Made by a program: the position numbers and the translations under genes | The notes under the pieces: generated by a model | Database searches by the model: none | The model's input: only the letters and a program-made list of their open reading frames with translations | Told to the model about the DNA's origin: nothing | Shown: positions 1-64,000 of the stretch, piece by piece | How the letters are laid out: the number at the start of each line of letters is the position of its first letter | Numbering within the stretch: the first letter of the stretch is position 1 | From: an uncultured Bacteroidaceae bacterium | Lineage (GTDB): Bacteria; Bacteroidota; Bacteroidia; Bacteroidales; GCA-2748055 | Reading direction: 5' to 3' | DNA length: 64,000 nt | Assembly: GCA_964454295.1 (NCBI GenBank) | Contig: CAYVTV010000001.1 | Location: 1,111-65,110, forward strand

Positions 1-763
1 TCCCATTGTTATAGGGAAAATGTTTTCAATAGGCGATGTTGGATTTTTTAACAGGGCAAAAGGATTACAGGATCTACCTGTCATGTTTTTTACCGGAATA
101 GTGCAACAGGTTACTTTACCAACGTTTTCCTTAATACAGGATGAAGAAGAAAGATTTATAAATACTTATAGAAAAGCAATTAAAGCCACATTGTTTATGG
201 TATTGTTACCACTGGTTATCATAGTTATAACAGCATATCCATTAATTGAGATTTTACTAACCGACAAGTGGCTTCCTGCGGCTCCTATGCTACAAATATT
301 AGCACTGGGAGGAATTTTTTATCCGGTAAGCGCTTTAAATGTGAATATCATAGGAATAAAAGGGCGGTCAGACTATGTCATGATTTTACAGTTTATTAAA
401 GATGGGATGGCGATACTTGGTGTAATAATCGGAAGTTTTTTCGGGATCCATGGATTGGTTTGGAGTTTTGCTATTACTAGCAATATAAGTTTTCTGCTGA
501 ATATTCATTTTACTTCAAAAGTAGTGAGTTATTCTATGCATACTCAATTAAAAGATATATTTTCAATACTACTATTAGGCTTTTCTATTGGTTTTTTTGT
601 GTATTATATTACATCCTTTATGAATACTGATAAGTACATGTTGCTTTTAATACAGTTCATATTTGTGTCTTTTTTATATATAACAATATCCTGGGGTTTG
701 AAAATGCATGTTTTAAAAGACACATTAAGCATGTTTAGCCATTTGATTCATCAAAAAAAATGA
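1..763 (+). CDS. Polysaccharide flippase (Wzx / MOP superfamily), C-terminal part; the 5' end lies upstream of the window
   Basis: The frame is open from position 2 with no upstream stop. The product is multi-TM and hydrophobic, with the pattern typical of polysaccharide biosynthesis (Wzx) proteins (TLPTFSLIQDEEERF..., LQILALGGIFYP). Its stop overlaps the next gene start (ATGA at 760). Confidence 0.7.
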   Translation, partial: PIVIGKMFSIGDVGFFNRAKGLQDLPVMFFTGIVQQVTLPTFSLIQDEEERFINTYRKAIKATLFMVLLPLVIIVITAYPLIEILLTDKWLPAAPMLQILALGGIFYPVSALNVNIIGIKGRSDYVMILQFIKDGMAILGVIIGSFFGIHGLVWSFAITSNISFLLNIHFTSKVVSYSMHTQLKDIFSILLLGFSIGFFVYYITSFMNTDKYMLLLIQFIFVSFLYITISWGLKMHVLKDTLSMFSHLIHQKK

Positions 764-1872
764 AAGAAAAACCTATTTACGTTACTCAACCTACTTTACC
801 TGATTTACAGGAATTTATTCCTTATCTCGAAAAGATATGGAACAGTAAAATTCTTACCAACAACGGTCCATTCCACCAACAATTTGAAAAAGAACTGGCA
901 AAATTTCTGGGAGTACCATATATTTCACTTTTTGTAAATGGAACACTTGCATTAATTACAGCTCTTCAGGTTTTAAAAATTACCGGTGAGGTTATTACCA
1001 CTCCTTTCAGTTTTGTTGCTACATCACATGCTCTTTGGTGGAATAATATCAAACCAGTGTTCGCTGATATAGAAAAAGAGACATTTACACTTGATCCAAA
1101 AAGAATTGAAGCTGCTGTTACCCCAAAAACTACAGCTATTCTGTCAGTACATGTTTATGGGAATCCTTGTAGAATAGAAGAAATCCAAAATATTGCCGAT
1201 ACTTATGGTTTGAAAGTAATTTATGATGCGGCACATGCATTCGGTGTAAAGTACAAAGGAAACTCAGTTCTGAATTTTGGCGATATGAGTGTACTAAGTT
1301 TTCATGCAACCAAAGTATTTAACACCTTTGAGGGAGGAGCTATCGTATGCCATGATGAAAAAACCAAACAGAATATTGACGACTTGAAAAACTTTGGTTT
1401 CCGTGGAGAAACGACCGTTGTGGCACCCGGTATCAATGCCAAAATGAATGAAGTGCAAGCCGCAATGGGCTTACTCCAATTGAAGTACATTAAACAGGTC
1501 ATCGCAAAAAGAAAAGAGATTACCCGGCAATATCGAGAACAACTACGTATAATTCCAGGCATTTCTTTAATGGAAGACCAACCCGGAGTTGAGCATTGTT
1601 ACGCTTATTTCCCCATTTTTGTTAATGAAAAGGAATACGGGATAAGCCGCGACCACTTGTACAATACTCTGAAAGAACACGGTATTCATGGCCGCCGTTA
1701 TTTCTATCCACTTATCAGCCAGTTTCCCACATACAGAGGACTTGAATCGGCCCGGGCGGGCAAAATGCCAGTGGCAGAAAAGATTACAGAAGAGGTGATT
1801 TGTTTGCCGATTTATCCGGATCTGGAAATGGGAAAAATTCATTTGATTTGCCAACTTGTTAAAAATTTATAA
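760..1872 (+). CDS. DegT/DnrJ/EryC1/StrS-family PLP-dependent sugar aminotransferase
   Basis: 370-aa ORF. The N-terminus (PYLEKIWNSKILTNNGPFHQQFEKELAKFLG) and the SFHATK lysine motif are typical of this family. It is translationally coupled to the flippase gene. Confidence 0.9.
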   Translation: MKEKPIYVTQPTLPDLQEFIPYLEKIWNSKILTNNGPFHQQFEKELAKFLGVPYISLFVNGTLALITALQVLKITGEVITTPFSFVATSHALWWNNIKPVFADIEKETFTLDPKRIEAAVTPKTTAILSVHVYGNPCRIEEIQNIADTYGLKVIYDAAHAFGVKYKGNSVLNFGDMSVLSFHATKVFNTFEGGAIVCHDEKTKQNIDDLKNFGFRGETTVVAPGINAKMNEVQAAMGLLQLKYIKQVIAKRKEITRQYREQLRIIPGISLMEDQPGVEHCYAYFPIFVNEKEYGISRDHLYNTLKEHGIHGRRYFYPLISQFPTYRGLESARAGKMPVAEKITEEVICLPIYPDLEMGKIHLICQLVKNL

Positions 1873-1875
1873 TTT

Positions 1876-2346
1876 ATGGAGGCATCAAAACTTGGTAATT
1901 ATTTTGAAGATTTTTTAGTTGGAGAGTTTATTGAACATTCACTTTCCAAAACTATTTTTGAGTCTGACAATAACCTATTTTCTCTTCTAACGATGAACCA
2001 TCACCCAGTTCACACAAATATTGAGTATGCGGAAAAGAATCAACATGGGAAAATTTTAGTGGTGGGCACCTTGGTTTTTTCTCTTGTTGTTGGCATTACA
2101 GTGCCAGATATTAGCGGGAAAGCAATAGCAAATTTAAACTACGAGGAAATAATTCATTTAGCACCTGTTTTCATAGGTGACACAATTTATGCGCGGTCTA
2201 AAATATTAAGCAAGAAAAGATCAAGTAAAAAGAAAGACCGGGGAATAATTAATGTTGAAACTACTGGTTATAATCAAAATAAAATTGTTGTTATAAAGTT
2301 TCGAAGAAAAGTATTAATAAAAACATCCCCGAATGGAAAGGACTAA
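1876..2346 (+). CDS. MaoC-like (hotdog-fold) acyl dehydratase/hydratase
   Basis: 156-aa ORF with a MaoC-like pattern (NLFSLLTMNHHPVHTNIEYA..., GDTIYARSKIL). It overlaps the next ORF. Confidence 0.7.
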   Translation: MEASKLGNYFEDFLVGEFIEHSLSKTIFESDNNLFSLLTMNHHPVHTNIEYAEKNQHGKILVVGTLVFSLVVGITVPDISGKAIANLNYEEIIHLAPVFIGDTIYARSKILSKKRSSKKKDRGIINVETTGYNQNKIVVIKFRRKVLIKTSPNGKD

Positions 2347-3232
2347 TGATTACTTGATGAGGAGCTTAATGTTCGTCCCTGCGCATAATGAGCGATTAAT
2401 GAACAGTGCGGCCCGTTCTGAGGCAGATGTGCTATTGCTTGATGTTGAAGACTCCGTGCAACCTGTTTCGAATAAAGTTTTTGCAAGAAAGAACATCGTG
2501 GATTATGTAAAAAATGAGAAATTTAAAAATTATAGCGTTTTCCCCAGGATAAACGACAGAGAAAGTGGTCAATTACTTAAAGACTTGGTTGAATTGACAA
2601 TACCAGGTGTTGACGGATTTATGTACCCAAAATCATATACCGGACAAGATGTTTACTTTATTGATAAGTTGCTTGATACTATTGAGTATGAAAAGGGTAT
2701 CCCTGTTGGTACATTTAAACTTATCCCATTAATTGAGACGGCTGCCGCTGTTCTAAATGCACAGGATATCTGCAGGGCATCTAACAGGGTAATTGCCATT
2801 GCCTTCGGTTGTGAAGATTTTATCACTGACCTGGAAGGAGTTCACGATGATGAGCACGATAGTTTATTCACTCCCCGGGCCTTGATTGCAATGGCTGCGA
2901 GGGCCAGCAATGTCATTCCCATTGATACAGTCCATATTAATGTTCATGATCTGGACGATTTAGAGAAGAATTTAATTGTGGCAAAAAAATTAGGTTTTGA
3001 AGGTATGTTAGCCTTAAATCCCAAAGAGATTAAATTAATTCATCGATACTTTTCTCCAAGTAAAAGTGAAGTTAATGAGGCAAAGGAAATGATTCAATTG
3101 GCAAGTGAAGCAGAAAAAGAAGGAAGAGGAGTAGCTGTAATCAACAATAAGTTTATTGGACCACCTATAGTACTGGCAGCAAAAAAAACCATTGAAAAAC
3201 TCCATTTAATTAATAAGAAACACAAAGAATGA
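2333..3232 (+). CDS. HpcH/HpaI aldolase / citrate lyase beta (CitE)-like acyl-CoA lyase
   Basis: CitE-like motifs are present: RSLMFVPAHNERLMNSA, DVLLLDVEDSV, IPLIETAAAVLNA, FGCEDFITDL. The true start may be the internal Met at 2357. Confidence 0.8.
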   Translation: MERTNDYLMRSLMFVPAHNERLMNSAARSEADVLLLDVEDSVQPVSNKVFARKNIVDYVKNEKFKNYSVFPRINDRESGQLLKDLVELTIPGVDGFMYPKSYTGQDVYFIDKLLDTIEYEKGIPVGTFKLIPLIETAAAVLNAQDICRASNRVIAIAFGCEDFITDLEGVHDDEHDSLFTPRALIAMAARASNVIPIDTVHINVHDLDDLEKNLIVAKKLGFEGMLALNPKEIKLIHRYFSPSKSEVNEAKEMIQLASEAEKEGRGVAVINNKFIGPPIVLAAKKTIEKLHLINKKHKE

Positions 3233-3882
3233 AGAAACTGATAATATTAGGAGGTAGAGGAATAGGGATGATAGCAGCTTCTGTTGCTAACGACCTCGGA
3301 GATTATGAAGTTTTAGGGTTTTTAAACGATTTTGTCCCCATTGGAGATAAGATTGGGAAATTCAAAGGATATAATGTTATAGGTCATTCCTCCGATGTCA
3401 CCAAATATCTTGAAGATGAAAATGTATGCTTTTTCATTGGTTATGTTGGGATAAAAAGCGAGAAAGAAGTTTTTGAAAAAATCTTAAATTTAGGTATACC
3501 AAGCAATAGATTTGCAACTCTCATACACCCAACTGCAATTATTCCTAAAGGGTTTTGCCAAATAGGAAATGGTGTGCTAATGGCCCCTTTATCGCAGCTT
3601 TCACCCGATACGACAATTGAAGATAATTGTATACTATTGCCCAACTCCTTTCTGGGGCATGATAGCACAATGAAACGCTTTTCGCATATCACATCCAATA
3701 GTGTTGTAGGAGGGAATGTAATTATAGGTAAGGCTGCACATATTGGGACCAATGCTACTATTAGAGAAAATGTAGTAATCGGGGATTTTTCTTTAGTTGG
3801 CTCAGGATCTGTGGTGCTAAACAATGTGCCTGAAAATACAATCGTTGCAGGTAATCCAGCAAGAATCATAAGGACTAAATAG
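3229..3882 (+). CDS. NeuD/PglD/VioB-type sugar acyltransferase (left-handed beta-helix)
   Basis: The N-terminus is Rossmann-like (KKLIILGGRGIG). The C-terminus has hexapeptide repeats (IGKAAHIGTNATIRENVVIGDFSLVGSGSVV). ATGA overlap with the upstream gene. Confidence 0.8.
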   Translation: MKKLIILGGRGIGMIAASVANDLGDYEVLGFLNDFVPIGDKIGKFKGYNVIGHSSDVTKYLEDENVCFFIGYVGIKSEKEVFEKILNLGIPSNRFATLIHPTAIIPKGFCQIGNGVLMAPLSQLSPDTTIEDNCILLPNSFLGHDSTMKRFSHITSNSVVGGNVIIGKAAHIGTNATIRENVVIGDFSLVGSGSVVLNNVPENTIVAGNPARIIRTK

Positions 3883-3884
3883 TT

Positions 3885-4844
3885 TTGGACAATCTTTTAG
3901 TATCAATATGTTGTTTAACCTATAACCACAAAAATTATATTATCCAGGCATTAGATAGTTTTTTACAACAAAAAACCAATTTTGAATTCGAAATATTAAT
4001 ACATGATGATGCCTCTAAAGATGGTACTATGGATATAATACGTGAATACGAGGTTAAATACCTTAATATTATAAAACCACTTTACGAAAAAGAAAACCAA
4101 TGGGTAAAAGGTCGAAGAGGCTCAGCAGTTTTTAACTTCCCTCGTGCCCGCGGCAAATACATCGCTCTCTGCGAAGGCGACGACCACTGGACAGATCCGT
4201 TGAAGTTGCAAAAGCAGGTGGATTTTTTGGAATCAAATCGTGATTACGCTATGGTTGCAACAGACATAATTCTTGTTGATAAAGAGAATAAACTGATACC
4301 GCAAAATAATATTGTGTTAACGCAAAGAGCGTTACGCAAACCTGATGTGAATTTTTTCGATCTTCTTCAGACAAATCTGATAAACACATTGACCGTTTGT
4401 GTAAGAACGGATATAATTCAGGAATTAGCGAATGAAGTTGTGAACAGGGACCTATGGTTTGTGATAGACAAATGGTTCTGGCTGAATATTGCAATGAAAT
4501 ATAAAATCAGGTTATTTGATGAGAAAACCGCTGCATACAGGATTCATCAAGATGGCATAAGTCATAATGATGTATATATGTCTAAACGCATTCCCTTAAT
4601 TCGTTATGATGTGGTGAGAAAGTTCTTTCGTTCCGGGAGTATATCAGGATTAGATCATCAAAAACTCTCCATTCTTGCAGACAATTATTTTATTCTCATA
4701 TTATCAAAATACCTGGGACTTGGCAAAAAAATGTTACTGATAGGAAATTTTGTGATGTGTCCCAAGCTTTTTCTGATGTTTATTAAGATTACTATTAAAC
4801 GGGCCTTGAATAAGTTAAAACCTAAGTTTCAAGTCTATTTATAA
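3885..4844 (+). CDS. Glycosyltransferase family 2
   Basis: Apparent TTG start. GT2 signature: VSICCLTYNH...IHDDASKDGT...CEGDDHW. Confidence 0.85.
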   Translation: MDNLLVSICCLTYNHKNYIIQALDSFLQQKTNFEFEILIHDDASKDGTMDIIREYEVKYLNIIKPLYEKENQWVKGRRGSAVFNFPRARGKYIALCEGDDHWTDPLKLQKQVDFLESNRDYAMVATDIILVDKENKLIPQNNIVLTQRALRKPDVNFFDLLQTNLINTLTVCVRTDIIQELANEVVNRDLWFVIDKWFWLNIAMKYKIRLFDEKTAAYRIHQDGISHNDVYMSKRIPLIRYDVVRKFFRSGSISGLDHQKLSILADNYFILILSKYLGLGKKMLLIGNFVMCPKLFLMFIKITIKRALNKLKPKFQVYL

Positions 4845-4845
4845 T

Positions 4846-5778
4846 ATGGTTGCAGTAATTACAATTAACTACCATTTACATAATCACACCATACCTTGCG
4901 TACATTCCGTATTAAATTCCGATTTCCCTGATCTGAAGGTCTTCTTAATTGATAATGGTTCTGCAGAGGAAGATATTAATGCAATAATAAGAGAATTTTC
5001 AGTTCACCTAAAGGTTACTCTTTTAAGGCTTGAAAAAAACAAGGGGTATGTAGGAGGGGTTAATTATGGACTGGAAATGGCGGGTAAAGAGAACCCTGAT
5101 TATTATATGATCATGAATAACGATACAATAATTGATAAATCGGCAATTACGATGCTTGTAGATACGGCAAAAAAGCATAATGATCATGCTATTGTATCAG
5201 GGAAAGTATACTATTATGATCAGCCTGATATATTGCAACATACCGGTGTAATTTTTTCTGACCACAGGTACCTGAAAACAACTTATCCTGGTAAAAATGA
5301 AAAAGATATCGGACAATGTGATGTAGAAAAAGAAAGAGATTCCCTGGATGATGTTTTCTGGCTGATACCGGCACAAATTGTGAAAGATGTAGGATCATAC
5401 AGCAATTATTTTTATTTGTATGCAGAACAGGGTGATTATGCACAGAGGGCGCGACGCATGGGGTATAAACTTATATACACACCTAATGCAAAACTCTGGC
5501 ATAAAGAGAGCATGACGGCCGGAGGAGGCAATACCAGGGCGCTTCCTATTTGTTATTGGCGCGGCCAGGGAATGTTTATTTTTCAATATCGTAATCTTGA
5601 AAGGAAATACTTTTATCGGTTTATGATCATTAATTTTATGAAATATATAATCAAATCACTTTTTTATAGAGGGAATGAACGTAAGTGCACATTTGCTACT
5701 CTACGTGGCTATTTTTACGGTTTTACATGGATGTTCCATAAAAAACCGAATAATGGGTATAACCCGTATCTGAAATAA
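4846..5778 (+). CDS. Glycosyltransferase family 2
   Basis: GT2-like N-terminus: VAVITINYH...FLIDNGS...MNNDT. Confidence 0.8.
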   Translation: MVAVITINYHLHNHTIPCVHSVLNSDFPDLKVFLIDNGSAEEDINAIIREFSVHLKVTLLRLEKNKGYVGGVNYGLEMAGKENPDYYMIMNNDTIIDKSAITMLVDTAKKHNDHAIVSGKVYYYDQPDILQHTGVIFSDHRYLKTTYPGKNEKDIGQCDVEKERDSLDDVFWLIPAQIVKDVGSYSNYFYLYAEQGDYAQRARRMGYKLIYTPNAKLWHKESMTAGGGNTRALPICYWRGQGMFIFQYRNLERKYFYRFMIINFMKYIIKSLFYRGNERKCTFATLRGYFYGFTWMFHKKPNNGYNPYLK

Positions 5779-5894
5779 ATGCGATTAAACATACTTATTT
5801 TTTCTAGCAAGAATGAAAAACAAATAAGCCCAGTTGATTTTAAGATACAAATCTCTATATTAAACAAAATTGCTGAATACTTTCAATTATTTTA

Positions 5895-7385
5895 ATGCTC
5901 CCTTTTCATTATAATAGTTCTTCATACAAAAGATACATATTCGTGTCCCTTTTTCGGATTGTTGGTATAATCCTCCTGGGGTCAGTTATGGTATATGGTT
6001 TGAATACCCAGCTTTCAAGGTCTGCATTTTATGTTTTTATACTTCTTTTCTTTTATTATACAAAAGATAATATTACAGGTATTGCTGTTTTATTTATTTT
6101 AGCATTACATCCCTGGGGCCTTTTTTATTACAAGCCTTATGATTGGATATTTTCACTTACTAATACTGTGGGAGTAAGTTTTAAAAGTATGATCGGCGTG
6201 GTGATTTTATTAAAGTTTTTTATTTATAAATCATGGAAGAAAAATTTTATAAGGGATGCATTCCTTACATATTACAAGATCTTTGGTTTTTATGTGGGTT
6301 TTCTGATATTATGGGGACTAATTTTCGGATATTCTGCGGCTTCATTTTTTAGTTTAATTCATAGTTTACCTGCCCTGGTTTTATTCTTAGTTATATCCCG
6401 GGTATTTGATCCAAAAGCTCTATATTTATTTAACAGAATTATTTTTATTTTTACCTTAATTCATACATTTATTTCCATAGTGGATATTATTTCCGCAGGA
6501 AAAATAACCGAACTATTATTTTTTAACAGGCTGGCTTCAACAGGTGCTGTATGGGATGAAGAATTAATCCGTTTGCTAGGAGGAATAACTTTTGCTTTAT
6601 ATTCTTTTATTACAGGGCTCTATTATCTTGCAAGCAGGAAAGCACAATTTTCAACTTGGTTTTTATGGCTGGTTGTTTTAACCTCCTGGTTTTATATTCT
6701 GAATAGCGCAACAAGGGGATGGATGATTGCTTCAATTATTATGACAGGTTTTTTCATCCTTTACTATTCCAGAAGATTATTATTTGGAAAGAAAAACTTA
6801 ATAATTGCGTTTATAATTATAGCGTTGGGTATTTATTTTACGCCAGGGTTAATAAAAAAAAATGTTAATGTTGCTTTCGATCGTTTTGAAACTGTTGAAT
6901 TTATTCTGGAAGGGGATATGACTGCTGGAGAAACAGCCAGACGCTGGGATGAGAGGGGGCCGCGGGTATTAACCAGGTTTATGGAAAGTCCTGTATTTGG
7001 TTTTGGATATAGTAAAGTTTCAATGGAATACTATGACGGGCATGTAGGCAATCATCTTCTGCTATTAATGGGTGGAGTGGTAGGACTAGCTATTGTTTGG
7101 CTGATTGTTTTATCCCTCATTATTAAGATTTTTTTACTGGAAATAAAAAATAAAGGATATACCGGAATTTTTGTTTTTGGAATGGGATTAATTGCCATTA
7201 TGATCATTCACTCTACAAGCAGAGTTATGATTTCATTCATAATGCCATTTGATTCCGCATTTCTTCTGGCTTTAATATTTAACCAAATTAATGCTCATAT
7301 ACAGGAAGTGAATTATAATAACTTCTATGAGATTAACAATAATTTAAATGAAATTAAAGAAAATCCTTCGTTACATACTTCCTAA
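5895..7385 (+). CDS. O-antigen polymerase (Wzy) / O-antigen ligase-like membrane protein
   Basis: 496-aa protein with more than 10 predicted TM segments and one larger loop (RRWDERGPRV), located in a polysaccharide locus. Confidence 0.65.
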   Translation: MLPFHYNSSSYKRYIFVSLFRIVGIILLGSVMVYGLNTQLSRSAFYVFILLFFYYTKDNITGIAVLFILALHPWGLFYYKPYDWIFSLTNTVGVSFKSMIGVVILLKFFIYKSWKKNFIRDAFLTYYKIFGFYVGFLILWGLIFGYSAASFFSLIHSLPALVLFLVISRVFDPKALYLFNRIIFIFTLIHTFISIVDIISAGKITELLFFNRLASTGAVWDEELIRLLGGITFALYSFITGLYYLASRKAQFSTWFLWLVVLTSWFYILNSATRGWMIASIIMTGFFILYYSRRLLFGKKNLIIAFIIIALGIYFTPGLIKKNVNVAFDRFETVEFILEGDMTAGETARRWDERGPRVLTRFMESPVFGFGYSKVSMEYYDGHVGNHLLLLMGGVVGLAIVWLIVLSLIIKIFLLEIKNKGYTGIFVFGMGLIAIMIIHSTSRVMISFIMPFDSAFLLALIFNQINAHIQEVNYNNFYEINNNLNEIKENPSLHTS

Positions 7386-7998
7386 AAAAGCGAGAACTTT
7401 TCTATCGCACATAATTCCCAGATTTTATATAGTAAATACATACCTGTTGTCAAATCCCGGGCTAATTGAAAATTTACATCTGATAAATAAAAAATATAGA
7501 ATAAAAACAGTCAGTTGGCAGGATGAAGAGAAGCTTAAAAAAGCACATTTATTTCGTGGTCCGGATTCTTATAAAAGCAAAATTCCTGCCAGATTGAATT
7601 CGGAAGAATGGACAGGATTGGCTATATTCGATAAAACCAATGGAGACATAGCTTACCTTGCCTGGATTATTAATAAGAGTATTCCTTATTTTGAGGAGTT
7701 TGGAATATATCTTAAAGACGGTCAGTTTTTATTAAAGGATGGTTACTGTATTCCTGCTTATCGTCATAAGGGACTGCATACCCGGATGGAACAGGAAAGA
7801 ATAAATTATTGTGTCAGACAGGGAGCTAAAGATATATTTATCCAGATTCATAATTCCAATATTAAAGGCGTGGCTTCTGTATTGGCAAACGAATATTTAT
7901 TATACAGCAAAAATTATGTACTGCAGTGGCATGTATTTAATGTGTACAGGAATTTGTCTTCTTTTTTAAAAAATCCTTTTAAAAAAATTGTAAAATAA
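7348..7998 (+). CDS. Hypothetical protein, possibly a GNAT-like acetyltransferase
   Basis: 216-aa ORF. It has a weak GNAT-like segment (IPAYRHKGLHTRMEQERINY). It overlaps the Wzy-like gene end by 38 nt. Confidence 0.4.
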   Translation: MKLKKILRYILPKKARTFLSHIIPRFYIVNTYLLSNPGLIENLHLINKKYRIKTVSWQDEEKLKKAHLFRGPDSYKSKIPARLNSEEWTGLAIFDKTNGDIAYLAWIINKSIPYFEEFGIYLKDGQFLLKDGYCIPAYRHKGLHTRMEQERINYCVRQGAKDIFIQIHNSNIKGVASVLANEYLLYSKNYVLQWHVFNVYRNLSSFLKNPFKKIVK

Positions 7999-8028
7999 GG
8001 TTCATTGTTTTGTTAAGTTGAGTAATAA

Positions 8029-9084
8029 ATGATATCAAATATCAAGTATATTGAATTATCAGGACAAGATGAAGAAAGATGGAATAGATTATTGGTCAGG
8101 TCTTTAAATGCTTCCTACAGGGCAAGCATGAGGTATGAATATTCGAAAGAACTTAATAACAGAGATCTTACTTCTTTCATTTTTATTAAAAATGGGAAAG
8201 ATTTTGCCGGTGTACATTATTCTATAAAAAAGTCTATTTATGATTTAATTAAAATTGGAGATGTTCTATCTGGAATAATATTTACTGAAAAACCGGATTC
8301 TGACCTGTTATCATATATCCTGGATCACTTCATTTCCTGGGGTAAAAAAAATAAAGTATCATATTTGCGTTTTTCTCCGTGGCTTCCTGCTTTTATTGGA
8401 GATAATGTTACTTATTATCAGGAATTATTTAACAAGATATTTTATAATAATGGGTTTCACGAAATTAAACCTGGCAGTAATACATACTGGATAAATCTGG
8501 AATTAAGTGAAGCTGAACTACTGAAAAATATGAAACGACAAACCAGGTATGATATACGACAAGGGATAAAATCAAAAATAAAAATTGAATCTATTGATAG
8601 CCCTGATAAAAATGTAATTAATCAATTCTGGAAATTATATAATGCATTAGGAGAAAAGAAACGATTTAATATTTTAACAGAAAAAATATTTAAATCCCAG
8701 GTATATTATTTATTAAAAAATGGTTTTGCCAGCTTATTTGTTGCATTCTATGAAAATGAAATTATCAACATGGCAATGACAAGTAAAATTGGGATTGCTT
8801 CCTATATGTATGGTGCTATAAACCCTGATTTTAAAAGAATAGAGGGATGTCCTGCCCCTGGTCATCTTACTCAATGGGAGATGATGGTACACATGAAAAA
8901 TATTGGATTAAAAACATATGATCTTGGCTTTTGTCCCGGCCCTATTCCTGTCAATGAACATCCGGAATATAAAATTTGGAGATTTAAATATGGTTTTGGA
9001 GGAAAACATGTTCAGTACTTACCTACCTATGGAAAAATATTACATCCTGTAATAGGAAGATTATTTCAATGTTGGAAATATTAA
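8029..9084 (+). CDS. FemAB-family / Acetyltransf_6-like (double-GNAT) aminoacyl or acyl transferase
   Basis: 351-aa ORF. The central motif MKRQTRYDIRQGIKS and the overall length match FemX/FemAB-like transferases. Confidence 0.6.
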   Translation: MISNIKYIELSGQDEERWNRLLVRSLNASYRASMRYEYSKELNNRDLTSFIFIKNGKDFAGVHYSIKKSIYDLIKIGDVLSGIIFTEKPDSDLLSYILDHFISWGKKNKVSYLRFSPWLPAFIGDNVTYYQELFNKIFYNNGFHEIKPGSNTYWINLELSEAELLKNMKRQTRYDIRQGIKSKIKIESIDSPDKNVINQFWKLYNALGEKKRFNILTEKIFKSQVYYLLKNGFASLFVAFYENEIINMAMTSKIGIASYMYGAINPDFKRIEGCPAPGHLTQWEMMVHMKNIGLKTYDLGFCPGPIPVNEHPEYKIWRFKYGFGGKHVQYLPTYGKILHPVIGRLFQCWKY

Positions 9085-9142
9085 AATATTAATTTCAGCA
9101 ATCAGATCTGACATTTAGAGACTGGAGGAATTACAATAAAAA

Positions 9143-9958
9143 ATGAATATTTATATAAGAATATATTTTAAGCTGTATTATTTACTTGCCAATTTTATTT
9201 TGACTAAAGAATCAGTGATTTTACCTCCTGGTTATCTTGATAAGAAAAACATTTTCATTTATTTTGATTATGAAAGAGAATTTGGCGGCAATAATATCTT
9301 TATTTCAGATAAAGATATTATTTACATACTGGATATACTCGACCAATACAATATTAAAACCACCTGGTTTACTATAGGTAAAATATTTGAACATTATCCT
9401 GAAACTATAAAAGAAATAATTAAGCGGGGTCATGAGGTTGGTTCACATAGTTATATGCATCGTGCTCCTGTAAAAACATTAAATTACCAGGTAAGAAGAG
9501 ACTTTGAAGATTTTAAAAAAGTATCTGAAAAATACGTTAATGTAAAAGGATTTCATTCACCTAACGGAAAGTGGGACCTCTCCATGTTAAAACACTTAAA
9601 GAGACAAGGTTTTCTTTATGACGTTATATATCAACGTAATGATGAAAATGAGAATATTTCTTTTATTGGATTATGGTGTAAGAAATGGTTGTTAAGGTTC
9701 TATACACTGGGTGATGATTGGGCACTATTATATAGGGATAATTTGAATAAAGAAGAAGCATTCGATCATTTTTTAAGTTTATACAGTAAGTTAAAACCTG
9801 GTAAATTACGCGGTATTGGGTTTCATCCCTGGGTACTTTTTACAAATGACAGTATTTTAGAGGGATTCAAAATGTTCCTGCAATATTTAAGCCAGCAAAA
9901 TAGTATAAACATACATAGAGCTGAATTTTATGCAATTATGTGTTTAAAGGAAAGGTAA
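9143..9958 (+). CDS. Polysaccharide deacetylase (NodB-homology / CE4) family protein
   Basis: TWFTIGKIFEHYPETIKEIIKRGHEVGSHSYMH resembles the NodB motifs. Confidence 0.7.
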   Translation: MNIYIRIYFKLYYLLANFILTKESVILPPGYLDKKNIFIYFDYEREFGGNNIFISDKDIIYILDILDQYNIKTTWFTIGKIFEHYPETIKEIIKRGHEVGSHSYMHRAPVKTLNYQVRRDFEDFKKVSEKYVNVKGFHSPNGKWDLSMLKHLKRQGFLYDVIYQRNDENENISFIGLWCKKWLLRFYTLGDDWALLYRDNLNKEEAFDHFLSLYSKLKPGKLRGIGFHPWVLFTNDSILEGFKMFLQYLSQQNSINIHRAEFYAIMCLKER

Positions 9959-9981
9959 CTGCTAATTCCTTAACTTAATAA

Positions 9982-10941
9982 ATGATTTCATTTATAATAA
10001 TAGGCTTAAATGAAGGATGGAAGCTGGAGTTATGCTTTAATAGTGTACAAAAGACCATAAAACAAAATTCATATATTAAGTCAGAAGTAATTTATGTTGA
10101 TTCAAATTCAACGGACAATAGTATTGAAATCGCAAAAAAATTTAGTTCAATAAAAATATATAAATTAACTGGAGATTGTAATGCTGCCATTGCAAGAAAT
10201 TTAGGTGCAAGTAAAGCAACCGGAGATATATTATTTTTTATTGATGGTGATATGGAGATTGAAACCGATTTTCTCAAAAATGTTATTAATCAAAATGGCA
10301 AGCTGTGTTATGAGTTTATAGGTGGATATTACATAGGGAATTATTATAATGATTATTGGGAAATAACTTATTCCAGACAATTCCCTCCTGCAACGAGAAT
10401 GAAAGCAGATTTTTTTGAAGCATTTACCGGAGGATTATTTATTGTTTCAAAAGAAAAATGGGACTTGGTGGGGGGTATGAAGAACTACATGTATGGGGGA
10501 GAAGATCCAGATTTTGCATTAAGACTTGCAGATGAGGGTATTTACAAATTGTGGATTAACAAGCTTATGGCTGTTCATCATACTTTAAAAGATATCCATA
10601 ATTCCAGTTATACATATTTTATTAAAAAAAGAAGCTTAAGTGGAAGAATTTTGCTATACCGTGAGAATTTCTTTTCAAAGCATGGTTTCAGACGGATGAT
10701 ACGAAATGAATATATGTCATTATTTTTGTTCATAACCATTATATTAGCAGGGTATGATTGCTTAATATTTTTATTTGCATTAGGTGTATATTTTTTTGGA
10801 TTATTAATGAGAACAATAAGAAAATATAGACAAATTATCAGGATCCCTCTTATGATTTTTAAAGATATTGTTTTTATATCAGGTTTTTTTACTTATTGGC
10901 CTAATAAAAAACTTGAAATCACTTATGAAGAAATAGAATAA
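9982..10941 (+). CDS. Glycosyltransferase family 2 with a C-terminal TM region
   Basis: ISFIIIGLNEG...YVDSNSTDNS...FFIDGDM. The C-terminal segments are hydrophobic. Confidence 0.8.
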   Translation: MISFIIIGLNEGWKLELCFNSVQKTIKQNSYIKSEVIYVDSNSTDNSIEIAKKFSSIKIYKLTGDCNAAIARNLGASKATGDILFFIDGDMEIETDFLKNVINQNGKLCYEFIGGYYIGNYYNDYWEITYSRQFPPATRMKADFFEAFTGGLFIVSKEKWDLVGGMKNYMYGGEDPDFALRLADEGIYKLWINKLMAVHHTLKDIHNSSYTYFIKKRSLSGRILLYRENFFSKHGFRRMIRNEYMSLFLFITIILAGYDCLIFLFALGVYFFGLLMRTIRKYRQIIRIPLMIFKDIVFISGFFTYWPNKKLEITYEEIE

Positions 10942-11025
10942 TGATTAACCTAATAATTCATGATTCATGAATTGAAAAAATAAAATTTATCTATTAATTC
11001 AAGATGCTTTAAGTTAAAAAAACAA

Positions 11026-12102
11026 ATGTCAAAAATATATTTACTTGGAGATGTAGCATTTAATGGGCTATTTTCTGATGATCCTGATAATAACTCAAAG
11101 CGCTTTTTTCAAATAATGAATTTTTTTAAGGATTCAGATCTGATATTTGCAAACCTTGAGTTTCCTGTAAAAGAAGGATTTGAACAAAATGAATATAAAA
11201 AATTTATTCATTACGCAGAACATGAACAAACCTATAACTTATTAAAATTATTAAATATAGGGTGTGTTTCACTTGCAAATAATCATATTTATGATTATAA
11301 ATTACTAGGCTTAAAAGCAACCATTAACATTCTTGATGAATTAGGTATTTATCATACAGGAGCAGGGTGGAGAGAGGAACACATAAAACCTGTAATAATT
11401 GATAAAAATGGATGTAAAATAGGCTTTATAGCCTACGTTGACAAAAGCACTAATCCTAAGACAGAAAATTTTCAGGAATTTTATATTAATGATCTGGAAT
11501 CTAAAAAGATTGTTAATGATATCAAATATCTAAGTAAAAAAGTTGATAAGATAATCTGCAGCTTGCATTGGGGAAATGATTATTCAAATTATCATACCAG
11601 GAATCAGCAAAAAGTAGCATATGAAATTATAGATGCAGGTGCAGATGTAATAATGGGGCATCATCCTCACACAATACAGAGTCTGGAGAAGTATAAACAG
11701 GGAATCATTTTTTACAGCTTGGGGCAGCTTTGTTTTGGTGATTTTTACTGGGAGGGAAAATTAAGAGCCTTAAAAAGGAAAACAAAGAAAGGAATGATAG
11801 TTCAGTTTAATGATCCTGAATTAAAAATTTTTAACCTGATACCCACACATGAGAAAAAAGGTAATTTCATTAGCATTCCTCAAACAGATTTATCCAGGAA
11901 AATTAAGTGCTTAAGCAAGATCAACAAATTATCGCTAAAAAACAGTTTCTGCCTGTTTTTGGTAAATATTAAAGAAAATGTTTTCGATCGTTTATATGAA
12001 TATTTCTTTGGCTATTACAGGAACCCCTTGAGACAATTTATTAATGTAAAAAATTATACTAAAGCAACTTACATTATAAGGGATGTTAAAAAGGGAATAT
12101 GA
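11026..12102 (+). CDS. CapA-family (PGA_cap, metallophosphatase-like) protein
   Basis: FANLEFPV, SLANNHIYDY...GLKATINILDELGIYHTGAG and MGHHPH are typical of CapA/YwtB-type proteins. Confidence 0.75.
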   Translation: MSKIYLLGDVAFNGLFSDDPDNNSKRFFQIMNFFKDSDLIFANLEFPVKEGFEQNEYKKFIHYAEHEQTYNLLKLLNIGCVSLANNHIYDYKLLGLKATINILDELGIYHTGAGWREEHIKPVIIDKNGCKIGFIAYVDKSTNPKTENFQEFYINDLESKKIVNDIKYLSKKVDKIICSLHWGNDYSNYHTRNQQKVAYEIIDAGADVIMGHHPHTIQSLEKYKQGIIFYSLGQLCFGDFYWEGKLRALKRKTKKGMIVQFNDPELKIFNLIPTHEKKGNFISIPQTDLSRKIKCLSKINKLSLKNSFCLFLVNIKENVFDRLYEYFFGYYRNPLRQFINVKNYTKATYIIRDVKKGI

Positions 12103-13847
12103 AACATCTTTCACAAAACAAAAAATGGTATATTTCGAATATTCATGGTCTTTTTAATCATGGTGTAAATTCATTCGGGTTTTTTTCAAATCTCGAATCT
12201 AAATCTAAAGAAAAGATCGGTGTATTTATTGATGGATATGTAATTCCACGCTTATCTGTTCATGAAAAATATACCGGCAAAACACAATATGAATTAATTC
12301 GGGAACTTTATGCAAGTTACAAAAGCAACATGATTGATTATATCAAAGGCTCATTTATAATCATTATTTTCTTTGAAAACCAGGTTGAGATTTTTAGTGA
12401 CCGACATAATACAAAAAAGTACTTCATTTACAGGCAAAATAATTCTTTCTTAATTTCTAATTCAGTTAAATTAATCTCAGAAAAAATCAGTCTTGAGTTT
12501 TCTCCTGAAAATGCTGCACTTTATTGTCTTATGGATCACTTTACTGGTGAACAGACTCTTTTTAGTAATCTAAATCAAAGTTTACCGGCAACTTATTTGG
12601 TATTCAATGAGGAAATTAAATGTAGTCAATATTGGTTGCCTAAAGACCTTTTTAACCGCAATCAGAAAAAAATAAGAACAAGTGAATTTGCAATTAACTG
12701 GAGTTCAATAATCAAAGCTTACATTGATTTTCTTAAACCCGTTGAAACAGGAATAACATTAACGGGTGGAAATGATAGCAGAATGGTACTTGCCGCCTTG
12801 TTGAGAAATGGAATAAAACCAAAAATTTTTACTTTTGGTAATCCCTGTTCGGCTGATGGATATATTGCTAGAAAAGTTGCCAACGCTCTTGAAATAGATA
12901 ATAATATTCATTTTGTTTCTACTCCTACAAAAGATTGGTTTAGTGAAAAATCAAAAAGAATCATCAGGGAGGGAAATTTGTTGGTAAATATTCATCGTGC
13001 ACACAGGCTTGATGCTATTGAATGCGAAAAAAAACTAAATCCTGATCTAAATATGGTTTTTACAGGCTTGGTTGGAGGTGAATATATTAAAGGATCTGGC
13101 AATAATGGTCAGGTTATACCTGAGATTTTGCATAAATTCAAAAAATGTAAAAATAAAAATAGACAAATCAAACTGATTTCCAGGGAATTGGAAAATTCAG
13201 GTATTAAACAAGACTCATTAAATATTAACGTAATCTATGATCATTTTAAAAAAATTGATGAAGCCGGAAAAAATTTTTCAGAAAAACAAAGACAATTTAT
13301 TTATACATACTATTATTATGCAGTAGCTCACCATACACAAGATCCAATTATGTTTTCCCTTTACATTCCATATACGGTCAATCCGTTTATGGATATTGAT
13401 TTTCTTGATATGCTTGCCTGTACAAAGTTTTGGTTTGTAAATAATAAATATTCTTTTTTTAAAAGGCTATGGCATTCTTATCTCCCTGTTAAAGTAACAG
13501 ATTTACTATTCAATAAATTGTCTGATATTCCTTATGCTAAAAAAGGTTCTTATACAGGAAAGGATATGTTGTACAATCCTTTGTTATATTTAATAAAGAG
13601 GTTAACATATTTAATAAATCCAAAACATTCCATCTTCCCTCAAAATTTTCCTATGCAAGATTGGATATATCAATTTACTCAAGAAGAAATTAAAGCGATT
13701 CATCCACACCTAAAAGAATTATTTAATATTGAAATTCTTAATAATCGTTTGAACGAAATAAAATCTCAAACCACGGAAGATGCATGGCATGTTATTACAA
13801 ATCCAATAAACCTTTCTTTAAATCTAAAATATTATTTAGAAGAATAA
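12099..13847 (+). CDS. Asparagine synthase-like PP-loop amidoligase (no N-terminal Cys nucleophile)
   Basis: PP-loop motif LTGGNDSRMVLAAL. The N-terminus MKHLSQ... lacks the Cys2 of glutamine-hydrolysing AsnB. ATGA overlap with capA. Confidence 0.7.
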   Translation: MKHLSQNKKWYISNIHGLFNHGVNSFGFFSNLESKSKEKIGVFIDGYVIPRLSVHEKYTGKTQYELIRELYASYKSNMIDYIKGSFIIIIFFENQVEIFSDRHNTKKYFIYRQNNSFLISNSVKLISEKISLEFSPENAALYCLMDHFTGEQTLFSNLNQSLPATYLVFNEEIKCSQYWLPKDLFNRNQKKIRTSEFAINWSSIIKAYIDFLKPVETGITLTGGNDSRMVLAALLRNGIKPKIFTFGNPCSADGYIARKVANALEIDNNIHFVSTPTKDWFSEKSKRIIREGNLLVNIHRAHRLDAIECEKKLNPDLNMVFTGLVGGEYIKGSGNNGQVIPEILHKFKKCKNKNRQIKLISRELENSGIKQDSLNINVIYDHFKKIDEAGKNFSEKQRQFIYTYYYYAVAHHTQDPIMFSLYIPYTVNPFMDIDFLDMLACTKFWFVNNKYSFFKRLWHSYLPVKVTDLLFNKLSDIPYAKKGSYTGKDMLYNPLLYLIKRLTYLINPKHSIFPQNFPMQDWIYQFTQEEIKAIHPHLKELFNIEILNNRLNEIKSQTTEDAWHVITNPINLSLNLKYYLEE

Positions 13848-13916
13848 ATCTAGGGGTTGGCAATAACTGATGATTATGTAAAATTTCTATCCTTTTCTTT
13901 CCTGATAAATTACTAA

Positions 13917-14999
13917 GTGAAAAAAATTAAAGCCATCATACTTTCCAATGAACTTCCTAATGATCATTTACTTTGGGTAAAAGCATGCGAAAAATTTAAA
14001 GAACAGTTGGAATACCATATTGTCAATCTGACTCAAAACAACTGGCTTGATGAAATCCAAAGCTTTCCTTTTGAAATCTTCCTTGCGAAACCTCCCGGCC
14101 TTACCGCCCTTTTCAAACAGCTTTACGACGAACGTATCTACATCCTTGGCAAAGTGCTGAATTATGAGATATTTCCCTCTCCGGAAGAAATATTTATTTA
14201 CGAAAACAAACGCCTTCTCTCTTTCTGGTGTAAGGCCAACGGTATACCCCATCCCTCCACGCATGTGTTTTATAGTCGTGAAGAAGCAGAATCATTCATA
14301 AACACTTCCAACATACCCCTTGTTGCCAAAACCAATATCGGGGCTTCAGGCAGTGGGGTAAAAATCCTTCATGACATCAAAGAAATAACTATATATATAC
14401 AAAAATCCTTTTCACAGAGAGGCGCACCCAAACGCATTGGACCTAATCTGGACAAAGGAGGCTTATTGAAAAGAGGGTTTCACTATGTCTTCCACCCAAC
14501 AGATATCCCAAAGAAACTCAGTATTTACAAATCAAAGTGCTTAGATCGCCAGGCAGGGTTTGTTATTTTACAGGAATACATTCCCCACAGTTTTGAATGG
14601 AGGGTGGTGCGTATCGGTGATTCCTTCTTCGCGCATAAAAAATTAAAGTTGGGTGAAAAAGCCAGCGGTTCTCTTAAAAAAGGCTACGATAAGCCACCTC
14701 TTGCCCTGTTAGATTTTGTGAAAAATATTACAGATAGACACCAGTTCTTCAGTCAGGCAATAGACATTTTCGAAACAGGACAAGGCTACCTGGTCAATGA
14801 AATGCAGTGCATCTTCGGACAAAGCGAATCTTATCAGATGCTGGTGAATGGTAAACCGGGAAGATACAGGTTCATAGAGGGAAAGTGGACATTCGAGGAA
14901 GGAGATTTTGCGAGGAATCAATGCTACGATCTCAGGATAGAATTCCTGATTGAAAAATGCAGTAAATCAACCCTTTATACATCTCTGAAAAATTCATAA
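13917..14999 (+). CDS. ATP-grasp domain protein (RimK-like carboxylate-amine ligase)
   Basis: Apparent GTG start. IPLVAKTNIGASGSGVKIL and ILQEYIPHSFEWRVVRIGDSFFAHKK match the ATP-grasp pattern. Confidence 0.7.
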   Translation: MKKIKAIILSNELPNDHLLWVKACEKFKEQLEYHIVNLTQNNWLDEIQSFPFEIFLAKPPGLTALFKQLYDERIYILGKVLNYEIFPSPEEIFIYENKRLLSFWCKANGIPHPSTHVFYSREEAESFINTSNIPLVAKTNIGASGSGVKILHDIKEITIYIQKSFSQRGAPKRIGPNLDKGGLLKRGFHYVFHPTDIPKKLSIYKSKCLDRQAGFVILQEYIPHSFEWRVVRIGDSFFAHKKLKLGEKASGSLKKGYDKPPLALLDFVKNITDRHQFFSQAIDIFETGQGYLVNEMQCIFGQSESYQMLVNGKPGRYRFIEGKWTFEEGDFARNQCYDLRIEFLIEKCSKSTLYTSLKNS

Positions 15000-15017
15000 C
15001 CAAGGAATAAATAAGGA

Positions 15018-15923
15018 ATGAAAGTGCTCTATATTTCAAGCGGAAACTCAGTAAAGGGGATTAGTCCGATCATTCTTAATCAGGGCGAATCTCTTAGAAA
15101 AGCTTGCGTGGATGTAAAATATTTTTCAATAAAGGGAAAGGGAGCAGTAGCATATATACAGCATATATTTTTATTACGAAAATACATTCGAAAAGGTCAT
15201 TTTGACATATATCATGCACATTATTCACTATCTGCAATAACTGCCACATTGGCTGGGTGTAACCCTTTGGTTGTTTCACTGATGGGAAGCGATTCCAAAA
15301 CCAGTTTCATCTTGAAAACCCTGATAAGGCTTTTATCCACCTTATGGTGGAAGTCGGTAATTGTAAAATCCGAGTCTATGCGAAAGGACATTCGTATAAA
15401 TAAGTCAGTTGTGATTCCCAATGGGGTTGATTTATTTAAAGTAAAACCTGTTGGGGTCCATTCCTCTTCCTCGAAAAAAAAAATATTATTCGCGGCAAAT
15501 CCGCAAAGGTATGAGAAGAACTTTACATTGGCTAAAAGTGCATTTTCTTTGGTGAATGATCCCAAATTAGAATTATGTGTTGTGCATTCGATATCTCATG
15601 ATGAAATTTTGAGTGAGATTAACACATCAGATATAGTACTATTAACCTCCCGTTGGGAAGGTTCTCCTAACATTATTAAAGAAGCTATGGCCTGTAACTG
15701 CCCAATTGTGGCAACGGATGTAGGAGATGTAAAATGGATTCTTGGTAATACGAAAGGTTGTTTTATTACCTCACTTGATCCGGAGGATGTGGCAAAGAAA
15801 ATAAAAGCAGCTCTTAATTTTGGTAAAAGAACAAACGGACGGAAAAGGATAATTGAATTGGAATTAGATTCGGAAATAATAGCTGGAAGAATAATTCAAA
15901 TCTACAAAGAACTTTTAAACTAA
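15018..15923 (+). CDS. Glycosyltransferase family 4 (GT-B, GT1 clan)
   Basis: C-terminal EGSPNIIKEAMACNCPIVATDVGD motif. Confidence 0.8.
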   Translation: MKVLYISSGNSVKGISPIILNQGESLRKACVDVKYFSIKGKGAVAYIQHIFLLRKYIRKGHFDIYHAHYSLSAITATLAGCNPLVVSLMGSDSKTSFILKTLIRLLSTLWWKSVIVKSESMRKDIRINKSVVIPNGVDLFKVKPVGVHSSSSKKKILFAANPQRYEKNFTLAKSAFSLVNDPKLELCVVHSISHDEILSEINTSDIVLLTSRWEGSPNIIKEAMACNCPIVATDVGDVKWILGNTKGCFITSLDPEDVAKKIKAALNFGKRTNGRKRIIELELDSEIIAGRIIQIYKELLN

Positions 15924-16032
15924 ATATTTTTCTGATTCTGAGCTATTTTACGTGTTATTCTATAGTAAAAATTGTACCCACATAAAAACAGATTGGTTTC
16001 ACGGATTGTTACAGAATTTATGACCGGGTGAG

Positions 16033-17034
16033 ATGAAAACTCTTATTAATAAAGACATTCCAATAGATGGATGGAAAGAATTTCTAGTTAATAATCCTCA
16101 TGGCAATCCATTTCAGTCATTTGAATTCTATGAGTTTTCTAACTCTGTTTTTGGTTTCTCAGCTCATGCAATTTCTGTAGTTCAACAGAAAAAAATTATT
16201 GCCCTAACAGTTATTACAATTCAGAAAGAACCCGGACTGAAAGGCTTTTTCTCACGCAGGGGGATTATCTATGGAGGGCCGTTAATTGATGAAAAATATC
16301 CCGAATCATCTAATCTTCTGCTTAAAGAAATCCATTCAGCCTTAGGCAAAAAAGTCATATATATTGAATCACGTAATTTTTCTGATTATTCAGGATTTGA
16401 TGATATATTCTCTCTTAATGGCTGGAAGTTTATTCCATATCTTAATATCACAATAAATCTTCAGAATAAAAGTCTGTCGGAGGTTATTTCAGGAATGAAG
16501 TATAACCGCCGGAGGGAGATCCGAATATCCCTCGAAATGAAAGCTAAATACAGTGAATGTAAAACCGAAGAGAATTTAGCATCATTGTTTCAAATACTCA
16601 GAGATCTTTATAAAGATCAGGTTAAACTTCCTTTACCAGGTTATGACTTTTTCAAAGCATTATGGCTGTCATGTACTGGGAAGGTATTTATTGTCAAACA
16701 CAATGATAAAATTATTGGAGGAAGTTTTTGCCTTGTATTACAGGGAAAGGCTATATATACTATGTATTATTGTGGACTTCGTAATTATGACAAGAAAATC
16801 TACCCTGCTCATCTAGCTGTGCTGGCTGCTATAGAACACGGTATAAAGAATGGCTTACAATATCTCGATTTTATGGGTGCAGGCAAAAAAGGAGAAGAGT
16901 ATGGAGTAAGGAAATATAAGCAGGAATTTGGCGGGCAGCTGAACGAATACGGGAGGTATATAAAAATACAGAATCGGTTTTTATATATATTGGGAAAGTT
17001 TATATTAAAGATGAGAAAAAGTCTCCAAAGCTAA
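16033..17034 (+). CDS. FemAB-family / Acetyltransf_6-like transferase (second copy in the locus)
   Basis: MKYNRRREIRISLE motif and C-terminal YLDFMGAG...YKQEFGG. The length and architecture resemble 8029..9084. Confidence 0.6.
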   Translation: MKTLINKDIPIDGWKEFLVNNPHGNPFQSFEFYEFSNSVFGFSAHAISVVQQKKIIALTVITIQKEPGLKGFFSRRGIIYGGPLIDEKYPESSNLLLKEIHSALGKKVIYIESRNFSDYSGFDDIFSLNGWKFIPYLNITINLQNKSLSEVISGMKYNRRREIRISLEMKAKYSECKTEENLASLFQILRDLYKDQVKLPLPGYDFFKALWLSCTGKVFIVKHNDKIIGGSFCLVLQGKAIYTMYYCGLRNYDKKIYPAHLAVLAAIEHGIKNGLQYLDFMGAGKKGEEYGVRKYKQEFGGQLNEYGRYIKIQNRFLYILGKFILKMRKSLQS

Positions 17035-17164
17035 TATTACATGATCTGTGAAAATCTGTGGTCTATGATAGCTCTGTTTTGTAATGCTGTTGTTTATTTT
17101 AATTGTCAAAATTTCCATAGAGACCTTTGCATGATCCTTCGAAATATTTTGTTGTAAAAATTAT

Positions 17165-17242
17165 AACCACGAAGGCGCACTGCCCCTATGCTGAATCCTT
17201 GGCGCAAGAATAAAGGAATTCACGAAGGTTCCACAAAAGGAA
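17165..17242. repeat. Degenerate copy of the family-1 brick repeat
   Basis: aaccacgaaggcgcac...ccttggcgcaag...ttcacgaaggttccacaaaagg lies upstream of the DUF354 gene. Confidence 0.5.
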
Positions 17243-17318
17243 GACTTTCTCCAGCAATTTTAACTACCAACAATGTTTTAAACAGATTGTCTATGATCCA
17301 TGGTATAATGTTTAACAA

Positions 17319-18410
17319 ATGAACATCCTCATCGACATAGGGCACCCCGCTCACGTCCACTACTACCGCAACCTTGCCAACGAGCTGGTTCAACGCGGCC
17401 ATGAAGTAATATGGACAGTTAAAGAAATTCATGTGGCTAAAAAATTACTGGATCATTACGGATTCGCCTATACCGTTTTCCCGAAAAAGTCGGATAAAAT
17501 TTTTGGGAAAGCATGGAGGCAACTCCAATATAATATTAAACTTTATCGGATCTGTCGGAAAGAAAAAATCAACTTAGCCATTGGCACTTCAGTCAGCGCA
17601 GTGCATGTATCATTAATCTCTACCGTTAAATCCATTGTTTTTGATGATGATGACGATGCTGTACAGCCATTTATCACTAAATACGTTAATCCATTTGCTG
17701 ATGCCCTCGTATCACCGGAAGCTTTGAAAGGTAAACGAAAAAGAAAAGACACCATTTATTATCCGGGTTACCATGAACTGGCATATCTGCATCCGAAACG
17801 CTTTTCTCCCGACCCCGCTGTATTAAAAGATGCCGGCCTTACGCCCGGCGATACTTTCTTCATCATGCGTTTCAATGCCTTTAAGGCACACCACGATGTG
17901 GGTATCAACGGCCTTTCCATTAAACAAAAACTGGAACTTATTAAATTGCTGAAACCTCACGGAAAAATTTTCATCACTACCGAACGGGATATCGAACCGG
18001 AATTAAAAGAATTCCAACTGAAAATAAATCCCGAAAAAATCCACTCTTTAATGGCTTTTACCACACTTTTTCTCGGCGATAGCCAGACAATGACCTCCGA
18101 AGCCGCCGTACTTGGAATCCCTTCCCTCAGATGTAACTCATTTGCAGGCCGTATTTCATACCTGGAAGAAGAAGAACATACTTACGGCTTAACATTTGGA
18201 TTTAAACCGGAAGATTTTCTAAAAATGCTTGCTAAATTAAAGGAACTGCTCTCTATGCCTGACTTACAAGTGGAATTTCAAAAACGCAGGCAGAATATGT
18301 TGAATGACAAAATTGATGTAACAGCTTTTTGGCTGTGGTTTATTGAAAATTATTATGAATATCGATCAATAAATCTTGATAATCATGATTTTTGGGCTCA
18401 ATTCAAGTAA
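17319..18410 (+). CDS. DUF354-family protein (GT-B-like, commonly paired with wecB)
   Basis: 363-aa ORF with N-terminus MNILIDIGHPAHVHYYRNLANEL. A degraded paralog lies at 22349..23094. Confidence 0.7.
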   Translation: MNILIDIGHPAHVHYYRNLANELVQRGHEVIWTVKEIHVAKKLLDHYGFAYTVFPKKSDKIFGKAWRQLQYNIKLYRICRKEKINLAIGTSVSAVHVSLISTVKSIVFDDDDDAVQPFITKYVNPFADALVSPEALKGKRKRKDTIYYPGYHELAYLHPKRFSPDPAVLKDAGLTPGDTFFIMRFNAFKAHHDVGINGLSIKQKLELIKLLKPHGKIFITTERDIEPELKEFQLKINPEKIHSLMAFTTLFLGDSQTMTSEAAVLGIPSLRCNSFAGRISYLEEEEHTYGLTFGFKPEDFLKMLAKLKELLSMPDLQVEFQKRRQNMLNDKIDVTAFWLWFIENYYEYRSINLDNHDFWAQFK

Positions 18411-18544
18411 AGCAGGAAATTATGAGGGTTTTAAATTACAGTCATTTATAATAATTATTCTCTTTAATTTAGTTGAGTAATTTTATTATTTTTTTGAACA
18501 AATTTGAAAAAAAATTGTAAGTAATGGTATAAATTTTAGATATT

Positions 18545-19759
18545 ATGAATAAAATAATTATTGTGTTGATATTAGTTGCTATTAATTATTCCTTGGCAGC
18601 TCAAAAAAATCGTTCTATACTTAAGGAAAATAATTGTGAAGAATATTCACAAATGGTTGATTCAGTTTATGTTTATGATTGGAATAAAACAATTAATAAA
18701 TGGATACTTAACACAATCTGGCAATATAATAATACCGATGGGAAACAAGATCGTCTTTTATTTATTCGTGCAAACAATAGAGAACCCATAAGAGCATGGG
18801 ATTATTATTATGACGCTAATGGAAACAGAAATTATGAAGTTTCAACCTATTGGAGAAATAATAATTGGGTACTAAATCAAAAAATAGAATCAGAATTTAG
18901 TGAAGACAACAAAAAAATAAATCAATTGAATAGTTTATGGCGAAATGAATCTTGGGTTTTCAGTAGTTATTACTATACTGAATACTCGGAAGATGGCAAG
19001 CTTATTAGGATTAATTATCAATCAATGGATATGGACGGATCTCTTTATGATCGGTCATATTCATTGTATGCATATGAAAATGAACGATTAATTGAAGTAA
19101 AAGGTTTCAGCGCTTTAGACGGATCAATGACAGGAATTAATAAATATTTTTATGACCATAATGATTTACTTTCTGAATTCCTGATTATAATTCCTAAAAT
19201 ATCTGATACAAACAGTATCGACTTTGTTCCATCCAAGAGGAGATTATATTATTACGATAATTTTTCTCTTTTAAGAGAAGTTTTGTTTCAGGGTTGGAAT
19301 GAATCAGAGTGGCAAACAACCTCCAAATATGTTTACTATAGAAAAATAGATAATGCCCGGAAAGTTAGTGTCTGTCATAATGGTCAAACACTTTGTATAT
19401 CAGTTAATGCATTACCAGCACACCTGGCACACGGAGACAAATTAGGTAAATGCAGTGTTGAAAATCAACCCGGTAAAAGGAAATCAGCCAAAGTAGAAAG
19501 TGAAATAAATAAGAGTAATTCACTTAGTTTTTATCCCAATCCTGCAATTGATAGAATTGAAATAAAGTTTCCGGATAATTTATCTCATGAAATTACAAGA
19601 ATTGATGTAGTAGATTTTTATGGAAAAATGTTAAGAACATATAATGTAAGAGGAATAAATGAATTTACAGTTTATCGGGAGGATTTAAAGAGTGGCAATT
19701 ATTTTATAAGATTAACATCTGCGAAAGAGACCTTTAGCGGGATTGTAATATTTGAATAA
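18545..19759 (+). CDS. Secreted protein with a T9SS (Por) C-terminal sorting domain
   Basis: It has a signal peptide (MNKIIIVLILVAINYSLAAQ) and a VCHNGQTLCISVNALPAHLAHGDKLGKC motif. The C-terminal ~80 aa (FYPNPAIDRIEIKF...GNYFIRL...GIVIFE) match the T9SS CTD pattern. The gene is very AT-rich. Confidence 0.7.
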   Translation: MNKIIIVLILVAINYSLAAQKNRSILKENNCEEYSQMVDSVYVYDWNKTINKWILNTIWQYNNTDGKQDRLLFIRANNREPIRAWDYYYDANGNRNYEVSTYWRNNNWVLNQKIESEFSEDNKKINQLNSLWRNESWVFSSYYYTEYSEDGKLIRINYQSMDMDGSLYDRSYSLYAYENERLIEVKGFSALDGSMTGINKYFYDHNDLLSEFLIIIPKISDTNSIDFVPSKRRLYYYDNFSLLREVLFQGWNESEWQTTSKYVYYRKIDNARKVSVCHNGQTLCISVNALPAHLAHGDKLGKCSVENQPGKRKSAKVESEINKSNSLSFYPNPAIDRIEIKFPDNLSHEITRIDVVDFYGKMLRTYNVRGINEFTVYREDLKSGNYFIRLTSAKETFSGIVIFE

Positions 19760-19764
19760 GCTTA

Positions 19765-20913
19765 ATGAAAATCCTCTCCGTCGTCGGCGCCCGTCCCAAC
19801 TTCATGAAAATTGCCCCTTTTATACGGGCAATTTCCGTTTATAATGAAAAAGCTGATAAAAGGCAGGCTGTTGAACATATCCTGGTTCATACCGACCAGC
19901 ACTATGATGATAATATGTCGCGGGTATTTTTCAAAGACCTTTCCATACCAAAACCAGATATTAACCTAAGTATTGGTTCAGGAAGTCATGCAGAACAGGT
20001 GGGTAATACCATGATAGCCTTTGAAAAAGTATTGCGGGAACTAAAACCCGACTGGGTGGTAGTAGTGGGAGACGTAAATGCCACACTGGCCTGTTCAGTT
20101 ACCGCGAAAAAAGAACTGGTAAAATGTGCACATATCGAAGCCGGCTTGCGGAGCAGGGATATGAGCATGCCGGAAGAAATAAACCGGCTTGTTACCGACA
20201 ACCTGTGCGACCTGCTTTTTACTCCCGACCGCCTGTCAACACAAAACCTGCGCACTGAAGGTGTGCCGGAAGAAAAAATTAAGTTCGTTGGGAATATCAT
20301 GATCGATACCCTCGAATTGTACAGAGAAAAAGCAGGAATGAAAGACCTTAAGGAAATTGTCGGGAAAAGTATCAATACTAAAATCAACCCTCTTGAAATA
20401 AAAGATGAAAATTTTATGGTTACCACTCTTCACCGGCCTTCCAATGTAGATGTACCCGAAGTTCTCTCTGCCCTGGTTCATTTTTTCACCCAAACGGTCT
20501 CCGGTGATCTCCCACTGATCTGGCCTGTCCACCCCCGTACACGAAAACAACTGGAACTATTCGGGTTATGGGATACATTGTTCAGCTGTAAAAATATAAT
20601 CATTACCGAACCTCTTGGCTATCTTGATATGCTCCGCCTTAATATGGGGGCTAAAGCCATTCTCACCGACAGCGGCGGACTCCAGGAAGAATGCACCATC
20701 CTGGGTACCCCCTGCCTTACCCTCCGTTGGAATACCGAACGCCCGGTTACCCTTACCACCCACGGAGGGGCAAGCGTGCTTACCGGTAATGATATTAACC
20801 GGATAAAGGAGGAATTCCAAATAGCCCTAAATAAACAGCGTAAACCGGTGAGGCCGGAATTGTGGGACGGGAAGACGGCAGAAAGATGCCTTGAAGAAAT
20901 TGTCTCAAATTAA
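19765..20913 (+). CDS. wecB: UDP-N-acetylglucosamine 2-epimerase (non-hydrolysing)
   Basis: MKILSVVGARPNFMKIAPF..., HTDQHYD, GSGSHAEQ, VGDVNATLA and TDSGGLQEE are hallmark WecB motifs. Confidence 0.9.
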   Translation: MKILSVVGARPNFMKIAPFIRAISVYNEKADKRQAVEHILVHTDQHYDDNMSRVFFKDLSIPKPDINLSIGSGSHAEQVGNTMIAFEKVLRELKPDWVVVVGDVNATLACSVTAKKELVKCAHIEAGLRSRDMSMPEEINRLVTDNLCDLLFTPDRLSTQNLRTEGVPEEKIKFVGNIMIDTLELYREKAGMKDLKEIVGKSINTKINPLEIKDENFMVTTLHRPSNVDVPEVLSALVHFFTQTVSGDLPLIWPVHPRTRKQLELFGLWDTLFSCKNIIITEPLGYLDMLRLNMGAKAILTDSGGLQEECTILGTPCLTLRWNTERPVTLTTHGGASVLTGNDINRIKEEFQIALNKQRKPVRPELWDGKTAERCLEEIVSN

Positions 20914-20933
20914 ACCCGCATACTATCTTTGAA

Positions 20934-20964
20934 TTACGTAAACTACGTTACGTAAATTACGTAA
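20934..20964. repeat. Three copies of the palindromic octamer TTACGTAA immediately upstream of ORF 20966
   Basis: TTACGTAA occurs at 20934-41, 20948-55 and 20957-64. Confidence 0.8.
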
Positions 20965-20965
20965 T

Positions 20966-21154
20966 ATGAAAAACAGACTTAAGAATTCTTTTATTACAAC
21001 CGGATATATCAGCCCGGAGTATTTTTGTAACCGGCATAGTGAAACATCACGTCTGCTTTTTTATCTTAACTGGTTAATTATTCCTGTGTTGAATGAAGTA
21101 AACATTGAAATTACTACATTTGTTTCAAATGAACTCTACTATGATTTCCTTTAA
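20966..21154 (+). pseudogene. N-terminal remnant (~30 codons) of an ATPase-type gene, followed by unrelated sequence
   Basis: MKNRLKNSFITTGYISPEYFCNRHSETSRL resembles the N-termini of PF01637-like ATPases (F-x-N/D-R-x-x-E-x-x-x-L). The similarity is lost after about codon 30. Confidence 0.3.
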
Positions 21155-22175
21155 AACCGGGAATATTATTGAATCAAAGGCTGATATGCTGGTTAATACC
21201 GTGAACTCCAAAGGAGTCATGGGAAAAGGAATTGCGTTACAATTCAAAGAACATTACCCGGAAAATTTCAAATTATATAAAAGAGCCGTTGAAGAAGGAG
21301 TTGTAAAACCGGGAAAGGTATTTATAGCTAAAATTAACACCCCCCGGGGAGTAAAATACATCGCAAATTTTGCCACTAAAAACCATTGGCGCAATCCTTC
21401 AAGGGTAGAATGGATAAAATCAGGACTTGATGATCTTAAAAAGCAATTGCTTGAACTTCCTGTGAAATCAATAGCTATACCACCGCTGGGTTGCGGGCAC
21501 GGAGGCTTAAAGTGGGAAGTTGTTAAACCACTTATCGTTGATTCCCTGAAGGAAATGAATTTGGAAGTGATCATTCATGAACCCTCAACAATTAGTAAAG
21601 ACACTGCAAAACAAACAACAGTATCTGTTAAACCGAAACTGACTCCCGCACGGGCTATGCTTTTGTTCCTGCTTTATAAATACAGGGCGCTGGGAGAAGA
21701 CATTACTGAGTTTGCCGCTGAAAAACTGTGTTATTTTCTTTACAGGGCTGGGGAAACACAACTGAAACTTGATTTCCGGCCGGGTTACTATGGCCCTTAT
21801 TCAGGCAAAGTAAGGCATGTGCTTTATGCAATGAATGGATATTATTTAAAAGGATTTGAACAAAAAGATGCTAAACCCTTTGATCCGCTCGAGCTGATGG
21901 TTGATAAAAAAAATGAAGTTGATACGTATGTGCAGGAAAACCTCTCCCTTTTTGAAAAAGACAGACTCAATAAAGTGGCATCCCTCATAAATGGTTTTGA
22001 AACCCCTTACGGACTTGAATTACTGGCTACTGTGGATTACATTACGGCAAATAACAATACCAGGGATATCACATCTATTAAGAATACAATAAATGAATGG
22101 TCTGAACGCAAAAAAAATATGTTCACCGAAGACCATATTAAACTTGCATTGGATACGCTGTCCGGATTCTGTTAA
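21141..22175 (+). CDS. darG: DarG-like protein: N-terminal macrodomain (ADP-ribosyl glycohydrolase) plus a C-terminal antitoxin-type domain
   Basis: Macrodomain motifs are present: DMLVNTVNSKGVMGKGIALQFK, ATKNHWRNPS, IPPLGCGHGGL. The C-terminal half (KLCYFLYRAG...YYGPYSGKVRHVLY) resembles antitoxin adaptor domains. The likely start is the Met at 21141 within ORF 21105..22175. Confidence 0.7.
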   Translation: MISFKTGNIIESKADMLVNTVNSKGVMGKGIALQFKEHYPENFKLYKRAVEEGVVKPGKVFIAKINTPRGVKYIANFATKNHWRNPSRVEWIKSGLDDLKKQLLELPVKSIAIPPLGCGHGGLKWEVVKPLIVDSLKEMNLEVIIHEPSTISKDTAKQTTVSVKPKLTPARAMLLFLLYKYRALGEDITEFAAEKLCYFLYRAGETQLKLDFRPGYYGPYSGKVRHVLYAMNGYYLKGFEQKDAKPFDPLELMVDKKNEVDTYVQENLSLFEKDRLNKVASLINGFETPYGLELLATVDYITANNNTRDITSIKNTINEWSERKKNMFTEDHIKLALDTLSGFC

Positions 22176-22204
22176 TTCCCACGGGAAAACATACTGAGAA
22201 GTGA

Positions 22205-22348
22205 GTAGTTAGTTGAAAGTCGAAAGTTGAAAGTTGAAAGTGGGGCTAACTTTTAACTTTATAAACTTTCTACTTTTACTGATTCTACTGATCCACTCAA
22301 CCACTCAACCACCTCCATGGTCTATGGTCCATGGTCTATAGTCCACCA
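22205..22348. repeat. Composite short-tandem-repeat block: (AGTTGAAA)n, its inverted counterpart, (CCACTCAA)n and (CCATGGTCTAT)n
   Basis: agttgaaagtcgaaagttgaaagttgaaagt ... aacttttaactttataaactttc ... ccactcaaccactcaaccac ... catggtctatggtccatggtctatagtcc. Confidence 0.85.
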
Positions 22349-23094
22349 ATGAACCTCCTCATCGACATCGGCCACCCCGCCCACATTCATTATTACCGCA
22401 ATCTTGCCGCTGAACTGGAATTAAAAGGCCATAAAATGAGCTGGACAGTCAAGGATATACCGGTCGCCAAACATTTGCCTGACCATTATGGATTTTCCTA
22501 CACTGTTTTTCCTCAAAAGGTATTTTACCCTGTGAACCCTATTTTATCATGCGTTTCAATGCCTTTAAGGCACATAACGATACAGGAGTGAAAGGCCTGT
22601 CTCTCTCCAACAAAATACAACTCATTGATTTACTCAAACCATACGGGAAAATATTCATCACTACCGAAAGGAACATTGAAGCTGAATTAGAAGAATACCG
22701 GCTAAAAATAAGTCCCGAAAAAATCCACTCATTAATGGCCTTTGCCACCCTGTTTCTCGGCGACAGCCAGACCATGTCCTCCGAAGCCGCCGTACTGGGG
22801 ATTCCTTCCCTGAGATGCAACTCCTTTGCCGGACGTATTTCTTACCTGGAAGAGGAAGAACATAAATACGGATTAACATTCGGATTTAAACCCGAACAAT
22901 TCCCTGAAATGGTCATAAAGCTGAAAGAATTACTCTCCATGCCCAATCTGAAGGAAGAATTTCAGCAAAGGCGGCAAAACATGCTGGCGGATAAGATCGA
23001 TGTCACCTCATTCTGGCTGTGGTTTATTGAAAACTACCCTGAAAGCATATCCATGATTAAAGATGAAAATTCATTCTGGGAGAAATTCAGATAA
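22349..23094 (+). pseudogene. DUF354 paralog with an internal deletion of roughly 115 codons and a frameshift
   Basis: Codons 1-56 (MNLLIDIGHPAHIHYYRNLAAEL...TVFPQK) are in frame 2. They join at about 22520 to the C-terminal half (frame 1, 22525..23094), which is homologous to residues from about 172 onward of 17319..18410. Confidence 0.8.
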
Positions 23095-23290
23095 AACCCT
23101 CATGAACTTCCCCCGATCCCGTTTTCATCCGCCGTCCACGTGCTTTACTACGCTGAAGCTTCTCCTTCGTAGGTTTACTCCGGAGAGGGAGCTACGCGAG
23201 AGCGCAGTCGCTGAAGCTTTAGCGCCGCGTCTTCGGCAAGCCTTCGGCGGCCGAAGGGAGGCACAAACTTTAGCGTAGGTGGAGATAGTA

Positions 23291-23379
23291 TGATCCCTCT
23301 ACCTCCACTCGATCCCGTGATCCCGTGATAGCGTGATCCCTCTATTCACCCAACCACTCACCCACGTAACCACTCAATC
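23291..23379. repeat. Octamer brick block: (GATCCCGT/GATCCCTC)n followed by (CACCCAAC/CACTCACC/CACGTAAC/CACTCAAT)
   Basis: gatcccgtgatcccgtgatagcgtgatccctc ... cacccaaccactcacccacgtaaccactcaat, ending 1 nt before the wecB-fragment ATG. Confidence 0.8.
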
Positions 23380-23466
23380 ATGAAAATCCTCTCAGTCGTC
23401 GGCGCCCGTCCCAACTTCATGAAAATTGCCCCCTTTATCCGGGCAATTTCCGGTTATAATGAATAA
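23380..23466 (+). pseudogene. 5' fragment of wecB (28 codons then a stop)
   Basis: atgaaaatcctctcagtcgtcggcgcccgtcccaacttcatgaaaattgcc... is nearly identical to the first ~80 nt of wecB at 19765, then ends at a TAA. Confidence 0.85.
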
Positions 23467-23549
23467 AAAACACTAATTATGTTCATTATAAATATCAAAA
23501 TTAATCCAAAAAATCCCCACCCAAATCGCATTATGTTGCTATAAATTTA

Positions 23550-23557
23550 TATCTTTG
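23550..23557 (+). promoter_or_regulatory. Bacteroidota -7 promoter motif (TAnnTTTG)
   Basis: TATCTTTG lies 44 nt upstream of the ATG at 23601. Confidence 0.35.
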
Positions 23558-23600
23558 CTTTAAATGATCAGGATATTTAAAAGCAACACTTTAAATTATC

Positions 23601-24466
23601 ATGTATATCAGAAAACAAATATTGCAGGATGCCGGTAAAGAAAGTCTTTTTTTATGGGGCGCCCGGCAGACCGGTAAAAGCACTTTGTTAAAAAAAATGT
23701 TTTCTGATTCACTATGGTTTGATCTTTTGAACTTTTACGTGCGTTAACTCATGGCCTGATACCAAGGCATTATATTTCCAATCACCCGGAAAAATTGATT
23801 TCAGCATATATTGGTAATTATCTGCAGGAAGAGATCATCGCGGAAGCCAGAATAAGAAATATAAGTTCTTTTTCCCGTTTTCTTGAAATGGCTGCTTTTT
23901 CCAACGGAGAAATTGTAAACTACTCAAATATTGCCACTGACTGTGGCGTTAGTGCTCCTACTGTTAAAGAATATTTTCAGATACTCGAAGATACCCTTAT
24001 CGGAAGATTTCTTCCTTCTTTTCAAAAACAACCCAAACGCAGAGTAATTTTGGCGCCAAAGTTTTATTATTTTGATGTGGGGATAGCAAATTATCTGCTA
24101 AAAAGAAAAGTTGTTGAACCCGGCAACGAAGTTTTTGGGAAGGCTTTTGAACATTTTATTTTTCATGAGTTATATGCACATAGCAGCTATTCAGGACTCA
24201 ATTATCCGGTTAAGTTTTGGCGTACTGCATCCGGCATGGAGGTGGATTTCATCCTGGGGGATCATGAGGTTGCCATTGAAGTCAAAGCTACTGATAACGC
24301 AAATTTCCGTCACTTCAGGGGATTAAAAGCTTTTTCCGGTGAATACACAGTTAAAAAACAGATACTGGTAAGCAATGATCCTATGCCGCGTTTTACTGAG
24401 AATATTCTTATTCTTCCATGGAAGGAGTTTCTTGACAGATTGTGGGATGGGGAGATAATCGGATAG
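23601..24466 (+). pseudogene. AAA-ATPase (DUF4143-type) gene with an internal deletion and frameshift
   Basis: The N-terminal 45 codons carry the Walker A motif (GARQTGKSTLLKK) and end at a stop near 23745. The C-terminal part (frame 2, RALTHGLIPRHY...YIGNYLQEEI...EVDFIL) is ORF 23795..24466. The central ATPase core is missing. Confidence 0.75.
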
Positions 24467-24492
24467 GTCGGTGAGGGGAGGAAGTGATTACG

Positions 24493-24610
24493 TGGTTGAA
24501 AGACAAAGTTTGAAAGTTGAAAGTTACGTGGTTGAGTAATTGAGTAATTGAGTAATTGAGTAATTGAGTAATTGAGTAATTGAGTAATTTTACTCAGTAT
24601 ATTGAGTAAA
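24493..24610. repeat. Brick block containing (TTGAGTAA)x7 as a perfect tandem array
   Basis: gtggttgaaag...tttgaaagttgaaagttacgtgg, then TTGAGTAA x7 at 24532-24587, then the inverted unit ttactcag and one more ttgagtaa. Confidence 0.9.
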
Positions 24611-24619
24611 TTGTAAAGC

Positions 24620-25206
24620 ATGTTTGAACGTCAGGAAATAAAACTATTACATCAAAGGGTGAATGAACCCCGGAAATTTATACAGGTACTGATGGGGCCC
24701 CGACAGGTTGGGAAAACTACCCTGGTAACCTGACTACCTTGTCCCATTACCTTCACCTGCTTAATACGGCAGGTTTATTGGGAGGCCTGGAAAAATTTTC
24801 ACTTCACCCTGTCCGTAAGCGTTCATCCAGTCCCAAATTTCAGTTGCATAATACCGCCCTGCTGAGCGCCCAGAGAAGCACCCTGTTTAAAACTATACTG
24901 ACTGACCCGGCAGAATGGGGAAGAATTGTCGAGTCCTCCATCGGGGCATACCTCATTAACCAATCTGTCCGCTCCGGTTTTTCCCTTTATTATTACAGGG
25001 AAAGAAATGACGAGGTGGACTTTATCCTGCAATATGACCATAAAATTATCGCGCTGGAAGTAAAAAGTAACTATTCAGCTAATTATAATAAAGGTCTTGA
25101 AGCATTCAAACAAAAATTCCACCCCGTAAAAACATACCTCGTGGATAATAAAAACCTGCCCTGGAGCGAAGTCTTAAAAATTGATCCGATGGAATTGTTT
25201 TTGTAG
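24620..25206 (+). pseudogene. Second AAA-ATPase (DUF4143-type) gene with an internal deletion
   Basis: The N-terminal 37 codons (MFERQEIKLLHQRV...GPRQVGKTTLVT) end at a stop near 24731. ORF 24739..25206 encodes only the C-terminal DUF4143-like part (YYYRERNDEVDFIL...ALEVKS). Confidence 0.75.
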
Positions 25207-25208
25207 GG

Positions 25209-25358
25209 GGCTGTTTCATAAGTCAAAATATGTTCAACCACGAAGGACACAAAGGATAACACGAAGGTCGCAAAGTATTATATATCAGGCATGTATGCTT
25301 TGTGTCCTTGGTGTTATCCTTAGTGTCCTTTGTGGTTAAAGACACTTATGAGACAGCC
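25209..25358. repeat. Family-1 hairpin repeat, copy A (outward orientation, extended ~150-nt inverted repeat)
   Basis: ggctgtttcataagt...aaccacgaaggacacaaaggataacacgaagg pairs with ccttagtgtcctttgtggtt...acttatgagacagcc. Confidence 0.85.
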
Positions 25359-25495
25359 TCTGCAAGAAAACCCCTGGAATGACGATATGATAATCCGCCG
25401 AACAGAAACCGGCTCGTAATATCGATTGTTTTATTGAGGCGGAAAAGATAAAACTGATTTAAATAAATATACTTGATATATATACAAAAAAGATA

Positions 25496-25503
25496 TACCT
25501 TTG
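25496..25503 (+). promoter_or_regulatory. Bacteroidota -7 promoter motif (TAnnTTTG) for the antitoxin-toxin pair
   Basis: TACCTTTG lies 20 nt upstream of the ATG at 25523, in an AT-rich context. Confidence 0.45.
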
Positions 25504-25522
25504 TAATATAAAAATCTGGCTA

Positions 25523-25753
25523 ATGAAAACAGTTTCATTAAAAATAAACGATTCTATTTTCGGAGAGACAGAAAAAATTCTTTCCCGCATTAAAAAACCC
25601 CGTAACCGTTATATCAACGAGGCAATAGAGTACTATAATAAACTTCAGCGAAAACTGATCCTTGAAAAAAAGCTGAGAACAGAATCAGATATTGTAAGGA
25701 CTGATTCAATGTCTGTACTAAAAGATTTCGAGGAGATTGATTATGCAGGTTAA
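25523..25753 (+). CDS. Ribbon-helix-helix (CopG-like) antitoxin
   Basis: 76-aa ORF (KTVSLKINDSIF...RNRYINEAIEYYN) that overlaps the downstream PemK/MazF gene. Confidence 0.7.
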   Translation: MKTVSLKINDSIFGETEKILSRIKKPRNRYINEAIEYYNKLQRKLILEKKLRTESDIVRTDSMSVLKDFEEIDYAG

Positions 25754-26090
25754 ACAATTTGAGATCTGGATAGCAGATTTAAATCCACAGATTGGTACCG
25801 AACCTGGTAAATCCCGACCTGTTTTAACAATACAGACAAATTTGCTTAATAAGATCCCACACCCGTCGACAATAATTTGTCCGATTACAACAAATGTTAA
25901 AAAGGATACTGAAATTTTAAGAGTACATATTAAAAAAGGCATTGCAGGTCTTAATCAGGCCTGCGATATTATGATCGACCAGATCAGGGCAATAGATAAT
26001 AACCGGTTGACAAAACGCCTTGGTGTACTCCCTGATGAGTTAATCGAAAAAGTTAAGGAGAATATTCAAATTGTTCTTGATATTATATAA
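25737..26090 (+). CDS. mazF: PemK/MazF-family type II toxin (mRNA interferase)
   Basis: FEIWIADLNPQIGTEPGKSRPVLTIQTN...ICPITT...IMIDQIRAID matches the MazF/PemK pattern. Confidence 0.85.
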   Translation: MIMQVKQFEIWIADLNPQIGTEPGKSRPVLTIQTNLLNKIPHPSTIICPITTNVKKDTEILRVHIKKGIAGLNQACDIMIDQIRAIDNNRLTKRLGVLPDELIEKVKENIQIVLDII

Positions 26091-26872
26091 TGCCCGACTT
26101 CACCCTCAACACCTACCACACCCTCCTCACCGTCCTCCGCGCACAGGACTATTCCTTCCACCCCATGGAAGAGCTACCCTTTACCCTTCCCGGAAAGATC
26201 ATCGTCCTCCGTCATGATGTAGACCTCCGCCCGCACCGCGCCCTGCAGACCGCCCTCCTGGAAAACCGCCTCGGCATCAGCGGAACATACTACTTCCGCA
26301 TGGTGCCGCGATGTTTCAATACCGACATCGTGAAGCAAATCCGCGACCTCGGCCATGAAATAGGATACCACTACGAAGACCTTACCCTTACCAGGGGGAA
26401 TATCGATGCGGCTTACACATCTTTCTGCACCCATCTCAATACCCTGCGGCAGTACTACCCGGTAAAAACCGCCGCCATGCACGGCAGTCCCGCCAGCCGC
26501 CACGACAGCCGCGATATATGGACATCATACAGCTACCGCGATCAGGGCATCATCTGCGAACCCTACTTCGATACCGACTTCAGCAAGGTACTCTACCTTA
26601 CCGACACCGGCCGCCGCTGGGACGGATGGAAAGTGAACGTGCGCGATAAAATCACTGGAAAAGAATATGGCCGCGACAACAATATATCCTTCCGCTCCAC
26701 CCGCCATATCATCGCCGCCGCCAACGCCCTCACCCTCCCCGATAAGATCATGTTCAACATCCACCCCCAACGCTGGACCGGCAAACCCCTGCCGTGGATG
26801 AAAGAACTGATCCTGCAGAATGCAAAGAATATAATAAAAAGAGTAATCATCTCCCTTCGTGTTCCTTCGTGA
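26090..26872 (+). CDS. Polysaccharide deacetylase-like protein (CE4-superfamily-like)
   Basis: IVLRHDVDLRP...GISGTYYFR...GHEIGYHYEDL resembles deacetylase-fold proteins found in capsule loci. Its start ATG overlaps the mazF stop (TAATG). Its last codons run into hairpin repeat B. Confidence 0.5.
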   Translation: MPDFTLNTYHTLLTVLRAQDYSFHPMEELPFTLPGKIIVLRHDVDLRPHRALQTALLENRLGISGTYYFRMVPRCFNTDIVKQIRDLGHEIGYHYEDLTLTRGNIDAAYTSFCTHLNTLRQYYPVKTAAMHGSPASRHDSRDIWTSYSYRDQGIICEPYFDTDFSKVLYLTDTGRRWDGWKVNVRDKITGKEYGRDNNISFRSTRHIIAAANALTLPDKIMFNIHPQRWTGKPLPWMKELILQNAKNIIKRVIISLRVPS

Positions 26873-26934
26873 ATACCTTTGTGTACCTTCGTGGTTAAAC
26901 ACGTAATGAGGTTAACCACGAAGGAACACGAAGG
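26854..26934. repeat. Family-1 hairpin repeat, copy B
   Basis: ccttcgtgttccttcgtg...accttcgtggttaa / acacgtaatgag / gttaaccacgaaggaacacgaagg. Confidence 0.85.
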
Positions 26935-26943
26935 ATTTTTTTA

Positions 26944-26951
26944 TATCTTTG
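26944..26951 (+). promoter_or_regulatory. Bacteroidota -7 promoter motif (TAnnTTTG) upstream of the sugar transferase gene
   Basis: TATCTTTG lies 26 nt upstream of the ATG at 26977. Confidence 0.4.
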
Positions 26952-26976
26952 TTCTAATTAACCCTTAACCACCACC

Positions 26977-27342
26977 ATGAACCGCCGCCAGCTCATCATA
27001 TACACCCTGGACATAATCATACTCTCAGCATCCTACCTGCTGATGGCGGCATACAAGCCTTCCTCTATCCACTACCTCACCGACGAGTACCTCATAGCCT
27101 TCGTTTTCCTGCTGGTGGCATGGACCACCTCTTCCCTCTACTTCAACAAATACAGGATAAAGAAGAAACACGCCTTCACCCGGGTGTTGAAAAATATCCT
27201 GCTCCCGAATTTCATCTCTTCGGAACTATCGGCATCGCCACGCTCGCGGAACTATTCCTGGGAAACCTTTACTACCTGCTCATTAAATCCACCGGAAACG
27301 GCTTCCATCTTATCAACCCCCCTCCCAGCAACGCAGAGATAA
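26977..27342 (+). pseudogene. N-terminal TM segment of the initiating sugar transferase, in a different frame from the catalytic part
   Basis: The frame-1 ORF encodes two TM helices (LIIYTLDIIILSASYLLMAAY, YLIAFVFLLVAWTTSSLYF). Meaningful sequence ends near 27215, where frame 3 continues with a third TM helix. Confidence 0.55.
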
Positions 27343-28430
27343 AAAGAGCACGGCAAACCAAAAGCTACAGGGATTTCAACCTTTCCCCCGAGGTGATTGA
27401 GAGAGCCGTGGAAGAACAATGCGGGGAAGGAGCATTTCGGGTTATTGAGGAATATATCGAACCCATAGATAACCAAACCCTGTTTATCTCCACCTCCACC
27501 CGGTTTAATATCGAATTCCAGCCGGATAACTTCTACCGGAATATCGTTAACCTGAAGAGGGTGAACGATATACAATATATAAACAAGTTCTTTGAGTCGG
27601 TAAACAGGAAGCTGCCGGTAAACGGACTTTTCCTGGGATGTGCCGAGACCAAGGATGCCCGCAAGCGGCGTATCCTGGCCAAGTTTCCCCCGGTACTTAA
27701 CTGGATGTTCTATATGGTGGATTTCGTTTTCAAACGTATATTTCCGAAATTTCTGCTTACCAAAAAAATATACTTCCTCTTCACCCGCGGAATGAACAGG
27801 GTGCTGTCGAAGGCCGAGGTTCTCGGGCGACTCTATTCATGCGGATTTGAGGTTGTTGATGAAAGGATGACAGGGAACCTGCTCTTCTTCATCGCGAAGA
27901 AAGATAAGGTCCCGGCGTATGATTTCGACCCTTCCTACGGCCCGTTTGTGAAACTGCGCCGTATAGGTATGGGGGGAAAGATGATCAGGGTGTACAAGTT
28001 CCGCACCATGCACCCTTTTGCCGAATACCTGCAGGATTATGTGTATAAAAAGAACCATCTCGACTGCGGGGGAAAATTCAAAAACGACTTCCGCATCACC
28101 ACCTTGGGAAGGCTCATGCGGAGGCTGTGGATAGATGAGTTTCCCATGGTCATCAATGTGTTAAAGGGGGAAATGAAAATCGTGGGAGTGCGGCCGTTGA
28201 GTCAGCATTACTATGACCTTTACAGTAAGGAATTGCAGGAGAAGCGCATCCTGTACAAGCCGGGACTCATTCCGCCGTTCTATGCCGACCTGCCCGTTAC
28301 GCTGGAAGAGATACAGGCGTCGGAGATGAGATACCTGGAAGCCTATGAGAAGAAGCCGTGGAAGACAGACTGGAATTACTTCTGGAAGGCGATGAGGAAT
28401 ATTTTGTTTAAGAAAGTGAGGAGCAGGTAG
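27120..28430 (+). CDS. Bacterial sugar transferase (polyprenyl-phosphate glycosyl-1-phosphate transferase, WbaP/WcaJ-like), catalytic part
   Basis: The C-terminal domain matches PF02397: KFRTMHP...DFRITTLGRLMRRLWIDEFPMVINVLKGEMKIVGVRPL. Confidence 0.85.
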   Translation: MDHLFPLLQQIQDKEETRLHPGVEKYPAPEFHLFGTIGIATLAELFLGNLYYLLIKSTGNGFHLINPPPSNAEIKRARQTKSYRDFNLSPEVIERAVEEQCGEGAFRVIEEYIEPIDNQTLFISTSTRFNIEFQPDNFYRNIVNLKRVNDIQYINKFFESVNRKLPVNGLFLGCAETKDARKRRILAKFPPVLNWMFYMVDFVFKRIFPKFLLTKKIYFLFTRGMNRVLSKAEVLGRLYSCGFEVVDERMTGNLLFFIAKKDKVPAYDFDPSYGPFVKLRRIGMGGKMIRVYKFRTMHPFAEYLQDYVYKKNHLDCGGKFKNDFRITTLGRLMRRLWIDEFPMVINVLKGEMKIVGVRPLSQHYYDLYSKELQEKRILYKPGLIPPFYADLPVTLEEIQASEMRYLEAYEKKPWKTDWNYFWKAMRNILFKKVRSR

Positions 28431-28467
28431 CTGATTTTTGAGGGATTGTGTCATTAAACAATGTAAA

Positions 28468-28488
28468 TTAACCACAAAGGACACAAAG
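28468..28488. repeat. Family-1 half-site, copy C (right-arm type), just upstream of the GxxExxY gene
   Basis: ttaaccacaaaggacacaaag. Confidence 0.75.
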
Positions 28489-28503
28489 TAAAATCGGTTA
28501 TCT

Positions 28504-28875
28504 ATGGATAGGGAGAAAATATTTAAGATAATACTGGATTGTGCATATAAAGTGCATTCGGCTTTGGGGCCGGGATTGTTTGAAAGTGCATATGAAGAAT
28601 GTTTGTGTTATGAACTTCAGCAAAGCGGTTTAAACTTTAAAAAGCAAGTCCCTTTACCGTTAGTTTACAGGGATATTAAACTTGAAGCAGGTTATCGGTT
28701 GGATTTAATGGTAGAAAATAAAATTGTCGTTGAAATCAAATCCATTGAATCTTTCACCGATATTCACATGGCTCAAATTTTAACCTACCTGAAGCTTTCG
28801 GGCTGCAGGTTAGGATTATTGGTAAATTTTAATGTCGCACACCTACAAAATGGCATCAAACGTATTATACTCTAA
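28504..28875 (+). CDS. GxxExxY protein (PD-(D/E)XK-like, PDDEXK_3 family)
   Basis: GPGLFESAYEECLCYEL contains the GxxExxY motif. The rest of the family pattern is also present (YRLDLMVENKIVVEIKS...HMAQILTYLKLSG...GLLVNFN). Confidence 0.85.
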   Translation: MDREKIFKIILDCAYKVHSALGPGLFESAYEECLCYELQQSGLNFKKQVPLPLVYRDIKLEAGYRLDLMVENKIVVEIKSIESFTDIHMAQILTYLKLSGCRLGLLVNFNVAHLQNGIKRIIL

Positions 28876-30523
28876 ACCTTTGTGTTCCTTTGTGCTTACC
28901 TTTCCGCGGGCGCTGAAGCTACCCTGCGGAGGCGCCGTGTCCTTTGTGGTTAACCTTCGCATACCTTTGTGGTTAACCTTCGTGTCCTTTGTGGTTAACG
29001 TCTCCACCCTCTCTGCCCAGCCCACCATCCACTCCCTCCTCGATGAACTGAATGCAGACTACAACACCTCCGTCAAACCCCTGACACGTCCACACATACT
29101 TTCCCTTCTCGAATCCATCGACACCACCACTCTCAACCCCCGCCAGAAACACGAACTCACATTCTACCTCAAAGACTACAACAAAGAAAAATATCCTCAC
29201 AAGAATTTCCCCCGCAGAAAAGATGTATTGTACCTCCGCGACAACCTCTTCTCCCTCACCATCAACCCCATCGCCGGAGGCGAAGTCTTCCTCACCGCCA
29301 ACGGCAACGCCTGGCACTGGTGGAACGGACTCTATGCCCATGCCACCGCCGGTAACTGGTCCTTCTACGCCAGCCTCACCGACAACCACGAAAGCGAAAA
29401 ACTCATGTCCCCCTCCTTCCTCACCCAACGCCAGGGAGGGGCGAACATCAAAAGGTTCAGCGACGGAAAACAGGACTACTGGGATTCACGGGGAGGGGTC
29501 ACGTACGACTGGGGCAAAGGACATATAGGACTGGTAAAAGACAACTTCACCTGGGGATCGGGGTATAACGGCTCCATCATCTTCTCCGGCCGCACCCCCT
29601 CCTTCGCACACCTCAGCCTGCAGATACGGCCTGTGAATTGGTTCGAGTTCAACTATGTACACGGCTGGCTGGCGTCGGAAGTCGTCGACAGCGCCCGGTC
29701 GTTCTACTATTCCACCCCTTCAGGCCCGGCTTACCGCAAGATGTACCACCGGAAGTTTATGGCGGCAAACATGTTTACCTTCAAACCACTGAAGGAACTG
29801 CAGATATCGGCAGGGAATGCCATCATCTACGACTACGACAATGCGCATCCGGCATACTTCATCCCTGTGCTCTTCTTTAAGGCGGTGGACCACCACCTGC
29901 AGTCGGGAATGGACAACATGAACTCCATGATGTTCATGGACATCTCGGTAAAACCCCTTCCGAATACACACCTCTATGCCACTGTATTCGTGGATGAGCT
30001 GGCGGTGAAGAGGATCTTCGATCCGGATGAATTTAACTACCTGAGCATAAAGGGAGGCCTCAGACTGAATAACCTGATCGAAAACACATGGTTCGGAGCG
30101 GAATATACATGGACCAACGTGTATCCCTTCCGCCATTATGTGCCTACCCTTAGCTATGAGTCAAACCGGTACAACCTGGGCCATTACCTCACCGACAATG
30201 CGCAGGAATTTTTTGCCACTGCCGGATACAGGCCTTTCCCTCTTACCGCGTTTGAAATAAGCTATACCCGTTGCCTGAAAGGCCCTGATCATACAGTGCT
30301 GGGATCACCACGACTAGGTATCATCCCTTTTACCCCCATAGTGTGGGAGTCGGATGCCGTGGCACTGAAAGCCAGCTGGCAGGTGATAAATGATGTGTGG
30401 GTGTATGGCGGATATACGTGGCAGCATGTGAGAGGCGAACAGGGCTACCTCGATCTGTATACCCCGGCATTCATGCAGGGGAAGAAGGGAATAGTTAACC
30501 TGGGCGTGAGAATAAGCAGATAA
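28832..30523 (+). CDS. Capsule assembly Wzi-like outer-membrane protein
   Basis: The mature part (LDELNADYNTSVKPLTRPHILSLLESI...LNPRQKHELTFYLKDY) resembles Wzi-family proteins and the rest is beta-rich. The ATG at 28832 overlaps the GxxExxY gene by 44 nt. A more plausible start is the GTG at 28937 inside repeat D. Confidence 0.6.
   Translation: MSHTYKMASNVLYSKPLCSFVLTFPRALKLPCGGAVSFVVNLRIPLWLTFVSFVVNVSTLSAQPTIHSLLDELNADYNTSVKPLTRPHILSLLESIDTTTLNPRQKHELTFYLKDYNKEKYPHKNFPRRKDVLYLRDNLFSLTINPIAGGEVFLTANGNAWHWWNGLYAHATAGNWSFYASLTDNHESEKLMSPSFLTQRQGGANIKRFSDGKQDYWDSRGGVTYDWGKGHIGLVKDNFTWGSGYNGSIIFSGRTPSFAHLSLQIRPVNWFEFNYVHGWLASEVVDSARSFYYSTPSGPAYRKMYHRKFMAANMFTFKPLKELQISAGNAIIYDYDNAHPAYFIPVLFFKAVDHHLQSGMDNMNSMMFMDISVKPLPNTHLYATVFVDELAVKRIFDPDEFNYLSIKGGLRLNNLIENTWFGAEYTWTNVYPFRHYVPTLSYESNRYNLGHYLTDNAQEFFATAGYRPFPLTAFEISYTRCLKGPDHTVLGSPRLGIIPFTPIVWESDAVALKASWQVINDVWVYGGYTWQHVRGEQGYLDLYTPAFMQGKKGIVNLGVRISR
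28877..28999. repeat. Family-1 left-arm bricks, copy D (three GTGGTTAAC cores), just downstream of the GxxExxY gene
   Basis: cctttgtgttcctttgtg ... gtgtcctttgtggttaacc ... cctttgtggttaaccttcgtgtcctttgtggttaac. Confidence 0.8.
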
Positions 30524-30528
30524 CGCCC

Positions 30529-30628
30529 CCTTCGTGTACCTTAGTGACATCCTTCGTGTCCTTTGTGGTTAAATACGTACGGAGATTAACCACGAAGGAC
30601 ACAAAGGGTTACACCAAGGTACACGAAG
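30529..30628. repeat. Family-1 hairpin repeat, copy E
   Basis: ccttcgtgtaccttagtgacatccttcgtgtcctttgtggttaa / atacgtacggag / attaaccacgaaggacacaaagg... Confidence 0.85.
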
Positions 30629-31631
30629 TATCTTTAAGAAAAATCCTTCCGGTTTCCCTTATCACCGCTTCCATCCTTTCAAACTCAATCCCCACCGCCC
30701 CCTTCACCTTCTCATTCGAAAAATACACCTGCCTTATTCCTGCGCGTGCCGTCTCCGGGGTGATAACACGTGTTCCGGTGAATAGCGACCTTACCCCATC
30801 CAGCCGTGCAGCAGTCATGGCCATGAAAGGAGTAGCTTCTATGGCAGGAGGGCGGACATTCAGGCTGGCGGCGATCATCTCAAAGACCTCCTTATAGGAG
30901 AAGTTCTCCGCGGAGATGATGAACCTTTCCCCCGAGATATCACTGTTCATGAGGCGTATCATGCAGTCCGACACATCCTTTACCGACACGAAGCCCGTCA
31001 CACCACAGGTATAATACCTGAGTCCCTTGTAAATGGTGGTGAACATGGAAGAGGAACCCTTGTCCCAGAAGCCGGGACCAAAGATGATGGAAGGGTTCAC
31101 TATCACCGCATTAAGGCCCTCTTCCATACCCCGCCATACTTCCATTTCCGATTTGAACTTGCTGATGGCATACCCTGTGTTTTTCTTGTCGGGCCGCCAG
31201 ATCATATTCTCGGTAACAGCTTCTCCCCGGGCGGCTTCACCCAGGGCTGAGGTGGAACTCACATGACACAACTTTTCAATGCCCAGGTCGAGACATGCAT
31301 TGACAATGTTGGCCGTTCCTGTCACGTTATTAACGATCATCCGGTTGCGGTCGCGCGGGTTGAACGACACAAACGCGGCGGCATGGTAAAGCCGGGAAGT
31401 TCCCTCCAGCGCATCGGCAACAGAATCGTAATCCAGGATATCAACATCCACCCATTCAATACGTTCAAAAAGAGAATCAGGATCAGAGGTGTAGCAGGAA
31501 AATACATGCCGTATGGCTTCGGTATTGCTGGTTTCCCTCTTTAACGCCCGTATATTTTCCGTTGAAGAAGAAAGAAGATCAAACAATACCCTGGATCCAA
31601 GCAGGCCTGTGGCGCCGGTGATGGTGATCAT
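30609..31631 (-). CDS. NAD-dependent epimerase/dehydratase family (SDR) protein
   Basis: MITITGATGLLGSRV glycine-rich NAD motif and a YAISK catalytic motif. The last codons lie in hairpin repeat E. Confidence 0.8.
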   Translation of the reverse strand: MITITGATGLLGSRVLFDLLSSSTENIRALKRETSNTEAIRHVFSCYTSDPDSLFERIEWVDVDILDYDSVADALEGTSRLYHAAAFVSFNPRDRNRMIVNNVTGTANIVNACLDLGIEKLCHVSSTSALGEAARGEAVTENMIWRPDKKNTGYAISKFKSEMEVWRGMEEGLNAVIVNPSIIFGPGFWDKGSSSMFTTIYKGLRYYTCGVTGFVSVKDVSDCMIRLMNSDISGERFIISAENFSYKEVFEMIAASLNVRPPAIEATPFMAMTAARLDGVRSLFTGTRVITPETARAGIRQVYFSNEKVKGAVGIEFERMEAVIRETGRIFLKDTSCTLV

Positions 31632-31664
31632 GGTTTTTCAGCAAAAATAATGAATTTAGCCGAA

Positions 31665-31764
31665 CTTCGTGTTCCTTTGTGAAATCCTTCGTGTACCTTC
31701 GTGGTTAAATACGTATTGAGATTAACCACAAAGGACACGAAGGATTTCACGAAGGACACGAAGG
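31665..31764. repeat. Family-1 hairpin repeat, copy F (arms of ~43 nt, near-perfect)
   Basis: cttcgtgttcctttgtgaaatccttcgtgtaccttcgtggttaa / atacgtattgag / attaaccacaaaggacacgaaggatttcacgaaggacacgaag. Confidence 0.9.
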
Positions 31765-31779
31765 GAAGTCTATTTTTTC

Positions 31780-31787
31780 TATCTTTG
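31780..31787 (+). promoter_or_regulatory. Bacteroidota -7 promoter motif (TAnnTTTG) upstream of gmd
   Basis: TATCTTTG lies 20 nt upstream of the gmd ATG (31807). Confidence 0.45.
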
Positions 31788-31806
31788 TTATTTAAACAAC
31801 AATCAA

Positions 31807-32910
31807 ATGTCAAAAACAGCACTCATCACCGGCATTACCGGGCAGGACGGAGCGTACCTCGCAGAATATCTGCTGGAAAAAGGGTACAAAGTTCATGGTA
31901 TCAAGCGGCGCAGCTCCATGTTCAACACGGGAAGGATTGATCATCTGTACCAGGATCCGCATGAGGAGGAGAAGAAGTTCATCCTTCATTACGGTGACCT
32001 TACCGACTCAACCAACCTGATACGTATCGTGCAGGAGGTTCAGCCGGATGAAATATATAATCTGGGAGCACAGAGTCACGTCCAGGTGTCGTTCGAAACT
32101 CCCGAATATACGGCTAATTCTGATGGTCTGGGTACCCTTCGGATGCTCGAAGCCATACGCCTGTTAGGCCTCGAAAAGAAAACAAAATTTTACCAGGCCT
32201 CCACCAGTGAGCTTTTTGGGAAGGTGCAGGAAGTGCCGCAAACCGAAACAACCCCGTTTTATCCGAGAAGCCCGTATGGTGTGGCAAAACTCTACGGCTA
32301 CTGGATAACGGTGAACTACAGGGAGGCATATAATATTTTTGCCTGCAACGGCATATTGTTCAACCACGAGTCGCCCATACGCGGCGAGACATTTGTCACC
32401 CGCAAGATCACCCGCGCCGTAGCACAGATAGTGCTGGGTATGAAAGATAAGCTGTATATGGGTAACCTCTCGGCCCGACGCGACTGGGGACATGCAAAGG
32501 ACTATGTGAAAGCCATGCATATGATCATGCAACAGGATGTAGCTGAGGATTTTGTCATCGCCACAGGCATCATGACCGAAGTGAGGGAGTTTATACGTAT
32601 GGCCTTCCTTGAAGCAGGAGTGGAAGTTGAATTCCGCGGGAAGGGCACGGACGAAAAGGGATATATTGCCGGAATACATCAGTTACCGGACAACAGCACA
32701 CTGGGTAAAGATGCGGTGGGCAGGTGCGTGGTGGAAGTCGACACCGACTACTTCCGTCCCGCCGAAGTGGACATGCTTGTGGGTAACGCGGAAAAGGCAC
32801 GACAGAAGCTGGGATGGAAACCGCAATATACCCTGCACGACCTGGTGAAGGAGATGGTAAAAGGCGACCTGCGGCTTATAGGCAGGGAGAAGATAATGCA
32901 AGGCAAATAA
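31807..32910 (+). CDS. gmd: GDP-mannose 4,6-dehydratase
   Basis: [41 protein letters not shown] and the full-length pattern are typical of Gmd. Confidence 0.95.
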
Positions 32911-32914
32911 AACT

Positions 32915-33014
32915 CCTTAGTGTCCTTTGTGTCAGCCTTCGTGTCCTTCGTGGTTAACCTCATTACGTATTTAACCACAATGGACACAAAGGTATATCAC
33001 AAAGGACACGAAGG
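32915..33014. repeat. Family-1 hairpin repeat, copy G (loop in inverted orientation)
   Basis: ccttagtgtcctttgtgtcagccttcgtgtccttcgtggttaa / cctcattacgtat / ttaaccacaatggacacaaagg...cacgaagg. Confidence 0.85.
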
Positions 33015-33031
33015 AATACAATTATTACACT

Positions 33032-34147
33032 ATGATATCAAAAAATGAAAAAATCTACCTCGCCGGCCATACCGGCCTCGTTGGCTCCGCCCTCATGCGC
33101 AAGCTTACCGACAAGGGGTATGCCGGTATCGTCAGCAGCACTATTGACGAGCTCGACCTCAAAGATAATGTCAGGGTCGATGAGTTCTTCAGGAAAGAGA
33201 AGCCGGCATATGTCTTTCTTGCCGCTGCCAAAGTGGGAGGTATTGTCGCCAACAACACCTACAGGGCCGACTTTATCTATGAGAACATTCAGATACAGAA
33301 CAATGTGATCATCAACGCATGGAAGCATGGGGTGAAGAAGCTCATCTTCCTGGGCAGCTCCTGTATATACCCTAAGAATGCACCCCAGCCGCTGAAAGAG
33401 GAATACCTCCTTACCTCTGAACTGGAATATACGAACGAGCCGTATGCCATAGCCAAGATCGCCGGCATAAAGATGTGCGAAGCTTTCAACCTGCAGTATG
33501 GTACCAACTTCCTCTGCGTGATGCCTACCAACCTTTTCGGCCCCAACGATAATTTCGACCTGGAAAGATCGCATGTCATGCCCGCCATCATACGCAAGCT
33601 CCACCTGGGGAAATGCCTTATGAATAACGATGTGCCCGCACTGCGAAGAGACTTCAGCAGGTACCCGGTGGAAGGTATCGACGGCAGCGCAGAGGAAGAG
33701 GAGATAATGAAAAAACTGTCAAAATACGGGATTTCCCGCGACAATAACGGAGTGGTTGTACAATTCTGGGGAACGGGAACACCCCGCCGCGAGTTCCTTC
33801 ATTCTGACGATGTGGCCGATGCCATTGTGTTTATCTTTGAAAACCTGGATTTTAACGACCTTATAGAAGATCCTTCCATGCTGAAGGCAGAGGTGAAAAA
33901 TATACGCAATACCCATATCAATATCGGAAGGGGAGAGGATATAGCCATAAAAGACCTGGCAACCCTCATTGCAGAGATCACCGGGTTCAAAGGCAGAGTT
34001 GAATGGGATACTTCCCGTCCCGACGGAACCATGCAGAAGCTTATGGATGTTTCAAAATTAACCCGGCTGGGATGGAAACCCAAACTGAGCCTGAAAGAAG
34101 GAATAGAGAAGGTTTATGAATTCTATTCTCCTTCGTGTCCTTCGTGA
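33032..34147 (+). CDS. fcl: GDP-L-fucose synthase (GDP-4-keto-6-deoxymannose 3,5-epimerase/4-reductase)
   Basis: IYLAGHTGLVGSAL, AAAKVGGI, SSCIYPK and YAIAK motifs. It sits directly downstream of gmd. The last ~6 codons lie in hairpin repeat H. Confidence 0.9.
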   Translation: MISKNEKIYLAGHTGLVGSALMRKLTDKGYAGIVSSTIDELDLKDNVRVDEFFRKEKPAYVFLAAAKVGGIVANNTYRADFIYENIQIQNNVIINAWKHGVKKLIFLGSSCIYPKNAPQPLKEEYLLTSELEYTNEPYAIAKIAGIKMCEAFNLQYGTNFLCVMPTNLFGPNDNFDLERSHVMPAIIRKLHLGKCLMNNDVPALRRDFSRYPVEGIDGSAEEEEIMKKLSKYGISRDNNGVVVQFWGTGTPRREFLHSDDVADAIVFIFENLDFNDLIEDPSMLKAEVKNIRNTHINIGRGEDIAIKDLATLIAEITGFKGRVEWDTSRPDGTMQKLMDVSKLTRLGWKPKLSLKEGIEKVYEFYSPSCPS

Positions 34148-34244
34148 AACCCTTAGTGTCCTTTGTGGTTAAATACGTATTGAGGTTAACCACAAAGGAC
34201 ACGAAGTACAACACAAAGGTACACAAAGGTTAATACGTAACCAC
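34130..34244. repeat. Family-1 hairpin repeat, copy H
   Basis: ccttcgtgtccttcgtgaaacccttagtgtcctttgtggttaa / atacgtattgag / gttaaccacaaaggacacgaag... Confidence 0.85.
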
Positions 34245-34260
34245 TTAAACTACTTCCCCC

Positions 34261-35340
34261 ATGTCCACCTCCTCCCTCCTTCGCGACCTCATCCCCGGCC
34301 TGCTCCCCCTCCTGGCCTTCATCATCGCCGATGAGATATGGAGTACGGCAACAGCCTTGTATATAGCTATTGTATTGGGCTTTGCGGAGCTTATCATCGT
34401 CTTTATCCGCTCCGGCAGGTTCGAAAAATTCATCCTCATGGATATCGGCATACTCACTGTCCTGGCGCTGGTGTCGGTATTTATGGACAATGACGTTTTC
34501 TTTAAACTCAAACCGGTGGTAATTGAAGGGATACTGCTTGTAATGCTTGGCTTTTCCGGTTATGGGAAAAAGAATTATATCATGGAAATGTCGGGACGCT
34601 ATTTTAAAAACATAAAACTTTATCCTTCTGCAGCGGTAAAACTCACAAGAAGCCTCCGTGTGTTATTCTGGCTGATACTCGCCCACACCCTGCTCGTCCT
34701 GGCAAGCGTATTTTTTATGTCTACACGGGCATGGGGATTTATCAGCGGCGTAATGTTTTACCTGCTTATACTGGTATACTTCGCTTACGAGATGCTGAGC
34801 AAACGCTGGCAAAACCGGAAATACACGGGAAAAGAGGTAGTACCACTTGTGGATGAGAACGGAGCCGTCATTGGAAAAGCTCTGCGCACTGAACTGCATT
34901 ACAATCCGGAAAAGAAACTTCTGCACCCTGTTGTGCACCTGCACGTTTTTAACACGAAAGGGGAAATTTACCTGCAGAAACGGCCGGATAACAAGTTGAT
35001 ACAACCCGGTAAATGGGACACTGCCGTGGGGGGCCATATTTCATGGGGAGAAACACTCGAAGAAAGCCTGAGACGGGAGACAGCCGAAGAAATAGGACTG
35101 AAGGAATTTAAACCCGTGTTTGTGAGGAAGTATATCTGGGAAACAGACGCTGAAAAGGAACTGGTGTATATGTTCGTTACGGTGACAGATGTTCAGCCGG
35201 TATTTAACCCTGAAGAAGTAGCTGAAGGTAAATTCTGGTCGGTCGGAACCATCGAACATAACCTGAACAAGGGCATATTCTCTTCCAACCTGGAGAAGGA
35301 AATAGGAGTATTAAAAAAATCCGGGTTTTTAAATAAATAG
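34261..35340 (+). CDS. Membrane-domain / NUDIX hydrolase fusion protein
   Basis: The N-terminal ~185 aa contain about 5 TM helices. The C-terminal part has a Nudix box (GGHISWGETLEESLRRETAEEIGL). Confidence 0.7.
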   Translation: MSTSSLLRDLIPGLLPLLAFIIADEIWSTATALYIAIVLGFAELIIVFIRSGRFEKFILMDIGILTVLALVSVFMDNDVFFKLKPVVIEGILLVMLGFSGYGKKNYIMEMSGRYFKNIKLYPSAAVKLTRSLRVLFWLILAHTLLVLASVFFMSTRAWGFISGVMFYLLILVYFAYEMLSKRWQNRKYTGKEVVPLVDENGAVIGKALRTELHYNPEKKLLHPVVHLHVFNTKGEIYLQKRPDNKLIQPGKWDTAVGGHISWGETLEESLRRETAEEIGLKEFKPVFVRKYIWETDAEKELVYMFVTVTDVQPVFNPEEVAEGKFWSVGTIEHNLNKGIFSSNLEKEIGVLKKSGFLNK

Positions 35341-35352
35341 TAATATATCAAT

Positions 35353-35461
35353 CCTTTGTGTACCTTTGTGAATCCCTTCGTGTCCTTCGTGGTTATTCTC
35401 ATTACGTATTTAACCACGAAGGACACGAAGGGATTCACAAAGGTACACAAAGACACAAAGG
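35353..35461. repeat. Family-1 hairpin repeat, copy I (loop inverted)
   Basis: cctttgtgtacctttgtgaatcccttcgtgtccttcgtggtta / ttctcattacgtat / ttaaccacgaaggacacgaagggattcacaaaggtacacaaag. Confidence 0.85.
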
Positions 35462-35462
35462 T

Positions 35463-37646
35463 ATGGCCAGAAAAGGAAAAAACAGAAAACAGAATTTATT
35501 CAACAAGGATACACTCACCGGTAAGGTGGTTGGCATCTTTTCGAACAATCCTGCCAAAACATATAATTACAAGCAGCTTTCAAAATTCCTGGGGATAAAA
35601 GACCAGAATATTCGCCAGCTGGTAATCCAGGTACTCGATGAACTAAAGGCCAGTGAACAGCTGGAGGAGATTGAAACCGGCAGGTATAAGTTCAAGCCAC
35701 GGGCAGGATATATTACGGGTAAGATTGACATGACCCAGCATGGGTATGCCTTTGTGGTAACGGAAGAGATTGAGGATGATGTGTTCATTGCGCGTAACCT
35801 GCTGCATTCAGCACTGGATGGCGACCTGGTGAAGGTGTATGTTTACCCCCGTCGCAGCAGGGAAACAAGGTACGAGGGAGAGGTTATACAGGTCATTGAA
35901 AGAGCGCGGGATACTTTTGTGGGCACGGTGGAGATATCGAAACATTTTGCGTTTCTTGTTTCCGACAATAAGAAGATGCCCTACGATCTGTTTATTTCGC
36001 TCGACAGGCTGAAAGGCGCGAAGAACGGGCAGAAAGCCATAGCCAGGGTCATTGAATGGCCGGCGGGAATGAAAAATCCGGTGGCAGAAATTGTCGAAGT
36101 CCTCGGTAATCCCGGTGAGAATGATGTGGAGATGCACGCTATCCTCGCGGAGTTTGACCTGCCTTTCCGGTTTAAACCTGAATTAAATTCAGAGGCAGAA
36201 AAGATCAGTGAACGGATAACTGACAAGGACATTGCAGAGAGGAGAGATTTCAGGAATATTCCTGCATTTACCATTGACCCTGAAGATGCGAAGGACTTTG
36301 ATGATGCATTGTCGCTGAGGAAACTCGATAACGGCCATTTCGAAGTGGGTGTGCATATCGCCGACGTTTCCCACTATGTGAGGCCAAAGACCGTTATCGA
36401 TGATGAAGCTTATGAGCGGGCGACTTCGGTATACCTGGTGGACAGGACCATTTCCATGCTGCCGGAAAAGATATCCAATAACATATGTTCCCTGCGTCCG
36501 GATGAGGATAAACTGTGTTTCTCGGCTGTCTTCGAGTTGAACGTGAATGCTGAGGTCATCAGGGAATGGTTCGGCAGGACGGTCATTCGTTCCCGCAAAC
36601 GCTTTAATTACGAGGAGGCCCAGGATATCATCATGGGAAAAGACGGTCCGGTGAAGGAAGAGGTACTCGAACTGCACAGGCTGGCACAGATAATGAAAAA
36701 GCGGAGGTCCGACCAGGGATCCATTGGTTTCGACAAGGTGGAGGTTAAATTCCATCTCGATGAGAAAGGATTTCCCACGGGAGTATTCTTCAGCGAACAG
36801 AAGGAATCAAACCAGCTGATAGAGGAATTTATGCTCCTGGCCAACAAACGCGTTGCCGAATTTGTCCATAATGGCTGTGTGTATATACAGGATAAAAAGA
36901 ATAAAAATGTAACGGGGAAGACAACAGAGAAGGGAAAGACCTTTGTGTACCGTATACACGACAACCCCGATCCGCAGAAGCTGGAATCATTCTCTAAGTT
37001 TGTGAAGAAGTTCGGGTATAATCTGGAACTGGGTCCGGGGAGAAAGTCCGCCCTGTCGTTCAATAAACTCCTCGAAGATGTGGAAGGCAAAAAAGAGCAG
37101 AACCTTATCGAAACCCTGGCGCTGAGATCAATGGCCAAGGCAAGATATTCAACTGGCAATATAGGGCATTACGGACTTGCCTTTCCGTTCTATACCCATT
37201 TTACCTCACCGATACGGAGATATCCCGACCTTATGGTGCACCGGCTCCTGCATCATTATATGAACGGCGGGGAACAAAAGAGTAAGATCAGATACGAGAA
37301 GAGATGCGATCATGCCTCAGAAATGGAAAGAAGAGCCATGGATGCGGAAAGGGCTTCGATCAAATATAAACAGGTCGAGTTTATGAGGGATAAAGTGGGA
37401 CAGGCCTTCAGGGGCATCATCTCAGGCCTTACCAACTGGGGAATATATGTGGAGATCATCGAAAATAAGTGCGAGGGAATGGTGAGCCTGCAAAGCCTGA
37501 CAGATGATTTTTATGAGTTCGATGAGGAAAATTATACCCTAAAGGGGAGGTATAGCAAAAAATCCTTCCAGCTGGGTGATGAAATAGAAATTGAAGTGAA
37601 GAATGTGAATATGGCAAAACGTCAGCTTGATTTCGGGTTTGTGTAA
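35463..37646 (+). CDS. rnr: Ribonuclease R
   Basis: RNB domain (FTIDPEDAKDFDDALS, HYGLAFPFYTHFTSPIRRYPDL) plus a C-terminal S1 domain. ORF 35358 begins inside repeat I, so the first credible ATG is 35463 (MARKGKNRKQ). Confidence 0.93.
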   Translation: MARKGKNRKQNLFNKDTLTGKVVGIFSNNPAKTYNYKQLSKFLGIKDQNIRQLVIQVLDELKASEQLEEIETGRYKFKPRAGYITGKIDMTQHGYAFVVTEEIEDDVFIARNLLHSALDGDLVKVYVYPRRSRETRYEGEVIQVIERARDTFVGTVEISKHFAFLVSDNKKMPYDLFISLDRLKGAKNGQKAIARVIEWPAGMKNPVAEIVEVLGNPGENDVEMHAILAEFDLPFRFKPELNSEAEKISERITDKDIAERRDFRNIPAFTIDPEDAKDFDDALSLRKLDNGHFEVGVHIADVSHYVRPKTVIDDEAYERATSVYLVDRTISMLPEKISNNICSLRPDEDKLCFSAVFELNVNAEVIREWFGRTVIRSRKRFNYEEAQDIIMGKDGPVKEEVLELHRLAQIMKKRRSDQGSIGFDKVEVKFHLDEKGFPTGVFFSEQKESNQLIEEFMLLANKRVAEFVHNGCVYIQDKKNKNVTGKTTEKGKTFVYRIHDNPDPQKLESFSKFVKKFGYNLELGPGRKSALSFNKLLEDVEGKKEQNLIETLALRSMAKARYSTGNIGHYGLAFPFYTHFTSPIRRYPDLMVHRLLHHYMNGGEQKSKIRYEKRCDHASEMERRAMDAERASIKYKQVEFMRDKVGQAFRGIISGLTNWGIYVEIIENKCEGMVSLQSLTDDFYEFDEENYTLKGRYSKKSFQLGDEIEIEVKNVNMAKRQLDFGFV

Positions 37647-37657
37647 ATATTCTAGGG

Positions 37658-37780
37658 AACCACAAAGGAACACAAAGGATATCACGAAGGACACAAAGGG
37701 CAATCATTCAGCAATATGGACTTCGTGTCCTTCGTGAAAAACCTTCGTGTCCTTCGTGGTTAAATACGTAATGCTGTTAA
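37658..37780. repeat. Family-1 repeat, copy J (outward orientation)
   Basis: aaccacaaaggaacacaaaggatatcacgaaggacacaaagg ... cttcgtgtccttcgtgaaaaaccttcgtgtccttcgtggttaaatacgtaatg. Confidence 0.8.
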
Positions 37781-37804
37781 AGAAACTTTAATCCTCAAAA
37801 CAAA

Positions 37805-38188
37805 ATGCACAAAACATTCATCTTTATATCACTGATACTCACACTTACCAGTTGTTCGGAAGAATTTTCACGATTCAGCCACCGGCGTACTATCCCTAAG
37901 AACAAATTCGTATCTATCCTTGCAGAGATACATATTATGGAAGCTATTACCGGCAAGTCGGAATACTACAGGAAATATTCCTCAAAAGACACCCTCGATA
38001 TTTACGGGCCTATAATACAGAAGTATGGTTATAGCAGGGAACAATTCGACTCCACCGTAGCTTCTTATGTGAGGAAGCCGGAGATATATGAGAAAATATA
38101 TAATGAAGTGCTGATGAAACTCAACTATATGCTGGACACGCTCCGAAAAAATGATCCTATGTTTGAAAGGTTGTCGCCATACGAATAA
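37805..38188 (+). CDS. DUF4296-like lipoprotein
   Basis: Lipobox (LILTLTSC). FVSILAEIHIMEAI...YGYSREQFDSTVASY matches the DUF4296 pattern. Confidence 0.65.
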   Translation: MHKTFIFISLILTLTSCSEEFSRFSHRRTIPKNKFVSILAEIHIMEAITGKSEYYRKYSSKDTLDIYGPIIQKYGYSREQFDSTVASYVRKPEIYEKIYNEVLMKLNYMLDTLRKNDPMFERLSPYE

Positions 38189-38192
38189 TATC

Positions 38193-38726
38193 ATGGAAAC
38201 CAGGAGAATATCGGCTCATTATATAATTCCGGGACACACCGCATCCCTGAAGTATGGCATTGTGGAATTCAGCAGTGACGGCACCATACTACAGTTGACA
38301 GATACAGGGGGAGAATTCAGGGAGACAGCAGGGCTTGAATTTTACAGCGGCATAATCACACCGGGGTTTATTATATCCCCGTTTTTAAAAGACCTGGCGG
38401 AAATGAGCAATGAGACACCTGAATTCCCCTATTTAGATGAATTTTTAAGCTGGGTGGGAAGTATAATGAAGGTGAGGATTGCAGATGACCCTGCTGAATC
38501 CTTAAAGATACTGAAATATATGTTGATAATCCAGGAACGGAATCCTTCTATGAGTCTTTCTGAACTCATCTCCAGGCTTACCTGGCTGGCTGCCTGTAGT
38601 TTGGGTATACAAAATGAACTTGGTTCACTGCAACCCGGACGTAAACCGGGAATAAACCTCCTGACGCATTTGGATATGCATAATATGAAGCTAACGGAGG
38701 AAACGAAAATAATGGTTATAATGTAG
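38193..38726 (+). CDS. Short amidohydrolase-like protein lacking the metal-binding barrel (possibly a collapsed gene)
   Basis: The N-terminus (ISAHYIIPG...GIVEFSSDGTILQL...GIITPGF) and C-terminus (AACSLGIQNELGSLQPGRKPGINLL) resemble the two ends of amidohydrolases. There is no HxH motif, and the ~250-aa core is absent. Confidence 0.45.
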   Translation: METRRISAHYIIPGHTASLKYGIVEFSSDGTILQLTDTGGEFRETAGLEFYSGIITPGFIISPFLKDLAEMSNETPEFPYLDEFLSWVGSIMKVRIADDPAESLKILKYMLIIQERNPSMSLSELISRLTWLAACSLGIQNELGSLQPGRKPGINLLTHLDMHNMKLTEETKIMVIM

Positions 38727-38739
38727 AGACGTGCCTCGT

Positions 38740-38769
38740 GTAGAGACGTGCCATGAGGCACGTCTCTAC
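38740..38769 (+). terminator. Candidate intrinsic-terminator hairpin (13-bp stem, 4-nt loop)
   Basis: gtagagacgtgcc-atga-ggcacgtctctac lies 14 nt after the stop of 38193..38726. There is no clear U-tract. An extra direct copy of the left arm sits at 38723-38735. Confidence 0.5.
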
Positions 38770-38827
38770 TAAGGCATAATTAATTATATTCAGACAAATC
38801 AGATTTATCCTGTATAACCAGTAACCT

Positions 38828-38897
38828 ACTTTACAAACTTTCAATTTTCAACTTTCAAACTTTACAAACTTTACAAACTTTACAAACTTTCAACTTT
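38828..38897. repeat. Tandem (CTTTACAAA)n / (ACTTTCAA)n block upstream of the histidine kinase gene
   Basis: actttacaaactttcaattttcaactttcaaactttacaaactttacaaactttacaaactttcaacttt. ACTTTCAA is the reverse complement of the TTGAAAGT brick at 22.2 and 24.5 kb. Confidence 0.85.
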
Positions 38898-38909
38898 ATA
38901 TACTGATCC

Positions 38910-39950
38910 ATGAAATCCTCATCACCCAAAGAACTTGCTGCATTCATCGCTCTGCTAATAACTTCCATATTTGCAGGGACTTTATTTATATCCGGACTGG
39001 TTAATCCCGGAAAATTATGGCTGGCAATAGTCATAGCAGCATCTGCATTTTTTATAATAACTTATGTTATTGTGTATTACACCCTTACCAGTTTTATCTT
39101 TGAAAAGATACAGCCTATTTATAAAACCATTCATGAGTATGCCATATCGCAAAAGGAATTAAAGAAGCAGATGGATAAGGATATCATATCGCATGTCAAT
39201 AAGGAGGTGGAAGACTGGGCAGATAAAAAAACCAGAGAAATAAAAAAGTTAAAACAGCTTGAGAAATACCGGAAGGATTTTATGGGGAATGTGATGCATG
39301 AGTTAAAGACTCCTGTGTTTAATATTCAGGGATATATTCTGACATTGCTGGACGGTGGTCTTGAGGATCCTTCCATCAACAGGCTGTACCTTGAGAGGAC
39401 GGAGAAAAGCATCAATCGTATGATATCCATTGTAGAGGACCTGGAGTCGATATCGAGGCTGGAGTCAGGAGAGTTGAAACTGGTTATGGAAGAGTTTGAT
39501 ATAGTGAAACTTGTGGATGAGGTGTTCGAGATGCTTGAGATCAGGGCAAAACAGAAGGACATAAAACTTCATTTTGCAGCAAACTACAATAAACCGATCA
39601 GGGTTATCGCCGACAGGAGAAGGATTCAGGAAGTGATGAATAACCTGCTGATCAATTCAATCAGTTATGGTAAGAAACAGGGAAAGACTACAGTATCCTT
39701 TATGGATATGGGAGAAATAATTCTGGTGGATGTAAGCGATAACGGCATTGGCATTCCGGAGAAAGATATGCCAAGGATCTTTGAGAGGTTTTACCGTACC
39801 GACAGATCCCGGTCGCGTGACCAGGGAGGTACAGGATTGGGATTGTCCATTGTGAAGCATATCATCGAAGCCCATAATCAAACCATCAATGTAAGAAGTG
39901 TGCCGGATAAGGGAAGCTCGTTCGCGTTTACTATGAAAAAGCATAAATGA
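38910..39950 (+). CDS. Sensor histidine kinase (HisKA + HATPase_c); no adjacent response regulator
   Basis: Two N-terminal TM helices, an H-box (MHELKTPV), an N-box (NLLINSISY) and G-boxes (DNGIGI, GGTGLGLSIV). Confidence 0.9.
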   Translation: MKSSSPKELAAFIALLITSIFAGTLFISGLVNPGKLWLAIVIAASAFFIITYVIVYYTLTSFIFEKIQPIYKTIHEYAISQKELKKQMDKDIISHVNKEVEDWADKKTREIKKLKQLEKYRKDFMGNVMHELKTPVFNIQGYILTLLDGGLEDPSINRLYLERTEKSINRMISIVEDLESISRLESGELKLVMEEFDIVKLVDEVFEMLEIRAKQKDIKLHFAANYNKPIRVIADRRRIQEVMNNLLINSISYGKKQGKTTVSFMDMGEIILVDVSDNGIGIPEKDMPRIFERFYRTDRSRSRDQGGTGLGLSIVKHIIEAHNQTINVRSVPDKGSSFAFTMKKHK

Positions 39951-39965
39951 ATTTTCGGGGGGGGG

Positions 39966-40054
39966 TAACCACGAAGGACACAAAGGTTAACCACGAAGGA
40001 CACGAAGTTTAAATACAGAAGGACACGAAGGTTAACACAAAGGAATACGAAGGG
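39966..40054. repeat. Family-1 bricks, copy K (tandem right-arm units only, no opposing arm)
   Basis: taaccacgaaggacacaaagg ttaaccacgaaggacacgaag ... ggacacgaagg ttaacacaaaggaatacgaagg. Confidence 0.8.
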
Positions 40055-40261
40055 TTACAAATTTTTTATTAATACTATATTTTTTTTCTCAATCAACTGT
40101 ATCTTTTCCGTCTCAATGAACAGGTCGATATAAAGAGCTAATTTCTGTTCGGCGGATTTTCATTTCGTCATTTTTCCAGGAGTTGCCACCCCTGGCTATT
40201 AAATTGATGCCCCGGGGCAGGGCGAGACGTGTTGAAACGTGTATCTACAACGTCGTTCTTC

Positions 40262-40470
40262 CCCTCTGTGTCCCTCTGTGTCCCTTTGCCCCGCGATCCC
40301 GCGATCCCTCGATCCCCTGATCCCCTGATCCCCTGATCCCCTGATCCCTCGATCCCCTGATCCCCTGATCCCCTGATCCCTCGATCCCCTGATCCCCTGA
40401 TCCCTCGATCCCCTGATCCCTCGATCCCGTGATCCCTTCCCCCGTCACTCGTCACTCGTCACTCGTCACT
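40262..40470. repeat. Tandem arrays: (CCCTCTGTGT)x2, (GATCCCNN)x18 and (CGTCACT)x4
   Basis: 18 consecutive 8-bp units (GATCCCCT/GATCCCTC/GATCCCGC/GATCCCGT) span 40295-40438. The 7-bp units span 40443-40470, and the last one contains the cysS stop codon. Confidence 0.9.
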
Positions 40471-41932
40471 TCCCCCACTTCCACTCCGTCCCCTCCTTCA
40501 CATCCCTGATCTCAATCCCTATTTTCTGCAACTCCTCACGTATCTGGTCGGAGAGAGTGAAATCCTTTTTTTCTTTGGCGCCCTGCCGTATTTTCAGGAT
40601 GGCATCCACCAGCAGGTTTGTCTTTTCCGTATCATGATCTGCATCGTCTTTCGCAAGTCCCAATACATCGAAAATGAAGGTATTAAAAAACGAGGAAAGG
40701 TCTGAAAGGTCGGCTTCAGAGATCTGTTGTTTTCCTTCCCTGAGGATATTGATCATTTTAACAGCTTCGAAGAGAGAAGCTATGGCCGCGGGGCTGTTCA
40801 GGTCATCGTCCATGGCCTCAATACAGGCTTTTTTGATACGTGTTATGTCAACGGTAGATTTGCCGGCAGGTGTTATCCTGGTGAGATTTTCAATGGCTTC
40901 CGTAAGTCGCTGCAATCCCTTTTCTGCTGCCAGCAGGGCATCATTGGAGAAGTCGAGCGTTCCCCTGTAATGTGCCTGAAGAATGAAAAAGCGTACGGTC
41001 ATAGGCGAATAAGCCTTATCCAGCAGCTTATGCGAGCCGGAGAACAGCTCATCGAGGGTGATAAAGTTACCCAGCGACTTACCCATTTTTTGTCCGCCGA
41101 TGGTTATCATGTTATTATGCATCCAGTAACGCACCGACTCTTTACCGTTGGCGGCCACTGTCTGTGCTATCTCGCATTCATGATGGGGGAAGAGAAGGTC
41201 CATGCCGCCACCGTGAATATCAAAGACCTTACCCAGGTATTTTTCCGACATCGCGGAGCATTCGACATGCCAGCCGGGAAACCCTTCTCCCCAGGGCGAA
41301 GGCCACCGCATTACATGAGAGGGACCCGCTTTTTTCCATATGGCAAAATCCAGCGGACTGCGTTTCTCGGAGCTGCCTTCCAGCTCCCTGGTGTTGGCAA
41401 GCAGCTCATCCGTTTTTCTTCCCGATAATTTACCATAGGCATGATCACGGCTGAACTTCTGTACGTCAAAATATACCGATCCGTTTACCTCATAAGCATA
41501 TCCGGCATCCAGTATTTTCTTTATCATCTCCTGCTGTTCAATAATATGGCCTGAGGCCTGGGGTTCTATCGATGGCGGCAGAACATTCAGCAGCCGCATA
41601 TTATCATGGTAACGGTTAATATAGTATTGTACAACCTCCATAGGTTCCAGTTGCTCCAGCCTGGCTTTCTTCCCCACTTTATCCTCACCCTCATCCGCAT
41701 CATTCTCCAGATGCCCTACATCAGTGATGTTACGCACATACCTTACTTTATAGCCCAGGTATGTCAGATACCTGAACAGCAGATCGAAAGTTATCGCAGG
41801 CCTGGCATGACCCAGATGAGCATCACCATAAACTGTCGGCCCGCAGACATACAGGCCTGCATGAGGGGGATTTAAAGGGATGAATTCTTCCTTCCTGCGG
41901 GTGAGGGTGTTATAGATCCAGAGTTTTTCCAT
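40466..41932 (-). CDS. cysS: Cysteine--tRNA ligase
   Basis: [17 protein letters not shown] (HIGH) and KMGKSLGN (KMSKS) motifs. 488 aa. Confidence 0.96.
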
Positions 41933-41955
41933 TAAAAAATGATATTTTTATAACC

Positions 41956-42056
41956 CCTTCGTGTCCCTTCGTGAAAACCTTTGTGTCCTTTGTGGTTAAC
42001 CTTAAAACGTATTTAACCACGAAGGACACGAAGGATGGCACAAAGGGACACGAAGG
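41956..42056. repeat. Family-1 hairpin repeat, copy L
   Basis: ccttcgtgtcccttcgtgaaaacctttgtgtcctttgtggttaa / ccttaaaacgtat / ttaaccacgaaggacacgaaggatggcacaaagggacacgaagg. Confidence 0.85.
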
Positions 42057-42065
42057 GAGACGTTA

Positions 42066-42671
42066 TTATTTTTTTGCTGCCATCTGCTGTTTCAATATCC
42101 TTGCAATATACTTCCCGATAATGTCAAATTCAATGTTTACCACTGTCCCTTCCCTGAAGGTATGAAAGTTGGTAACATTATACGTATAAGGGATAATAGC
42201 CACTTCAAATGAATTTTCCCGTGAATTTACAACCGTAAGGCTCACACCGTTGACAGACACGGACCCTTTTTCCACAGTCAGATATTCATCATTAACTGCA
42301 TCGTACCTGAAGCTGTAATACCAGCTTCCTTCAGATTCACGAACAACGGTGCAGACAGCAGTGGTGTCAACATGACCCTGCACCATATGACCGTCGAGGC
42401 GCCCATCCATCTTCATGCTCCTTTCCAGGTTCACCTCATCCCCCGGCTGTAATAAACCCAGATTCGATTTAATGAGCGTTTCCTTTATGGCGGTCACTGT
42501 ATAGGTATTTCCCTCTATGGCCACAACCGTGAGGCATACCCCGTTATGCGAGACACTCTGATCGATCTTCAGCTCATCAACAAATGAACAGGTCATGGTG
42601 ATGTGCACGTTCTCTTTTTCTTTTTCAATTTTAACAACCGTAGCTGTTTCTTCAACAATTCCAGAAAACAT
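42066..42671 (-). CDS. ribE: Riboflavin synthase
   Basis: MFSGIVEE...SVSHNGVCLTVV and the internal repeat GSVSVNGVSLTV are typical of this enzyme. Confidence 0.93.
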   Translation of the reverse strand: MFSGIVEETATVVKIEKEKENVHITMTCSFVDELKIDQSVSHNGVCLTVVAIEGNTYTVTAIKETLIKSNLGLLQPGDEVNLERSMKMDGRLDGHMVQGHVDTTAVCTVVRESEGSWYYSFRYDAVNDEYLTVEKGSVSVNGVSLTVVNSRENSFEVAIIPYTYNVTNFHTFREGTVVNIEFDIIGKYIARILKQQMAAKK

Positions 42672-42686
42672 AATATTATTATTTTT

Positions 42687-42779
42687 CCTTTGTGCCCTTT
42701 GTGAAACCCTTAGTGTCCTTCGTGGTTAATTTTTTTTACCACAAAGGACACAAAGGATGCACAAAGTACACGCGAAGGG
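42687..42779. repeat. Family-1 hairpin repeat, copy M (T-rich loop)
   Basis: cctttgtgccctttgtgaaacccttagtgtccttcgtggttaa / ttttttt / taccacaaaggacacaaaggatgcacaaag... Confidence 0.8.
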
Positions 42780-42840
42780 GTTAAATGACACCTCAAAAAT
42801 ACAAATTAAACCTTAAAAACGGTTTAAACTATTTTTTTTC

Positions 42841-42848
42841 TAACTTTG
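42841..42848 (+). promoter_or_regulatory. Bacteroidota -7 promoter motif (TAnnTTTG) upstream of ileS
   Basis: TAACTTTG lies 41 nt upstream of the ileS ATG (42889). Confidence 0.4.
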
Positions 42849-42888
42849 TGCGATTTTTATTAAACTGTATTATTTAAGGAGTTTAAGG

Positions 42889-45800
42889 ATGGAAAGAAAG
42901 TTCCGTGAGTATAAGAACTTTGATCTTGCCGTTATCAACAGGGACATGCTGAAGGTATGGAAGGAGGAAAATACATTTCACCAGAGTCTGGCTATCCGTG
43001 AAGAGGCTCCGGATTTTGTTTTTTATGAAGGGCCGCCTTCTGCCAACGGTAAACCGGGTATTCACCATGTCATTTCCCGTACCATAAAGGATATTATTTG
43101 TCGCTTTAAGACGCTGGAGGGTTACCGGGTAAACAGGAAAGCCGGCTGGGATACTCACGGCCTTCCGGTAGAGCTGGCCGTTGAGCAGATGCTGGGCATT
43201 ACAAGGGAAGATATAGGCAAAAAGATTTCCATTGCTGAATACAATAACGCCTGCAAAAAGGAGGTGATGAAATACACCCGTGAGTGGGAGGATCTTACAG
43301 ACAAGATGGGTTACTGGATAGACATGAGTGATCCTTACATCACGTATGATAACAGGTATATTGAAACCTTATGGTGGTTACTTAAGGAGATGTTCAAAAA
43401 AGATCTTCTGTATAAGGGATATACCATTCAGCCGTATTCACCTGCGGCCGGTACCGGGCTCAGCACGCATGAACTGAATCAGCCCGGATGTTACCGCGAT
43501 GTTAAGGATACCACCTGTACGGCCATGTTCGGCGTTATAAGGAACAGCATTTCGGAGTTCCTGTTTGAGAAGACTGATACGCCGGTATATATTCTTGCCT
43601 GGACCACCACTCCATGGACGCTTCCTTCCAATACAGCCCTGGCTGTTGGTTCAGATATCACATACCTGAGGATTAAAACTTTCAATCCTTATAGCGGCAG
43701 TCCGGCAACGATTATTCTGGCAAAGGACCTGCTTACGGTATATTTTCCCGATAAAAATGCCAGCCTGCAGCCGGAGGAATATGTTCCGGGAGATAAGAAT
43801 GTTCCCTACAGGATACTGGGTGAGTTTCAGGGAAGTAAACTCATGGGCGTACAGTATGAACAGCTTCTGAAATGGGTGAATCCAGGGGAAAATGCTTTCA
43901 GGGTTGTTACAGGCGATTTTGTCACAACGGAAGACGGTACCGGCATTGTTCATATCGCTCCTACCTTTGGTGCGGACGACCTTCGTGTGGCAAGGGAAAA
44001 TGACATAAATGCGCTGATGGTGAAAGATAAGGACGGCATGATGTGTCCCCTGGTAGACAGGAAGGGAAGGTTTTACCGCATGGACGACATGGATACGGAA
44101 TTCATCAGCACAAATGTAAATACTGAAAATTATCGTGAATTTGCCGGAAGGTATGTTAAGAATGAATACGATGAAAGTATTCCGAAAGATGCAGTACCTG
44201 TGGATGTTGACATAGCCGTTCATCTGAAGCTTAACGACAGGGCTTTCAGGATTGAAAAACATATTCACAATTATCCGCATTGCTGGCGTACCGACAAACC
44301 GGTATTATACTATCCGCTGGACTCCTGGTTTATACGCACTACAGCAATGAAAGACCGGATGATGGAACTGAATAACACCATCAACTGGAAACCGGAATCA
44401 ACAGGTACAGGCAGATTTGGCAAGTGGCTGGAAAATCTGGTCGACTGGAACCTGTCGCGTTCCAGGTTCTGGGGAACACCACTCCCGATATGGATGTCGG
44501 AAGATAAAAAGGAGATAACCTGTATAGGCTCGGTGGCGGAGCTGAAAGCCGAAATCGAAAAATCGGTTAAAGCCGGGTTTATGAGTAAAAATATTCTTGC
44601 GGAGTATGAGGAAGGGGATTTTTCCACCGAAAATTACAATCGCTTTGATCTGCACCGGCCATTCGTCGACGACATTATCCTGGTAAGTCCCACCGGCAAT
44701 AAAATGTTCCGCGAGCCGGATCTTATCGATGTATGGTTTGACTCCGGAGCTATGCCCTACGCTCAGGTGCACTATCCCTTCGAGAACAGCAAAAACTTCA
44801 ACCACTTCTTTCCTTCAGATTTTATCGCCGAAGGTGTCGATCAGACCCGGGGATGGTTTTTCACCCTGCACGCCATCGCCGTGTTGCTCTTCGATAGCGT
44901 TTCATTCAGAAATATCATTTCCAACGGACTTGTGCTGGATAAAAACGGGAATAAGATGTCGAAAAGACTGGGTAATGCCGTTGATCCTTTCGTAATCATT
45001 GAAAAGTACGGTTCTGACCCCCTGCGCTGGTATATGATGACAAATTCCCAGCCCTGGGATAACCTGAAGTTTGACGAGAGCGGACTGGATGAGGTGAAAC
45101 GGAAGTTCTTCGGCACCTTGTATAACACCTATTCCTTCTTTGCATTATATGCAAATGTAGATGGATTTACCTGTAGTGAAGAGGAAATCCCGATGAGCGA
45201 ACGCCCTGAAATAGACCGCTGGATCATCTCCCTGCTTCACTCACTCGTTAAAGAAGTAAGGAAAAACTATGCTGAGTATGAAATTACGAAGGCCGGAAGA
45301 CTTATTCAGGATTTTGTTATCGATAACCTCAGCAACTGGTACGTGCGGCTGAACAGAAAGCGTTACTGGGGAGGAGAATATACAAAAGACAAGATTGCTG
45401 CCTATCAGACACTATATACCTGCCTGGAAACGGTTGCTGTGTTGGCATCACCAATTGCCCCGTTTTATATGGATAAGATTTTCAGAGATTTAAATATAGT
45501 TACACGGAAGCATAAGCTCGATTCTGTCCACCTTAACGAATTCCCGGAATTTGATAATAAGCTTATAAATAAGTCATTGGAAGAAAGAATGGAGATTGCA
45601 CAGGTGGTTTCTTCCATGGTACTGAGTCTGAGGCGACGCGTAAACATTAAAGTTCGTCAGCCCCTGAATCGTATGATGATACCCGTTCCCGGGAAGAATT
45701 TTGTTGAGAAGTTTGAATCTGTTAAAACCCTTATCCTTTCAGAAGTGAATGTTAAAGAGGTTAAATTCATTGAGGATACGGAAGGTATACTGGTGAAGAA

Positions 45801-46320
45801 AGTCAAACCCGATTTTAAAAAGCTGGGACCAAAATTCGGCAGCAGGATGAAGGCAGTATCAGCCAGGATAGCAGGCATGACCGGCAGCGAAATACGGCGT
45901 TTTGAAGAGAAAGGAAGCTGTATTATGGACCTGGGAGAGGAAAAGATTGAACTGCAGCTTGATGACGTGGAGATCATCTCAGAAGATATACCCGGATGGC
46001 TGGTGGCTAATGAAGGTAAACTTACAGTGGCCCTGGATATTACAATTACGGATGAGCTCAGGCATGAAGGCATTGCCAGGGAATTTATTAACCGTATTCA
46101 GAATATACGTAAGGAAAGCGGTTTTGATGTTACGGATAAAATAAAAATTGAGATCCGCAGACATGATGCTATTAATGAAGCAGTGACGCGATTCAGTGAT
46201 TATATAGGATCACAGACACTGGCAGGGAAAATAGACCTTGTTGACAATCTGAACGGAGATTCCAGGGAGATTGAAATAGATGATGATATCAGGACAACGA
46301 TAAAAATAGTAAGGATATAA
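42889..46320 (+). CDS. ileS: Isoleucine--tRNA ligase
   Basis: 1143 aa. PPSANGKPGIHH (HIGH-like) and KMSKRLGN (KMSKS) motifs. Confidence 0.97.
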   Translation: MERKFREYKNFDLAVINRDMLKVWKEENTFHQSLAIREEAPDFVFYEGPPSANGKPGIHHVISRTIKDIICRFKTLEGYRVNRKAGWDTHGLPVELAVEQMLGITREDIGKKISIAEYNNACKKEVMKYTREWEDLTDKMGYWIDMSDPYITYDNRYIETLWWLLKEMFKKDLLYKGYTIQPYSPAAGTGLSTHELNQPGCYRDVKDTTCTAMFGVIRNSISEFLFEKTDTPVYILAWTTTPWTLPSNTALAVGSDITYLRIKTFNPYSGSPATIILAKDLLTVYFPDKNASLQPEEYVPGDKNVPYRILGEFQGSKLMGVQYEQLLKWVNPGENAFRVVTGDFVTTEDGTGIVHIAPTFGADDLRVARENDINALMVKDKDGMMCPLVDRKGRFYRMDDMDTEFISTNVNTENYREFAGRYVKNEYDESIPKDAVPVDVDIAVHLKLNDRAFRIEKHIHNYPHCWRTDKPVLYYPLDSWFIRTTAMKDRMMELNNTINWKPESTGTGRFGKWLENLVDWNLSRSRFWGTPLPIWMSEDKKEITCIGSVAELKAEIEKSVKAGFMSKNILAEYEEGDFSTENYNRFDLHRPFVDDIILVSPTGNKMFREPDLIDVWFDSGAMPYAQVHYPFENSKNFNHFFPSDFIAEGVDQTRGWFFTLHAIAVLLFDSVSFRNIISNGLVLDKNGNKMSKRLGNAVDPFVIIEKYGSDPLRWYMMTNSQPWDNLKFDESGLDEVKRKFFGTLYNTYSFFALYANVDGFTCSEEEIPMSERPEIDRWIISLLHSLVKEVRKNYAEYEITKAGRLIQDFVIDNLSNWYVRLNRKRYWGGEYTKDKIAAYQTLYTCLETVAVLASPIAPFYMDKIFRDLNIVTRKHKLDSVHLNEFPEFDNKLINKSLEERMEIAQVVSSMVLSLRRRVNIKVRQPLNRMMIPVPGKNFVEKFESVKTLILSEVNVKEVKFIEDTEGILVKKVKPDFKKLGPKFGSRMKAVSARIAGMTGSEIRRFEEKGSCIMDLGEEKIELQLDDVEIISEDIPGWLVANEGKLTVALDITITDELRHEGIAREFINRIQNIRKESGFDVTDKIKIEIRRHDAINEAVTRFSDYIGSQTLAGKIDLVDNLNGDSREIEIDDDIRTTIKIVRI

Positions 46321-46326
46321 TAATAA

Positions 46327-46463
46327 TAACAGTTCGTTAAATTAGAATAAAACCCAAGGGCGCAATGGTGCGAAGTGCTGATTATCAGCAGAAAGCAAAA
46401 TACCGGAATGAATTAACAAAACGCTCATTATCGGCATGGTTCAAAAACATAACGAACTATTAT
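46327..46463. mobile_element. MITE-like element, family 2, copy X (~137 bp)
   Basis: Terminal inverted repeats taacagttcgtta ... taacgaactatta(t), flanked by TAATAA on both sides. It is collinear with copy Y over its full length. Confidence 0.7.
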
Positions 46464-46523
46464 TAATAACGTAAGCATATATTAAAAAAATGCGTATTTT
46501 TAGGAAAATTAATTTTTTATGCC

Positions 46524-46904
46524 ATGGCTGAAAAGACGAGATACTCAGATGAGGAACTGAATGAGTTCAGGCAGATCATCCTTCAGAAGCTTGATAAAGC
46601 CAAGCAGGACTATGAGTTATTGAAGAGTTCAATAACCATGAGTGATAATAACGACACCCAGGATACTTCGCCGACCTTTAAGGTGCTGGAAGAAGGAGCC
46701 GCAACACTTTCCAAGGAGGAAGCAGGTAAGCTGGCACAACGTCAGCAAAAGTTTATTCAGCATCTGCAGGCTGCGCTCATAAGAATTGAGAATAAGACCT
46801 ATGGCATTTGCCGTGAATCAGGTATGCTGATACCGAAAGAAAGACTCCGTGCAGTGCCCCATGCGACTTTAAGCATAGGTGCAAAAGAAAAAGGTGTTCG
46901 TTAA
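46524..46904 (+). CDS. TraR/DksA-family regulator
   Basis: 126 aa, with a coiled-coil N-terminus and C-terminal YGICRESGMLIPKERLRAVPHATL. It lies in the conserved ileS-dksA-lspA arrangement. Confidence 0.75.
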   Translation: MAEKTRYSDEELNEFRQIILQKLDKAKQDYELLKSSITMSDNNDTQDTSPTFKVLEEGAATLSKEEAGKLAQRQQKFIQHLQAALIRIENKTYGICRESGMLIPKERLRAVPHATLSIGAKEKGVR

Positions 46905-46934
46905 TACATCATCCTCATTTAAATCAAAGACTCC

Positions 46935-47026
46935 CCTTTGTGTTCCTTCGTGAAACCCTTCGTGTCCTTTGTGGTAAAAAAATAAACCACGAAGGACACA
47001 AAGGATAGCACAAAGGAACACGAAGG
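46935..47026. repeat. Family-1 hairpin repeat, copy N (A-rich loop)
   Basis: cctttgtgttccttcgtgaaacccttcgtgtcctttgtggt / aaaaaaat / aaaccacgaaggacacaaaggatagcacaaaggaacacgaagg. Confidence 0.85.
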
Positions 47027-47073
47027 AAGATATTATTTGCGTTTTTTTTGTAACAGATCACTTCAAATATACC

Positions 47074-47733
47074 ATGACTTTAGGACGTAAGGCTATCATA
47101 ACCATTGCACTGATCCTTATACTGGATCAGGTGGTAAAGTTCATTGTTAAAACCAATATGTATCTGTACCAGGATATCCATGTAATGGGAAACTGGTTTA
47201 TTTTCAAGTTTATAGAAAATAACGGAATGGCGTTTGGTATTAATCTCCCTGGTGATTACGGGAAAATGATCCTCAGTATTTTCAGAATCATTGCTGTAAT
47301 TGGAATAGGATTTTATCTGAAGCACCTTATAAGGATAAAATCGCCAACCGGATTGATTATTTCTGTTTCCATGATCATGGCCGGTGCTTTTGGAAATATT
47401 ATTGACAGCCTGTTCTATGGGATGATATTTTCAGAATCCACACCGTATTCGCTGGCAGTTATGTTTCCCGAAGGCGGAGGCTATTCATCCTTCCTGCATG
47501 GCAAGGTGGTGGATATTTTCTACTTTCCCATAATAAGAGGGTTTTATCCCGACTGGTTCCCCGTACTGGGCGGCCAGTCATTCGAATTTTTCCGCCCGGT
47601 CTTCAATATTGCAGATTCCTCCATTACCCTGGGAGTAACCGCTATCCTCATCTTTCAGAAAAGATTTTTTCCTCATGATTTTGAAAAGGAAACTTCCGCT
47701 GATGAGGATAACACGGACGATGATACAGAATAA
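47074..47733 (+). CDS. lspA: Lipoprotein signal peptidase (signal peptidase II)
   Basis: GNIIDSLFYG and VVDIFYF...FNIADSSITLG motifs. Four TM segments. Confidence 0.9.
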   Translation: MTLGRKAIITIALILILDQVVKFIVKTNMYLYQDIHVMGNWFIFKFIENNGMAFGINLPGDYGKMILSIFRIIAVIGIGFYLKHLIRIKSPTGLIISVSMIMAGAFGNIIDSLFYGMIFSESTPYSLAVMFPEGGGYSSFLHGKVVDIFYFPIIRGFYPDWFPVLGGQSFEFFRPVFNIADSSITLGVTAILIFQKRFFPHDFEKETSADEDNTDDDTE

Positions 47734-48101
47734 CAGGGAATGTTTCCGGTATTTTGCCCCCTTTCATCATCCGGGCTTTCTATCATTTCCTTTAGTACTT
47801 TTACCTTCTCATGCAGGAGTATAATATCCCTGCCGAAATTATGCTCACCTGCCATGATGATATATGTCTCAAGGATGGAAGTAAGACTGAGTACCGGGTT
47901 TATATCATTGCAGATATGCAATCCCGGATCTTTAACGCCTGCCGAATCAATTGCAATACTGAGCGAAACAGCTGTTTTACGTATCCGTTGACTTAAAGTA
48001 TCAGACTCTCCCCAGGGAAAACTTTTCGTAAGGTCATATACATCGGAAACAAAAGTTATTGCCTGAGTCCAGGATGGAATAGTACTTTTCTCCATAACCA
48101 A
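47673..48101 (-). CDS. Hypothetical protein, weakly four-helix-bundle (23S rRNA IVS protein)-like
   Basis: 142-aa ORF. AITFVSDVYDLTKSFPWGESDTLSQRIRKTAVSLSIAIDSA loosely resembles the TIGR02436 pattern. It overlaps the 3' end of lspA by 61 nt (convergent). Confidence 0.4.
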   Translation of the reverse strand: MVMEKSTIPSWTQAITFVSDVYDLTKSFPWGESDTLSQRIRKTAVSLSIAIDSAGVKDPGLHICNDINPVLSLTSILETYIIMAGEHNFGRDIILLHEKVKVLKEMIESPDDERGQNTGNIPCYSVSSSVLSSSAEVSFSKS

Positions 48102-48170
48102 TGATATATAAAGTTATACAATGGTTAATGGCAAAAAAGTAAGAAAAACAGCGTCGGGAGAGAATTATTA

Positions 48171-48755
48171 TTACCTTTTTACTAAACCGTAGAAAAGAAA
48201 GCTGATAAGATTGTCCAGCCTGTCTTCAATATTTCCGTGTTCCTTTCTGATAAACAGCGGAACTTCAAGGCCTTTCAGTGCAGTGGCAATGGCAACGGCA
48301 GCAAGCTCAGGATCTTCAACACTGAACTTCCCCTGATCAATACCGGTTTGTAAAATACTTTTTAATATACGGATCTCATTTTTGTCGTATTCCTTTCTTA
48401 TCTTTTCAATAAATTCAAGGTGCCCCAGGTGTTCACTTTTTAAAGCAGCATAAAAATTGGTGAGCGTACTCAGCTTGTCCATCCTGAAAAGGACAAAGGT
48501 TCTCAGCTTTTCGGCAGGATCATCAACCCCGGAAATAGCATCCTGCAGGTCATTCTTAAGTTCTTCTGCCTCCTTCTCCACAACAGCCTTAAAAATGTCT
48601 TCCTTGCTCTTAAAGTAATAGTAAATGGAACTTTTGCCTTTCTTTGAAGCCATACCGATCTCTTCCATCGTGGTCTTCCTGAAGCCAAACCTGGTGAAAA
48701 TCTTACTCGCCACGGATACAATATGCGACCTTATTTGATCCTTCTGAACAACCAT
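48171..48755 (-). CDS. TetR/AcrR-family transcriptional regulator
   Basis: N-terminal HTH: IVSVASKIFTRFGFRKTTMEEIGMASKKGKSSIYYYFKSKEDIF. Confidence 0.9.
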   Translation of the reverse strand: MVVQKDQIRSHIVSVASKIFTRFGFRKTTMEEIGMASKKGKSSIYYYFKSKEDIFKAVVEKEAEELKNDLQDAISGVDDPAEKLRTFVLFRMDKLSTLTNFYAALKSEHLGHLEFIEKIRKEYDKNEIRILKSILQTGIDQGKFSVEDPELAAVAIATALKGLEVPLFIRKEHGNIEDRLDNLISFLFYGLVKR

Positions 48756-48831
48756 AAACTATTAGTTATCTTTTTTCAAAAATATAAACCTGAAATACAG
48801 AATCCAAATATTTTCGAAAATAACTTTAACT

Positions 48832-48932
48832 CCTTCGTGTCCATTGTGAAACCCTTTGTGTCCATTTGTGGTTAAAAACGTAATGAGGTTAACCACAAAG
48901 GACACTAAGTACACACGAAGGAGCACAAAGGG
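48832..48932. repeat. Family-1 hairpin repeat, copy O
   Basis: ccttcgtgtccattgtgaaaccctttgtgtccatttgtggttaa / aaacgtaatgag / gttaaccacaaaggacactaag...cacaaagg. Confidence 0.85.
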
Positions 48933-48934
48933 GG

Positions 48935-49828
48935 TTACTTAATTTCGTTGAATTTATATGCGATCATGAGTTCATGCGTTCCGGCGTTGAATTTCCGTAT
49001 TCCTGAAACGCCAATGTCATAAGCATAGCCGAAATAAAATTTCTCTTCATGGACATATCCCAGGAGTATGGATAATGCGTCTTTCGACCGGAATGAAAGG
49101 CCTCCCCAGACGAAGTCCTTGTAAACCACCCGGGTGGTAAGGTCAAACTGGAACACTTTAGGAGCTGTGCCTTTTATGATAATGGAAGGTTCGAGTTTGA
49201 ATTCGCGGTTAATTTCGTATATGTATCCACCGGTAATATAGAAGTGACTTTTGAGTTTATTCAGTCCGTTTTTTTCTTCGAATATTCTCAGTGAGTTATT
49301 GAAGAGTTGTGTTACGGAGAATCCGCCGTAGAATTCTTCGGCATATACATAGGCGCCTATGGTTGCGTCAGGCACATAGGTGGAAAAAACAACCGGCTGT
49401 ATCGCTATATCCGCAGGATCCTTTGAAGTAAGCTGTGATCCGTCGATCTTGAATTGCATAATACCCAGTGAGAGGCCCATGGATAAACGGATATCACGGT
49501 CCAGTGCAATATTGTAGGCATAGGTGCCGGAAAGCCCGGTACGGCTGGAAGGGCCCGTCACGTCATTATAGAAATATCCTCCATACCCCATATCCAGCGT
49601 TGCATGAGGGCCATAGACACTAAGTGTGTTTGTCATCGGCGGATCAACCAGTCCTACCCACTGAAAACGGTGATTGGAGCGTATCTGGTAATAGTTCTTC
49701 GTTCCTGCAACTGCCGGATTAATGATGAAATCATTAAACATATACTGGGTATAATGGGGATTCTGCTGAGCCAGCATACCTGTTGTACTCAGTATGATCA
49801 TTAAGCTTATGTACACCAGTCTCTGCAT
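48935..49828 (-). CDS. PorP/SprF-family type IX secretion system membrane protein
   Basis: AQQNPHYTQYMFNDFIINPAVAG...RFQWVGL..PPMT is the family signature. It lies directly downstream of the giant adhesin gene. Confidence 0.88.
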   Translation of the reverse strand: MQRLVYISLMIILSTTGMLAQQNPHYTQYMFNDFIINPAVAGTKNYYQIRSNHRFQWVGLVDPPMTNTLSVYGPHATLDMGYGGYFYNDVTGPSSRTGLSGTYAYNIALDRDIRLSMGLSLGIMQFKIDGSQLTSKDPADIAIQPVVFSTYVPDATIGAYVYAEEFYGGFSVTQLFNNSLRIFEEKNGLNKLKSHFYITGGYIYEINREFKLEPSIIIKGTAPKVFQFDLTTRVVYKDFVWGGLSFRSKDALSILLGYVHEEKFYFGYAYDIGVSGIRKFNAGTHELMIAYKFNEIK

Positions 49829-49831
49829 GGC

Positions 49832-52800
49832 TTATCTGATTATGGTCAAAGGACCGGTTAATGCGCTGGCACCTTTATAGGGTATTACAACATAGTAATA
49901 CGTTCCGATGGGTACTTTCTTCCCTTTATGATATCCGTCCCAACGCTTACCGGCAGTATATCCTTTTGAGCTGAATAACTTTTCTCCCCAGCGGTTGAAT
50001 ACTTCCACTAAAATATCAGGATAATATTCAGCATTGTCAATATCCCAGAAATCGTTTATTCCGTCATCATTAGGGGAGAATGAACTATAGATGACAATGT
50101 TTTCTATGATGGTAATGGTAACCGTGTCGTTTTCAACACAGCCGTGTTCATCCACTGCTGTTACCACATAGGTCTGGCTTGCAGGCGGCGCTGCCACCGG
50201 GTCGGGGGTTATAGTATTATCAAGACCTGTTGCAGGATTCCATTGATAGCTTACATACGGACCGCCTGTGGCATTCAGGTTTACAGGGTTGTTTTTAATA
50301 ACGGTGGTGTCATTACCTGCAGAAAGTCCCAGCTTGGGGTATATTCCAATAGTTATGGTGTCGGTATCATAGCAATCGTTCGTTCCCACTGCTGTGAGAA
50401 TATAACTTACTTCGCTTGTTACTGTGACTGCCGGATTGGGTATGCCCGGGTTGCTGAGTCCTTCTGCGGGCGACCATGAGAAGATACTTCCGCCCTGTCC
50501 GTCGAGTATTATTGTACTGCCTTCACAAACAATGGTATCGGCACCGGCAGATGCCGTTACGTTCGTTTTGGCCGGCATAGTTATTATCTCAGTGGTTTCG
50601 CAGCCGTTCTGGTCGGTAACTGTCAGTGTGTAGCTGCCGGCATCCAGGCCGGAACGATCTTTTGTGACAGGTCCGTCAGCCCACTGGTATGACATGGTCC
50701 CCGTTCCCCCGGTTACAGTTATTATTACCTCTCCGTCAGGACTATATCTGTTGCAGGTTGCAGAAGTAATATCACTTAAAATATCAAGAGGTAATGGCTC
50801 ATATACGCTTACTATATCTGTGAAATATCTGCCCGATTCTTCTTTCACTGCAATATAATATGTCCCCGGAGCCAGGCCGGCAAACTCATTATTGGCATGC
50901 CAGGTGAGGCTGTCATCAATGGAATATTCAACAGGACCTGTGGCATCGTTTACGGTGATGAGGATCACCGCGTCGTCATATCCGTTACATGTGGACGCGG
51001 TTATCGATAGGGTTACATCAAGGGAGGGAACAGAGCTTATGGTGACAGGCTGTATATAGGTGCAGTTGTTGCCATCTCTCACTATCACGTCATAAATGCC
51101 GGCTTCGAGTCCTGTATAGCTGGTCTGGGAGGTAAACGGACCAGCCATGCCGTTGATGGAAAATTCGTAACTGCCTGTTCCGCCGGCAACATTGGAAATA
51201 GTTATGCTTCCCTGTTTAAATTCATTATACCAGGGAGTGCCTGTTATGGTGGCCGTGATCTGGTCAGGCTGGTTAATAGTCACTTCACCGGAGTTCAGGG
51301 TACAGTTATTTGCATCCTTCGCTGTTACTATATAGGTTCCGCCTCCCATGCCCGTAAATATTCCGTCGGCCTGCCAGCTGATGCCATCGTATGAATACTG
51401 TATGGCTCCGGTTCCGCCGCTGACTTCATATGCCAGGGATCCGTTCAGGTTCCCAAAGCAGTCGGTGACATCAGTTGAGGCCTCGGCAACCGGCGTCAGC
51501 GGAGCCGGGTCTGTCAGCACTACCGGGGCATCAACTGCCTCACATGCGCTGTTGTCTTTTACAAGGGGGGTATAAGTGCCGGGACCGATGTTGCTGAAAT
51601 CAGAACCGGGCAGGAAACTTACTCCGTTGTCAATGCTGTATGTAAATGTTGGGGTACCGCCTGATGCATAAATGCTTATGGTTCCGTTTGCATCTCCGGT
51701 GCAGCTTATATCTGTCCATCTGACAGAATCAATACTTAGCAGAGCGGGTTCATTTATGGTAACGGGGCTGCTTTCAACAGGACCGCAGCCTTCATTGTCC
51801 GTTATGCTGACTGTATATGTTCCCTGGGCCAACGCAGTGAATAATCCGTCGTTATTAAACTCTGCCGAAGGATTAAGTGTAAAGGTATATGGGGATGTGC
51901 CTCCTGCTGCAATTACCGTTATGGTCCCGTTATCATCGCCGCTGCAGCTTATATCTTCTTTGGTAAGGGAAGAGATGACCAGGGGATCGGGTTCAGAGAT
52001 ATTGAAGATGCTGTCTTTTATGCAGTTGTTATCATCCATGATGGTAAGGGTGTGGTTACCTGCGGCCAGGCCGGTAAAGGTGCTGTCAGCCTGGAATGTT
52101 CCCCCGTTAATACGGTAAACAATACTGCCGGTACCACCGCTTGCTACAGCACTGACTGCACCGGTTGAATCTCCTGTACAGCCGGTAACATCAGTGACAG
52201 TGAAAGAGGTGAAGATCAAGGGGGCAGGGTGGTTAATATACACTACTGTATCATTTATACAGTTGTTTTCGTCCGAAATGGTTATGGTATGGTTTCCTCC
52301 GCTGACTCCTGTAAATATTCCGGTGGTATTTGGTATTCCTTCGTCAAGGCTGTAGCTTTTACTTCCTGTTCCTCCTGAGGCTTCAATGACTATTTGTCCG
52401 TTAAGGCTTGTATAACATACTGTTACGTCGGTCTGTGCGTAATCGTCTATGCGTATGGGTGAAGGCTGACTTATATTATTCAGGTTTCCGGTTGCCATAC
52501 ATTCATTAAAATCCTTAACGACTGTCTGGTAGGAACCCGCCGGAAGGTTATTGAAAATGGGAGAAGAAGACCAGGTTAGCCCCCCGTCAATGGAATACTG
52601 ATATGGGGTAACACCGCCGTTCACATTAAGTATCCGTATTTCTCCCATGGTATCGCCATGGCATAGGTTACCGTCGATACGTATTTCGGAGGTTATCAGC
52701 AGTTTATCAGGTTCATCGATGGTGATCACGTCTGTTTTAATGCAGGAGTTATTATCTCTGACATATACAGTATATGTGTTTTTAGATAAGTTGTTGAAAA

Positions 52801-55495
52801 TATTGGAAGCCTGGTAAGTTATTCCGTTTCTGGAATACTGGTAAGGAGGTGTGCCACCTGAAGCGGTTACCGTTATAGTTCCGTTACCCTGACCATTGCA
52901 AACCACATCTGTTTTGGCGAGTGACATTTGTAACGGATCGGGTTCAGTTATTGTTGCCATCGGGGTATATGAGGCGATGCAGGAGTTGGCGTCGGTAATG
53001 GAGAGGTTATACTCTCCCGGTGCCAGGCCGGTGATATCTTTGTCCGGGGAGGTGAATCCGTCCGGTCCTGTCCATGAATAGGTATAAGGTGTGGTTCCAC
53101 CGGTAACATTTATATATACAGAGCCGTTTTTATCGCCATAGCAGGAAACGGACAGTTTTGAAGAGCCGTCAGTTGATGCTTCCAGCGGGTCGGGCTGGGT
53201 GATGGTGAGCGTTCCGGTGGTTTTCTGGGGGCAGGTGTTATCGTCGGTGACACTTACGGTATAGTCGCCCGGACCCCTTCCGGTAAATGTTCCCGAGGTA
53301 TTTGTAATGGCTGTGGGGTTTAGGGTATAGTGCAGGGTTCCTGTTCCCCCGTTTGCGGTAACACTGATTATCCCGTTGGCAGCTCCGTTGCAGGTGATAT
53401 GGGTCAGCGCGGGCGGGTTAAGGGTAATGTCGGGCGGGTTAACGATATTGATAGCCGGGGTGACAGCCGGTGCACATCCTTTGGTGTCGGTGACGGTAAT
53501 GGTATAGGAGCCTTCCGACAGCCCGGTAAAGTCGCCATCGGGCCTGGAGTCGGCACCCGGGTTGAGGGTATATGTCAGGGGAGCATTACCGCCGGAGGCG
53601 GTGACATGAATTTCACCGTTATTGAAATTGAAGCAGGTGATATCCGAGAAAGTGGTGCCGGTAATGGTTATGGGACCGGGCTGGGTGATGTTGAACGGAA
53701 TGCTTGCTACGGGTCCGCAGGAGTTGGCATCGGTAAGGCTAATGGTATAATTGCCGGGAGCGAGTCCGGTGAATAGTCCGTCGTCGTTGAACGTTCCCCC
53801 GGGGCTAAGGGTAAAGCGGTAAGGTGTTGTTCCCCCGGAAGCGGCAACGGTGATGGTTCCGTCGTTCACGCCAGAACAAGAGGCGTTGGTGGAAGTCTGC
53901 AGGGTATACTGGAGCGGGTCGGGCTGGGTGATGGTGAGCGTTCCGGTGGTTTTCTGGGGGCAGGTGTTATCGTCGGTGACACTTACGGTATAGTCGCCCG
54001 GACCCCTTCCGGTAAATGTTCCCGAGGTATTTGTAATGGCTGTGGGGTTTAGGGTATAGTGCAGGGTTCCTGTTCCCCCGTTTGCGGTAACACTGATTAT
54101 CCCGTTGGCAGCTCCGTTGCAGGTGATATGGGTCAGCGCGGGCGGGTTAAGGGTAATGTCGGGCGGGTTAACGATATTGATAGCCGGGGTGACAGCCGGT
54201 GCACATCCTTTGGTGTCGGTGACGGTAATGGTATAGGAGCCTTCCGACAGCCCGGTAAAGTCGCCATCGGGCCTGGAGTCGGCACCCGGGTTGAGGGTAT
54301 ATGTCAGGGGAGCATTACCGCCGGAGGCGGTGACATGAATTTCACCGTTATTGAAATTGAAGCAGGTGATATCCGAGAAAGTGGTGCCGGTAATGGTTAT
54401 GGGACCGGGCTGGGTGATGTTGAACGGAATGCTTGCTACGGGTCCGCAGGAGTTGGCATCGGTAAGGCTAATGGTATAATTGCCGGGAGCGAGTCCGGTG
54501 AATAGTCCGTCGTCGTTGAACGTTCCCCCGGGGCTAAGGGTAAAGCGGTAAGGTGTTGTTCCCCCGGAAGCGGCAACGGTGATGGTTCCGTCGTTCACGC
54601 CAGAACAAGAGGCGTTGGTGGAAGTCTGCAGCGTATACTGGAGCGGGTCGGGTTGTGTGATGGTCAGGGGAATGCTGGTAGCAGAAGGGCAGGTATTACC
54701 GTCGGTGACTTCAACCGTGTAGGTGTTGGGGCCAAGATCTGTAAAGTGACCGGTTTGATTGGATGTTCCACCCGGAGATATTATATATGTATAAGTGCCT
54801 GTCCCTCCTGATGCCCCGATAGTTATCGTTCCGTTATTCGCCCCGTTACAGGTGATATTGGTTTTGTTCTCCGAAGTAATACTTATCGGATCAGGATCAG
54901 TGAAAGTAAGTATATCGGTTGAGTCTTTACTCAGACAGCCTGTTGCATCTGAAACCACAACACGGTAGTTTCCCGGGCTGCGATCTTCAAATGATCCGGT
55001 AATAGTTGAAAGGCCGTCAGGTTTAAGCAGGAAATTATAACTACCGGACTCTCCTGATGCTGTAACATTAATTTTTCCGTCGGCAAAACCTGTACAACTT
55101 ATGGGGGTTAGAATAACAGATGTGATTTGAATGGGTGGCGGCTGACTAACCGTTCTGTTCCTGAAGTCATTCATTGAGTTATTATCCTCCACAATACATA
55201 AATATGTGCCGGCGGATACATCCGTGAACGTATAGACTGTATCACTTGTTTGCGGGGATGAACGAGGCACTCCTCCTTTAATAATATAATAATAATAAGG
55301 TTTTGCCCCTCCGGTGATTGAAAAGGTAACAGTTCCCGTTGCACTACCGTTACAATCGGCAGGAGTAGTAGTGACGTCGATAATTACAGGTTGAGAGAAC
55401 AGGGATGTACTAACCGGCGCAAGACTTATTACTAAGATCAGTTGAAAAAGCAGTTTCATTTTCAGTTTTTCAGATACAGAGGTGCTGTTAATCAA
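49832..55495 (-). CDS. Giant cell-surface protein with more than 20 SprB-type repeats and a gliding-motility-associated (T9SS type B) C-terminal domain
   Basis: 1887 aa with a signal peptide. It has reiterated C-x-G-x-x-(D/N)G-x-I-x-V-x-A-S-GG-T-x-P-Y modules. The C-terminal FSPNDDGINDFWDI...FNRWGEKLF...GTYYYV is the CHU_C/type B sorting domain. Confidence 0.9.
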   Translation of the reverse strand: MINSTSVSEKLKMKLLFQLILVISLAPVSTSLFSQPVIIDVTTTPADCNGSATGTVTFSITGGAKPYYYYIIKGGVPRSSPQTSDTVYTFTDVSAGTYLCIVEDNNSMNDFRNRTVSQPPPIQITSVILTPISCTGFADGKINVTASGESGSYNFLLKPDGLSTITGSFEDRSPGNYRVVVSDATGCLSKDSTDILTFTDPDPISITSENKTNITCNGANNGTITIGASGGTGTYTYIISPGGTSNQTGHFTDLGPNTYTVEVTDGNTCPSATSIPLTITQPDPLQYTLQTSTNASCSGVNDGTITVAASGGTTPYRFTLSPGGTFNDDGLFTGLAPGNYTISLTDANSCGPVASIPFNITQPGPITITGTTFSDITCFNFNNGEIHVTASGGNAPLTYTLNPGADSRPDGDFTGLSEGSYTITVTDTKGCAPAVTPAINIVNPPDITLNPPALTHITCNGAANGIISVTANGGTGTLHYTLNPTAITNTSGTFTGRGPGDYTVSVTDDNTCPQKTTGTLTITQPDPLQYTLQTSTNASCSGVNDGTITVAASGGTTPYRFTLSPGGTFNDDGLFTGLAPGNYTISLTDANSCGPVASIPFNITQPGPITITGTTFSDITCFNFNNGEIHVTASGGNAPLTYTLNPGADSRPDGDFTGLSEGSYTITVTDTKGCAPAVTPAINIVNPPDITLNPPALTHITCNGAANGIISVTANGGTGTLHYTLNPTAITNTSGTFTGRGPGDYTVSVTDDNTCPQKTTGTLTITQPDPLEASTDGSSKLSVSCYGDKNGSVYINVTGGTTPYTYSWTGPDGFTSPDKDITGLAPGEYNLSITDANSCIASYTPMATITEPDPLQMSLAKTDVVCNGQGNGTITVTASGGTPPYQYSRNGITYQASNIFNNLSKNTYTVYVRDNNSCIKTDVITIDEPDKLLITSEIRIDGNLCHGDTMGEIRILNVNGGVTPYQYSIDGGLTWSSSPIFNNLPAGSYQTVVKDFNECMATGNLNNISQPSPIRIDDYAQTDVTVCYTSLNGQIVIEASGGTGSKSYSLDEGIPNTTGIFTGVSGGNHTITISDENNCINDTVVYINHPAPLIFTSFTVTDVTGCTGDSTGAVSAVASGGTGSIVYRINGGTFQADSTFTGLAAGNHTLTIMDDNNCIKDSIFNISEPDPLVISSLTKEDISCSGDDNGTITVIAAGGTSPYTFTLNPSAEFNNDGLFTALAQGTYTVSITDNEGCGPVESSPVTINEPALLSIDSVRWTDISCTGDANGTISIYASGGTPTFTYSIDNGVSFLPGSDFSNIGPGTYTPLVKDNSACEAVDAPVVLTDPAPLTPVAEASTDVTDCFGNLNGSLAYEVSGGTGAIQYSYDGISWQADGIFTGMGGGTYIVTAKDANNCTLNSGEVTINQPDQITATITGTPWYNEFKQGSITISNVAGGTGSYEFSINGMAGPFTSQTSYTGLEAGIYDVIVRDGNNCTYIQPVTISSVPSLDVTLSITASTCNGYDDAVILITVNDATGPVEYSIDDSLTWHANNEFAGLAPGTYYIAVKEESGRYFTDIVSVYEPLPLDILSDITSATCNRYSPDGEVIITVTGGTGTMSYQWADGPVTKDRSGLDAGSYTLTVTDQNGCETTEIITMPAKTNVTASAGADTIVCEGSTIILDGQGGSIFSWSPAEGLSNPGIPNPAVTVTSEVSYILTAVGTNDCYDTDTITIGIYPKLGLSAGNDTTVIKNNPVNLNATGGPYVSYQWNPATGLDNTITPDPVAAPPASQTYVVTAVDEHGCVENDTVTITIIENIVIYSSFSPNDDGINDFWDIDNAEYYPDILVEVFNRWGEKLFSSKGYTAGKRWDGYHKGKKVPIGTYYYVVIPYKGASALTGPLTIIR
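53184..54641. repeat. Near-perfect 729-bp tandem duplication (2 x 243 codons) inside the giant adhesin gene
   Basis: The sequence from 53184 recurs at 53913 (offset 729). I saw one difference, near 54633 (agggtatac vs agcgtatac). The protein segment TITQPDPLQYTLQTST...TGTLTITQPDPL occurs twice in the ORF translation. Confidence 0.9.
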
Positions 55496-55660
55496 ATAAA
55501 TATACGGGTTAAAATAAAAATAGGTTGCATAGTTTGTAAAATCTTTGACGAAAAATCACACACTACATTATGTAATATTATTACATCTTCAAGAAAATCA
55601 AAGGAATAAAGGTATTTTGAAATGTTATTAAAAAAAACAGGTAAATGATGATTTCCGGCA

Positions 55661-56872
55661 CTATTTATTAACAATTATGCGTTTTACCGGGTAATAAGCA
55701 GTCAGGAAACCGATAGCCAGTACTGTCAGCCAGATAAGAAAGATGTCGGGTAAGTGGATATCTACGGGGTAAGCGTCAATAACAAAAGATCCGCTTCCTC
55801 CCAGTTTAACGGGTTCAAATTTTTCCTGGATAAAGCAGATTATCAGGCCCAGGATGAGTCCTGTTGTGGAGCCGGTAATGGAGATAAGCCATCCTTCCAC
55901 CAGGAATATTTTTCTGATAAGAGAGTTATTGGCCCCAAGGTTACGAAGTGTGGTGATATCGTTTTTCTTGTCGATGATAAGCATTGACAGGGAAGCTATT
56001 ATGTTGAAGGATGCTATTAGCAGAATGAGAATGAGGATAAAGAATATAGCCCATTTTTCAGATTTCATGATACGGTAAAACAGTTCATTCTGCTGATAGC
56101 GGGTAAGCACATTGAAGTTTTCGCCGGTAATACTACTGATGGTTGTCTGCAGTGATTTTTTATCCATTCTGTTATCCAGTTTAACTTCCAGGGCTGTGAC
56201 TTCAGCAGGGTATTCCATCAGGTTTCTGAGTACCTCCAGGGGAAGAATTATATATTTTGAATCGTAATCCTGTTCTATGCCAAAAATACCTGAAGGCCAG
56301 ATCAGGTAGCGATTGAAGGAGGCCAGTGGGTTTGCCGGGTTTACCCGGCCTGTTCTTTTGGGCATATGGATTATCAGAGGACTAGTTAATGTAAGTCCTA
56401 CTTTCAGAAACCATGCCACTCCCTGTCCTAATACTGCCATGGCAACATTTTCCTTATAGAGAAGGAAATTTCCGTCAACGATCATAGTATCGATACCGTT
56501 CACATAAACATATGCTGAATCAACTCCTTTTAGGGTAGCGATATATTGTCGTTCATCATAGCGTATAAGGGCATTTTCTTCGAGGACTTCGGATATGGCA
56601 ACTACTCCGGGGATTTCAAGAATTTTATCTTTCCCTGCATCGGCAGGGTGGAACACCTTTCCTTCCTTAACAGTAATTTTAATATCGGGATCGAAAGAAC
56701 TGATAAGGGATTTGATCAGTCCGTCGAAACCATTGAAGACAGAGAGCACGACTACTAGCGCCATGGTTCCGGTAGCCACACCCAATATGGATACCAGTGA
56801 GATGATATTTATAGCATTCCGGCTTTTTCTGGATGCCAGGTATCGTTTGGCTATATAAAAGGGGAAGTGCAT
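55661..56872 (-). CDS. FtsX-like ABC transporter permease (LolC/E-type)
   Basis: 403 aa. Begins FPFYIAKRYLASRKSRNAINIIS, followed by a large periplasmic loop and C-terminal FtsX TM helices. Confidence 0.85.
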   Translation of the reverse strand: MHFPFYIAKRYLASRKSRNAINIISLVSILGVATGTMALVVVLSVFNGFDGLIKSLISSFDPDIKITVKEGKVFHPADAGKDKILEIPGVVAISEVLEENALIRYDERQYIATLKGVDSAYVYVNGIDTMIVDGNFLLYKENVAMAVLGQGVAWFLKVGLTLTSPLIIHMPKRTGRVNPANPLASFNRYLIWPSGIFGIEQDYDSKYIILPLEVLRNLMEYPAEVTALEVKLDNRMDKKSLQTTISSITGENFNVLTRYQQNELFYRIMKSEKWAIFFILILILLIASFNIIASLSMLIIDKKNDITTLRNLGANNSLIRKIFLVEGWLISITGSTTGLILGLIICFIQEKFEPVKLGGSGSFVIDAYPVDIHLPDIFLIWLTVLAIGFLTAYYPVKRIIVNK

Positions 56873-56877
56873 TTGCC

Positions 56878-57687
56878 TTATTTTATGGCTTTTACAATAA
56901 GTCCTGTTCCTGATCTATGAGTTATCAGTACATCTGCCAGATTCAACAAAAGGCAGAACGGAAATACAAATATATAGTAAAAGGGAAGAACAAGGTAAAA
57001 GAAAGGTGAGATGTTCAGCATAGTAACCGGATATTTCATTGAGAGTTTCCAGGATAAGTTTCCCGGTTTTCCATAGGTAAAGCGGGATTGGATATTCTGA
57101 AAACCTGCTTCGGCAAGTTTATTTTCCATATCATTCATATTATACCCGTTCCTAACATGTTCTTCAATGAAAGACAGGTCTCCCTCCTCATGTACATCGG
57201 ATCCTCCCTGGTCAGAAGGAGTAGAGATAAGCAATATCCCTCCTTCTTTTAATGAGTTGCAGAAATTATGAAATACGGCATGGTCGTCTTCAATATGTTC
57301 CATCACGTCAACGGATAAGATCAGGTTAAATCTGCCGGGATCCTGAAAACGGGTAAGATCGGCTTTCATGAACGACATTTTACCCGATAATCCGCTGGCT
57401 ATGGCAAATGCGTTACAGTCATCCACCTGTTCTTCCTTGATGTCAACACCTGTAACGGTTCCATTTCTGAACTTACGGGCCATGTACCAGGAATATTGTC
57501 CAAAACCTGATCCGGCATCGAGGATTTCCGGTGAGGAGGATAATACAGATATCATGGAACGTATTTCTTTCCTGATATGCCAGCTTCTTAACAACAGTAC
57601 ATTCAGCAGGTTATAAAACAATATACGCAACAAAGGATGAGTGTTGAATATTTTTCCCAGGCGTTGTTTTATCGGATCATAATGCAT
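56878..57687 (-). CDS. Class I SAM-dependent methyltransferase with a C-terminal TM tail
   Basis: Motif I (ILDAGSGFGQYS) and motif II (LILSVDVMEH). Confidence 0.8.
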   Translation of the reverse strand: MHYDPIKQRLGKIFNTHPLLRILFYNLLNVLLLRSWHIRKEIRSMISVLSSSPEILDAGSGFGQYSWYMARKFRNGTVTGVDIKEEQVDDCNAFAIASGLSGKMSFMKADLTRFQDPGRFNLILSVDVMEHIEDDHAVFHNFCNSLKEGGILLISTPSDQGGSDVHEEGDLSFIEEHVRNGYNMNDMENKLAEAGFQNIQSRFTYGKPGNLSWKLSMKYPVTMLNISPFFYLVLPFYYIFVFPFCLLLNLADVLITHRSGTGLIVKAIK

Positions 57688-57693
57688 ACAACA

Positions 57694-58035
57694 CTATTTC
57701 AGCAGGTTATCAATTTTTTCGATATAATCGAGGCTGTCGTCGATGAAGAAAGATAATTCGGGTATAATTCTAAGCTGGTTTTTAACCTGTGAACCCAAAG
57801 AGTGCCTGATGGTGCCTGAATGTTCCTTAATGATCTGCAGTATGTTTTCACCGGGTTTAACGGGAAAGATGCTGAGGTAGATCTTTGCCACACTCAGATC
57901 GGGACTTATTCTTACCACGGTAACCGTGATGATCTTGTTGCCGAAAAGAGTGCTGTTCCTTTGAAAATAGCTTCCCAGTTCTTTCTGCAGGAGTCTTGAT
58001 ACTTTACGTTGTCTTGTTGTTTCAGTAAAATCCAT
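57694..58035 (-). CDS. rbfA: Ribosome-binding factor A
   Basis: 113 aa. RQRKVSRLLQKELGSYF...TVTVVRISPDLSVAKIYLS matches the RbfA pattern. Confidence 0.88.
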   Translation of the reverse strand: MDFTETTRQRKVSRLLQKELGSYFQRNSTLFGNKIITVTVVRISPDLSVAKIYLSIFPVKPGENILQIIKEHSGTIRHSLGSQVKNQLRIIPELSFFIDDSLDYIEKIDNLLK

Positions 58036-58055
58036 TGTGATATATTAAAATAAAT

Positions 58056-58180
58056 GCACCTCGAAAAACCTCCAACTTCTGGGTTATACAAAATTTGTAA
58101 AGTCCTCATTCCGACGAAAATTGTCGGAACTCCGGCTTTACAAATTTTGCAAGCCTTGAATTTGGAGTTTTTAGAGGTGC
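58056..58180. repeat. 125-nt imperfect inverted repeat with a nested central hairpin
   Basis: gcacctcgaaaaacctccaacttc...caaaatttgtaaag pairs with ctttacaaattttg...gaatttggagtttttagaggtgc. The central hairpin is ttccgac-gaaaatt-gtcggaa. Confidence 0.7.
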
Positions 58181-58242
58181 CCTTAATAAGGAAAGATGTA
58201 AAATTAAGATTTTTACGGAACATTTTATAGTTTTGTACTTTG

Positions 58243-58331
58243 CATCCGGAAGTTCGTATAAATAAAAATTAAACGCAAAGGCAAATCTGCGCCTTTGCAC
58301 CTTTGCGTTTTTTTAATTTAACGAACTATTA
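58243..58331. mobile_element. Family-2 element, copy Z (internally shortened, reverse orientation)
   Basis: The reverse complement reads taatagttcgttaaattaaaaaaacgcaaaggtgcaaaggcgca..., matching the first ~45 nt of copy Y. The remainder folds as aaacgcaaagg...cctttgcgttt. Confidence 0.65.
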
Positions 58332-58532
58332 GTAACTACTCAGGTATTTAGGCTATAGGTATTTAGGCTTTAGGAATATAGTTGCATGTAATAAATGGCT
58401 TGTTTAAACTTCCGAAGAGACATACTTGATAAGAAAATATTGAACAAGAAAAAGTGTCAGGCGTCTGGACCAGATTTTGTAACGGCATTCTAAAAGCCTT
58501 CAGTCTTCAGTCTAAATAACCTGAATAGTTAC
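58332..58532. mobile_element. MITE-like element W (~200 bp) with ~23-bp terminal inverted repeats
   Basis: The left end gtaactactcaggtatttaggct (58332-54) pairs with the right end agtctaaataacctgaatagttac (58509-32), with 21 of 24 positions complementary. It directly abuts copy Z. Confidence 0.55.
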
Positions 58533-58558
58533 AACAATTAAAATAAAATATATTATAC

Positions 58559-59551
58559 ATGGAAACAGTTTTAAGCGGGATACGATCGACAGGGAACCTT
58601 CACCTGGGTAATTATTTTGGTGCCGTAAGGAATTTTGTGAAGATGCAGGAAGAATACAACTGCTTTTTTTTCATTGCGGATTTTCATTCACTGACAACAC
58701 ATCCAAAGCCGGGGGATCTGCATACCAATGTAAGGCAGGTTCTTGCTGAATATCTTGCTGCCGGGCTTGATCCGGAGAAAGCTACCATTTATATTCAGAG
58801 TGATGTGCCTGAGATACCCGAATTATACCTGCTTCTTAATATGAATGCTTATGTGGGGGAGTTGGAGCGCACAACCACATTTAAGGAGAAGATAAGATCG
58901 CAGCCGGACAATGTTAATGCCGGGCTTCTGACTTACCCTGTGTTAATGGCTGCTGATATAATTATTCATAATTCACATAAAGTACCGGTGGGTAAGGACC
59001 AGGAGCAGAATCTCGAAATGGCGAGGCGTTTTGCGCGGCGGTTCAATACCATTTACGGGACAGAATATTTCAATCTGCCTGAACCTTTTAACTTCGGTAA
59101 GGAGCTGGTTAAGGTTCCGGGGCTTGACGGTACCGGTAAGATGGGCAAATCGGAGGGGAATGGTATTTACCTTGTGGACAGTCCTGCCGATATAAGGAAG
59201 AAAGTGATGAGAGCCGTAACAGATGCGGGACCTGAAAAGCCAAAGCAGAAAATGTCGGAGCCGGTGCGTAATCTTTTTTATATCATGGAACTGATGTCGG
59301 ATGAATCCACATACCGGCATTTCCGTGAACTTTACAATAACTGCCAGATACGTTACGGCGACATGAAGAAGCAGTTGGCAGAGGATATTATTAAATTTAC
59401 CACTCCGCTACGGGAAAATATCCTGGATATTGTCAATAATGAGGAATATCTGTCAAAAGTGGCAAAAATGGGTGCGGAAAAAGCGCGTGCCAGTGCAGGG
59501 AAGACACTAAGGGAGGTGAGGGAGATCATTGGGTTCAGGCGTTTTTTCTGA
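58559..59551 (+). CDS. trpS: Tryptophan--tRNA ligase
   Basis: SGIRSTGNLHLGNYFGA (HIGH-like), GKDQEQNLE and KMGKS motifs. Confidence 0.95.
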   Translation: METVLSGIRSTGNLHLGNYFGAVRNFVKMQEEYNCFFFIADFHSLTTHPKPGDLHTNVRQVLAEYLAAGLDPEKATIYIQSDVPEIPELYLLLNMNAYVGELERTTTFKEKIRSQPDNVNAGLLTYPVLMAADIIIHNSHKVPVGKDQEQNLEMARRFARRFNTIYGTEYFNLPEPFNFGKELVKVPGLDGTGKMGKSEGNGIYLVDSPADIRKKVMRAVTDAGPEKPKQKMSEPVRNLFYIMELMSDESTYRHFRELYNNCQIRYGDMKKQLAEDIIKFTTPLRENILDIVNNEEYLSKVAKMGAEKARASAGKTLREVREIIGFRRFF

Positions 59552-59953
59552 TCACTTCATATAATCAGACACCCTTTGTTCACCCATGTACTGCCTGAAT
59601 TCTTCTGTCATCCTGTTCAATAAGTTATTCATGATGCATTTATCGAAAGGACATATCTGCTTATCCATGGGACAGGAGGGGATATTTATGGTCCCTTCAA
59701 TGGCTTCATAGATATTCAGAAAACTGATTTTTTCAGGCGGTTTGTGGAGGGAAAATCCACCTGCAGGCCCCCGCAGTGAATTTATATATCCTTCCTTGAC
59801 AAGTCTTTGCATAACTTTAGCCGTATGATGCCTCGAAGTTCCTGTCAACTCAGAGATCTGCACTACACTGAGAGGCTTCTGTGACCTGGCGATGAGAATA
59901 ATCCCATGAATGGCAATGGATGCTGCTTCGGAGAGGGAGATTATTTTTGACAT
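59552..59953 (-). CDS. Rrf2-family transcriptional regulator
   Basis: The N-terminal wHTH (AASIAIHGIILIARSQKPLSVVQISELTGTSRHHTAKVMQRLVKEGYI) and a C-terminal Cys pair fit Rrf2. Confidence 0.88.
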   Translation of the reverse strand: MSKIISLSEAASIAIHGIILIARSQKPLSVVQISELTGTSRHHTAKVMQRLVKEGYINSLRGPAGGFSLHKPPEKISFLNIYEAIEGTINIPSCPMDKQICPFDKCIMNNLLNRMTEEFRQYMGEQRVSDYMK

Positions 59954-59954
59954 T

Positions 59955-60074
59955 GATTGAGTGGTTGAGTGGTTGAGTGAATGAGTAAATGAGTAAATGA
60001 GTAATTGAGTAAATGAGTAAATGAGTAAATGAGTAAATGAGTAAATGAGTATATGAGTAAATGATTACGTAAAT
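59955..60074. repeat. 15-unit octamer tandem array (GGTTGAGT -> AAATGAGT -> ACGTAAAT) abutting the Rrf2 start codon
   Basis: gattgagt ggttgagt ggttgagt gaatgagt (aaatgagt)n aattgagt ... atatgagt aaatgatt acgtaaat. The array begins 2 nt upstream of the Rrf2 ATG (minus strand). Confidence 0.9.
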
Positions 60075-60081
60075 ATAGGGA

Positions 60082-60288
60082 TTAAATTTTTTGTACCCAT
60101 CTTTCAGTCAATATTTTTCCTGAAATGGAGATAACGATTTCTTTTACAGGGAGGTTGACAGTGGAATTTTGCTGAGCAAGTCTTACCATCTGCAGGAGAC
60201 CGCCACAGCAGGGGACTTCCATGCGTATAACGGTGAGGGTGTTAATTCTTGTTTCTTCGATGAGTTTCTTTTTGCATCCCATTATCAT
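60082..60288 (-). CDS. Small Cys-containing hypothetical protein (possibly the C-terminal remnant of an Fe-S protein)
   Basis: 68-aa ORF with MEVPCCGGL. Its start overlaps the ung stop (ATGA). I cannot assign a family with confidence. Confidence 0.3.
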
Positions 60289-60965
60289 TCAACATTCCAC
60301 TCAACCGGATCCAATCCGTTTTCTTCCAGGTATTTATTTGCAAGAGAGAAGTGTTTACACCCGAAAAATCCGTTAAAGGCGGAAAGTGGTGAAGGGTGGG
60401 CGGCCTGAAGAATGAGATGTTTAGATTGATCTATCAGATTTTTTTTAGCCCTGGCGAAATTTCCCCAGAGGAGGAAGACCACGTTTTTTTTCTGTTCTGA
60501 GATTTTTCTTATCACTGCATCGGTGAACTGTTCCCATCCCTTACCCTGGTGTGAGCCGGCCTGGTTTGCCCTTACAGTCAGGGTGGCATTAAGGAGGAAC
60601 ACTCCCTGTTCCGTCCATTTTTCGAGGTTCCCGTGATTTGGTATGGCGATACTCAGGTCGTTATTCAGTTCCTTAAAAATATTTACAAGCGAAGGTGGGG
60701 GGGTAATGCCTGCTGGAACAGAAAAACATAAGCCATGGGCTTGTCCGGGACCGTGATAAGGATCCTGGCCGAGGATTACTACTTTAACATTATCAAAAGG
60801 TGTTTTGTCGAATGCATTAAATATAAGGTTTCCCGGAGGATATATGATATGTTGTTTTTTTTCCTTTACAAGGAATTCTTTAAGTGATGTAAAGTAGGGA
60901 GCATCAAATTCTTCAATAAGAATTTCTTTCCACGAAGGGTGGATTTTAGGATCAACTTTCTGCAT
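60285..60965 (-). CDS. ung: Uracil-DNA glycosylase (family 1)
   Basis: [22 protein letters not shown] and HPSPLSA motifs. Confidence 0.95.
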
Positions 60966-61032
60966 CTGATTATATTCGGGGTTAAGTTTATAAAAATCAG
61001 TGAAATAAAATTTCCAGGTAGTACATGTAAAG

Positions 61033-63228
61033 TTACTCCTGGGTTAGTTTATCAGGTTCCTGTAAAATAATTCTTGCCACATTGGTTGCGTGGGAGTAAA
61101 TAGTAGCCAGTAATGTCATCAATTCAAGGTGTGTTTTGCTCGTTTTTACGGAACTTTCTATCAATCCGGCCAGCCGTTTATAGTGGCTGCGCTGGAATTC
61201 CAGTGCCACCTGTTTATATTTCTGATGTTTCTTTTCCATGAGGAGTGCCTTTTCCAGGTTATATTCCCTGAAAACAGCTATAGCTCTGGAGATTTGTTTT
61301 TCAACCTGGAGATGGAATTCAGATAGTTCTTTTTTCCCTTCCTCGCTGAATTCGAGGTCGGAATTAACCCATCTTCCCGCTTTTTCGAGATATAAAGCAC
61401 TTACAATATCGGCGATCTGTTCAAATTCTTTAACAGTATAGAGCATTTCGAAAGCTTCATTTATCCGTTCTTTTTTTGTATGGCTTGAAGCCGTTTTCAG
61501 TACGAAGTTATTAATACTGTCGGTAAGGAAATCCACCTCCTCTTCTTTTTGCATCATCCAGGCGACATCGGGGTGTTCTTTTACCACAAAAGGGCTAAGG
61601 AAGTTATTCACCATATCCTGCACAATATGGGCAAGGTGGACAATTTCTTCCTTAACGAGACTGAGTGCGAGGGATGGTGGCATATCCGGTTCATCCCTGA
61701 GGTATTTTGTTTTCAGCAGTGTTTTCTCTTCTGTTTTAACGGGGATGATCCTCTCGATAAGTTTTGCGAAGGTATTCAGGAATGGCAGGAGGATCAGGGT
61801 TATGAGCACGTTGAAGAGAGTATGTGCATTGGCAATTTGTCTTGGCAGTTCCGCTGCAACCAGATTCATCTGGTCTGAGTGACCTGCTGCAGGGGATATG
61901 GCTTTGATCAGCCTGATAAAGTCGGGGATCCACCATACGATAATTAGAACTCCCATAATTTTAAACAGGGTATGAGCGAGGGCAACTCTTTTGGCTTCTC
62001 TGGAGATATTGATTGAAGCGAGGATAGCTGTCACTGCAGTCCCTATGTTGGCACCGAGGAGGAGGGGCACACTTGCTTCGAGACTTAGGAGTCCCTGGGT
62101 TGCCAGCACTATCATTATTCCGATAAATGCTCCGCTGCTTTGAATAAGTGCAGTAAACAGTGCACCGGTGATAATTCCGGTAACCGGATTTTCAAGTTTT
62201 AAAATAAATTGAATAAAGGGTTCGTAGGTTCTCAGGGGATACATTGCTTCCGACATGATATGCATGCCGAAGAACAGGATCCCGAAGCCCAGAATAGCTT
62301 CACCGGTGTATTTTATTTTTTCTTTTTTAGGGAAAGTCTGCACCGCAAATCCCAGGGCTATCATCAGCAGTGCATAGTCGGTAAGTTTAAAGGCAATTAG
62401 CTGGGCTGTGATGGTTGTACCTATGTCGGCTCCCAGGATTATTCCCAGCGACTGTGCAAATTTTATAAGCCCGGCATTAACAAAGCTGATAAGCATTACT
62501 GTTGTTGCGCTGCTGCTCTGGATAACCATTGTCACGAATGTGCCCAGTCCCAGTGCATAGATACGATTGCGTGTAAGGCTGCTGAGAATACTCCGCATCT
62601 TATCTCCGGCAGACTTTTGCATTCCGGTACTCATCATGTTCATTCCCAGGAGAAAAAGACCCAGTCCGCCCAGCAGTCCGAATATCAGCATTATCAACCA
62701 GTTGTTTGCCAGGGCGCTGAAACGGAATATAACGAAGCCGTTGTCGGCAGAACCTTTGATTCTGGCCAGCAGCGTATATTCCCCTTTTTTGGTTCCCAGG
62801 GTAACCTGTGTCACAGCTATTCCGGCGCTGTCGGTAGCAGATATCTTCGGGTCAATTATTAGTCCGGCAGAACCTTGTGGTCCGCTTAGTTCCTCAAATA
62901 CTACAGGGATATTTGCGAGCGGATGGCCGTTCTCATCAGTAACTTTAACCCGGAGGGGATTAGTGAGTATCCTGCCTGTCCTGGCCTGCTGGTTATCGCC
63001 TGTATAGCTGGTAATACCGGGGTTAACCTGTTTGTCGATATGAAGGGTGTCGGCGGCGTTCGCTTCCGGGGAGAGAGAAAGAAGGAGGAAAAGGAGTAAG
63101 AGAGTTTGTAATACTTTGTATGTATTTCTTCCTTTTAGTATTAAATAATAGTTCGTTAAATTAAAATAAAACGCAAAGGCGCAAAGGCGCAATATGTTGA
63201 TTATTAACAATATGAGTAATTTAAGCAT
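61033..63228 (-). CDS. Na/Pi cotransporter family protein with a PhoU-like C-terminal region and an extra N-terminal Ig-like periplasmic domain
   Basis: The Na/Pi-cotransporter TM core ([13 protein letters not shown]..., [11 protein letters not shown]) is followed by PhoU-like helices. The first 28 codons of the annotated ORF are encoded by MITE-like copy Y (see findings). Confidence 0.85.
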
Positions 63229-63281
63229 GAATTGTTAAAGTATTCATTAACAGCGGGATATGAAAATATAACAAACTATTG
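63146..63281. mobile_element. MITE-like element, family 2, copy Y (136 bp), inserted in the 5' codons of the Na/Pi transporter gene
   Basis: TIRs taatagttcgtta ... taacaaactattg, flanked by the direct repeat ATTAAA (63140-45 and 63282-87). Confidence 0.75.
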
Positions 63282-63320
63282 ATTAAAGACATACGAAATT
63301 TAATATAAGCCTGAATCTCT

Positions 63321-64000
63321 TTAATAGATCAAAGGAATATCAAACTTCTGTTCTTTTTTTCCTGGTTTTTTGCATCCGAACATCAGGTTCAGTCCGAGGC
63401 GGAAATTTACAAAACGAGCTTCATAGGGCCAGAATGCTGCTGACGGGCCTGTATCAGTGATAAGGTAAAGGTTGAAAGGCCCGGGTTTAAATGAAAGACC
63501 TATTCCCAGGTTTTTATAATACCCGTCGATTATTGAATAGGAGAAAGCAGTGCTGAGCATCCGTATGGGGTAAAAGTTAGCTGAGAGGGTAAACTGCTGG
63601 CGGATATCTCCATCAAGAATTTCAGTACGTGACAGGGCGCCGAAACTGATTCTTGGGTGAGGGTATAGTGCGACACCGGCATACACTTTTGCGGGAAGGG
63701 AGGTTGAATAGGGATTTTCAGCTGCAGAAAATTTGAATACCTGTTCAAGGGAATCAGCCAGATCCTGCATGAAGTCTTCTGAGTCCATATTGACTTCCAC
63801 ACCCATAAAATCATATTCAGCATTATTTTCGAGGTTATACACGTAATCATTCCAGTTGATCCATCCGAAGTCAACCAGGCTGGCTGAAACCTGCAGCCAT
63901 TGCAAAGGCCTGAAGTCGACACCTATATCCATGGCAAGTCCTGAGTTTTTTGGGTTAAGGATAACAGAGGGAAGGTCGCCGGGAATTTCCAGGTCCCGTG
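63321..64000 (-). CDS. Hypothetical beta-rich (outer-membrane-like) protein; the 5' end lies beyond the window
   Basis: The frame stays open upstream of the Met at 63932 to the window edge. The sequence alternates hydrophobic residues and is aromatic-rich, and it ends ...FDIPLIY. Confidence 0.5.
   Translation of the reverse strand, partial: RDLEIPGDLPSVILNPKNSGLAMDIGVDFRPLQWLQVSASLVDFGWINWNDYVYNLENNAEYDFMGVEVNMDSEDFMQDLADSLEQVFKFSAAENPYSTSLPAKVYAGVALYPHPRISFGALSRTEILDGDIRQQFTLSANFYPIRMLSTAFSYSIIDGYYKNLGIGLSFKPGPFNLYLITDTGPSAAFWPYEARFVNFRLGLNLMFGCKKPGKKEQKFDIPLIY

Follow-up and report, generated by a model that had tools for sequence, protein, structure and literature searches.

A probable degraded DarTG2-type module with a truncated darT and an intact darG beside a variable polysaccharide locus

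The most probable reading of this locus, to which we give a probability of about 0.8, is that it is a degraded toxin-antitoxin/defence module of the DarTG2 type in which darT has been truncated and darG remains intact as a recent, near-neutral leftover. The darG gene lies in a 64-kb stretch (the window, meaning the whole of the DNA that was analysed). As only residues 189–213 of DarT survive here, while a sister strain and other relatives keep the full gene, the system is a degraded, non-working one. The antitoxin gene and the two domains of its product are located as follows.

21141..22175, + strand: darG, intact, 344 aa, predicted DNA ADP-ribosyl glycohydrolase antitoxin of the DarTG2 type (profile and structure matches)
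21141..21587, + strand: DarG macrodomain, residues 1–149, with N22, K29, K80, H82, W83 and G119 present
21702..22160, + strand: DarG C-terminal domain, residues 188–340, homologous to the C-terminal region of Mycobacterium tuberculosis DarG (PDB 7YK3)

An initial annotation of this DNA had described a 345-aa protein combining a DarG/TARG1-type macrodomain with a C-terminal domain of the kind that binds a toxin. The end of its reading frame at 22175 was correct, and the length needed adjusting by one residue, because the homologues all open with MI(S/T/I)(F/Y)K, which places the start at the ATG at 21141 and gives 344 aa. The assignment to DarG itself was borne out. The NCBIfam equivalog model NF048014 (antitoxin_DarG) scored 386.8 bits against a cut-off of 250, with profile positions 1–338 of 338 aligned to residues 2–340, and the PADLOC DarG model returned 3.5e-116. 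Pfam placed a Macro domain at residues 18–130 (4.4e-18). Residues 1–149 matched the macrodomains of DarG from Thermus aquaticus (PDB 5M31, E 2.4e-41) and M. tuberculosis (PDB 5M3I, E 4.7e-39), and residues 188–340 matched chain B of the M. tuberculosis DarG structure 7YK3 (E 1.2e-20), which is consistent with a C-terminal domain of the toxin-binding type.

All of the motifs quoted in that annotation, NTVN..GVMGKGIALQFK, ATKNHW, PPLGCGHGGL and KLCYFLYRAG..YYGPYSG, were found in the protein. The lysine of ATKNHW, proposed earlier as a candidate catalytic residue, aligns with K80 of T. aquaticus DarG (5M31). K80 is the catalytic lysine, mutation of which inactivates the T. aquaticus enzyme, and mutations of N22, K29 and G119 likewise impair it (PMC5179494). 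These four residues, together with H82 and W83, are unchanged across a 17-sequence DarG alignment, every invariant column of which is also present in the window protein. Judged by its sequence, the window ORF is a bona fide, intact DarG, and its C-terminal DarT-binding domain is conserved. The module was assigned to the DarTG2 subfamily because the antitoxin carries a macrodomain (PMC11543638). A Panacea/DUF4065 profile had been suggested as a further check on the C-terminal half, and this candidate was rejected, as a Pfam scan at E values up to 1 returned the Macro domain only and the C-terminal half matches DarG. A scan of genome contigs with the DarG protein found five distant loci, four of which were macrodomain-only, and there was no second DarG within the 64-kb window.

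An exact look-up found no database record identical to the window DarG, and the closest database protein (P0001, 98% identity) was taken instead. The six amino acid differences between the two all fall at variable columns of the alignment. At the DNA level, darG has a pN/pS of 0.19 relative to the sister gene (six non-synonymous and nine synonymous changes), a value compatible with constraint and based on 15 substitutions that are not assignable to the lineage that lost darT. P0001 is encoded on two JGI metagenome contigs, Ga0068711_1000267 (L001) and Ga0209269_1000340 (L002). On both of these sister contigs a gene for a 213-aa DarT lies directly upstream of darG and overlaps it by 14 nt, and the DarT, encoded in L001 at 9373..10014, covers the whole of the Pfam DarT profile (PF14487/DUF4433, positions 1–201 of 201, 6.1e-56). 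The scrambled remains of a second darG copy are also found upstream on the sister contig, so this lineage has carried more than one darTG module.

When the window was compared with L001 by BLASTN, the two were colinear at 96–99% identity from 21076 (9936 in L001) to approximately 28440, and left of 21076 there was no comparable similarity. As the homology begins at this position, bases 21077..21151 correspond to the last 25 codons of darT, followed by the native darT stop at 21152–21154. The surviving part of the toxin gene was also found by tblastn, as a match to residues 189–213 of the L001 DarT with 72% identity (E 3e-6). A DarT HMM built from seven sequences matched here over profile positions 189–214 (E 0.015), and the six-frame search of the 64 kb gave no other match to it. 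Apart from the remnant, the search of the 64 kb for DarT, performed with tblastn using three DarT proteins and with the unfiltered six-frame HMM, gave no DarT signal. The remnant peptide reads IIPVLNEVNIEITTFVSNELYYDFL in the window and IIPVLNEEKMELTTFVCKEFYYDFL in the sister; both then run into the same stop, which in the window overlaps the darG ATG at 21141 by 14 nt as it does in L001. All of the catalytic parts of DarT are missing from it.

The earlier statement that no DarT-like ORF is present near darG therefore stands for an intact or functional gene anywhere in the window, but not for the locus as a whole, since the last 25 codons and the stop of darT are still there at 21077..21154. 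Similarly, the description of darG as an orphan is accurate in that the window contains no functional darT, but the locus is a module with a truncated darT rather than a DarG that never had such a neighbour. The earlier suggestion that darG could be a relic gained direct evidence from the darT 3′ remnant and from the intact darT at the same place in the sister strain.

Relatives of the window DarG point the same way. Contig look-ups of homologues provided 14 DarG relatives, 55–98% identical and originating from Bacteroidota, Chlorobiaceae and other sources. A darT was found directly upstream in 14 of 14, encoding a protein of 193–214 aa with a DarT match or a clear DarT sequence, and the orphan state was seen in none of them (0/14). 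The 14-nt overlap between darT and darG was present in most, with a 2-nt gap in its place in L144.

The DNA to the left of the surviving darT codons has a different origin. Between the last gene upstream and darG the following features were identified.

20934..20964, + strand: triple TTACGTAA palindrome, operator-like, with spacers of 6 and 1 nt
20966..21154, + strand: chimeric ORF of 62 aa, made up of an ATPase N-terminus and a DarT C-terminus and ending at the native darT stop
20966..21058, + strand: 5′ remnant of an AAA ATPase gene, 31 codons (tblastn and DNA alignment to intact genes)
21059..21076, strand not assigned: junction zone, where ATPase-derived DNA gives way to DNA derived from darT, containing a CTTAA string in common with the sister darT
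21077..21154, + strand: darT 3′ remnant, last 25 codons and stop (tblastn, DarT HMM and pairwise alignment)

The 227-bp gap reported upstream of darG was confirmed, measured from the stop of the preceding gene at 20913 to the darG ATG, as were the ATPase remnant of about 30 codons and the triple palindrome within it. The first 31 residues of the 62-aa ORF (MKNRLKNSFITTGYISPEYFCNRHSETSRLL) matched the N-termini of three intact proteins of approximately 377 aa (L108, L062 and L131) with 61–68% identity (tblastn, E 6e-12 to 9e-11), and four more distant homologues with 42–65% identity. The three palindrome octamers begin at 20934, 20948 and 20957, and the whole 64-kb window contains four copies of TTACGTAA compared with 0.88 expected from shuffles. 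A scan of metagenomes for the palindrome triplet found seven loci in which a similar triplet lies 1–90 nt before the start of an ATPase gene. The 6/1 spacing is shared by four of the seven, and in L085 it is 7/2. The ATPases of these triplet-bearing loci share 29% to 100% identity with a representative intact ATPase, which matches Pfam AAA_14 at 32.7 bits (cut-off 27) and in which residue 20 aligns with position 1 of the ATPase_2 profile.

The DNA alignment between the window and the ATPase genes begins at the palindromes and ends near codon 28. Since the triplet and the coding fragment both match intact ATPase loci, the palindromes and the ATPase remnant represent a single piece of DNA from the 5′ end of an unrelated gene, and this piece has been joined, between 21059 and 21076, to darT at about codon 189. 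The possibility that the palindromes are the native operator of darG was ruled out, given that a similar triplet precedes the homologous ATPases. Pfam found no match in the 62-aa ORF, and its two halves were recognised only via the sister DarT and the intact ATPase genes. In the chimeric ORF the ATPase and darT codons are read in the same frame, and the native stop–start overlap with darG has been kept. The chance of an in-frame join arising by accident is one in three.

The same 62-aa ORF and the DNA surrounding it were found with 100% identity in five other contigs (L011–L015), from four ENA assemblies and one JGI assembly. One further contig (L010, 99.98% identical) stops at the equivalent of window position 21011, so that of this region it includes no more than wecB, the palindromes and the initial 15 codons of the ATPase fragment. 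As the junction has been reproduced in five other assemblies it is not an assembly artefact, and a chimera was ruled out on this ground. The truncated allele persists in the environment, the samples with it being ENA ERZ27252295-304, JGI 3300033170 and 3300033178, and SRR10872647.

One aspect of the remnant does not follow from a simple truncation. Of approximately 65 nt aligned with the sister darT, 11 (17%) are different, compared with 1.5% over the next 3.2 kb and 4% at the synonymous sites of darG. The remnant is thus much more diverged than the adjacent DNA, indicating that the history of the locus is not one clean deletion from an L001-like allele. At the sole site in the remnant that could be polarised with an outgroup, the derived state is in the sister. 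The simplest idea would be a second darT allele that recombined at the darT/darG overlap.

The regions on the two sides of the module also differ in their relationship to the sister strain, and include the following.

19765..20913, + strand: wecB, UDP-GlcNAc 2-epimerase family (Pfam Epimerase_2 on the record for an identical protein)
22176..22345, strand not assigned: spacer downstream of darG, rich in 7–8-nt tandem repeats and in common with the sister contig
22317..23094, + strand: broken second DUF354 copy (73–78% identity to 17286..18352 by self-BLAST; weak Pfam DUF354 match)
23380..23466, + strand: 87-nt fragment of a wecB 5′ end, 94% identical to 19765..19851 and found in L001 at 12240..12326

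The right flank is common to the window and the sister for more than 7 kb, and contains the DUF354 relic, the wecB fragment, DUF4143 fragments, a MazF/PemK pair and a Bac_transf gene. The region of the DUF354 relic is colinear with L001, and the broken copy is a relic of an earlier cassette end. On the left, the intact wecB is the last intact gene of a strain-specific polysaccharide cassette that forms the new flank of the module. This cassette differs from the one in the sister, and genes that are homologous between the two are just 67–78% identical. Protein look-up found the protein encoded at window position 1876 only in contigs from samples with the truncated allele. A search of the whole window with Rfam at gathering thresholds gave no match.

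Two candidate expression signals for darG were identified upstream of it.

20924..20931, + strand: TATCTTTG, a −7-like box that fits the Bacteroidota consensus TAnnTTTG, 2 nt before the palindromes
21115..21122, + strand: TACATTTG, a −7-like box located within the darT remnant and 26 nt upstream of the darG start codon

The + strand of the 227-nt gap contains three matches to TAnnTTTG (at 20924, 21020 and 21115) where about 0.1 would be expected from the window-wide rate (29 + strand matches in 64 kb), an expectation that is uncorrected for AT-richness. The box at 20924 may be a captured promoter and the box at 21115 an internal darG promoter, both being candidates by their match to the consensus only. 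The latter is identical in L001, within a conserved stretch of 13 nt in the otherwise diverged remnant, and a −7-like box also occurs in the darT 3′ ends of related Bacteroidota. A scan with a sigma-70 promoter model, which does not cover Bacteroidota promoters, gave no sites. Together, the −7-like boxes and the preserved overlap with a translated ORF upstream suggest that darG is probably still expressed. The predicted product would probably be enzymatically active as a DNA ADP-ribose glycohydrolase of the thymidine-linked type, lacking a cognate toxin in its neighbourhood.

The comparison with the sister strain shows what became of the module. The ancestor had, as the sister has today, a 213-aa darT gene overlapping darG by 14 nt. 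In this lineage the neighbouring polysaccharide region is a different cassette, with the right end of the foreign DNA falling inside darT. There, an illegitimate join fused the palindromic leader and the first ~31 ATPase codons to the final ~25 of darT, removing every catalytic part of the toxin. In DarG the catalytic K80, the loop for ADP-ribose and the DarT-binding domain at the C-terminus were all left in place. The join probably arose during exchange of the adjacent polysaccharide region, the replacement being deduced from one boundary. Loss of the toxin is harmless, and loss of the antitoxin alone is lethal. Because cells with DarT but without DarG die, only end-points that destroy darT but spare darG would be viable, and the asymmetry seen here, with the toxin gone and the antitoxin intact, would be what the biology of the system predicts. 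Toxin-first decay is an already known pattern; orphan antitoxins resulting from toxin loss are common in bacterial populations, including ones whose non-toxin flank is that of a valid pair (PMC7192599).

The alternative that best survives, which we nevertheless consider unlikely, is that darG has been domesticated as a stand-alone immunity gene, selected and expressed from the captured ATPase promoter/operator, and directed against the DarT of plasmids, competitors or phages. The gene itself is entirely undamaged, and assemblies from at least two sources contain this same allele. It is preceded by an in-frame chimeric leader ORF with the 14-nt overlap and by three −7-like boxes. Plasmids encoding full-length DarG homologues number 102, one from Bacteroidota having a DUF4433 gene next to the homologue, and DarG-like stand-alone macrodomains are present in hundreds of phages. 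Phage orphan antitoxin-like enzymes are able to neutralise DarT (PMC11257639; PMC13309987), and non-cognate antitoxins can protect against it (PMC11543638). By analogy with these cases, a protective role of darG against foreign DarT is possible. However, the copies of the truncated allele are all 100% identical, and they therefore hold no record of selection since darT was lost. An in-frame fusion is expected by accident one time in three, the absence of the orphan state from the 14 sampled relatives does not suggest a state that is commonly selected, and experimental support for anti-addiction is limited (PMC11257639).

A related proposal is that the join rewired darG to the ATPase promoter/palindromic operator with a coupled in-frame leader, and so created a selected stand-alone de-ADP-ribosylase that immunises the cell against DarT. 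We regard this as doubtful, and as slightly less probable again; if true, darG would be a chromosomal counterpart of the orphan-antitoxin counter-defences of phages. If expression and protection were both true, the locus would be a rare documented instance of a bacterial enzymatic antitoxin kept as immunity. Returning to the degraded module as the preferred reading, darG is now most likely a recent, near-neutral leftover, for which protection against foreign DarT would be at most a side benefit.

It is much less probable that this DarG serves a toxin encoded elsewhere, either a second darT or a non-canonical ADP-ribosyltransferase. The remains of a second darG on the sister contig point to a lineage with more than one darTG module, and the unexpected divergence of the remnant from the sister darT could reflect a population with more than one allele of darT. 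Neither the DarT search (tblastn and the unfiltered six-frame HMM) nor the search for a second DarG gave any such signal in the 64 kb, though, and the toxin was adjacent rather than unlinked in all 14 of the sampled relatives. Finally, it is extremely improbable that the protein belongs with the housekeeping macrodomains and has no relation to DarG, or that the junction is an assembly chimera: although some database sources call homologues ‘O-acetyl-ADP-ribose deacetylase’, the housekeeping models of this kind (YmdB/PRK00431-type) reached only 11–32 bits against cut-offs of 215–315, the best of them 32.4 against 246 and the others 11–15, compared with 386.8 against 250 for DarG, the C-terminal domain matches that of M. 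tuberculosis DarG, and the junction is 100% identical in five independent assemblies.

The architecture of the module can be compared with that of characterised systems. The DarTG2 systems of T. aquaticus and M. tuberculosis have an antitoxin of the same architecture, with a TARG1-like macrodomain (K80, N22, K29, G119) followed by a C-terminal DarT-binding domain (PMC5179494; PMC11543638). The window retains the 14-nt overlap with the darT frame, and the complete operon is found in the sister strain, but as just 25 darT codons are left, fused to an unrelated ATPase fragment, no toxin is encoded. Relative to the sister contigs L001 and L002, DarG is 98% identical and the right flank 96–99% identical over more than 7 kb; the sister differs in having an intact 213-aa DarT, another polysaccharide cassette and the scrambled second darG copy. 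Human TARG1 (C6orf130) belongs to the same macrodomain clade and has its catalytic lysine at the same position (PDB 4J5R, E 2.4e-6), but the sequence similarity is distant and it is without a C-terminal DarT-binding domain.

Orphan antitoxins of the Klebsiella pneumoniae complex are likewise without a functional toxin, and share their non-toxin flank with a valid pair (PMC7192599). The window differs in that its antitoxin is a 344-aa enzyme rather than a small binding protein, and in that both the precise breakpoint and the intact allele of a sister strain have been identified. The phage enzymes AdfN (NADAR) and the DarG2-like protein of a chimallivirus are also free-standing DNA ADP-ribosyl glycohydrolases without a toxin (PMC11257639; PMC13309987). 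These are counter-defence genes with demonstrated activity, whereas the window DarG is chromosomal and its activity is predicted from sequence; it also retains the DarT-binding domain and lies beside what is left of its own darT.

On present evidence this is a toxin-antitoxin module undergoing ordinary decay rather than a free-standing system of a new kind. It provides a natural snapshot of the decay of a toxin-antitoxin/defence module beside a variable polysaccharide locus, in which one of two strains at 98% identity has a complete darTG and the other a darT cut at a mapped breakpoint. Before a stand-alone function is proposed for an apparent orphan antitoxin, short remnants of a toxin gene and sister alleles of the locus should be looked for.

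Between window positions 21088 and 21134, the darT remnant differed from the intact darT of the sister strain (contig L001) at 11 of ~65 nt (17%), against rates of 1.5% in the flanking DNA and 4% at the synonymous sites of darG in the same two strains. At least one of these changes was derived on the sister side. The sister contig also carried a second, scrambled copy of darG (L001 8329-8967), ~95% identical to the window gene, in which codons ~6-94 were followed by the post-darG spacer and then by the last 90 nt of darG. The upstream side of this copy was fused to a C-terminal fragment of a MazF/PemK-like toxin, and darT was gone here as well.

Downstream of darG, the following relics and toxin genes were found in the window:
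22317-23094, broken second copy of the DUF354 gene, 73-78% identical to 17286-18352
23380-23466, 5' fragment of wecB (87 nt), 94% identical to 19765-19851
23795-24466 and 24739-25206, two C-terminal fragments of DUF4143 ATPases
25523-25753, small partner ORF upstream of the toxin gene
25737-26090, intact PemK/MazF toxin gene

The DUF354 copy and the wecB fragment lay 3' of darG in both strains and look like the remains of a former polysaccharide-cassette end. The neighbourhood at 23795-26090 is a patch of toxin-antitoxin genes and ATPase remnants adjoining the polysaccharide locus. Around the relic genes, the intergenic spacers were filled with clusters of 7-8-nt tandem repeats (22211-22345, 23311-23340 and 24532-24589), with the units AGTTGAA, CCACTCAA, TCCATGGTCTATAG and TTGAGTAA (x7). 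A ~105-nt imperfect palindromic element with the core CCTTCGTGTCCTTTGTGGTTAA ... TTAACCACGAAGGACACAAAGG occupied at least 12 sites in 22 kb of the window, its copies matching in both orientations, and was also found in the sister contig (L001 15765-15873). It resembles elements of the REP or MITE type, and no match to it was found in Rfam. The window sites are:
26854-26934, 30528-30635, 31665-31789, 32909-33015, 34130-34229, 35335-35452
37721-37780, 39963-40056, 41955-42073, 42686-42779, 46934-47035, 48832-48931

A TAnnTTTG (-7-like) box was present in the 3' ends of Bacteroidota darT genes, upstream of the darG start. It was found at -63 from the darG ATG in four loci of DarG relatives (L003, L004, L136 and L139) and at -26 in the window (21115) and L001, and was absent from the darT 3' ends of two non-Bacteroidota-like loci (L144 and L145). 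This box may serve as an internal promoter for the antitoxin.

The TTACGTAA triplet was located 1-90 nt 5' of the start codon in a family of ~377-aa AAA ATPases (AAA_14/ATPase_2), represented by seven metagenome loci (L039, L054, L055, L062, L085, L108 and L131) and by window 20934-21058. Spacing was 6/1 in four loci and 7/2 in L085. As the triplet was retained even where the proteins were down to 29-38% identity, a conserved, possibly autoregulatory operator is suggested.

Arrays of TTACGTAA with a 12-nt period (TTACGTAA-N4) and up to 5-6 copies were widespread, with at least 120 metagenome loci recovered in the triplet scan (for example L020 2366-2433, L072 2270-2325 and L082 5389-5456); 88 triplets among the matches listed had 4/4 spacing. 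In 7 of the 84 periodic-array loci among the matches listed, a gene for a protein of 56-61 aa started 8-23 nt from the array, and a representative of these proteins matched the Pfam MazE_antitoxin/AbrB type (30.5 bits). This arrangement resembles an operator array serving small regulators of an AbrB/MazE-like family.

Follow-up and report, generated by a model that had tools for sequence, protein, structure and literature searches.

What are the tandem arrays of 7-9-nt units that stand beside start and stop codons in the 64,000-nt stretch of DNA analysed here (the window), and do they act on the neighbouring genes? The initial annotation had treated them as one combinatorial repeat system, sharing a vocabulary with hairpin repeats and possibly conferring phase-variable expression. 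The octamer arrays are real and fill gaps between genes of this uncultured Bacteroidales bacterium. At the reported positions, arrays with units of 7-9 bases were recovered by TRF, by a separate scan of our own and by direct reading of the sequence, and in numbers far above shuffled controls: 13 TRF rows with a period of 6-10 and 3.5 or more copies vs. a mean of 0.02 in whole-window dinucleotide shuffles and 0.06 in 300-nt block shuffles, with a maximum of 1. Every array lies in non-coding DNA, which represents 11.4% of the window.

The arrays of the first region were all found on the plus strand. At 20934-20965, where TTACGTAA had been reported as a threefold repeat, three copies are present, but their spacings of 14 and 9 nt make a loose repeat (TRF period 14, 2.1 copies) and no strict tandem. 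They lie between a -7-box-like TATCTTTG (20924-20931, from a -7 box scan) and an ATG at 20966. Strain 2 (a second strain, whose coding DNA is about 99% identical) lacks this context, and its darG is preceded by an intact darT. At 22.2 kb the array is present, although its unit is the heptamer AGTTGAA (x4.4 at 22211-22241) and not an octamer; it starts 35 nt past the stop of a DarG-like macro-domain gene, and is identical in strain 2, which has a second copy besides. As 5' arm of a predicted hairpin, it pairs with its inverted partner (AACTTTW)n, the 3' arm, at 22247-22290 (TRF row 22247-22278); the fold of 22196-22292 reaches -32.9 kcal/mol (z -5.7). The array at 22293-22345, made of (CCACTCAA) x2.5 (22293-22312) and (TCCATGGTCTATAG) x2.3, stops 3 nt short of a frameshifted DUF354-like gene (ATG at 22349) and is unchanged in length and sequence in strain 2. 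At 23311-23379, a GATCCCNN-type array had been placed at 23311-23342; it corresponds to (GATCCCGT) x3.8 (23311-23340), followed by degenerate CACCCAAC, CACTCACC, CACGTAAC and CACTCAAT units (23341-23379) which, as reported, repeat the 22.3 kb array. This array adjoins a 28-codon WecB N-terminal fragment at its ATG (23380) and aligns with strain 2 without any indel. Finally, GAAGTGATTACGTGGTTGAAAG... (AAAGTTG/AAAGTTTG)n at 24485-24525 (family D16; TRF row 24505-24525) is followed by (TTGAGTAA) x7.2 at 24532-24589 (x7 at 24532-24587 in the initial annotation), whose units are 100% identical and which lies 30 nt upstream of a frameshifted AAA/DUF4143 ATPase pseudogene (ATG at 24620).

As for the second region, the array expected near 38.85 kb is a G-free (ACTTTCAA/ACTTTACAA) x8.7 on the plus strand at 38828-38898, 11 nt upstream of the histidine kinase gene (ATG at 38910). 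Further on lie, with undefined strand, a G+C-rich imperfect hairpin core (GAGTTGCCACCCCTGGCTATTAAATTGATGCCCCGGGGCAGGG, 40179-40223), which is a companion of GATCCCCT units, and (CCCTCTGTGT) x2.4 (40262-40285), hairpin-arm-like units ahead of the GATCCCNN array. The GATCCCNN array itself, on the minus strand of the convergent histidine kinase/cysS spacer, runs for 18 units at 40295-40438 (TRF x17.8 at 40295-40436), starts 29 nt past the cysS stop and reads (AGGGGATC)n on the cysS sense strand; (CGTCACT) x4, also on the minus strand (40443-40470), overlaps the cysS stop codon region and is unchanged in strain 2. The last spacer (128 nt, 59954-60081, minus strand) separates a small AF_0155-like ORF (stop 60082-60084) from Rrf2 (ATG, seen as CAT, at 59951-59953). 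Its repeat does span 59955-60074, 1-2 nt from the ATG, but the 15 units reported become about 13.5 clean units in TRF (TTGAGTGG x2.9 and TGAGTAAA x11.4 at 59957-60064) with degenerate ends. Read on the Rrf2 strand, it consists of TATATTTACGTAATC, then 109 G-free nt made of ATTTACTC-type units, AACCACTC x2 and AATCA.

Comparison of the units supports the view that the arrays belong to one dispersed repeat family. The unit families AGTTGAA, CCACTCAA/TTGAGTGG, TTGAGTAA and GATCCCNN each occur at separate loci, and exact 10-mers are common to 9 of the 21 array-locus pairs on either strand (expectation about 0.02 per pair), including those that link the 23311-23379 array to the arrays at 40.3 kb and 60.0 kb. 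One flank recurs too: 22198-22241 and 24481-24524 match at 82% over 44 nt, flank included (family D16). Thus the idea of a single system, rather than unrelated microsatellites, stands for the arrays themselves, but not for their continuity with the hairpins. Arrays and hairpin elements have 39 distinct 7-mers, 11 8-mers and 2 9-mers in common, vs. about 32, 10 and 3 expected from k-mer space, and random window segments of equal length have more in common with the hairpins than the arrays have. The motifs truly present in both are few (TTACGTA, CGTGGTTGA and TCAACCAC/GTAACCAC), and only the hairpin core half TTAACCAC upholds a joint vocabulary, by way of related species in which (AACCACTT)n arrays are tandem copies of it. 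The two kinds of element nevertheless belong to the same intergenic repeat population: hairpins with arms of tandem 9-10-nt units are part of it, and the same spacers hold arrays in one strain and hairpin elements in another. In addition, GATCCCCT units accompany the hairpin core of about 45 nt, of which another copy stands upstream of gmd in strain 2, likewise beside GATCCCCT units.

Compared with strain 2, substitutions reach 7.3% in non-coding vs. 0.88% in coding DNA. The GATCCCNN array has 18 units in the window and in contig L006 vs. 7 in the strain 2 contigs L171 and L172 (one JGI and one Logan contig, which may come from the same sample), a difference of exactly 11 units (88 nt). The perfect (TTGAGTAA)7 array is missing in strain 2, where a single TTGAGTAA stands at the junction and a different heptamer-arm hairpin takes its place; conversely, two hairpin spacers are swapped for arrays with their flanks conserved, and a 23-nt indel corresponds to one hairpin-arm unit. 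The Rrf2 array differs from that of strain 2 by 9 substitutions, its length being unchanged. In the sister species, the Rrf2 array measures 112, 104 and 112 nt in three samples, i.e. one 8-nt unit of difference. The proposed slipped-strand length variation is therefore borne out by the exact 11-unit and 1-unit differences, and the suggested count of units across strains gave whole-unit differences at the GATCCCNN array and constancy at the Rrf2 and histidine kinase arrays. Short-read assemblies may collapse or mis-order repeats, and in this organism many contigs break off at repeats, which are classic error sites. That assembly produced the arrays or their strain differences is, even so, extremely improbable: identical arrays recur in assemblies made independently, by different studies and with different assemblers, most arrays do not exceed the read length, and the 7-unit GATCCCNN allele is no simple collapse, since by inspection it holds a unit order absent from the 18-unit allele.

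The reading that we prefer, at a probability of roughly 0.55, is that of long simple-sequence repeats, intergenic, typical of the lineage and built of 7-9-nt units, drifting in a VNTR-like manner, tolerated as leaders and not serving as on/off switches. The arrays would belong, together with tandem-arm hairpins, to a mosaic population of intergenic repeats that evolves fast. The whole-unit gains and losses observed are what replication slippage or unequal exchange leaves behind, units are swapped one for another within a small set of sequence variants, and whole spacer cassettes are replaced between strains, probably by recombination with, or copying from, other genomic copies. The arrays are confined to non-coding spacers, and their unit number would drift freely in 3'-3' spacers and much less in the leaders of intact genes. 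The functional part of this explanation we only infer.

On/off phase variation, which the initial annotation had suggested for Rrf2 among others, is not supported. Strains do differ by whole units (18 vs. 7, or plus or minus 1), the perfect (TTGAGTAA)7 array looks recent, and tandem repeats within 5' UTRs can tune expression, as the AGAT repeats of Moraxella uspA2 do (summarised in PMC4679880). Contingency loci, at which slipped-strand changes in unit number would switch or strongly modulate the downstream gene at high frequency within a population, are however very improbable here. The Rrf2 array is 109 nt long in 7/7 contigs of the species, from several samples, even though their two haplotypes differ at 9 positions (9 substitutions in 109 nt vs. 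24 in about 4300 flanking nt), and the histidine kinase array is equally long in both strains, with 2 substitutions; this constancy of leader arrays concerns two loci only, the two whose start codons are intact. No array lies inside an ORF, the one with the greatest length change sits between two convergent stop codons, and next to the arrays stand housekeeping genes or pseudogenes, but no surface or restriction-modification genes. The Bacteroidota -7 box is TAnnTTTG; G/C-skewed arrays have none on their sense strand, because that strand is G-free, and start codons are likewise excluded. For the analogous GGGNATC repeats, Rehm et al. also rejected a phase-variation switch (PMC4692102).

If they are no switches, do the arrays follow any rule of position? 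Related loci totalling 2.1 Mb contain about 34 independent arrays; all are intergenic except one, which overlaps only a 91-aa ORF, and they typically span the gap from a stop codon or promoter to the next start codon. G/C-skewed arrays tend to have a C-rich, G-poor sense strand just before starts and a G-rich one just after stops: 15 arrays follow this rule and 3 do not in an automatic count (p = 0.0075), or about 12 vs. 2 once orthologous duplicates and one spurious ORF call are removed, so that the rule rests on about 14 independent arrays. Against the rule, (TTGAGTAA)7 and AGTTGAA have their C-free strand on the sense strand of co-directional flanking genes. When start or stop position is disregarded, our own tally of the G-less strand gives about 10 vs. 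8; units lacking G or C (about 21/33 vs. 35-45% expected, own tally) are mildly over-represented.

The arrays that abut start codons could, on the other hand, be positively selected translation leaders: G-free, single-stranded landing pads devoid of start codons, which would recruit the Shine-Dalgarno-blind Bacteroidia 30S, possibly via bS1, and fix start-site choice, with unit number setting output. This is possible, if doubtful. The Rrf2 and histidine kinase leaders, both G-free or nearly so, are the two least structured among 51 genes in fold prediction (MFE 0 to -1.4 and -1.3 kcal/mol, respectively), and their 100 nt contain no ATG, GTG or TTG. An AACCACTY-type G-free array adjoins the Rrf2 ATG in three species (Rrf2 identity 100%, 89% and 74%), G-freeness survives extensive unit turnover in two of them, AACCACTY-type arrays point the same way at 6/7 loci, and array lengths in leaders are constant between strains, a constancy which does not reach the 74% relative (only about 50 nt). 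Initiation in Bacteroidia does not depend on Shine-Dalgarno pairing but on weak structure, adenines upstream and a depletion of AUG (PMC6847099), and MacGregor has put forward a comparable idea for TAACTGA repeats (PMC4679880). Against selection, position -3 of both genes is T and not the favoured A, arrays are missing ahead of the sister-species histidine kinase gene and of Rrf2 in a relative with 69% identity, most window genes manage without arrays, and passive purging of harmful orientations would give the same properties. Under the preferred reading of drifting simple-sequence repeats, array leaders, computed to lack secondary structure and AUG, GUG or UUG, would be tolerated, perhaps slightly favoured, since the ribosomes of Bacteroidia make no use of Shine-Dalgarno sequences and rely on unstructured, AUG-depleted leaders.

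A further candidate role concerns transcription ends. C-rich, G-poor unstructured arrays might be Rho loading (rut-like) sites on the RNA; array-pair hairpins and the G-rich arrays that follow stops, (AGGGGATC)n for example, would be hairpin or quadruplex 3'-end elements, arrays and hairpins thus being interchangeable terminators or insulators. The composition of rut sites agrees with that of the arrays, arrays stand in another strain where hairpin elements were, and the AGTTGAA/AACTTT pair is predicted to form a stable hairpin 20-35 nt past a stop codon. The GATCCCNN array, moreover, offers its C-rich strand to histidine kinase read-through and a G4-capable strand after cysS; this minus strand has 5 G-quadruplex motifs and 26 G-tracts, and can self-pair through GATC. 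Such a role is nonetheless unlikely, as arrays ending 0-12 nt from a start codon leave a downstream promoter no space, and a terminator there would silence the gene.

Cassette replacement suggests mobility, and certain units are conserved across species (CCTTYGTG in arms, TTAACCAC in the core, AACCACTY), TGAGT/ACTCA-containing units being seen again in distant genera. This conservation exceeds what pure junk would predict and is a hint of some active mechanism of maintenance or of a binding partner. RAYT proteins maintain REP and REPIN elements. It is nevertheless very improbable that the arrays are binding sites for a nucleoid protein, a regulator, or a RAYT-like recombinase or transposase also maintaining the hairpins: neither a transposase or recombinase nor a candidate binding protein is encoded in the window, lineages vary greatly in their units, and a 7-9-bp spacing is out of step with helical phasing.

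The arrays match known classes of fast-changing simple repeats, namely LSSR/STRR, GGGNATC and TAACTGA repeats. Position, orientation and strain variability are on record for such repeats in Xanthomonas, Nostoc, Beggiatoaceae and some Bacteroidetes, and those of the window resemble them in all three respects (PMC4692102, PMC4679880). Array-bearing relatives include Anaerophaga thermohalophila (L025) and Draconibacterium orientale (L063), and other units found among the relatives are AGTTAGGG, TAACCTCA, CCACCTCTA, CTAACAAT, AACTCATC (x16.5), TGAGTAG and TAATTCG (x27).

The tandem arrays listed in the initial annotation proved to be real: every one was recovered by Tandem Repeats Finder (TRF), and the sequences were also read directly. 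From left to right, TRF reported AGTTGAA (4.4 copies, 22211-22241), CCACTCAA (2.5 copies, 22293-22312), TCCATGGTCTATAG (2.3, 22314-22345), GATCCCGT (3.8, 23311-23340), perfect copies of TTGAGTAA (7.2, 24532-24589), ACTTTCAA/ACTTTACAA (8.7, 38828-38898), GATCCCNN (17.8, 40295-40436), CGTCACT (4, 40443-40470) and, at 59957-60064, TTGAGTGG (2.9) followed by TGAGTAAA (11.4). Some details had to be amended: the unit at 22.2 kb is a heptamer, not an octamer; the three copies of TTACGTAA are present but lie 14 and 9 nt apart, so they are not tandem; and the array abutting the Rrf2 ATG, described as having 15 units, has ca. 13.5 clean units with degenerate ends.

As a whole, the window has 13 TRF rows, whereas dinucleotide shuffles of the entire window give 0.02 and shuffles of 300-nt blocks 0.06; the head-to-tail arrays are not due to chance. 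Concerning units without G or without C, the excess is only mild and its size depends on the intergenic composition that is assumed. Every array of the window is located within the 11.4% of it that is non-coding, and related loci amounting to 2.1 Mb have ca. 34 arrays, every one of them intergenic. Coding repeats were ruled out by this location outside ORFs, and a CRISPR array by the contiguity of the units, which have no spacers between them, and by the lack of cas-like ORFs among the neighbours. The arrays themselves are not MITEs either, as terminal inverted repeats and target duplications are missing from them. A known RNA family was also discarded, since scans of the window with Rfam (gathering thresholds) and ARAGORN (tRNAs) gave no match.

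The DNA comes from an uncultured Bacteroidales; among genomes, the kinase has its best matches in MAGs at 71-74% identity, followed by Tenuifilaceae, Prolixibacteraceae and Marinilabiliaceae. The genes neighbouring the arrays, assigned with Pfam, code for Rrf2 (59552-59953, minus strand), TrpS (58559-59551, plus), a histidine kinase (38910-39950, plus), CysS (40466-41932, minus) and a macro-domain protein that is DarG-like by the names of its homologues (21141-22175, plus). The other neighbours are broken genes at 22.3-25.2 kb, namely a frameshifted DUF354, a 28-codon WecB fragment and two AAA/DUF4143 ATPase pseudogenes. UDG (60285-60965, minus) and WecB (19765-20913, plus) were assigned in the same way. 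No RAYT (Y1 transposase) is encoded in the 64-kb window.

The idea of one repeat system instead of unrelated microsatellites was largely right for the arrays, as 10-mers and flanks are common to separate loci. Exact 10-mers are found in common in nine of the 21 pairs of array loci: the 22.2 and 24.5 kb loci share AGTTGAAAGT, which is inverted at 38.8 kb; those at 22.3 and 23.35 kb share AACCACTCAA, present in inverted form in the Rrf2 array; GATCCCGTGATCCC is common to the 23.3 and 40.3 kb loci, and TTGAGTAA to those at 24.5 and 60.0 kb. Four unit families are each present at two to four loci, counting the window and its counterparts in strain 2 (a second strain, ca. 99% identical in coding DNA). 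The 44 nt at 22198-22241, non-repeat flank included, match 24481-24524 at 82% identity (family D16).

The same system had been thought to extend, through a vocabulary of sequence bricks, to the dispersed hairpin elements. These elements, (CCTTYGTG)n-GGTTAA-loop-TTAACC-(CACRAAGG)n, lie in most spacers between 25 and 49 kb. They are dense, with about one per spacer over 25230-48940, and each arm consists of two to four units followed by one variable base (CCTTYGTG N, CACRAAGG N), the loop often being ATACGTAWTGAG, in either orientation. Examples are found at 26850-26945, 30525-30635, 31660-31770, 32910-33020, 34125-34232, 35345-35455, 41950-42065, 46930-47035 and 48825-48940, and the units also occur in species whose housekeeping proteins are 74-81% identical (contigs L173 and L182). 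Arms made of tandem units are an architecture that they have in common with the AGTTGAA array and the AACTTTW array that follows it, which together form a predicted hairpin (-32.9 kcal/mol, z -5.7) beginning ca. 20-35 nt past the stop of the macro-domain gene. A G+C-rich hairpin core of ca. 45 nt (40179-40223) adjoins GATCCCCT units, and strain 2 has an extra copy of this core upstream of gmd, again with GATCCCCT units alongside.

At the level of k-mers, no excess over chance was found between arrays and hairpin elements of the window: 39 7-mers, 11 8-mers and 2 9-mers are common to both, vs. ca. 32, 10 and 3 expected, and random segments share more. The few pieces in common are CGTGGTTGA, TCAACCAC and two that occur in hairpin loops as well as at array borders, TTACGTA and ACGT. 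A general common vocabulary was dropped after this test, and only the TTAACCAC, ACGT and CGTGGTT motifs were kept. The arrays of strain 2, of the sister species and of a relative at 74% identity, however, consist of (AACCACTT/AACCACTC)n; read in another register, these are tandem copies of TTAACCAC, which forms the right half of the hairpin core. At one locus, in the 74% relative, a hairpin element continues directly into an array of this type that ends at the Rrf2 ATG. The brick vocabulary is therefore partly right, since the k-mers of the window are at chance level but the relatives show tandem TTAACCAC.

Several arrays end very close to start codons: the distance is 1-2 nt to the Rrf2 start, 11 nt to that of the histidine kinase gene, 0 nt to ATG 23380 and 3 nt to ATG 22349. 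The Rrf2 array fills nearly the whole of its 128-nt spacer, because a small AF_0155-like ORF ends at 60082-60084. Orientation was counted for arrays with a G-versus-C skew of at least 0.5 located within 60 nt of a gene end. The sense strand is C-rich before starts and G-rich after stops, a rule followed by 15 arrays and not by three (p = 0.0075), or by ca. 12 vs. 2 after removal of orthologous duplicates and of one spurious ORF call. A simpler rule, with the G-free strand in sense at every array, did not hold (ca. 10 vs. 8), and the rule based on start or stop position did better.

The regions from -100 to +15 of Rrf2 and of the kinase gene have predicted MFEs of 0.0 and -1.3 kcal/mol and are the two least structured among 51 genes (median ca. 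-17). The 100 nt upstream of both genes contain no ATG, GTG or TTG. Such features are those that might be expected under a rival explanation, in which G-free arrays would be positively selected as landing-pad leaders. The comparisons between strains and species also hint that arrays leading intact genes are under constraint as to their length and remain free of G. Bacteroidia ribosomes ignore Shine-Dalgarno sequences, initiation requiring low structure and AUG depletion near the start (PMC6847099), and for this reason G-free leaders would be harmless or mildly useful in Bacteroidia. Because initiation proceeds there without Shine-Dalgarno pairing, the idea of a structure-free and AUG-free leader is directly testable in this class.

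The arrays had also been described as lying next to promoters. The canonical -7 box of Bacteroidota promoters is TAnnTTTG. It was found upstream of the TTACGTAA triple only; the Rrf2 array is immediately preceded by a one-mismatch box (TATATTTA), which the sister species has kept, and at the kinase gene a scan over 300 nt gave no -7 box. Proximity to promoters is thus not established. The Rrf2 array is probably a 5' UTR, and the kinase array probably an intercistronic spacer.

As for the 40.3 kb array, it reads (GGGGATCR)n on the cysS sense strand, beginning 29 nt past the stop, and it therefore contains GGGNATC. GGGNATC and GGGGA(C/T)T repeats of Xanthomonas and Nostoc form quadruplexes (Rehm et al. 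2015, PMC4692102) and have their G-rich strand in sense up to 50 bp after stops or in antisense up to 50 bp before starts. They are transcribed, contain 2-26 units and show variation among close relatives (PMC4692102). The 40.3 kb array, G-rich in sense after cysS, and the 23311 array, C-rich on the sense strand before ATG 23380, resemble these repeats, as do a range from 2 to more than 18 units, much variation in length and sequence between close relatives, and housekeeping neighbours. They differ in that the 40.3 kb unit is an octamer, GGGGATC(A/G), i.e. the heptamer plus one base, in showing no preference for four units and in their phylum. The quadruplex is here a sequence-motif prediction: the array has five non-overlapping G3+N1-7 x4 motifs and 26 G-tracts, but the RNA fold model of the array gives GAUC self-pairing instead of a quadruplex. 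Under another rival explanation, arrays would act as Rho-loading or quadruplex 3'-end elements. Positions 40295-40438 have ca. 18 GATC sites at an exact 8-bp spacing, and, GATC being self-complementary, either strand can fold back (predicted -52.7 kcal/mol, z -7.9).

Contigs of the same population and of strain 2 were obtained by exact-protein and homologue look-ups, the sources of strain 2 being JGI 3300005144, JGI 3300027051 and SRR5506721. The organism is also present in the ENA assemblies ERZ27252295/296/304/308 and in JGI 3300033170. Exact-protein look-ups with the histidine kinase and with ORF 38151-38726 gave no contigs, and a metagenome scan with the histidine kinase gave no same-species contig, only the sister species and more distant relatives. 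Over 20 kb, strain 2 differs from the window at 0.88% of coding vs. 7.3% of non-coding positions. The AGTTGAA, CCACTCAA and ATGGTCT arrays (22.2-22.35 kb) are identical in strain 2, those at 23.3 kb show no indel, and the kinase leader array has an equal length with two substitutions. (TTGAGTAA)7 and the neighbouring AGTTGAAA units are missing, a single TTGAGTAA being left at the junction beside a different heptamer-arm hairpin. The GATCCCNN array has seven units vs. 18, an exact difference of 88 nt seen in two contigs, with identical kept units. Finally, the Rrf2 array measures 109 nt in all seven contigs and exists as two haplotypes, which differ at nine positions, all of them swaps among G-free unit variants, and at 24 positions in ca. 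4300 flanking nt.

Whole cassettes are replaced in two spacers that carry hairpin elements in the window. At 31632-31806, strain 2 has (CCCAATAA)4 (CACAATAA)3 (ATTACTCA)3 (AACCACGT/AACCACTC)4 (contig L171, 20121-20517), and at 32911-33031 it has (CCATAGA)4 ... (AACCACTY)9 (L171, 18868-19036). In both cases, conservation of the flanking genes extends to within a few codons of the spacer. The replaced segments reach a few codons into gmd and epimerase, and in strain 2 the gmd stop then falls within the first CCATAGA unit.

Two further differences between the strains were observed. Neither strain 2 (L090) nor the sister species (L087) has the 133-nt palindromic MITE-like insertion (GGGCACCTCTAAAAACTCCAA ... 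TTGGAGGTTTTTCGAGGTGC) that lies at ca. 58047-58180, just upstream of rbfA, and the strains differ in the remainder of this spacer as well. Upstream of the DarG-like macro-domain gene, strain 2 has an intact DarT toxin gene (20914-22175 vs. L185 5373-7035). Strain 2 also contains a second partial macro copy with a second copy of the AGTTGAA hairpin after it. As the DarT position is occupied in the window by wecB, the TTACGTAA triple and a 62-codon ORF, the antitoxin appears orphaned there.

In the sister species (89% identity for Rrf2, 84% for the kinase and 83% for CysS), the Rrf2 array is retained, together with its 5' flank CCCTATATTTACGTAATCATTTACT, and has a different unit mix; it measures 112, 104 and 112 nt in three samples, i.e. 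one whole-unit indel. No array precedes the kinase gene of this species, which follows cysS after a 58-nt spacer containing a single CAAACTTTC. A syntenic species (CysS 81%) has short spacers and few repeats, with one (AACCTAAT/AACCCATT)12 array after the gmd stop, and a relative whose Rrf2 is 69% identical lacks an array. More distant Bacteroidales, including Anaerophaga thermohalophila and Draconibacterium orientale, have arrays of unrelated units, always in spacers. Scans of viral contigs for two array patterns were uninformative (three matches each, in giant-virus or unclassified contigs).

Taken together, the arrays gain and lose whole units, swap unit variants, are replaced as cassettes and are restricted to spacers. 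The locus permits direct comparison from strain to strain and from species to species, so that three modes of change can be separated: unit number, unit identity and cassette. These repeats also account for the fragmented assemblies of the organism.

Length variation of the slipped-strand type, as anticipated in the initial annotation, is thus real, and unit numbers differ between strains (18 vs. 7, in a 3'-3' spacer) and between sister-species samples (one unit more or less); the lengths of the Rrf2 array (seven contigs) and of the kinase array are constant. The further suggestion that the arrays are phase-variation switches, for example for Rrf2, is unsupported. The most variable array lies between two stops, and arrays at intact genes kept their length. 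All arrays are outside ORFs and none is between promoter elements; the leader arrays can contain neither a TAnnTTTG box nor a start codon on the sense strand, because there is no G there, and the only box-like motif at the Rrf2 array lies upstream of it. The neighbours are housekeeping genes, and no surface, virulence or restriction-modification genes were found beside the arrays. Like the contingency loci of host-adapted pathogens, the arrays are made of tandem short units changing by whole units, but their units are of 7-9 nt instead of 1-5 nt, their neighbours are housekeeping genes and the leader arrays are length-stable across samples. For the analogous repeats of Xanthomonas and Nostoc, the evidence likewise does not point to switching (Rehm et al., PMC4692102). 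Such arrays should not be annotated as phase-variation switches.

The arrays of the window belong to a known kind of repeat, the lineage being new for its position and orientation rules. Tandem repeats of 5-11 nt have been catalogued for decades in cyanobacteria, xanthomonads, Beggiatoaceae and a few Bacteroidetes, without an accepted function. The STRR heptamers of cyanobacteria were reportedly described by Mazel et al. in 1990. LSSR have units of 5-11 nt (Mrazek et al. 2007, as summarised in PMC4679880). The window arrays resemble LSSR and STRR in their head-to-tail units of 7-9 nt, a length far beyond chance, a strong bias to intergenic DNA, the reuse of a few unit families at separate loci of the window and its strain-2 counterparts, a sporadic occurrence across lineages of free-living non-pathogens and a presumed origin by polymerase slippage. 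They differ by their host, an uncultured Bacteroidales, by units that are mostly octamers with other sequences, and by being mixed with, and exchanged for, tandem-unit hairpin elements. Little literature was found on octamer repeats in Bacteroidetes and on STRR.

Direct repeats of the heptamer TAACTGA lie upstream of starts in Beggiatoaceae, cyanobacteria and five Bacteroidetes (MacGregor 2015, PMC4679880); they are forward-oriented, a few nt from starts, and not at the same spacer in nearest relatives, and in some Bacteroidetes the spacers hold other heptamer arrays too (PMC4679880). Forward-oriented window arrays are also found a few nt from starts without Shine-Dalgarno sequences or predicted RNA structure, with no functional pattern downstream, other heptamer arrays in the same spacers and closest relatives often lacking the array. 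TRF gave no TAACTGA array in the window, and the units are unrelated, the arrays longer (up to 18 units), and polymorphism in unit number and cassette is shown here by direct strain comparisons.

REP/BIME of enterobacteria and REPINs are mosaics of short imperfect palindromic motifs in extragenic DNA, mostly after genes. Likenesses are the combinatorial short motifs of variable number and orientation, their place in extragenic spacers, mostly after genes, and the presence/absence and copy-number differences between strains. The accompanying hairpin elements fit the description of imperfect palindromic mosaics, and array pairs can form predicted hairpins. The arrays themselves, however, are direct repeats of unrelated sequence, not palindromic units, and no RAYT-type transposase is known for them. 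Arrays serving as DNA-binding sites with a dedicated maintaining enzyme would fit the conservation of unit sequence across species, which is the observation least well explained by a neutral view.

We favour a largely neutral origin, in which slippage or unequal exchange, together with recombination among dispersed copies, would generate the arrays, selection acting only as a filter on the locations and orientations in which they persist. It is improbable, in our estimation, that arrays and tandem-unit hairpins are interchangeable modules of one actively maintained cassette system of a Bacteroidales clade, with selected leaders, tuning and a binding or mobilising protein. Under that reading, G-free arrays, i.e. 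tandem hairpin-core TTAACCAC and its variants, would be selected leaders offering an unstructured, start-codon-free RNA track to Shine-Dalgarno-blind ribosomes or to Rho; unit number and cassette type would be heritable tuning knobs, and the conservation of units across species would reflect a protein that binds or mobilises them.

Other small elements were observed in the spacers. A G+C-rich element at 23140-23265 contains the palindrome-like GCTGAAGCTT twice (CGCTGAAGCTTCTCC ... GTCGCTGAAGCTTTAGCGCCGCG ... GCCTTCGGCGGCCGAAGG) and has no Rfam match; it could be a structured RNA or one more dispersed element, and a related CGCTGAAGCTTCAGCG occurs upstream of Rrf2 in the 74%-identity relative (L182 1350-1395). 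At 38722-38772, GTAGAGACGTGCC is directly repeated, the second copy forming with GGCACGTCTCTAC a perfect hairpin right after ORF 38151-38726; this repeat is conserved in strain 2, and a related GAGACGTG is found at 40225. A third small family, of CGCAAAGG/CCTTTGCG hairpins (AAACGCAAAGGC ...; families D13 and D19), is present in three spacers (46325-46461, 63144-63280 and 58259-58306).

Concerning the rest of the window, a block of low G+C content (6000-14000; 29-32% vs. 40-50% elsewhere), inside a polysaccharide-biosynthesis-like gene run and without repeat arrays or hairpin elements, may have been horizontally acquired. Finally, a 1887-aa ORF (49832-55495, minus strand) contains a 300-nt direct repeat with 100% identity (53184-53483 and 53913-54212, spaced 729 nt), surrounded by more diverged repeats of 243-nt period (families D7, D12 and D14), which looks like a recently duplicated domain repeat of a giant surface-type protein.

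Follow-up and report, generated by a model that had tools for sequence, protein, structure and literature searches.

In the window, the 64,000-nt stretch of DNA from an uncultured Bacteroidaceae bacterium analysed here, a small GxxExxY gene lies between opposed half-sites of a repeat that elsewhere forms gene-less hairpins in intergenic gaps, raising the question of whether gene and repeat form a unit or are merely neighbours. The initial annotation placed a half-site 15 nt upstream of the ORF and left-arm bricks 2 nt past its stop, and both are where it described them. The right-arm (R-arm) half-site TTAACCACAAAGGACACAAAG occupies 28468-28488, the ORF runs from an ATG at 28504 to a TAA at 28873-28875 (123 aa), and CCTTTGTGTTCCTTTGTG, the start of the left arm (L-arm), begins at 28878, followed by further bricks (CCTTTGTG). 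The two sides are complementary, the upstream half-site pairing over 21 nt (95%) with 28978-28998 and over 17 nt (100%) with 28937-28953. The components of the locus, with reference to relatives that carry the gene at the same site (L081 and L084), are:

28468-28488, + strand: upstream R-arm, with TTAACCAC at its outer end and two CACAAAG(G) bricks; truncated, relatives having four bricks
28489-28503, + strand: leader TAAAATCGGTTATCT, 15 nt from R-arm to ATG, kept in relatives
28504-28875, + strand: GxxExxY gene, 123 aa, predicted PD-(D/E)XK nuclease (PF13366/TIGR04256)
28878-28903, + strand: proximal L-arm bricks CCTTTGTGTTCCTTTGTGCTTACCTTT
28904-28936, + strand: GC-rich insert of ~33 nt, CCGCGGGCGCTGAAGCTACCCTGCGGAGGCGCC, splitting the L-arm; not in L081/L084
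28937-28999, + strand: three distal L-arm units, each closing with GTGGTTAAC (ends at 28954, 28977 and 28999)
28850-30523, + strand: downstream gene for a Wzi-like outer-membrane protein

Alignment with L081 and L084 shows that two middle bricks (22 nt) have been deleted from the window R-arm. In the predicted fold the outermost distal L-arm unit pairs with the R-arm, and the GC-rich insert forms a local stem. The Wzi-like reading frame takes in the last part of the GxxExxY gene as well as the entire L-arm, so that the bricks encode the hydrophobic N-terminus of the Wzi-like protein. The GxxExxY gene has a G+C content of 35.5%, compared with 48-53% in the neighbouring genes, and tblastn identified no further GxxExxY paralogues in the window.

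The encoded protein matches PF13366 (PDDEXK_3; E=3e-43, 147.3 bits, cut-off 22) and TIGR04256 (E=6e-45, 152.4 bits, cut-off 35) over its full length. It contains the motif G24-L-F-E27-S-A-Y30 and intact catalytic residues E27, D67, E77 and K79; G24-x-x-E27-x-x-Y30 together with D67, E77 and K79 is invariant across 43 homologues. An AF2 model (pLDDT 77.8) has the order helix-helix-strands-helix-strand, and its Foldseek matches in the PDB, although weak (E>=0.047), are all PD-(D/E)XK enzymes (Cas4 SSO0001, MspJI, DrdV, EndA, EcoRV); sequence search found no solved structure of a relative. Values of dN/dS between 0.07 and 0.11 (about 0.1) indicate that the gene is under purifying selection. PF13366/TIGR04256 is very large, with 20,802 representatives after clustering at 50% identity; the only survey of it that we found gives the function of GxxExxY proteins as unknown and describes a patchy distribution among phyla, with signs of transfer (PMC3424549). 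Searches of the literature on the brick sequences, on PF13366 and on what GxxExxY proteins do returned nothing. A role in defence or phage biology was rejected, the indications being marginal Cas4 matches (weak for the Cas4 profile and the window protein) and one PHROG of unknown function; only one viral contig was found. The initial annotation had also linked GxxExxY proteins to 23S rRNA intervening sequences, which proved wrong: Pfam gives the name ‘23S rRNA-intervening sequence protein’ to PF05635, a family of four-helix bundles distinct from PF13366, and the window protein matches PF13366 only. No rRNA or other Rfam family was detected in the window at gathering threshold, and the flanks of the gene are protein-coding; the window hairpins resemble miRNA-precursor Rfam models, below threshold only.

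With up to two mismatches allowed, CCTTTGTGGTTAA occurs 35 times in the window (2.5 expected; 35 reached in 0/100 shuffles), and ~13 intergenic gaps at 25-49 kb, most of those there, hold the hairpin repeat, which lies between nearly all genes of a polysaccharide locus. The gene-less copies, none assigned a strand, are:

25239-25334: ‘outward’ copy (R-arm, 22-nt spacer, L-arm), polarity as in the gene-bearing unit
26854-26934: inward hairpin, canonical order; kept at the orthologous L084 site (86% identity)
30529-30607: inward hairpin
31674-31764: inward hairpin
32924-33014: inward hairpin, flipped loop
34130-34229: inward hairpin
35353-35461: inward hairpin, flipped loop
37661-37758: ‘outward’ copy (R-arm, 21-nt spacer with ATGGA end, L-arm)
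39970-40043: array of R-type bricks only
41956-42056: inward hairpin, flipped loop
42687-42756: inward hairpin, short loop
46935-47026: inward hairpin, short loop
48832-48931: inward hairpin

The arms at the gene and the gene-less hairpins share common bricks, a 2+2 brick layout and the GTGGTTAA end. In a canonical gene-less copy the order is L-arm, GTGGTTAA, 13-nt loop, TTAACCAC, R-arm, the loop being found either way round, which is what a DNA-level element would show. The gene-bearing unit is unusual in polarity, with the R-arm upstream and the L-arm downstream, both without partner arms. In this permuted form TTAACCAC and GTGGTTAA lie outermost, and the gene, contrary to what had been proposed, is not carried in the loop of a canonical hairpin; the gene-less outward copies of like arrangement cited in the same proposal are present (25239-25334 and 37661-37758). 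Integron attC sites carry RYYYAAC and GTTRRRY at the stem base, follow each cassette and have an integrase or attI nearby. They were rejected as a candidate on hairpin geometry, as GTTAA/TTAAC here adjoin the loop rather than the stem base and the arms are tandem heptamers. A likeness of TTAACCACA to the DnaA box was dropped because other lineages use TTTAAACGC.

Since so many gaps at 25-49 kb contain the repeat, its presence on both sides of the GxxExxY gene is not significant within the window alone, and the weight of the gene-arm evidence comes from other genomes. Eighty GxxExxY loci (20 kb each) were sampled from species-representative genomes, 78 of them testable. A flanking inverted repeat with z>4, reached by none of ~185 same-locus control pairs, was found at 50/78, and setting the flanks from the protein match added 15 loci (65/78); about 6/78 are without arms. 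Inverted bricks therefore flank GxxExxY genes systematically, in agreement with the earlier suggestion that the gene travels with this repeat family. The tested loci cover about nine phyla, including Bacteroidota, Ignavibacteria, Cyanobacteria, Alpha- and Gammaproteobacteria, as well as Acidobacteriota, Chloroflexota, Nitrospirota, Verrucomicrobiota and Armatimonadota. Each arm strings together 2-4 copies of the heptamer CRCARAG (CACRAAGG in the window), the brick types being CACAAAG, CACAGAG, CGCAAAG and CGCAGAG. The arms abut the start and stop codons, are arranged R-gene-L in ~50 loci vs L-gene-R in ~6, and usually place TTAACCAC...GTGGTTAA at the outer ends of the unit. CACRAAGG bricks are enriched 18.7-fold within 150 nt of the gene, and in most loci bricks are confined to the immediate vicinity of the gene, with few in the 20 kb around it.

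The converse search gave the same association. An arm-only, protein-blind DNA pattern retrieved 49 metagenomic inserts, all of which (49/49) encode a GxxExxY homologue (39-100% identity); ~24 derive from one orthologous site and are therefore not independent, and the set represents roughly 20 or more distinct genomic sites. Outer partner arms are absent from 43/43 metagenomic cassettes. A screen of 1674 small ORFs picked out 79 with strong inverted repeats at their flanks, and GxxExxY genes made up 72 of these 79. Other ORFs in such a setting include a PF05635 gene in L077, likewise between inverted brick arrays, and one Zn-ribbon ORF within CGCAGAG arms beside a GxxExxY gene in L079. GxxExxY genes are often tandemly duplicated, and in L120 tandem paralogues have different brick types, indicating that arms follow the gene and not the host. 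Across loci, brick type is only loosely related to protein similarity, CACAAAGG arms accompanying proteins just 39% identical to the query, and where the loci hold further, gene-less copies, the cognate brick type predominates among them (22 vs 4, and 5 vs 0). In L001 and L003, and also in L137, a complete hairpin lies on each side of the gene, in direct orientation. The linkage of gene and arms thus holds across at least nine phyla and across genomic contexts, with conserved polarity, and the gene is inherited together with its two arms as one unit, a ~480-bp hairpin-bracketed nuclease cassette that we did not find described anywhere.

Relatives with the gene at the window locus, L081 (84% identity), L084 (74%) and L092 (100%; the same sequence as the window, from a JGI metagenome), all have arms, and relatives with the gene and without bricks, which would have spoken against the link, are thus not among them. 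Identity of the cassette is in step with that of its neighbours (84/83/71% for L081 and 74/74/74.5% for L084, with protein-level alignment for the transferase). The gene has been inherited vertically here and the cassette is a long-term resident of this locus. The upstream non-coding stretch (arm plus leader) is 86-87% identical to L081/L084, while third codon positions are 56% identical between window and L084 (dS about 2); arms and gene-less copies are better conserved than third codon positions. No clean empty site was found at this locus, L085 and L086 carrying decayed 3′ gene remnants. There is no target-site duplication in 44 oriented cassettes, in which conservation stops at T/TAACCAC...GTGGTTA/A (slashes mark the boundary), and no multiple near-identical copies or insertion polymorphism were identified, paralogues being divergent and orthologous sites occupied or decayed. 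As the search for a clean empty site, a duplicated target site or a recently made identical copy gave none of these, mobility is inferred from the diversity of contexts and hosts only. An old cassette that diverges like its neighbours is equally compatible with a function domesticated by the host and with a selfish element. In L082/L083 a breakpoint coincides with the arm end, which may be an assembly artefact. At one site the cassette seemed to be inverted, but this was an artefact of longest-ORF orientation and disappeared when orientation was set by tblastn.

The explanation we favour, with a probability of roughly one half, is that the arms of this nuclease cassette are its cognate cis sites and the gene-less hairpins its derivatives. 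A conserved cognate motif at both ends of the gene leads to the hypothesis that the GxxExxY protein binds or cuts CRCARAG arrays, so that the arms would be sites bound or cleaved by the encoded, predicted PD-(D/E)XK nuclease. Its target is probably DNA, as duplex arrays, hairpin or cruciform. The gene-less hairpins at 25-49 kb would need the nuclease in trans for their spread or homogenisation, much as REPINs depend on a single-copy RAYT. The cassette lies co-directionally inside host operons, where the long stem would loop out the ORF in the operon mRNA; as the arms also pair in the transcript, it probably acts like an intervening sequence there.

Events in that transcript could also account for the layout without any contact between protein and arms: the stem, cut by RNase III or blocking ribosomes, would excise or silence the ORF and insulate the operon. 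This alternative is compatible with the favoured explanation and is possible, if clearly less probable. In L081 the arms fold into a ~45-bp stem around the ORF (-145.9 kcal/mol, z=-5.2), and the window cassette folds likewise, more weakly (z=-2.7). In 45/71 loci the gene and both its neighbours point the same way (both neighbours opposed in 6; gaps ~40-100 nt), the arms adjoin start and stop codons, the cassette agrees in size and layout with the Coxiella 23S intervening sequence (PMC4990558), and the L077 PF05635 gene is bracketed in the same way. However, mismatches in the arms show no excess of G.U on the sense strand (62 vs 60) and are mostly transversions (183), which argues for constraint at the level of DNA or motif rather than RNA pairing; moreover, the heptamer itself is conserved across phyla, beyond what pairing requires, and loops of gene-less copies occur in both orientations.

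If a mobile GxxExxY gene had instead entered pre-existing brick hairpins, the arms would belong to the target; the window ‘outward’ copies, with their 21-22-nt spacers, could be empty targets, and in L001 and L003 the gene is flanked on either side by a complete hairpin. This is unlikely given that bricks are mostly adjacent to the gene and scarce in the surrounding 20 kb, that all 43 metagenomic cassettes lack outer arms, that two adjacent paralogues on one contig have two brick types, and that no separate element ends were seen inside the arms. It is similarly improbable that the hairpins are operon punctuation (mRNA processing or stability, or DNA structure) serviced by GxxExxY as a host endonuclease, with no selfish spread. 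Long-term co-inheritance with neighbours at equal divergence, purifying selection on the gene, conservation of the arms and the orthologous gene-less copy well above that of third codon positions, and hairpins between nearly every gene of the polysaccharide locus would all suit such a role. Against it stand the very different operons in which the family is found (metH, beta-oxidation, polysaccharide loci), its patchiness and transfer across phyla (PMC3424549), pseudogene remnants at the same site in L085 and L086, and frequent tandem duplication. Coincidence, whereby the repeat fills intergenic gaps here and any gene would be flanked, draws on the ~13 gaps at 25-49 kb but retains almost no probability, being refuted by the 49/49 metagenomic result, the control-pair statistics and the other cross-genome results.

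Among known systems, the 23S intervening sequence is an apt architectural analogy, as the initial annotation had sensed. That of Coxiella burnetii (S23p) is 444 nt long with a 28-bp stem and an ORF in the loop, and is cleaved by RNase III (PMC4990558). Both kinds of unit are ~430-490 nt (the cassettes ~450-490 nt), have terminal inverted repeats that form a long stem enclosing a ~120-aa ORF, and are inserted in a transcribed unit; intervening sequences are regarded as selfish, their means of spread being unknown. They differ in that the cassette lies in an operon spacer, encodes PF13366 and has arms of a conserved heptamer, with a mismatch spectrum that gives no sign of RNA-level selection, whereas intervening sequences occupy rRNA helix 25 or 45 and encode PF05635. 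REPIN-RAYT systems consist of REP doublets, which form hairpins, and a REP-associated tyrosine transposase (PMC3116915). The cassette resembles them in its small nuclease-type gene whose flanks hold the short palindromic repeat that is dispersed intergenically as inverted hairpin doublets, in long-term and mostly vertical residence of the gene with occasional transfer, and in distinct gene lineages having distinct repeat flavours. Unlike RAYTs, however, which are HUH/Y1 IS200-like transposases, the cassette protein is a predicted PD-(D/E)XK (PF13366) enzyme; the repeat is built of heptamer bricks, in contrast to the 20-40-nt REP tagged with GTAG or CGTC, the arms abut the start and stop of the gene and enclose it tightly, the gene is co-directional in operons, and many genomes have the cassette without an obvious gene-less population nearby.

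With IS200/IS605 elements the cassette shares a very small nuclease gene and hairpin-forming ends (most like them in L001, L003 and L137, with their complete hairpins), but the predicted enzyme fold is different, there are no multi-copy identical elements and the cassette mostly has inverted half-hairpins. MITEs and Correia-type elements are short hairpin repeats scattered between genes, some of them transcribed together with adjacent genes, and IS1397 inserts into REP loops, so that the element may end up framed by palindrome halves. The cassette has the terminal inverted repeats that define transposons and MITEs; unlike all of these, it lacks a target-site duplication, and its arms travel with the gene across phyla instead of belonging to a host target. 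Free-standing homing endonuclease genes and mobile restriction endonuclease genes are small nuclease ORFs between host genes, patchily distributed and with little effect on operons. The cassette is likewise wedged between host genes and patchy, but the analysis found no intact empty site that would mark a presence/absence polymorphism, and flanking brick arrays are not a known feature of such genes.

More tentatively, and at somewhat less than even odds, PF13366 nucleases with CRCARAG arms may constitute an ancient, phylum-spanning and unrecognised class of replicator, REPIN-RAYT-like, in which the nuclease recognises heptamer arrays and spreads or homogenises gene-less hairpins in intergenic DNA; it may belong to a wider class of small ORFs in family-specific inverted brick arrays that includes GxxExxY, PF05635 (also those of 23S intervening sequences) and DUF559. 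Annotation takes brick arms for coding sequence where adjacent genes begin, giving N-termini such as FVSFVVN or KGAKAQ. The hypothesis that the protein binds or cuts CRCARAG arrays also offers an explanation for one class of long hairpin repeats between genes, in Bacteroidota and in further phyla. If it is confirmed, this would be a second, mechanistically independent nested replicator of the REPIN-RAYT type, and it would connect operon-embedded cassettes with rRNA intervening sequences.

The GxxExxY gene of the window lies between two arrays of an 8-nt repeat unit, or brick (CCTTYGTG on one strand, CACRAAGG on the other), in opposite orientation (R-arm upstream, L-arm downstream), and gene plus arms, here termed the cassette, form one conserved unit with fixed polarity across phyla and contexts. 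The initial annotation had described a half-site 15 nt upstream of the ORF, bricks 2 nt after its stop and three downstream units, all present as stated, and the gene-less outward copies that it reported were also found. The upstream half-site and the downstream units are complementary over 21 nt (95%) and 17 nt (100%).

Brick-associated features of the window (window positions)
28468-28488, upstream half-site (R-arm) TTAACCACAAAGGACACAAAG
Between half-site TTAACCACAAAGGACACAAAG and ORF, 15-nt leader
28504-28875, GxxExxY ORF, 123 aa
From 2 nt past the GxxExxY stop, downstream bricks CCTTTGTGTTCCTTTGTG
Reaching 28999, three downstream units, each with terminal GTGGTTAAC
26.8-48.9 kb, ten inward hairpins, each complete and 70-110 nt long, in intergenic gaps
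25239-25334 and 37661-37758, two outward copies without a gene (R-arm, 21-22 nt, L-arm)

With ≤2 mismatches, CCTTTGTGGTTAA occurs 35 times in the window (2.5 expected). The inward hairpins are ordered L-arm (2+2 bricks), GTGGTTAA, loop, TTAACCAC, R-arm; eight of the ten share a 13-nt loop, AWACGTAWTGAGR, both orientations occur, and no Rfam family was found over them. Because the repeat occupies most gaps of this region, flanking by bricks is not significant inside the window, and the distinctive property of the gene-bearing unit is its polarity, i.e. an upstream R-arm and a downstream L-arm without partner arms. Window positions 1-25000 are low in GC (28-40%) and almost without brick hairpins, while 25000-49000 (GC 40-54%) carries a hairpin in most gaps, a contrast that fits a low-GC gene block newly acquired beside older native DNA. 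GC-rich stem-loops (~20-33 nt) within brick arms of three unrelated cassettes (window 28904-28936; locus L120, ~4340-4365; upstream arm of locus L001) suggest a second tiny element targeting the arms.

The encoded protein is a full-length GxxExxY/PDDEXK_3 protein (PF13366, E=3e-43; TIGR04256, E=6e-45) with a G24xxE27xxY30 motif and with D67, E77 and K79 invariant across homologues. Foldseek matches to its AF2 model (pLDDT 77.8) are weak and all PD-(D/E)XK enzymes, similarity to the Cas4 core is marginal, and no solved structure of a relative was found by sequence. The family comprises 20,802 representatives at 50% identity, two-domain fusions among them; many database proteins of 270-295 aa (representatives P0241-P0247) contain two GxxExxY domains. 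A single survey names the family, giving its function as unknown and noting multiple transfers (PMC3424549).

Scanning species-representative genomes at the protein level yielded 80 loci, spread over many phyla. Identical CACRAAGG bricks lie beside the gene in ~15 of the 80 and are rare in the rest of the locus (18.7-fold enrichment ≤150 nt from the gene). A motif-free test scored inverted complementarity between 120-nt flanks, with ~185 control pairs for each locus. At 50 of the 78 loci compared, the flanking inverted repeat surpassed every control (z>4); redefining flanks from the protein match recovered 15 more, and the remainder mostly have weaker bricks, ~6 having none. Arms consist without exception of CRCARAG-type heptamer arrays (CACAAAG, CACAGAG, CGCAAAG, CGCAGAG or CGCAATG), with outer ends TTAACCAC, TTTAAACGC or TTCACCAC, and polarity is R-gene-L in ~50 loci versus L-gene-R in ~6. 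Locus L120 has neighbouring paralogues with different brick flavours, and nearby gene-less copies are mostly of the cognate flavour. In L079 (8290-8890), an exception, CGCAGAG R- and L-arms enclose a 140-aa zinc-ribbon ORF, not the adjacent GxxExxY gene.

The converse, protein-blind search of metagenomes with a palindromic arm-only pattern, TAACCACAAAGG-N(440-470)-CCTTTGTGGTTA, retrieved 48 loci with 49 inserts, every one (49/49) encoding a GxxExxY homologue (39-100% identity); since ~24 inserts share one orthologous site (thiolase/acyl-CoA dehydrogenase), independent sites number nearer 20-25. Outer partner arms were absent from all 43 cassettes with enough flank, conservation ends at T|TAACCAC...GTGGTTA|A, and no target-site duplication was found at the ends of these metagenomic cassettes. 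A screen of 1674 small ORFs yielded 79 with a strong inverted repeat in their flanks, of which 72 were GxxExxY. The proposal that other GxxExxY genes would be systematically flanked by inverted bricks, the gene going with the repeat family, thus holds across phyla and contexts.

At the window locus, the gap between the sugar transferase and Wzi-like genes, arms also flank the gene in the relatives carrying it: L092, which is identical, and L081 and L084, whose proteins share 84% and 74% identity with that of the window. Each arm comprises four bricks in L081 and L084; two have been lost from the upstream arm of the window copy, which has gained a ~33-nt GC-rich insert and duplicated GTGGTTAAC units downstream. 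The more distant L085 and L086 retain only a CGCAAAG hairpin and decayed 3' gene remnants, and no clean empty site was found at this locus among relatives. The gene diverges at the rate of its neighbours under purifying selection (dN/dS 0.07-0.11), and between window and L084 identity is 86% both in the upstream arm plus leader and in the gene-less copy at 26854, versus 56% at third codon positions. Sequence comparison therefore indicates that the cassette is an old, conserved resident here, not a recent insertion.

Other arrangements were seen in these loci. L084 has a tandem (3831-4000; gene, L-arm, gene 3' remnant, second L-arm), and L120 (3492-4330) has two adjoining paralogues with unlike brick types, the first with a shortened C-terminus. 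Brick families of other sequence, likewise arranged as inverted arrays, occur in L084 (5620-5960 and 7030-7640; GGGATCAC/GTGATCCC, CCATYGTCC, GGGTTATT), one occupying the site of the window CCTTYGTG hairpin 30529-30607, so hairpin families turn over per gap. L082 (6372-6420) and L083 (1792-1840) are ~99% identical across upstream genes, cassette and both arms and diverge completely directly past GTGGTAAAA, where the downstream arm has its outer end; the break could reflect a rearrangement, or a chimera or artefact of assembly at a repeat.

The Wzi-like frame (window 28850-29017) opens within the GxxExxY 3' end and crosses the entire L-arm, so that the signal peptide of the Wzi-like protein has a brick-encoded hydrophobic core (MASNVLYSKPLCSFVLTF...VSFVVNVSTLSAQ|PTIH); in homologues elsewhere the signal peptide is of the ordinary kind (MKK...AQ|YIP). 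The frame is still open in L081 (1004-1085), although that arm is 87 nt shorter, and many database homologues have brick-derived N-termini (KGAKAQ, LCAFAPLR, MSFVVKEK). Upstream, the Bac_transf initiating sugar transferase gene (26977-28430) is frameshift-split: against its L084 orthologue (505 aa), ORF 26977-27342 aligns to residues 1-84 and ORF 27120-28430 to residues 86-505. The split marks either a pseudogene or a mistake in the assembly.

At 45 of 71 loci the genes on either side run in the same direction as the GxxExxY gene, versus 6 loci where both run against it, with gaps of ~40-100 nt, about arm length. In several Chitinophagaceae (L038, 8869-13063; also L012, L013, L028 and L052) the cassette lies between the homocysteine-methyltransferase part of methionine synthase and the rest of it, the stop codon of the upstream gene being the TAA of TTAACCAC. 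In the predicted fold of the L081 cassette RNA the arms pair as a ~45 bp stem enclosing the ORF (-145.9 kcal/mol, z=-5.2), and in that of the window copy a 17-nt remnant pairs with the outermost L-unit (z=-2.7). Arm mismatches, mostly transversions, show no sense-strand G.U excess (62 vs 60), and heptamer sequence is conserved where pairing alone would permit drift, which together point to a constraint acting on the DNA or the motif.

With a long stem around an ORF, the cassette is very similar to the 23S intervening sequence of Coxiella (444 nt, 28-bp stem, loop ORF, RNase III cleavage; PMC4990558). The initial annotation had described GxxExxY proteins as known from 23S rRNA intervening sequences; the family known from these is PF05635, not PF13366, but the analogy has some substance. 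A PF05635 (23S rRNA-intervening-sequence/Avd-like) gene lies between its own inverted GACGAGGGACAAGGGGCGAGT units in L077 (11787-12164), and a DUF559 endonuclease gene lies inside a CCCCTCCC...GGGAGGGG palindrome in L086 (3143-3529), sharing the transferase/Wzi gap with the GxxExxY remnant; the enclosure of small ORFs by brick hairpins may therefore be a more general architecture.

The original observation is thus confirmed and its interpretation partly supported; the cassette may be mobile, and the mechanism joining gene and arms is what we infer. The arms would be cis sites of the encoded predicted nuclease, on which the gene-less window hairpins would depend as REPINs rely on RAYT (PMC3116915), and the transcript stem may also let the cassette act like an intervening sequence. 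No mention of the bricks and no description of such a rule were found in the literature, and a finding at one locus here widens to a rule for the GxxExxY family.
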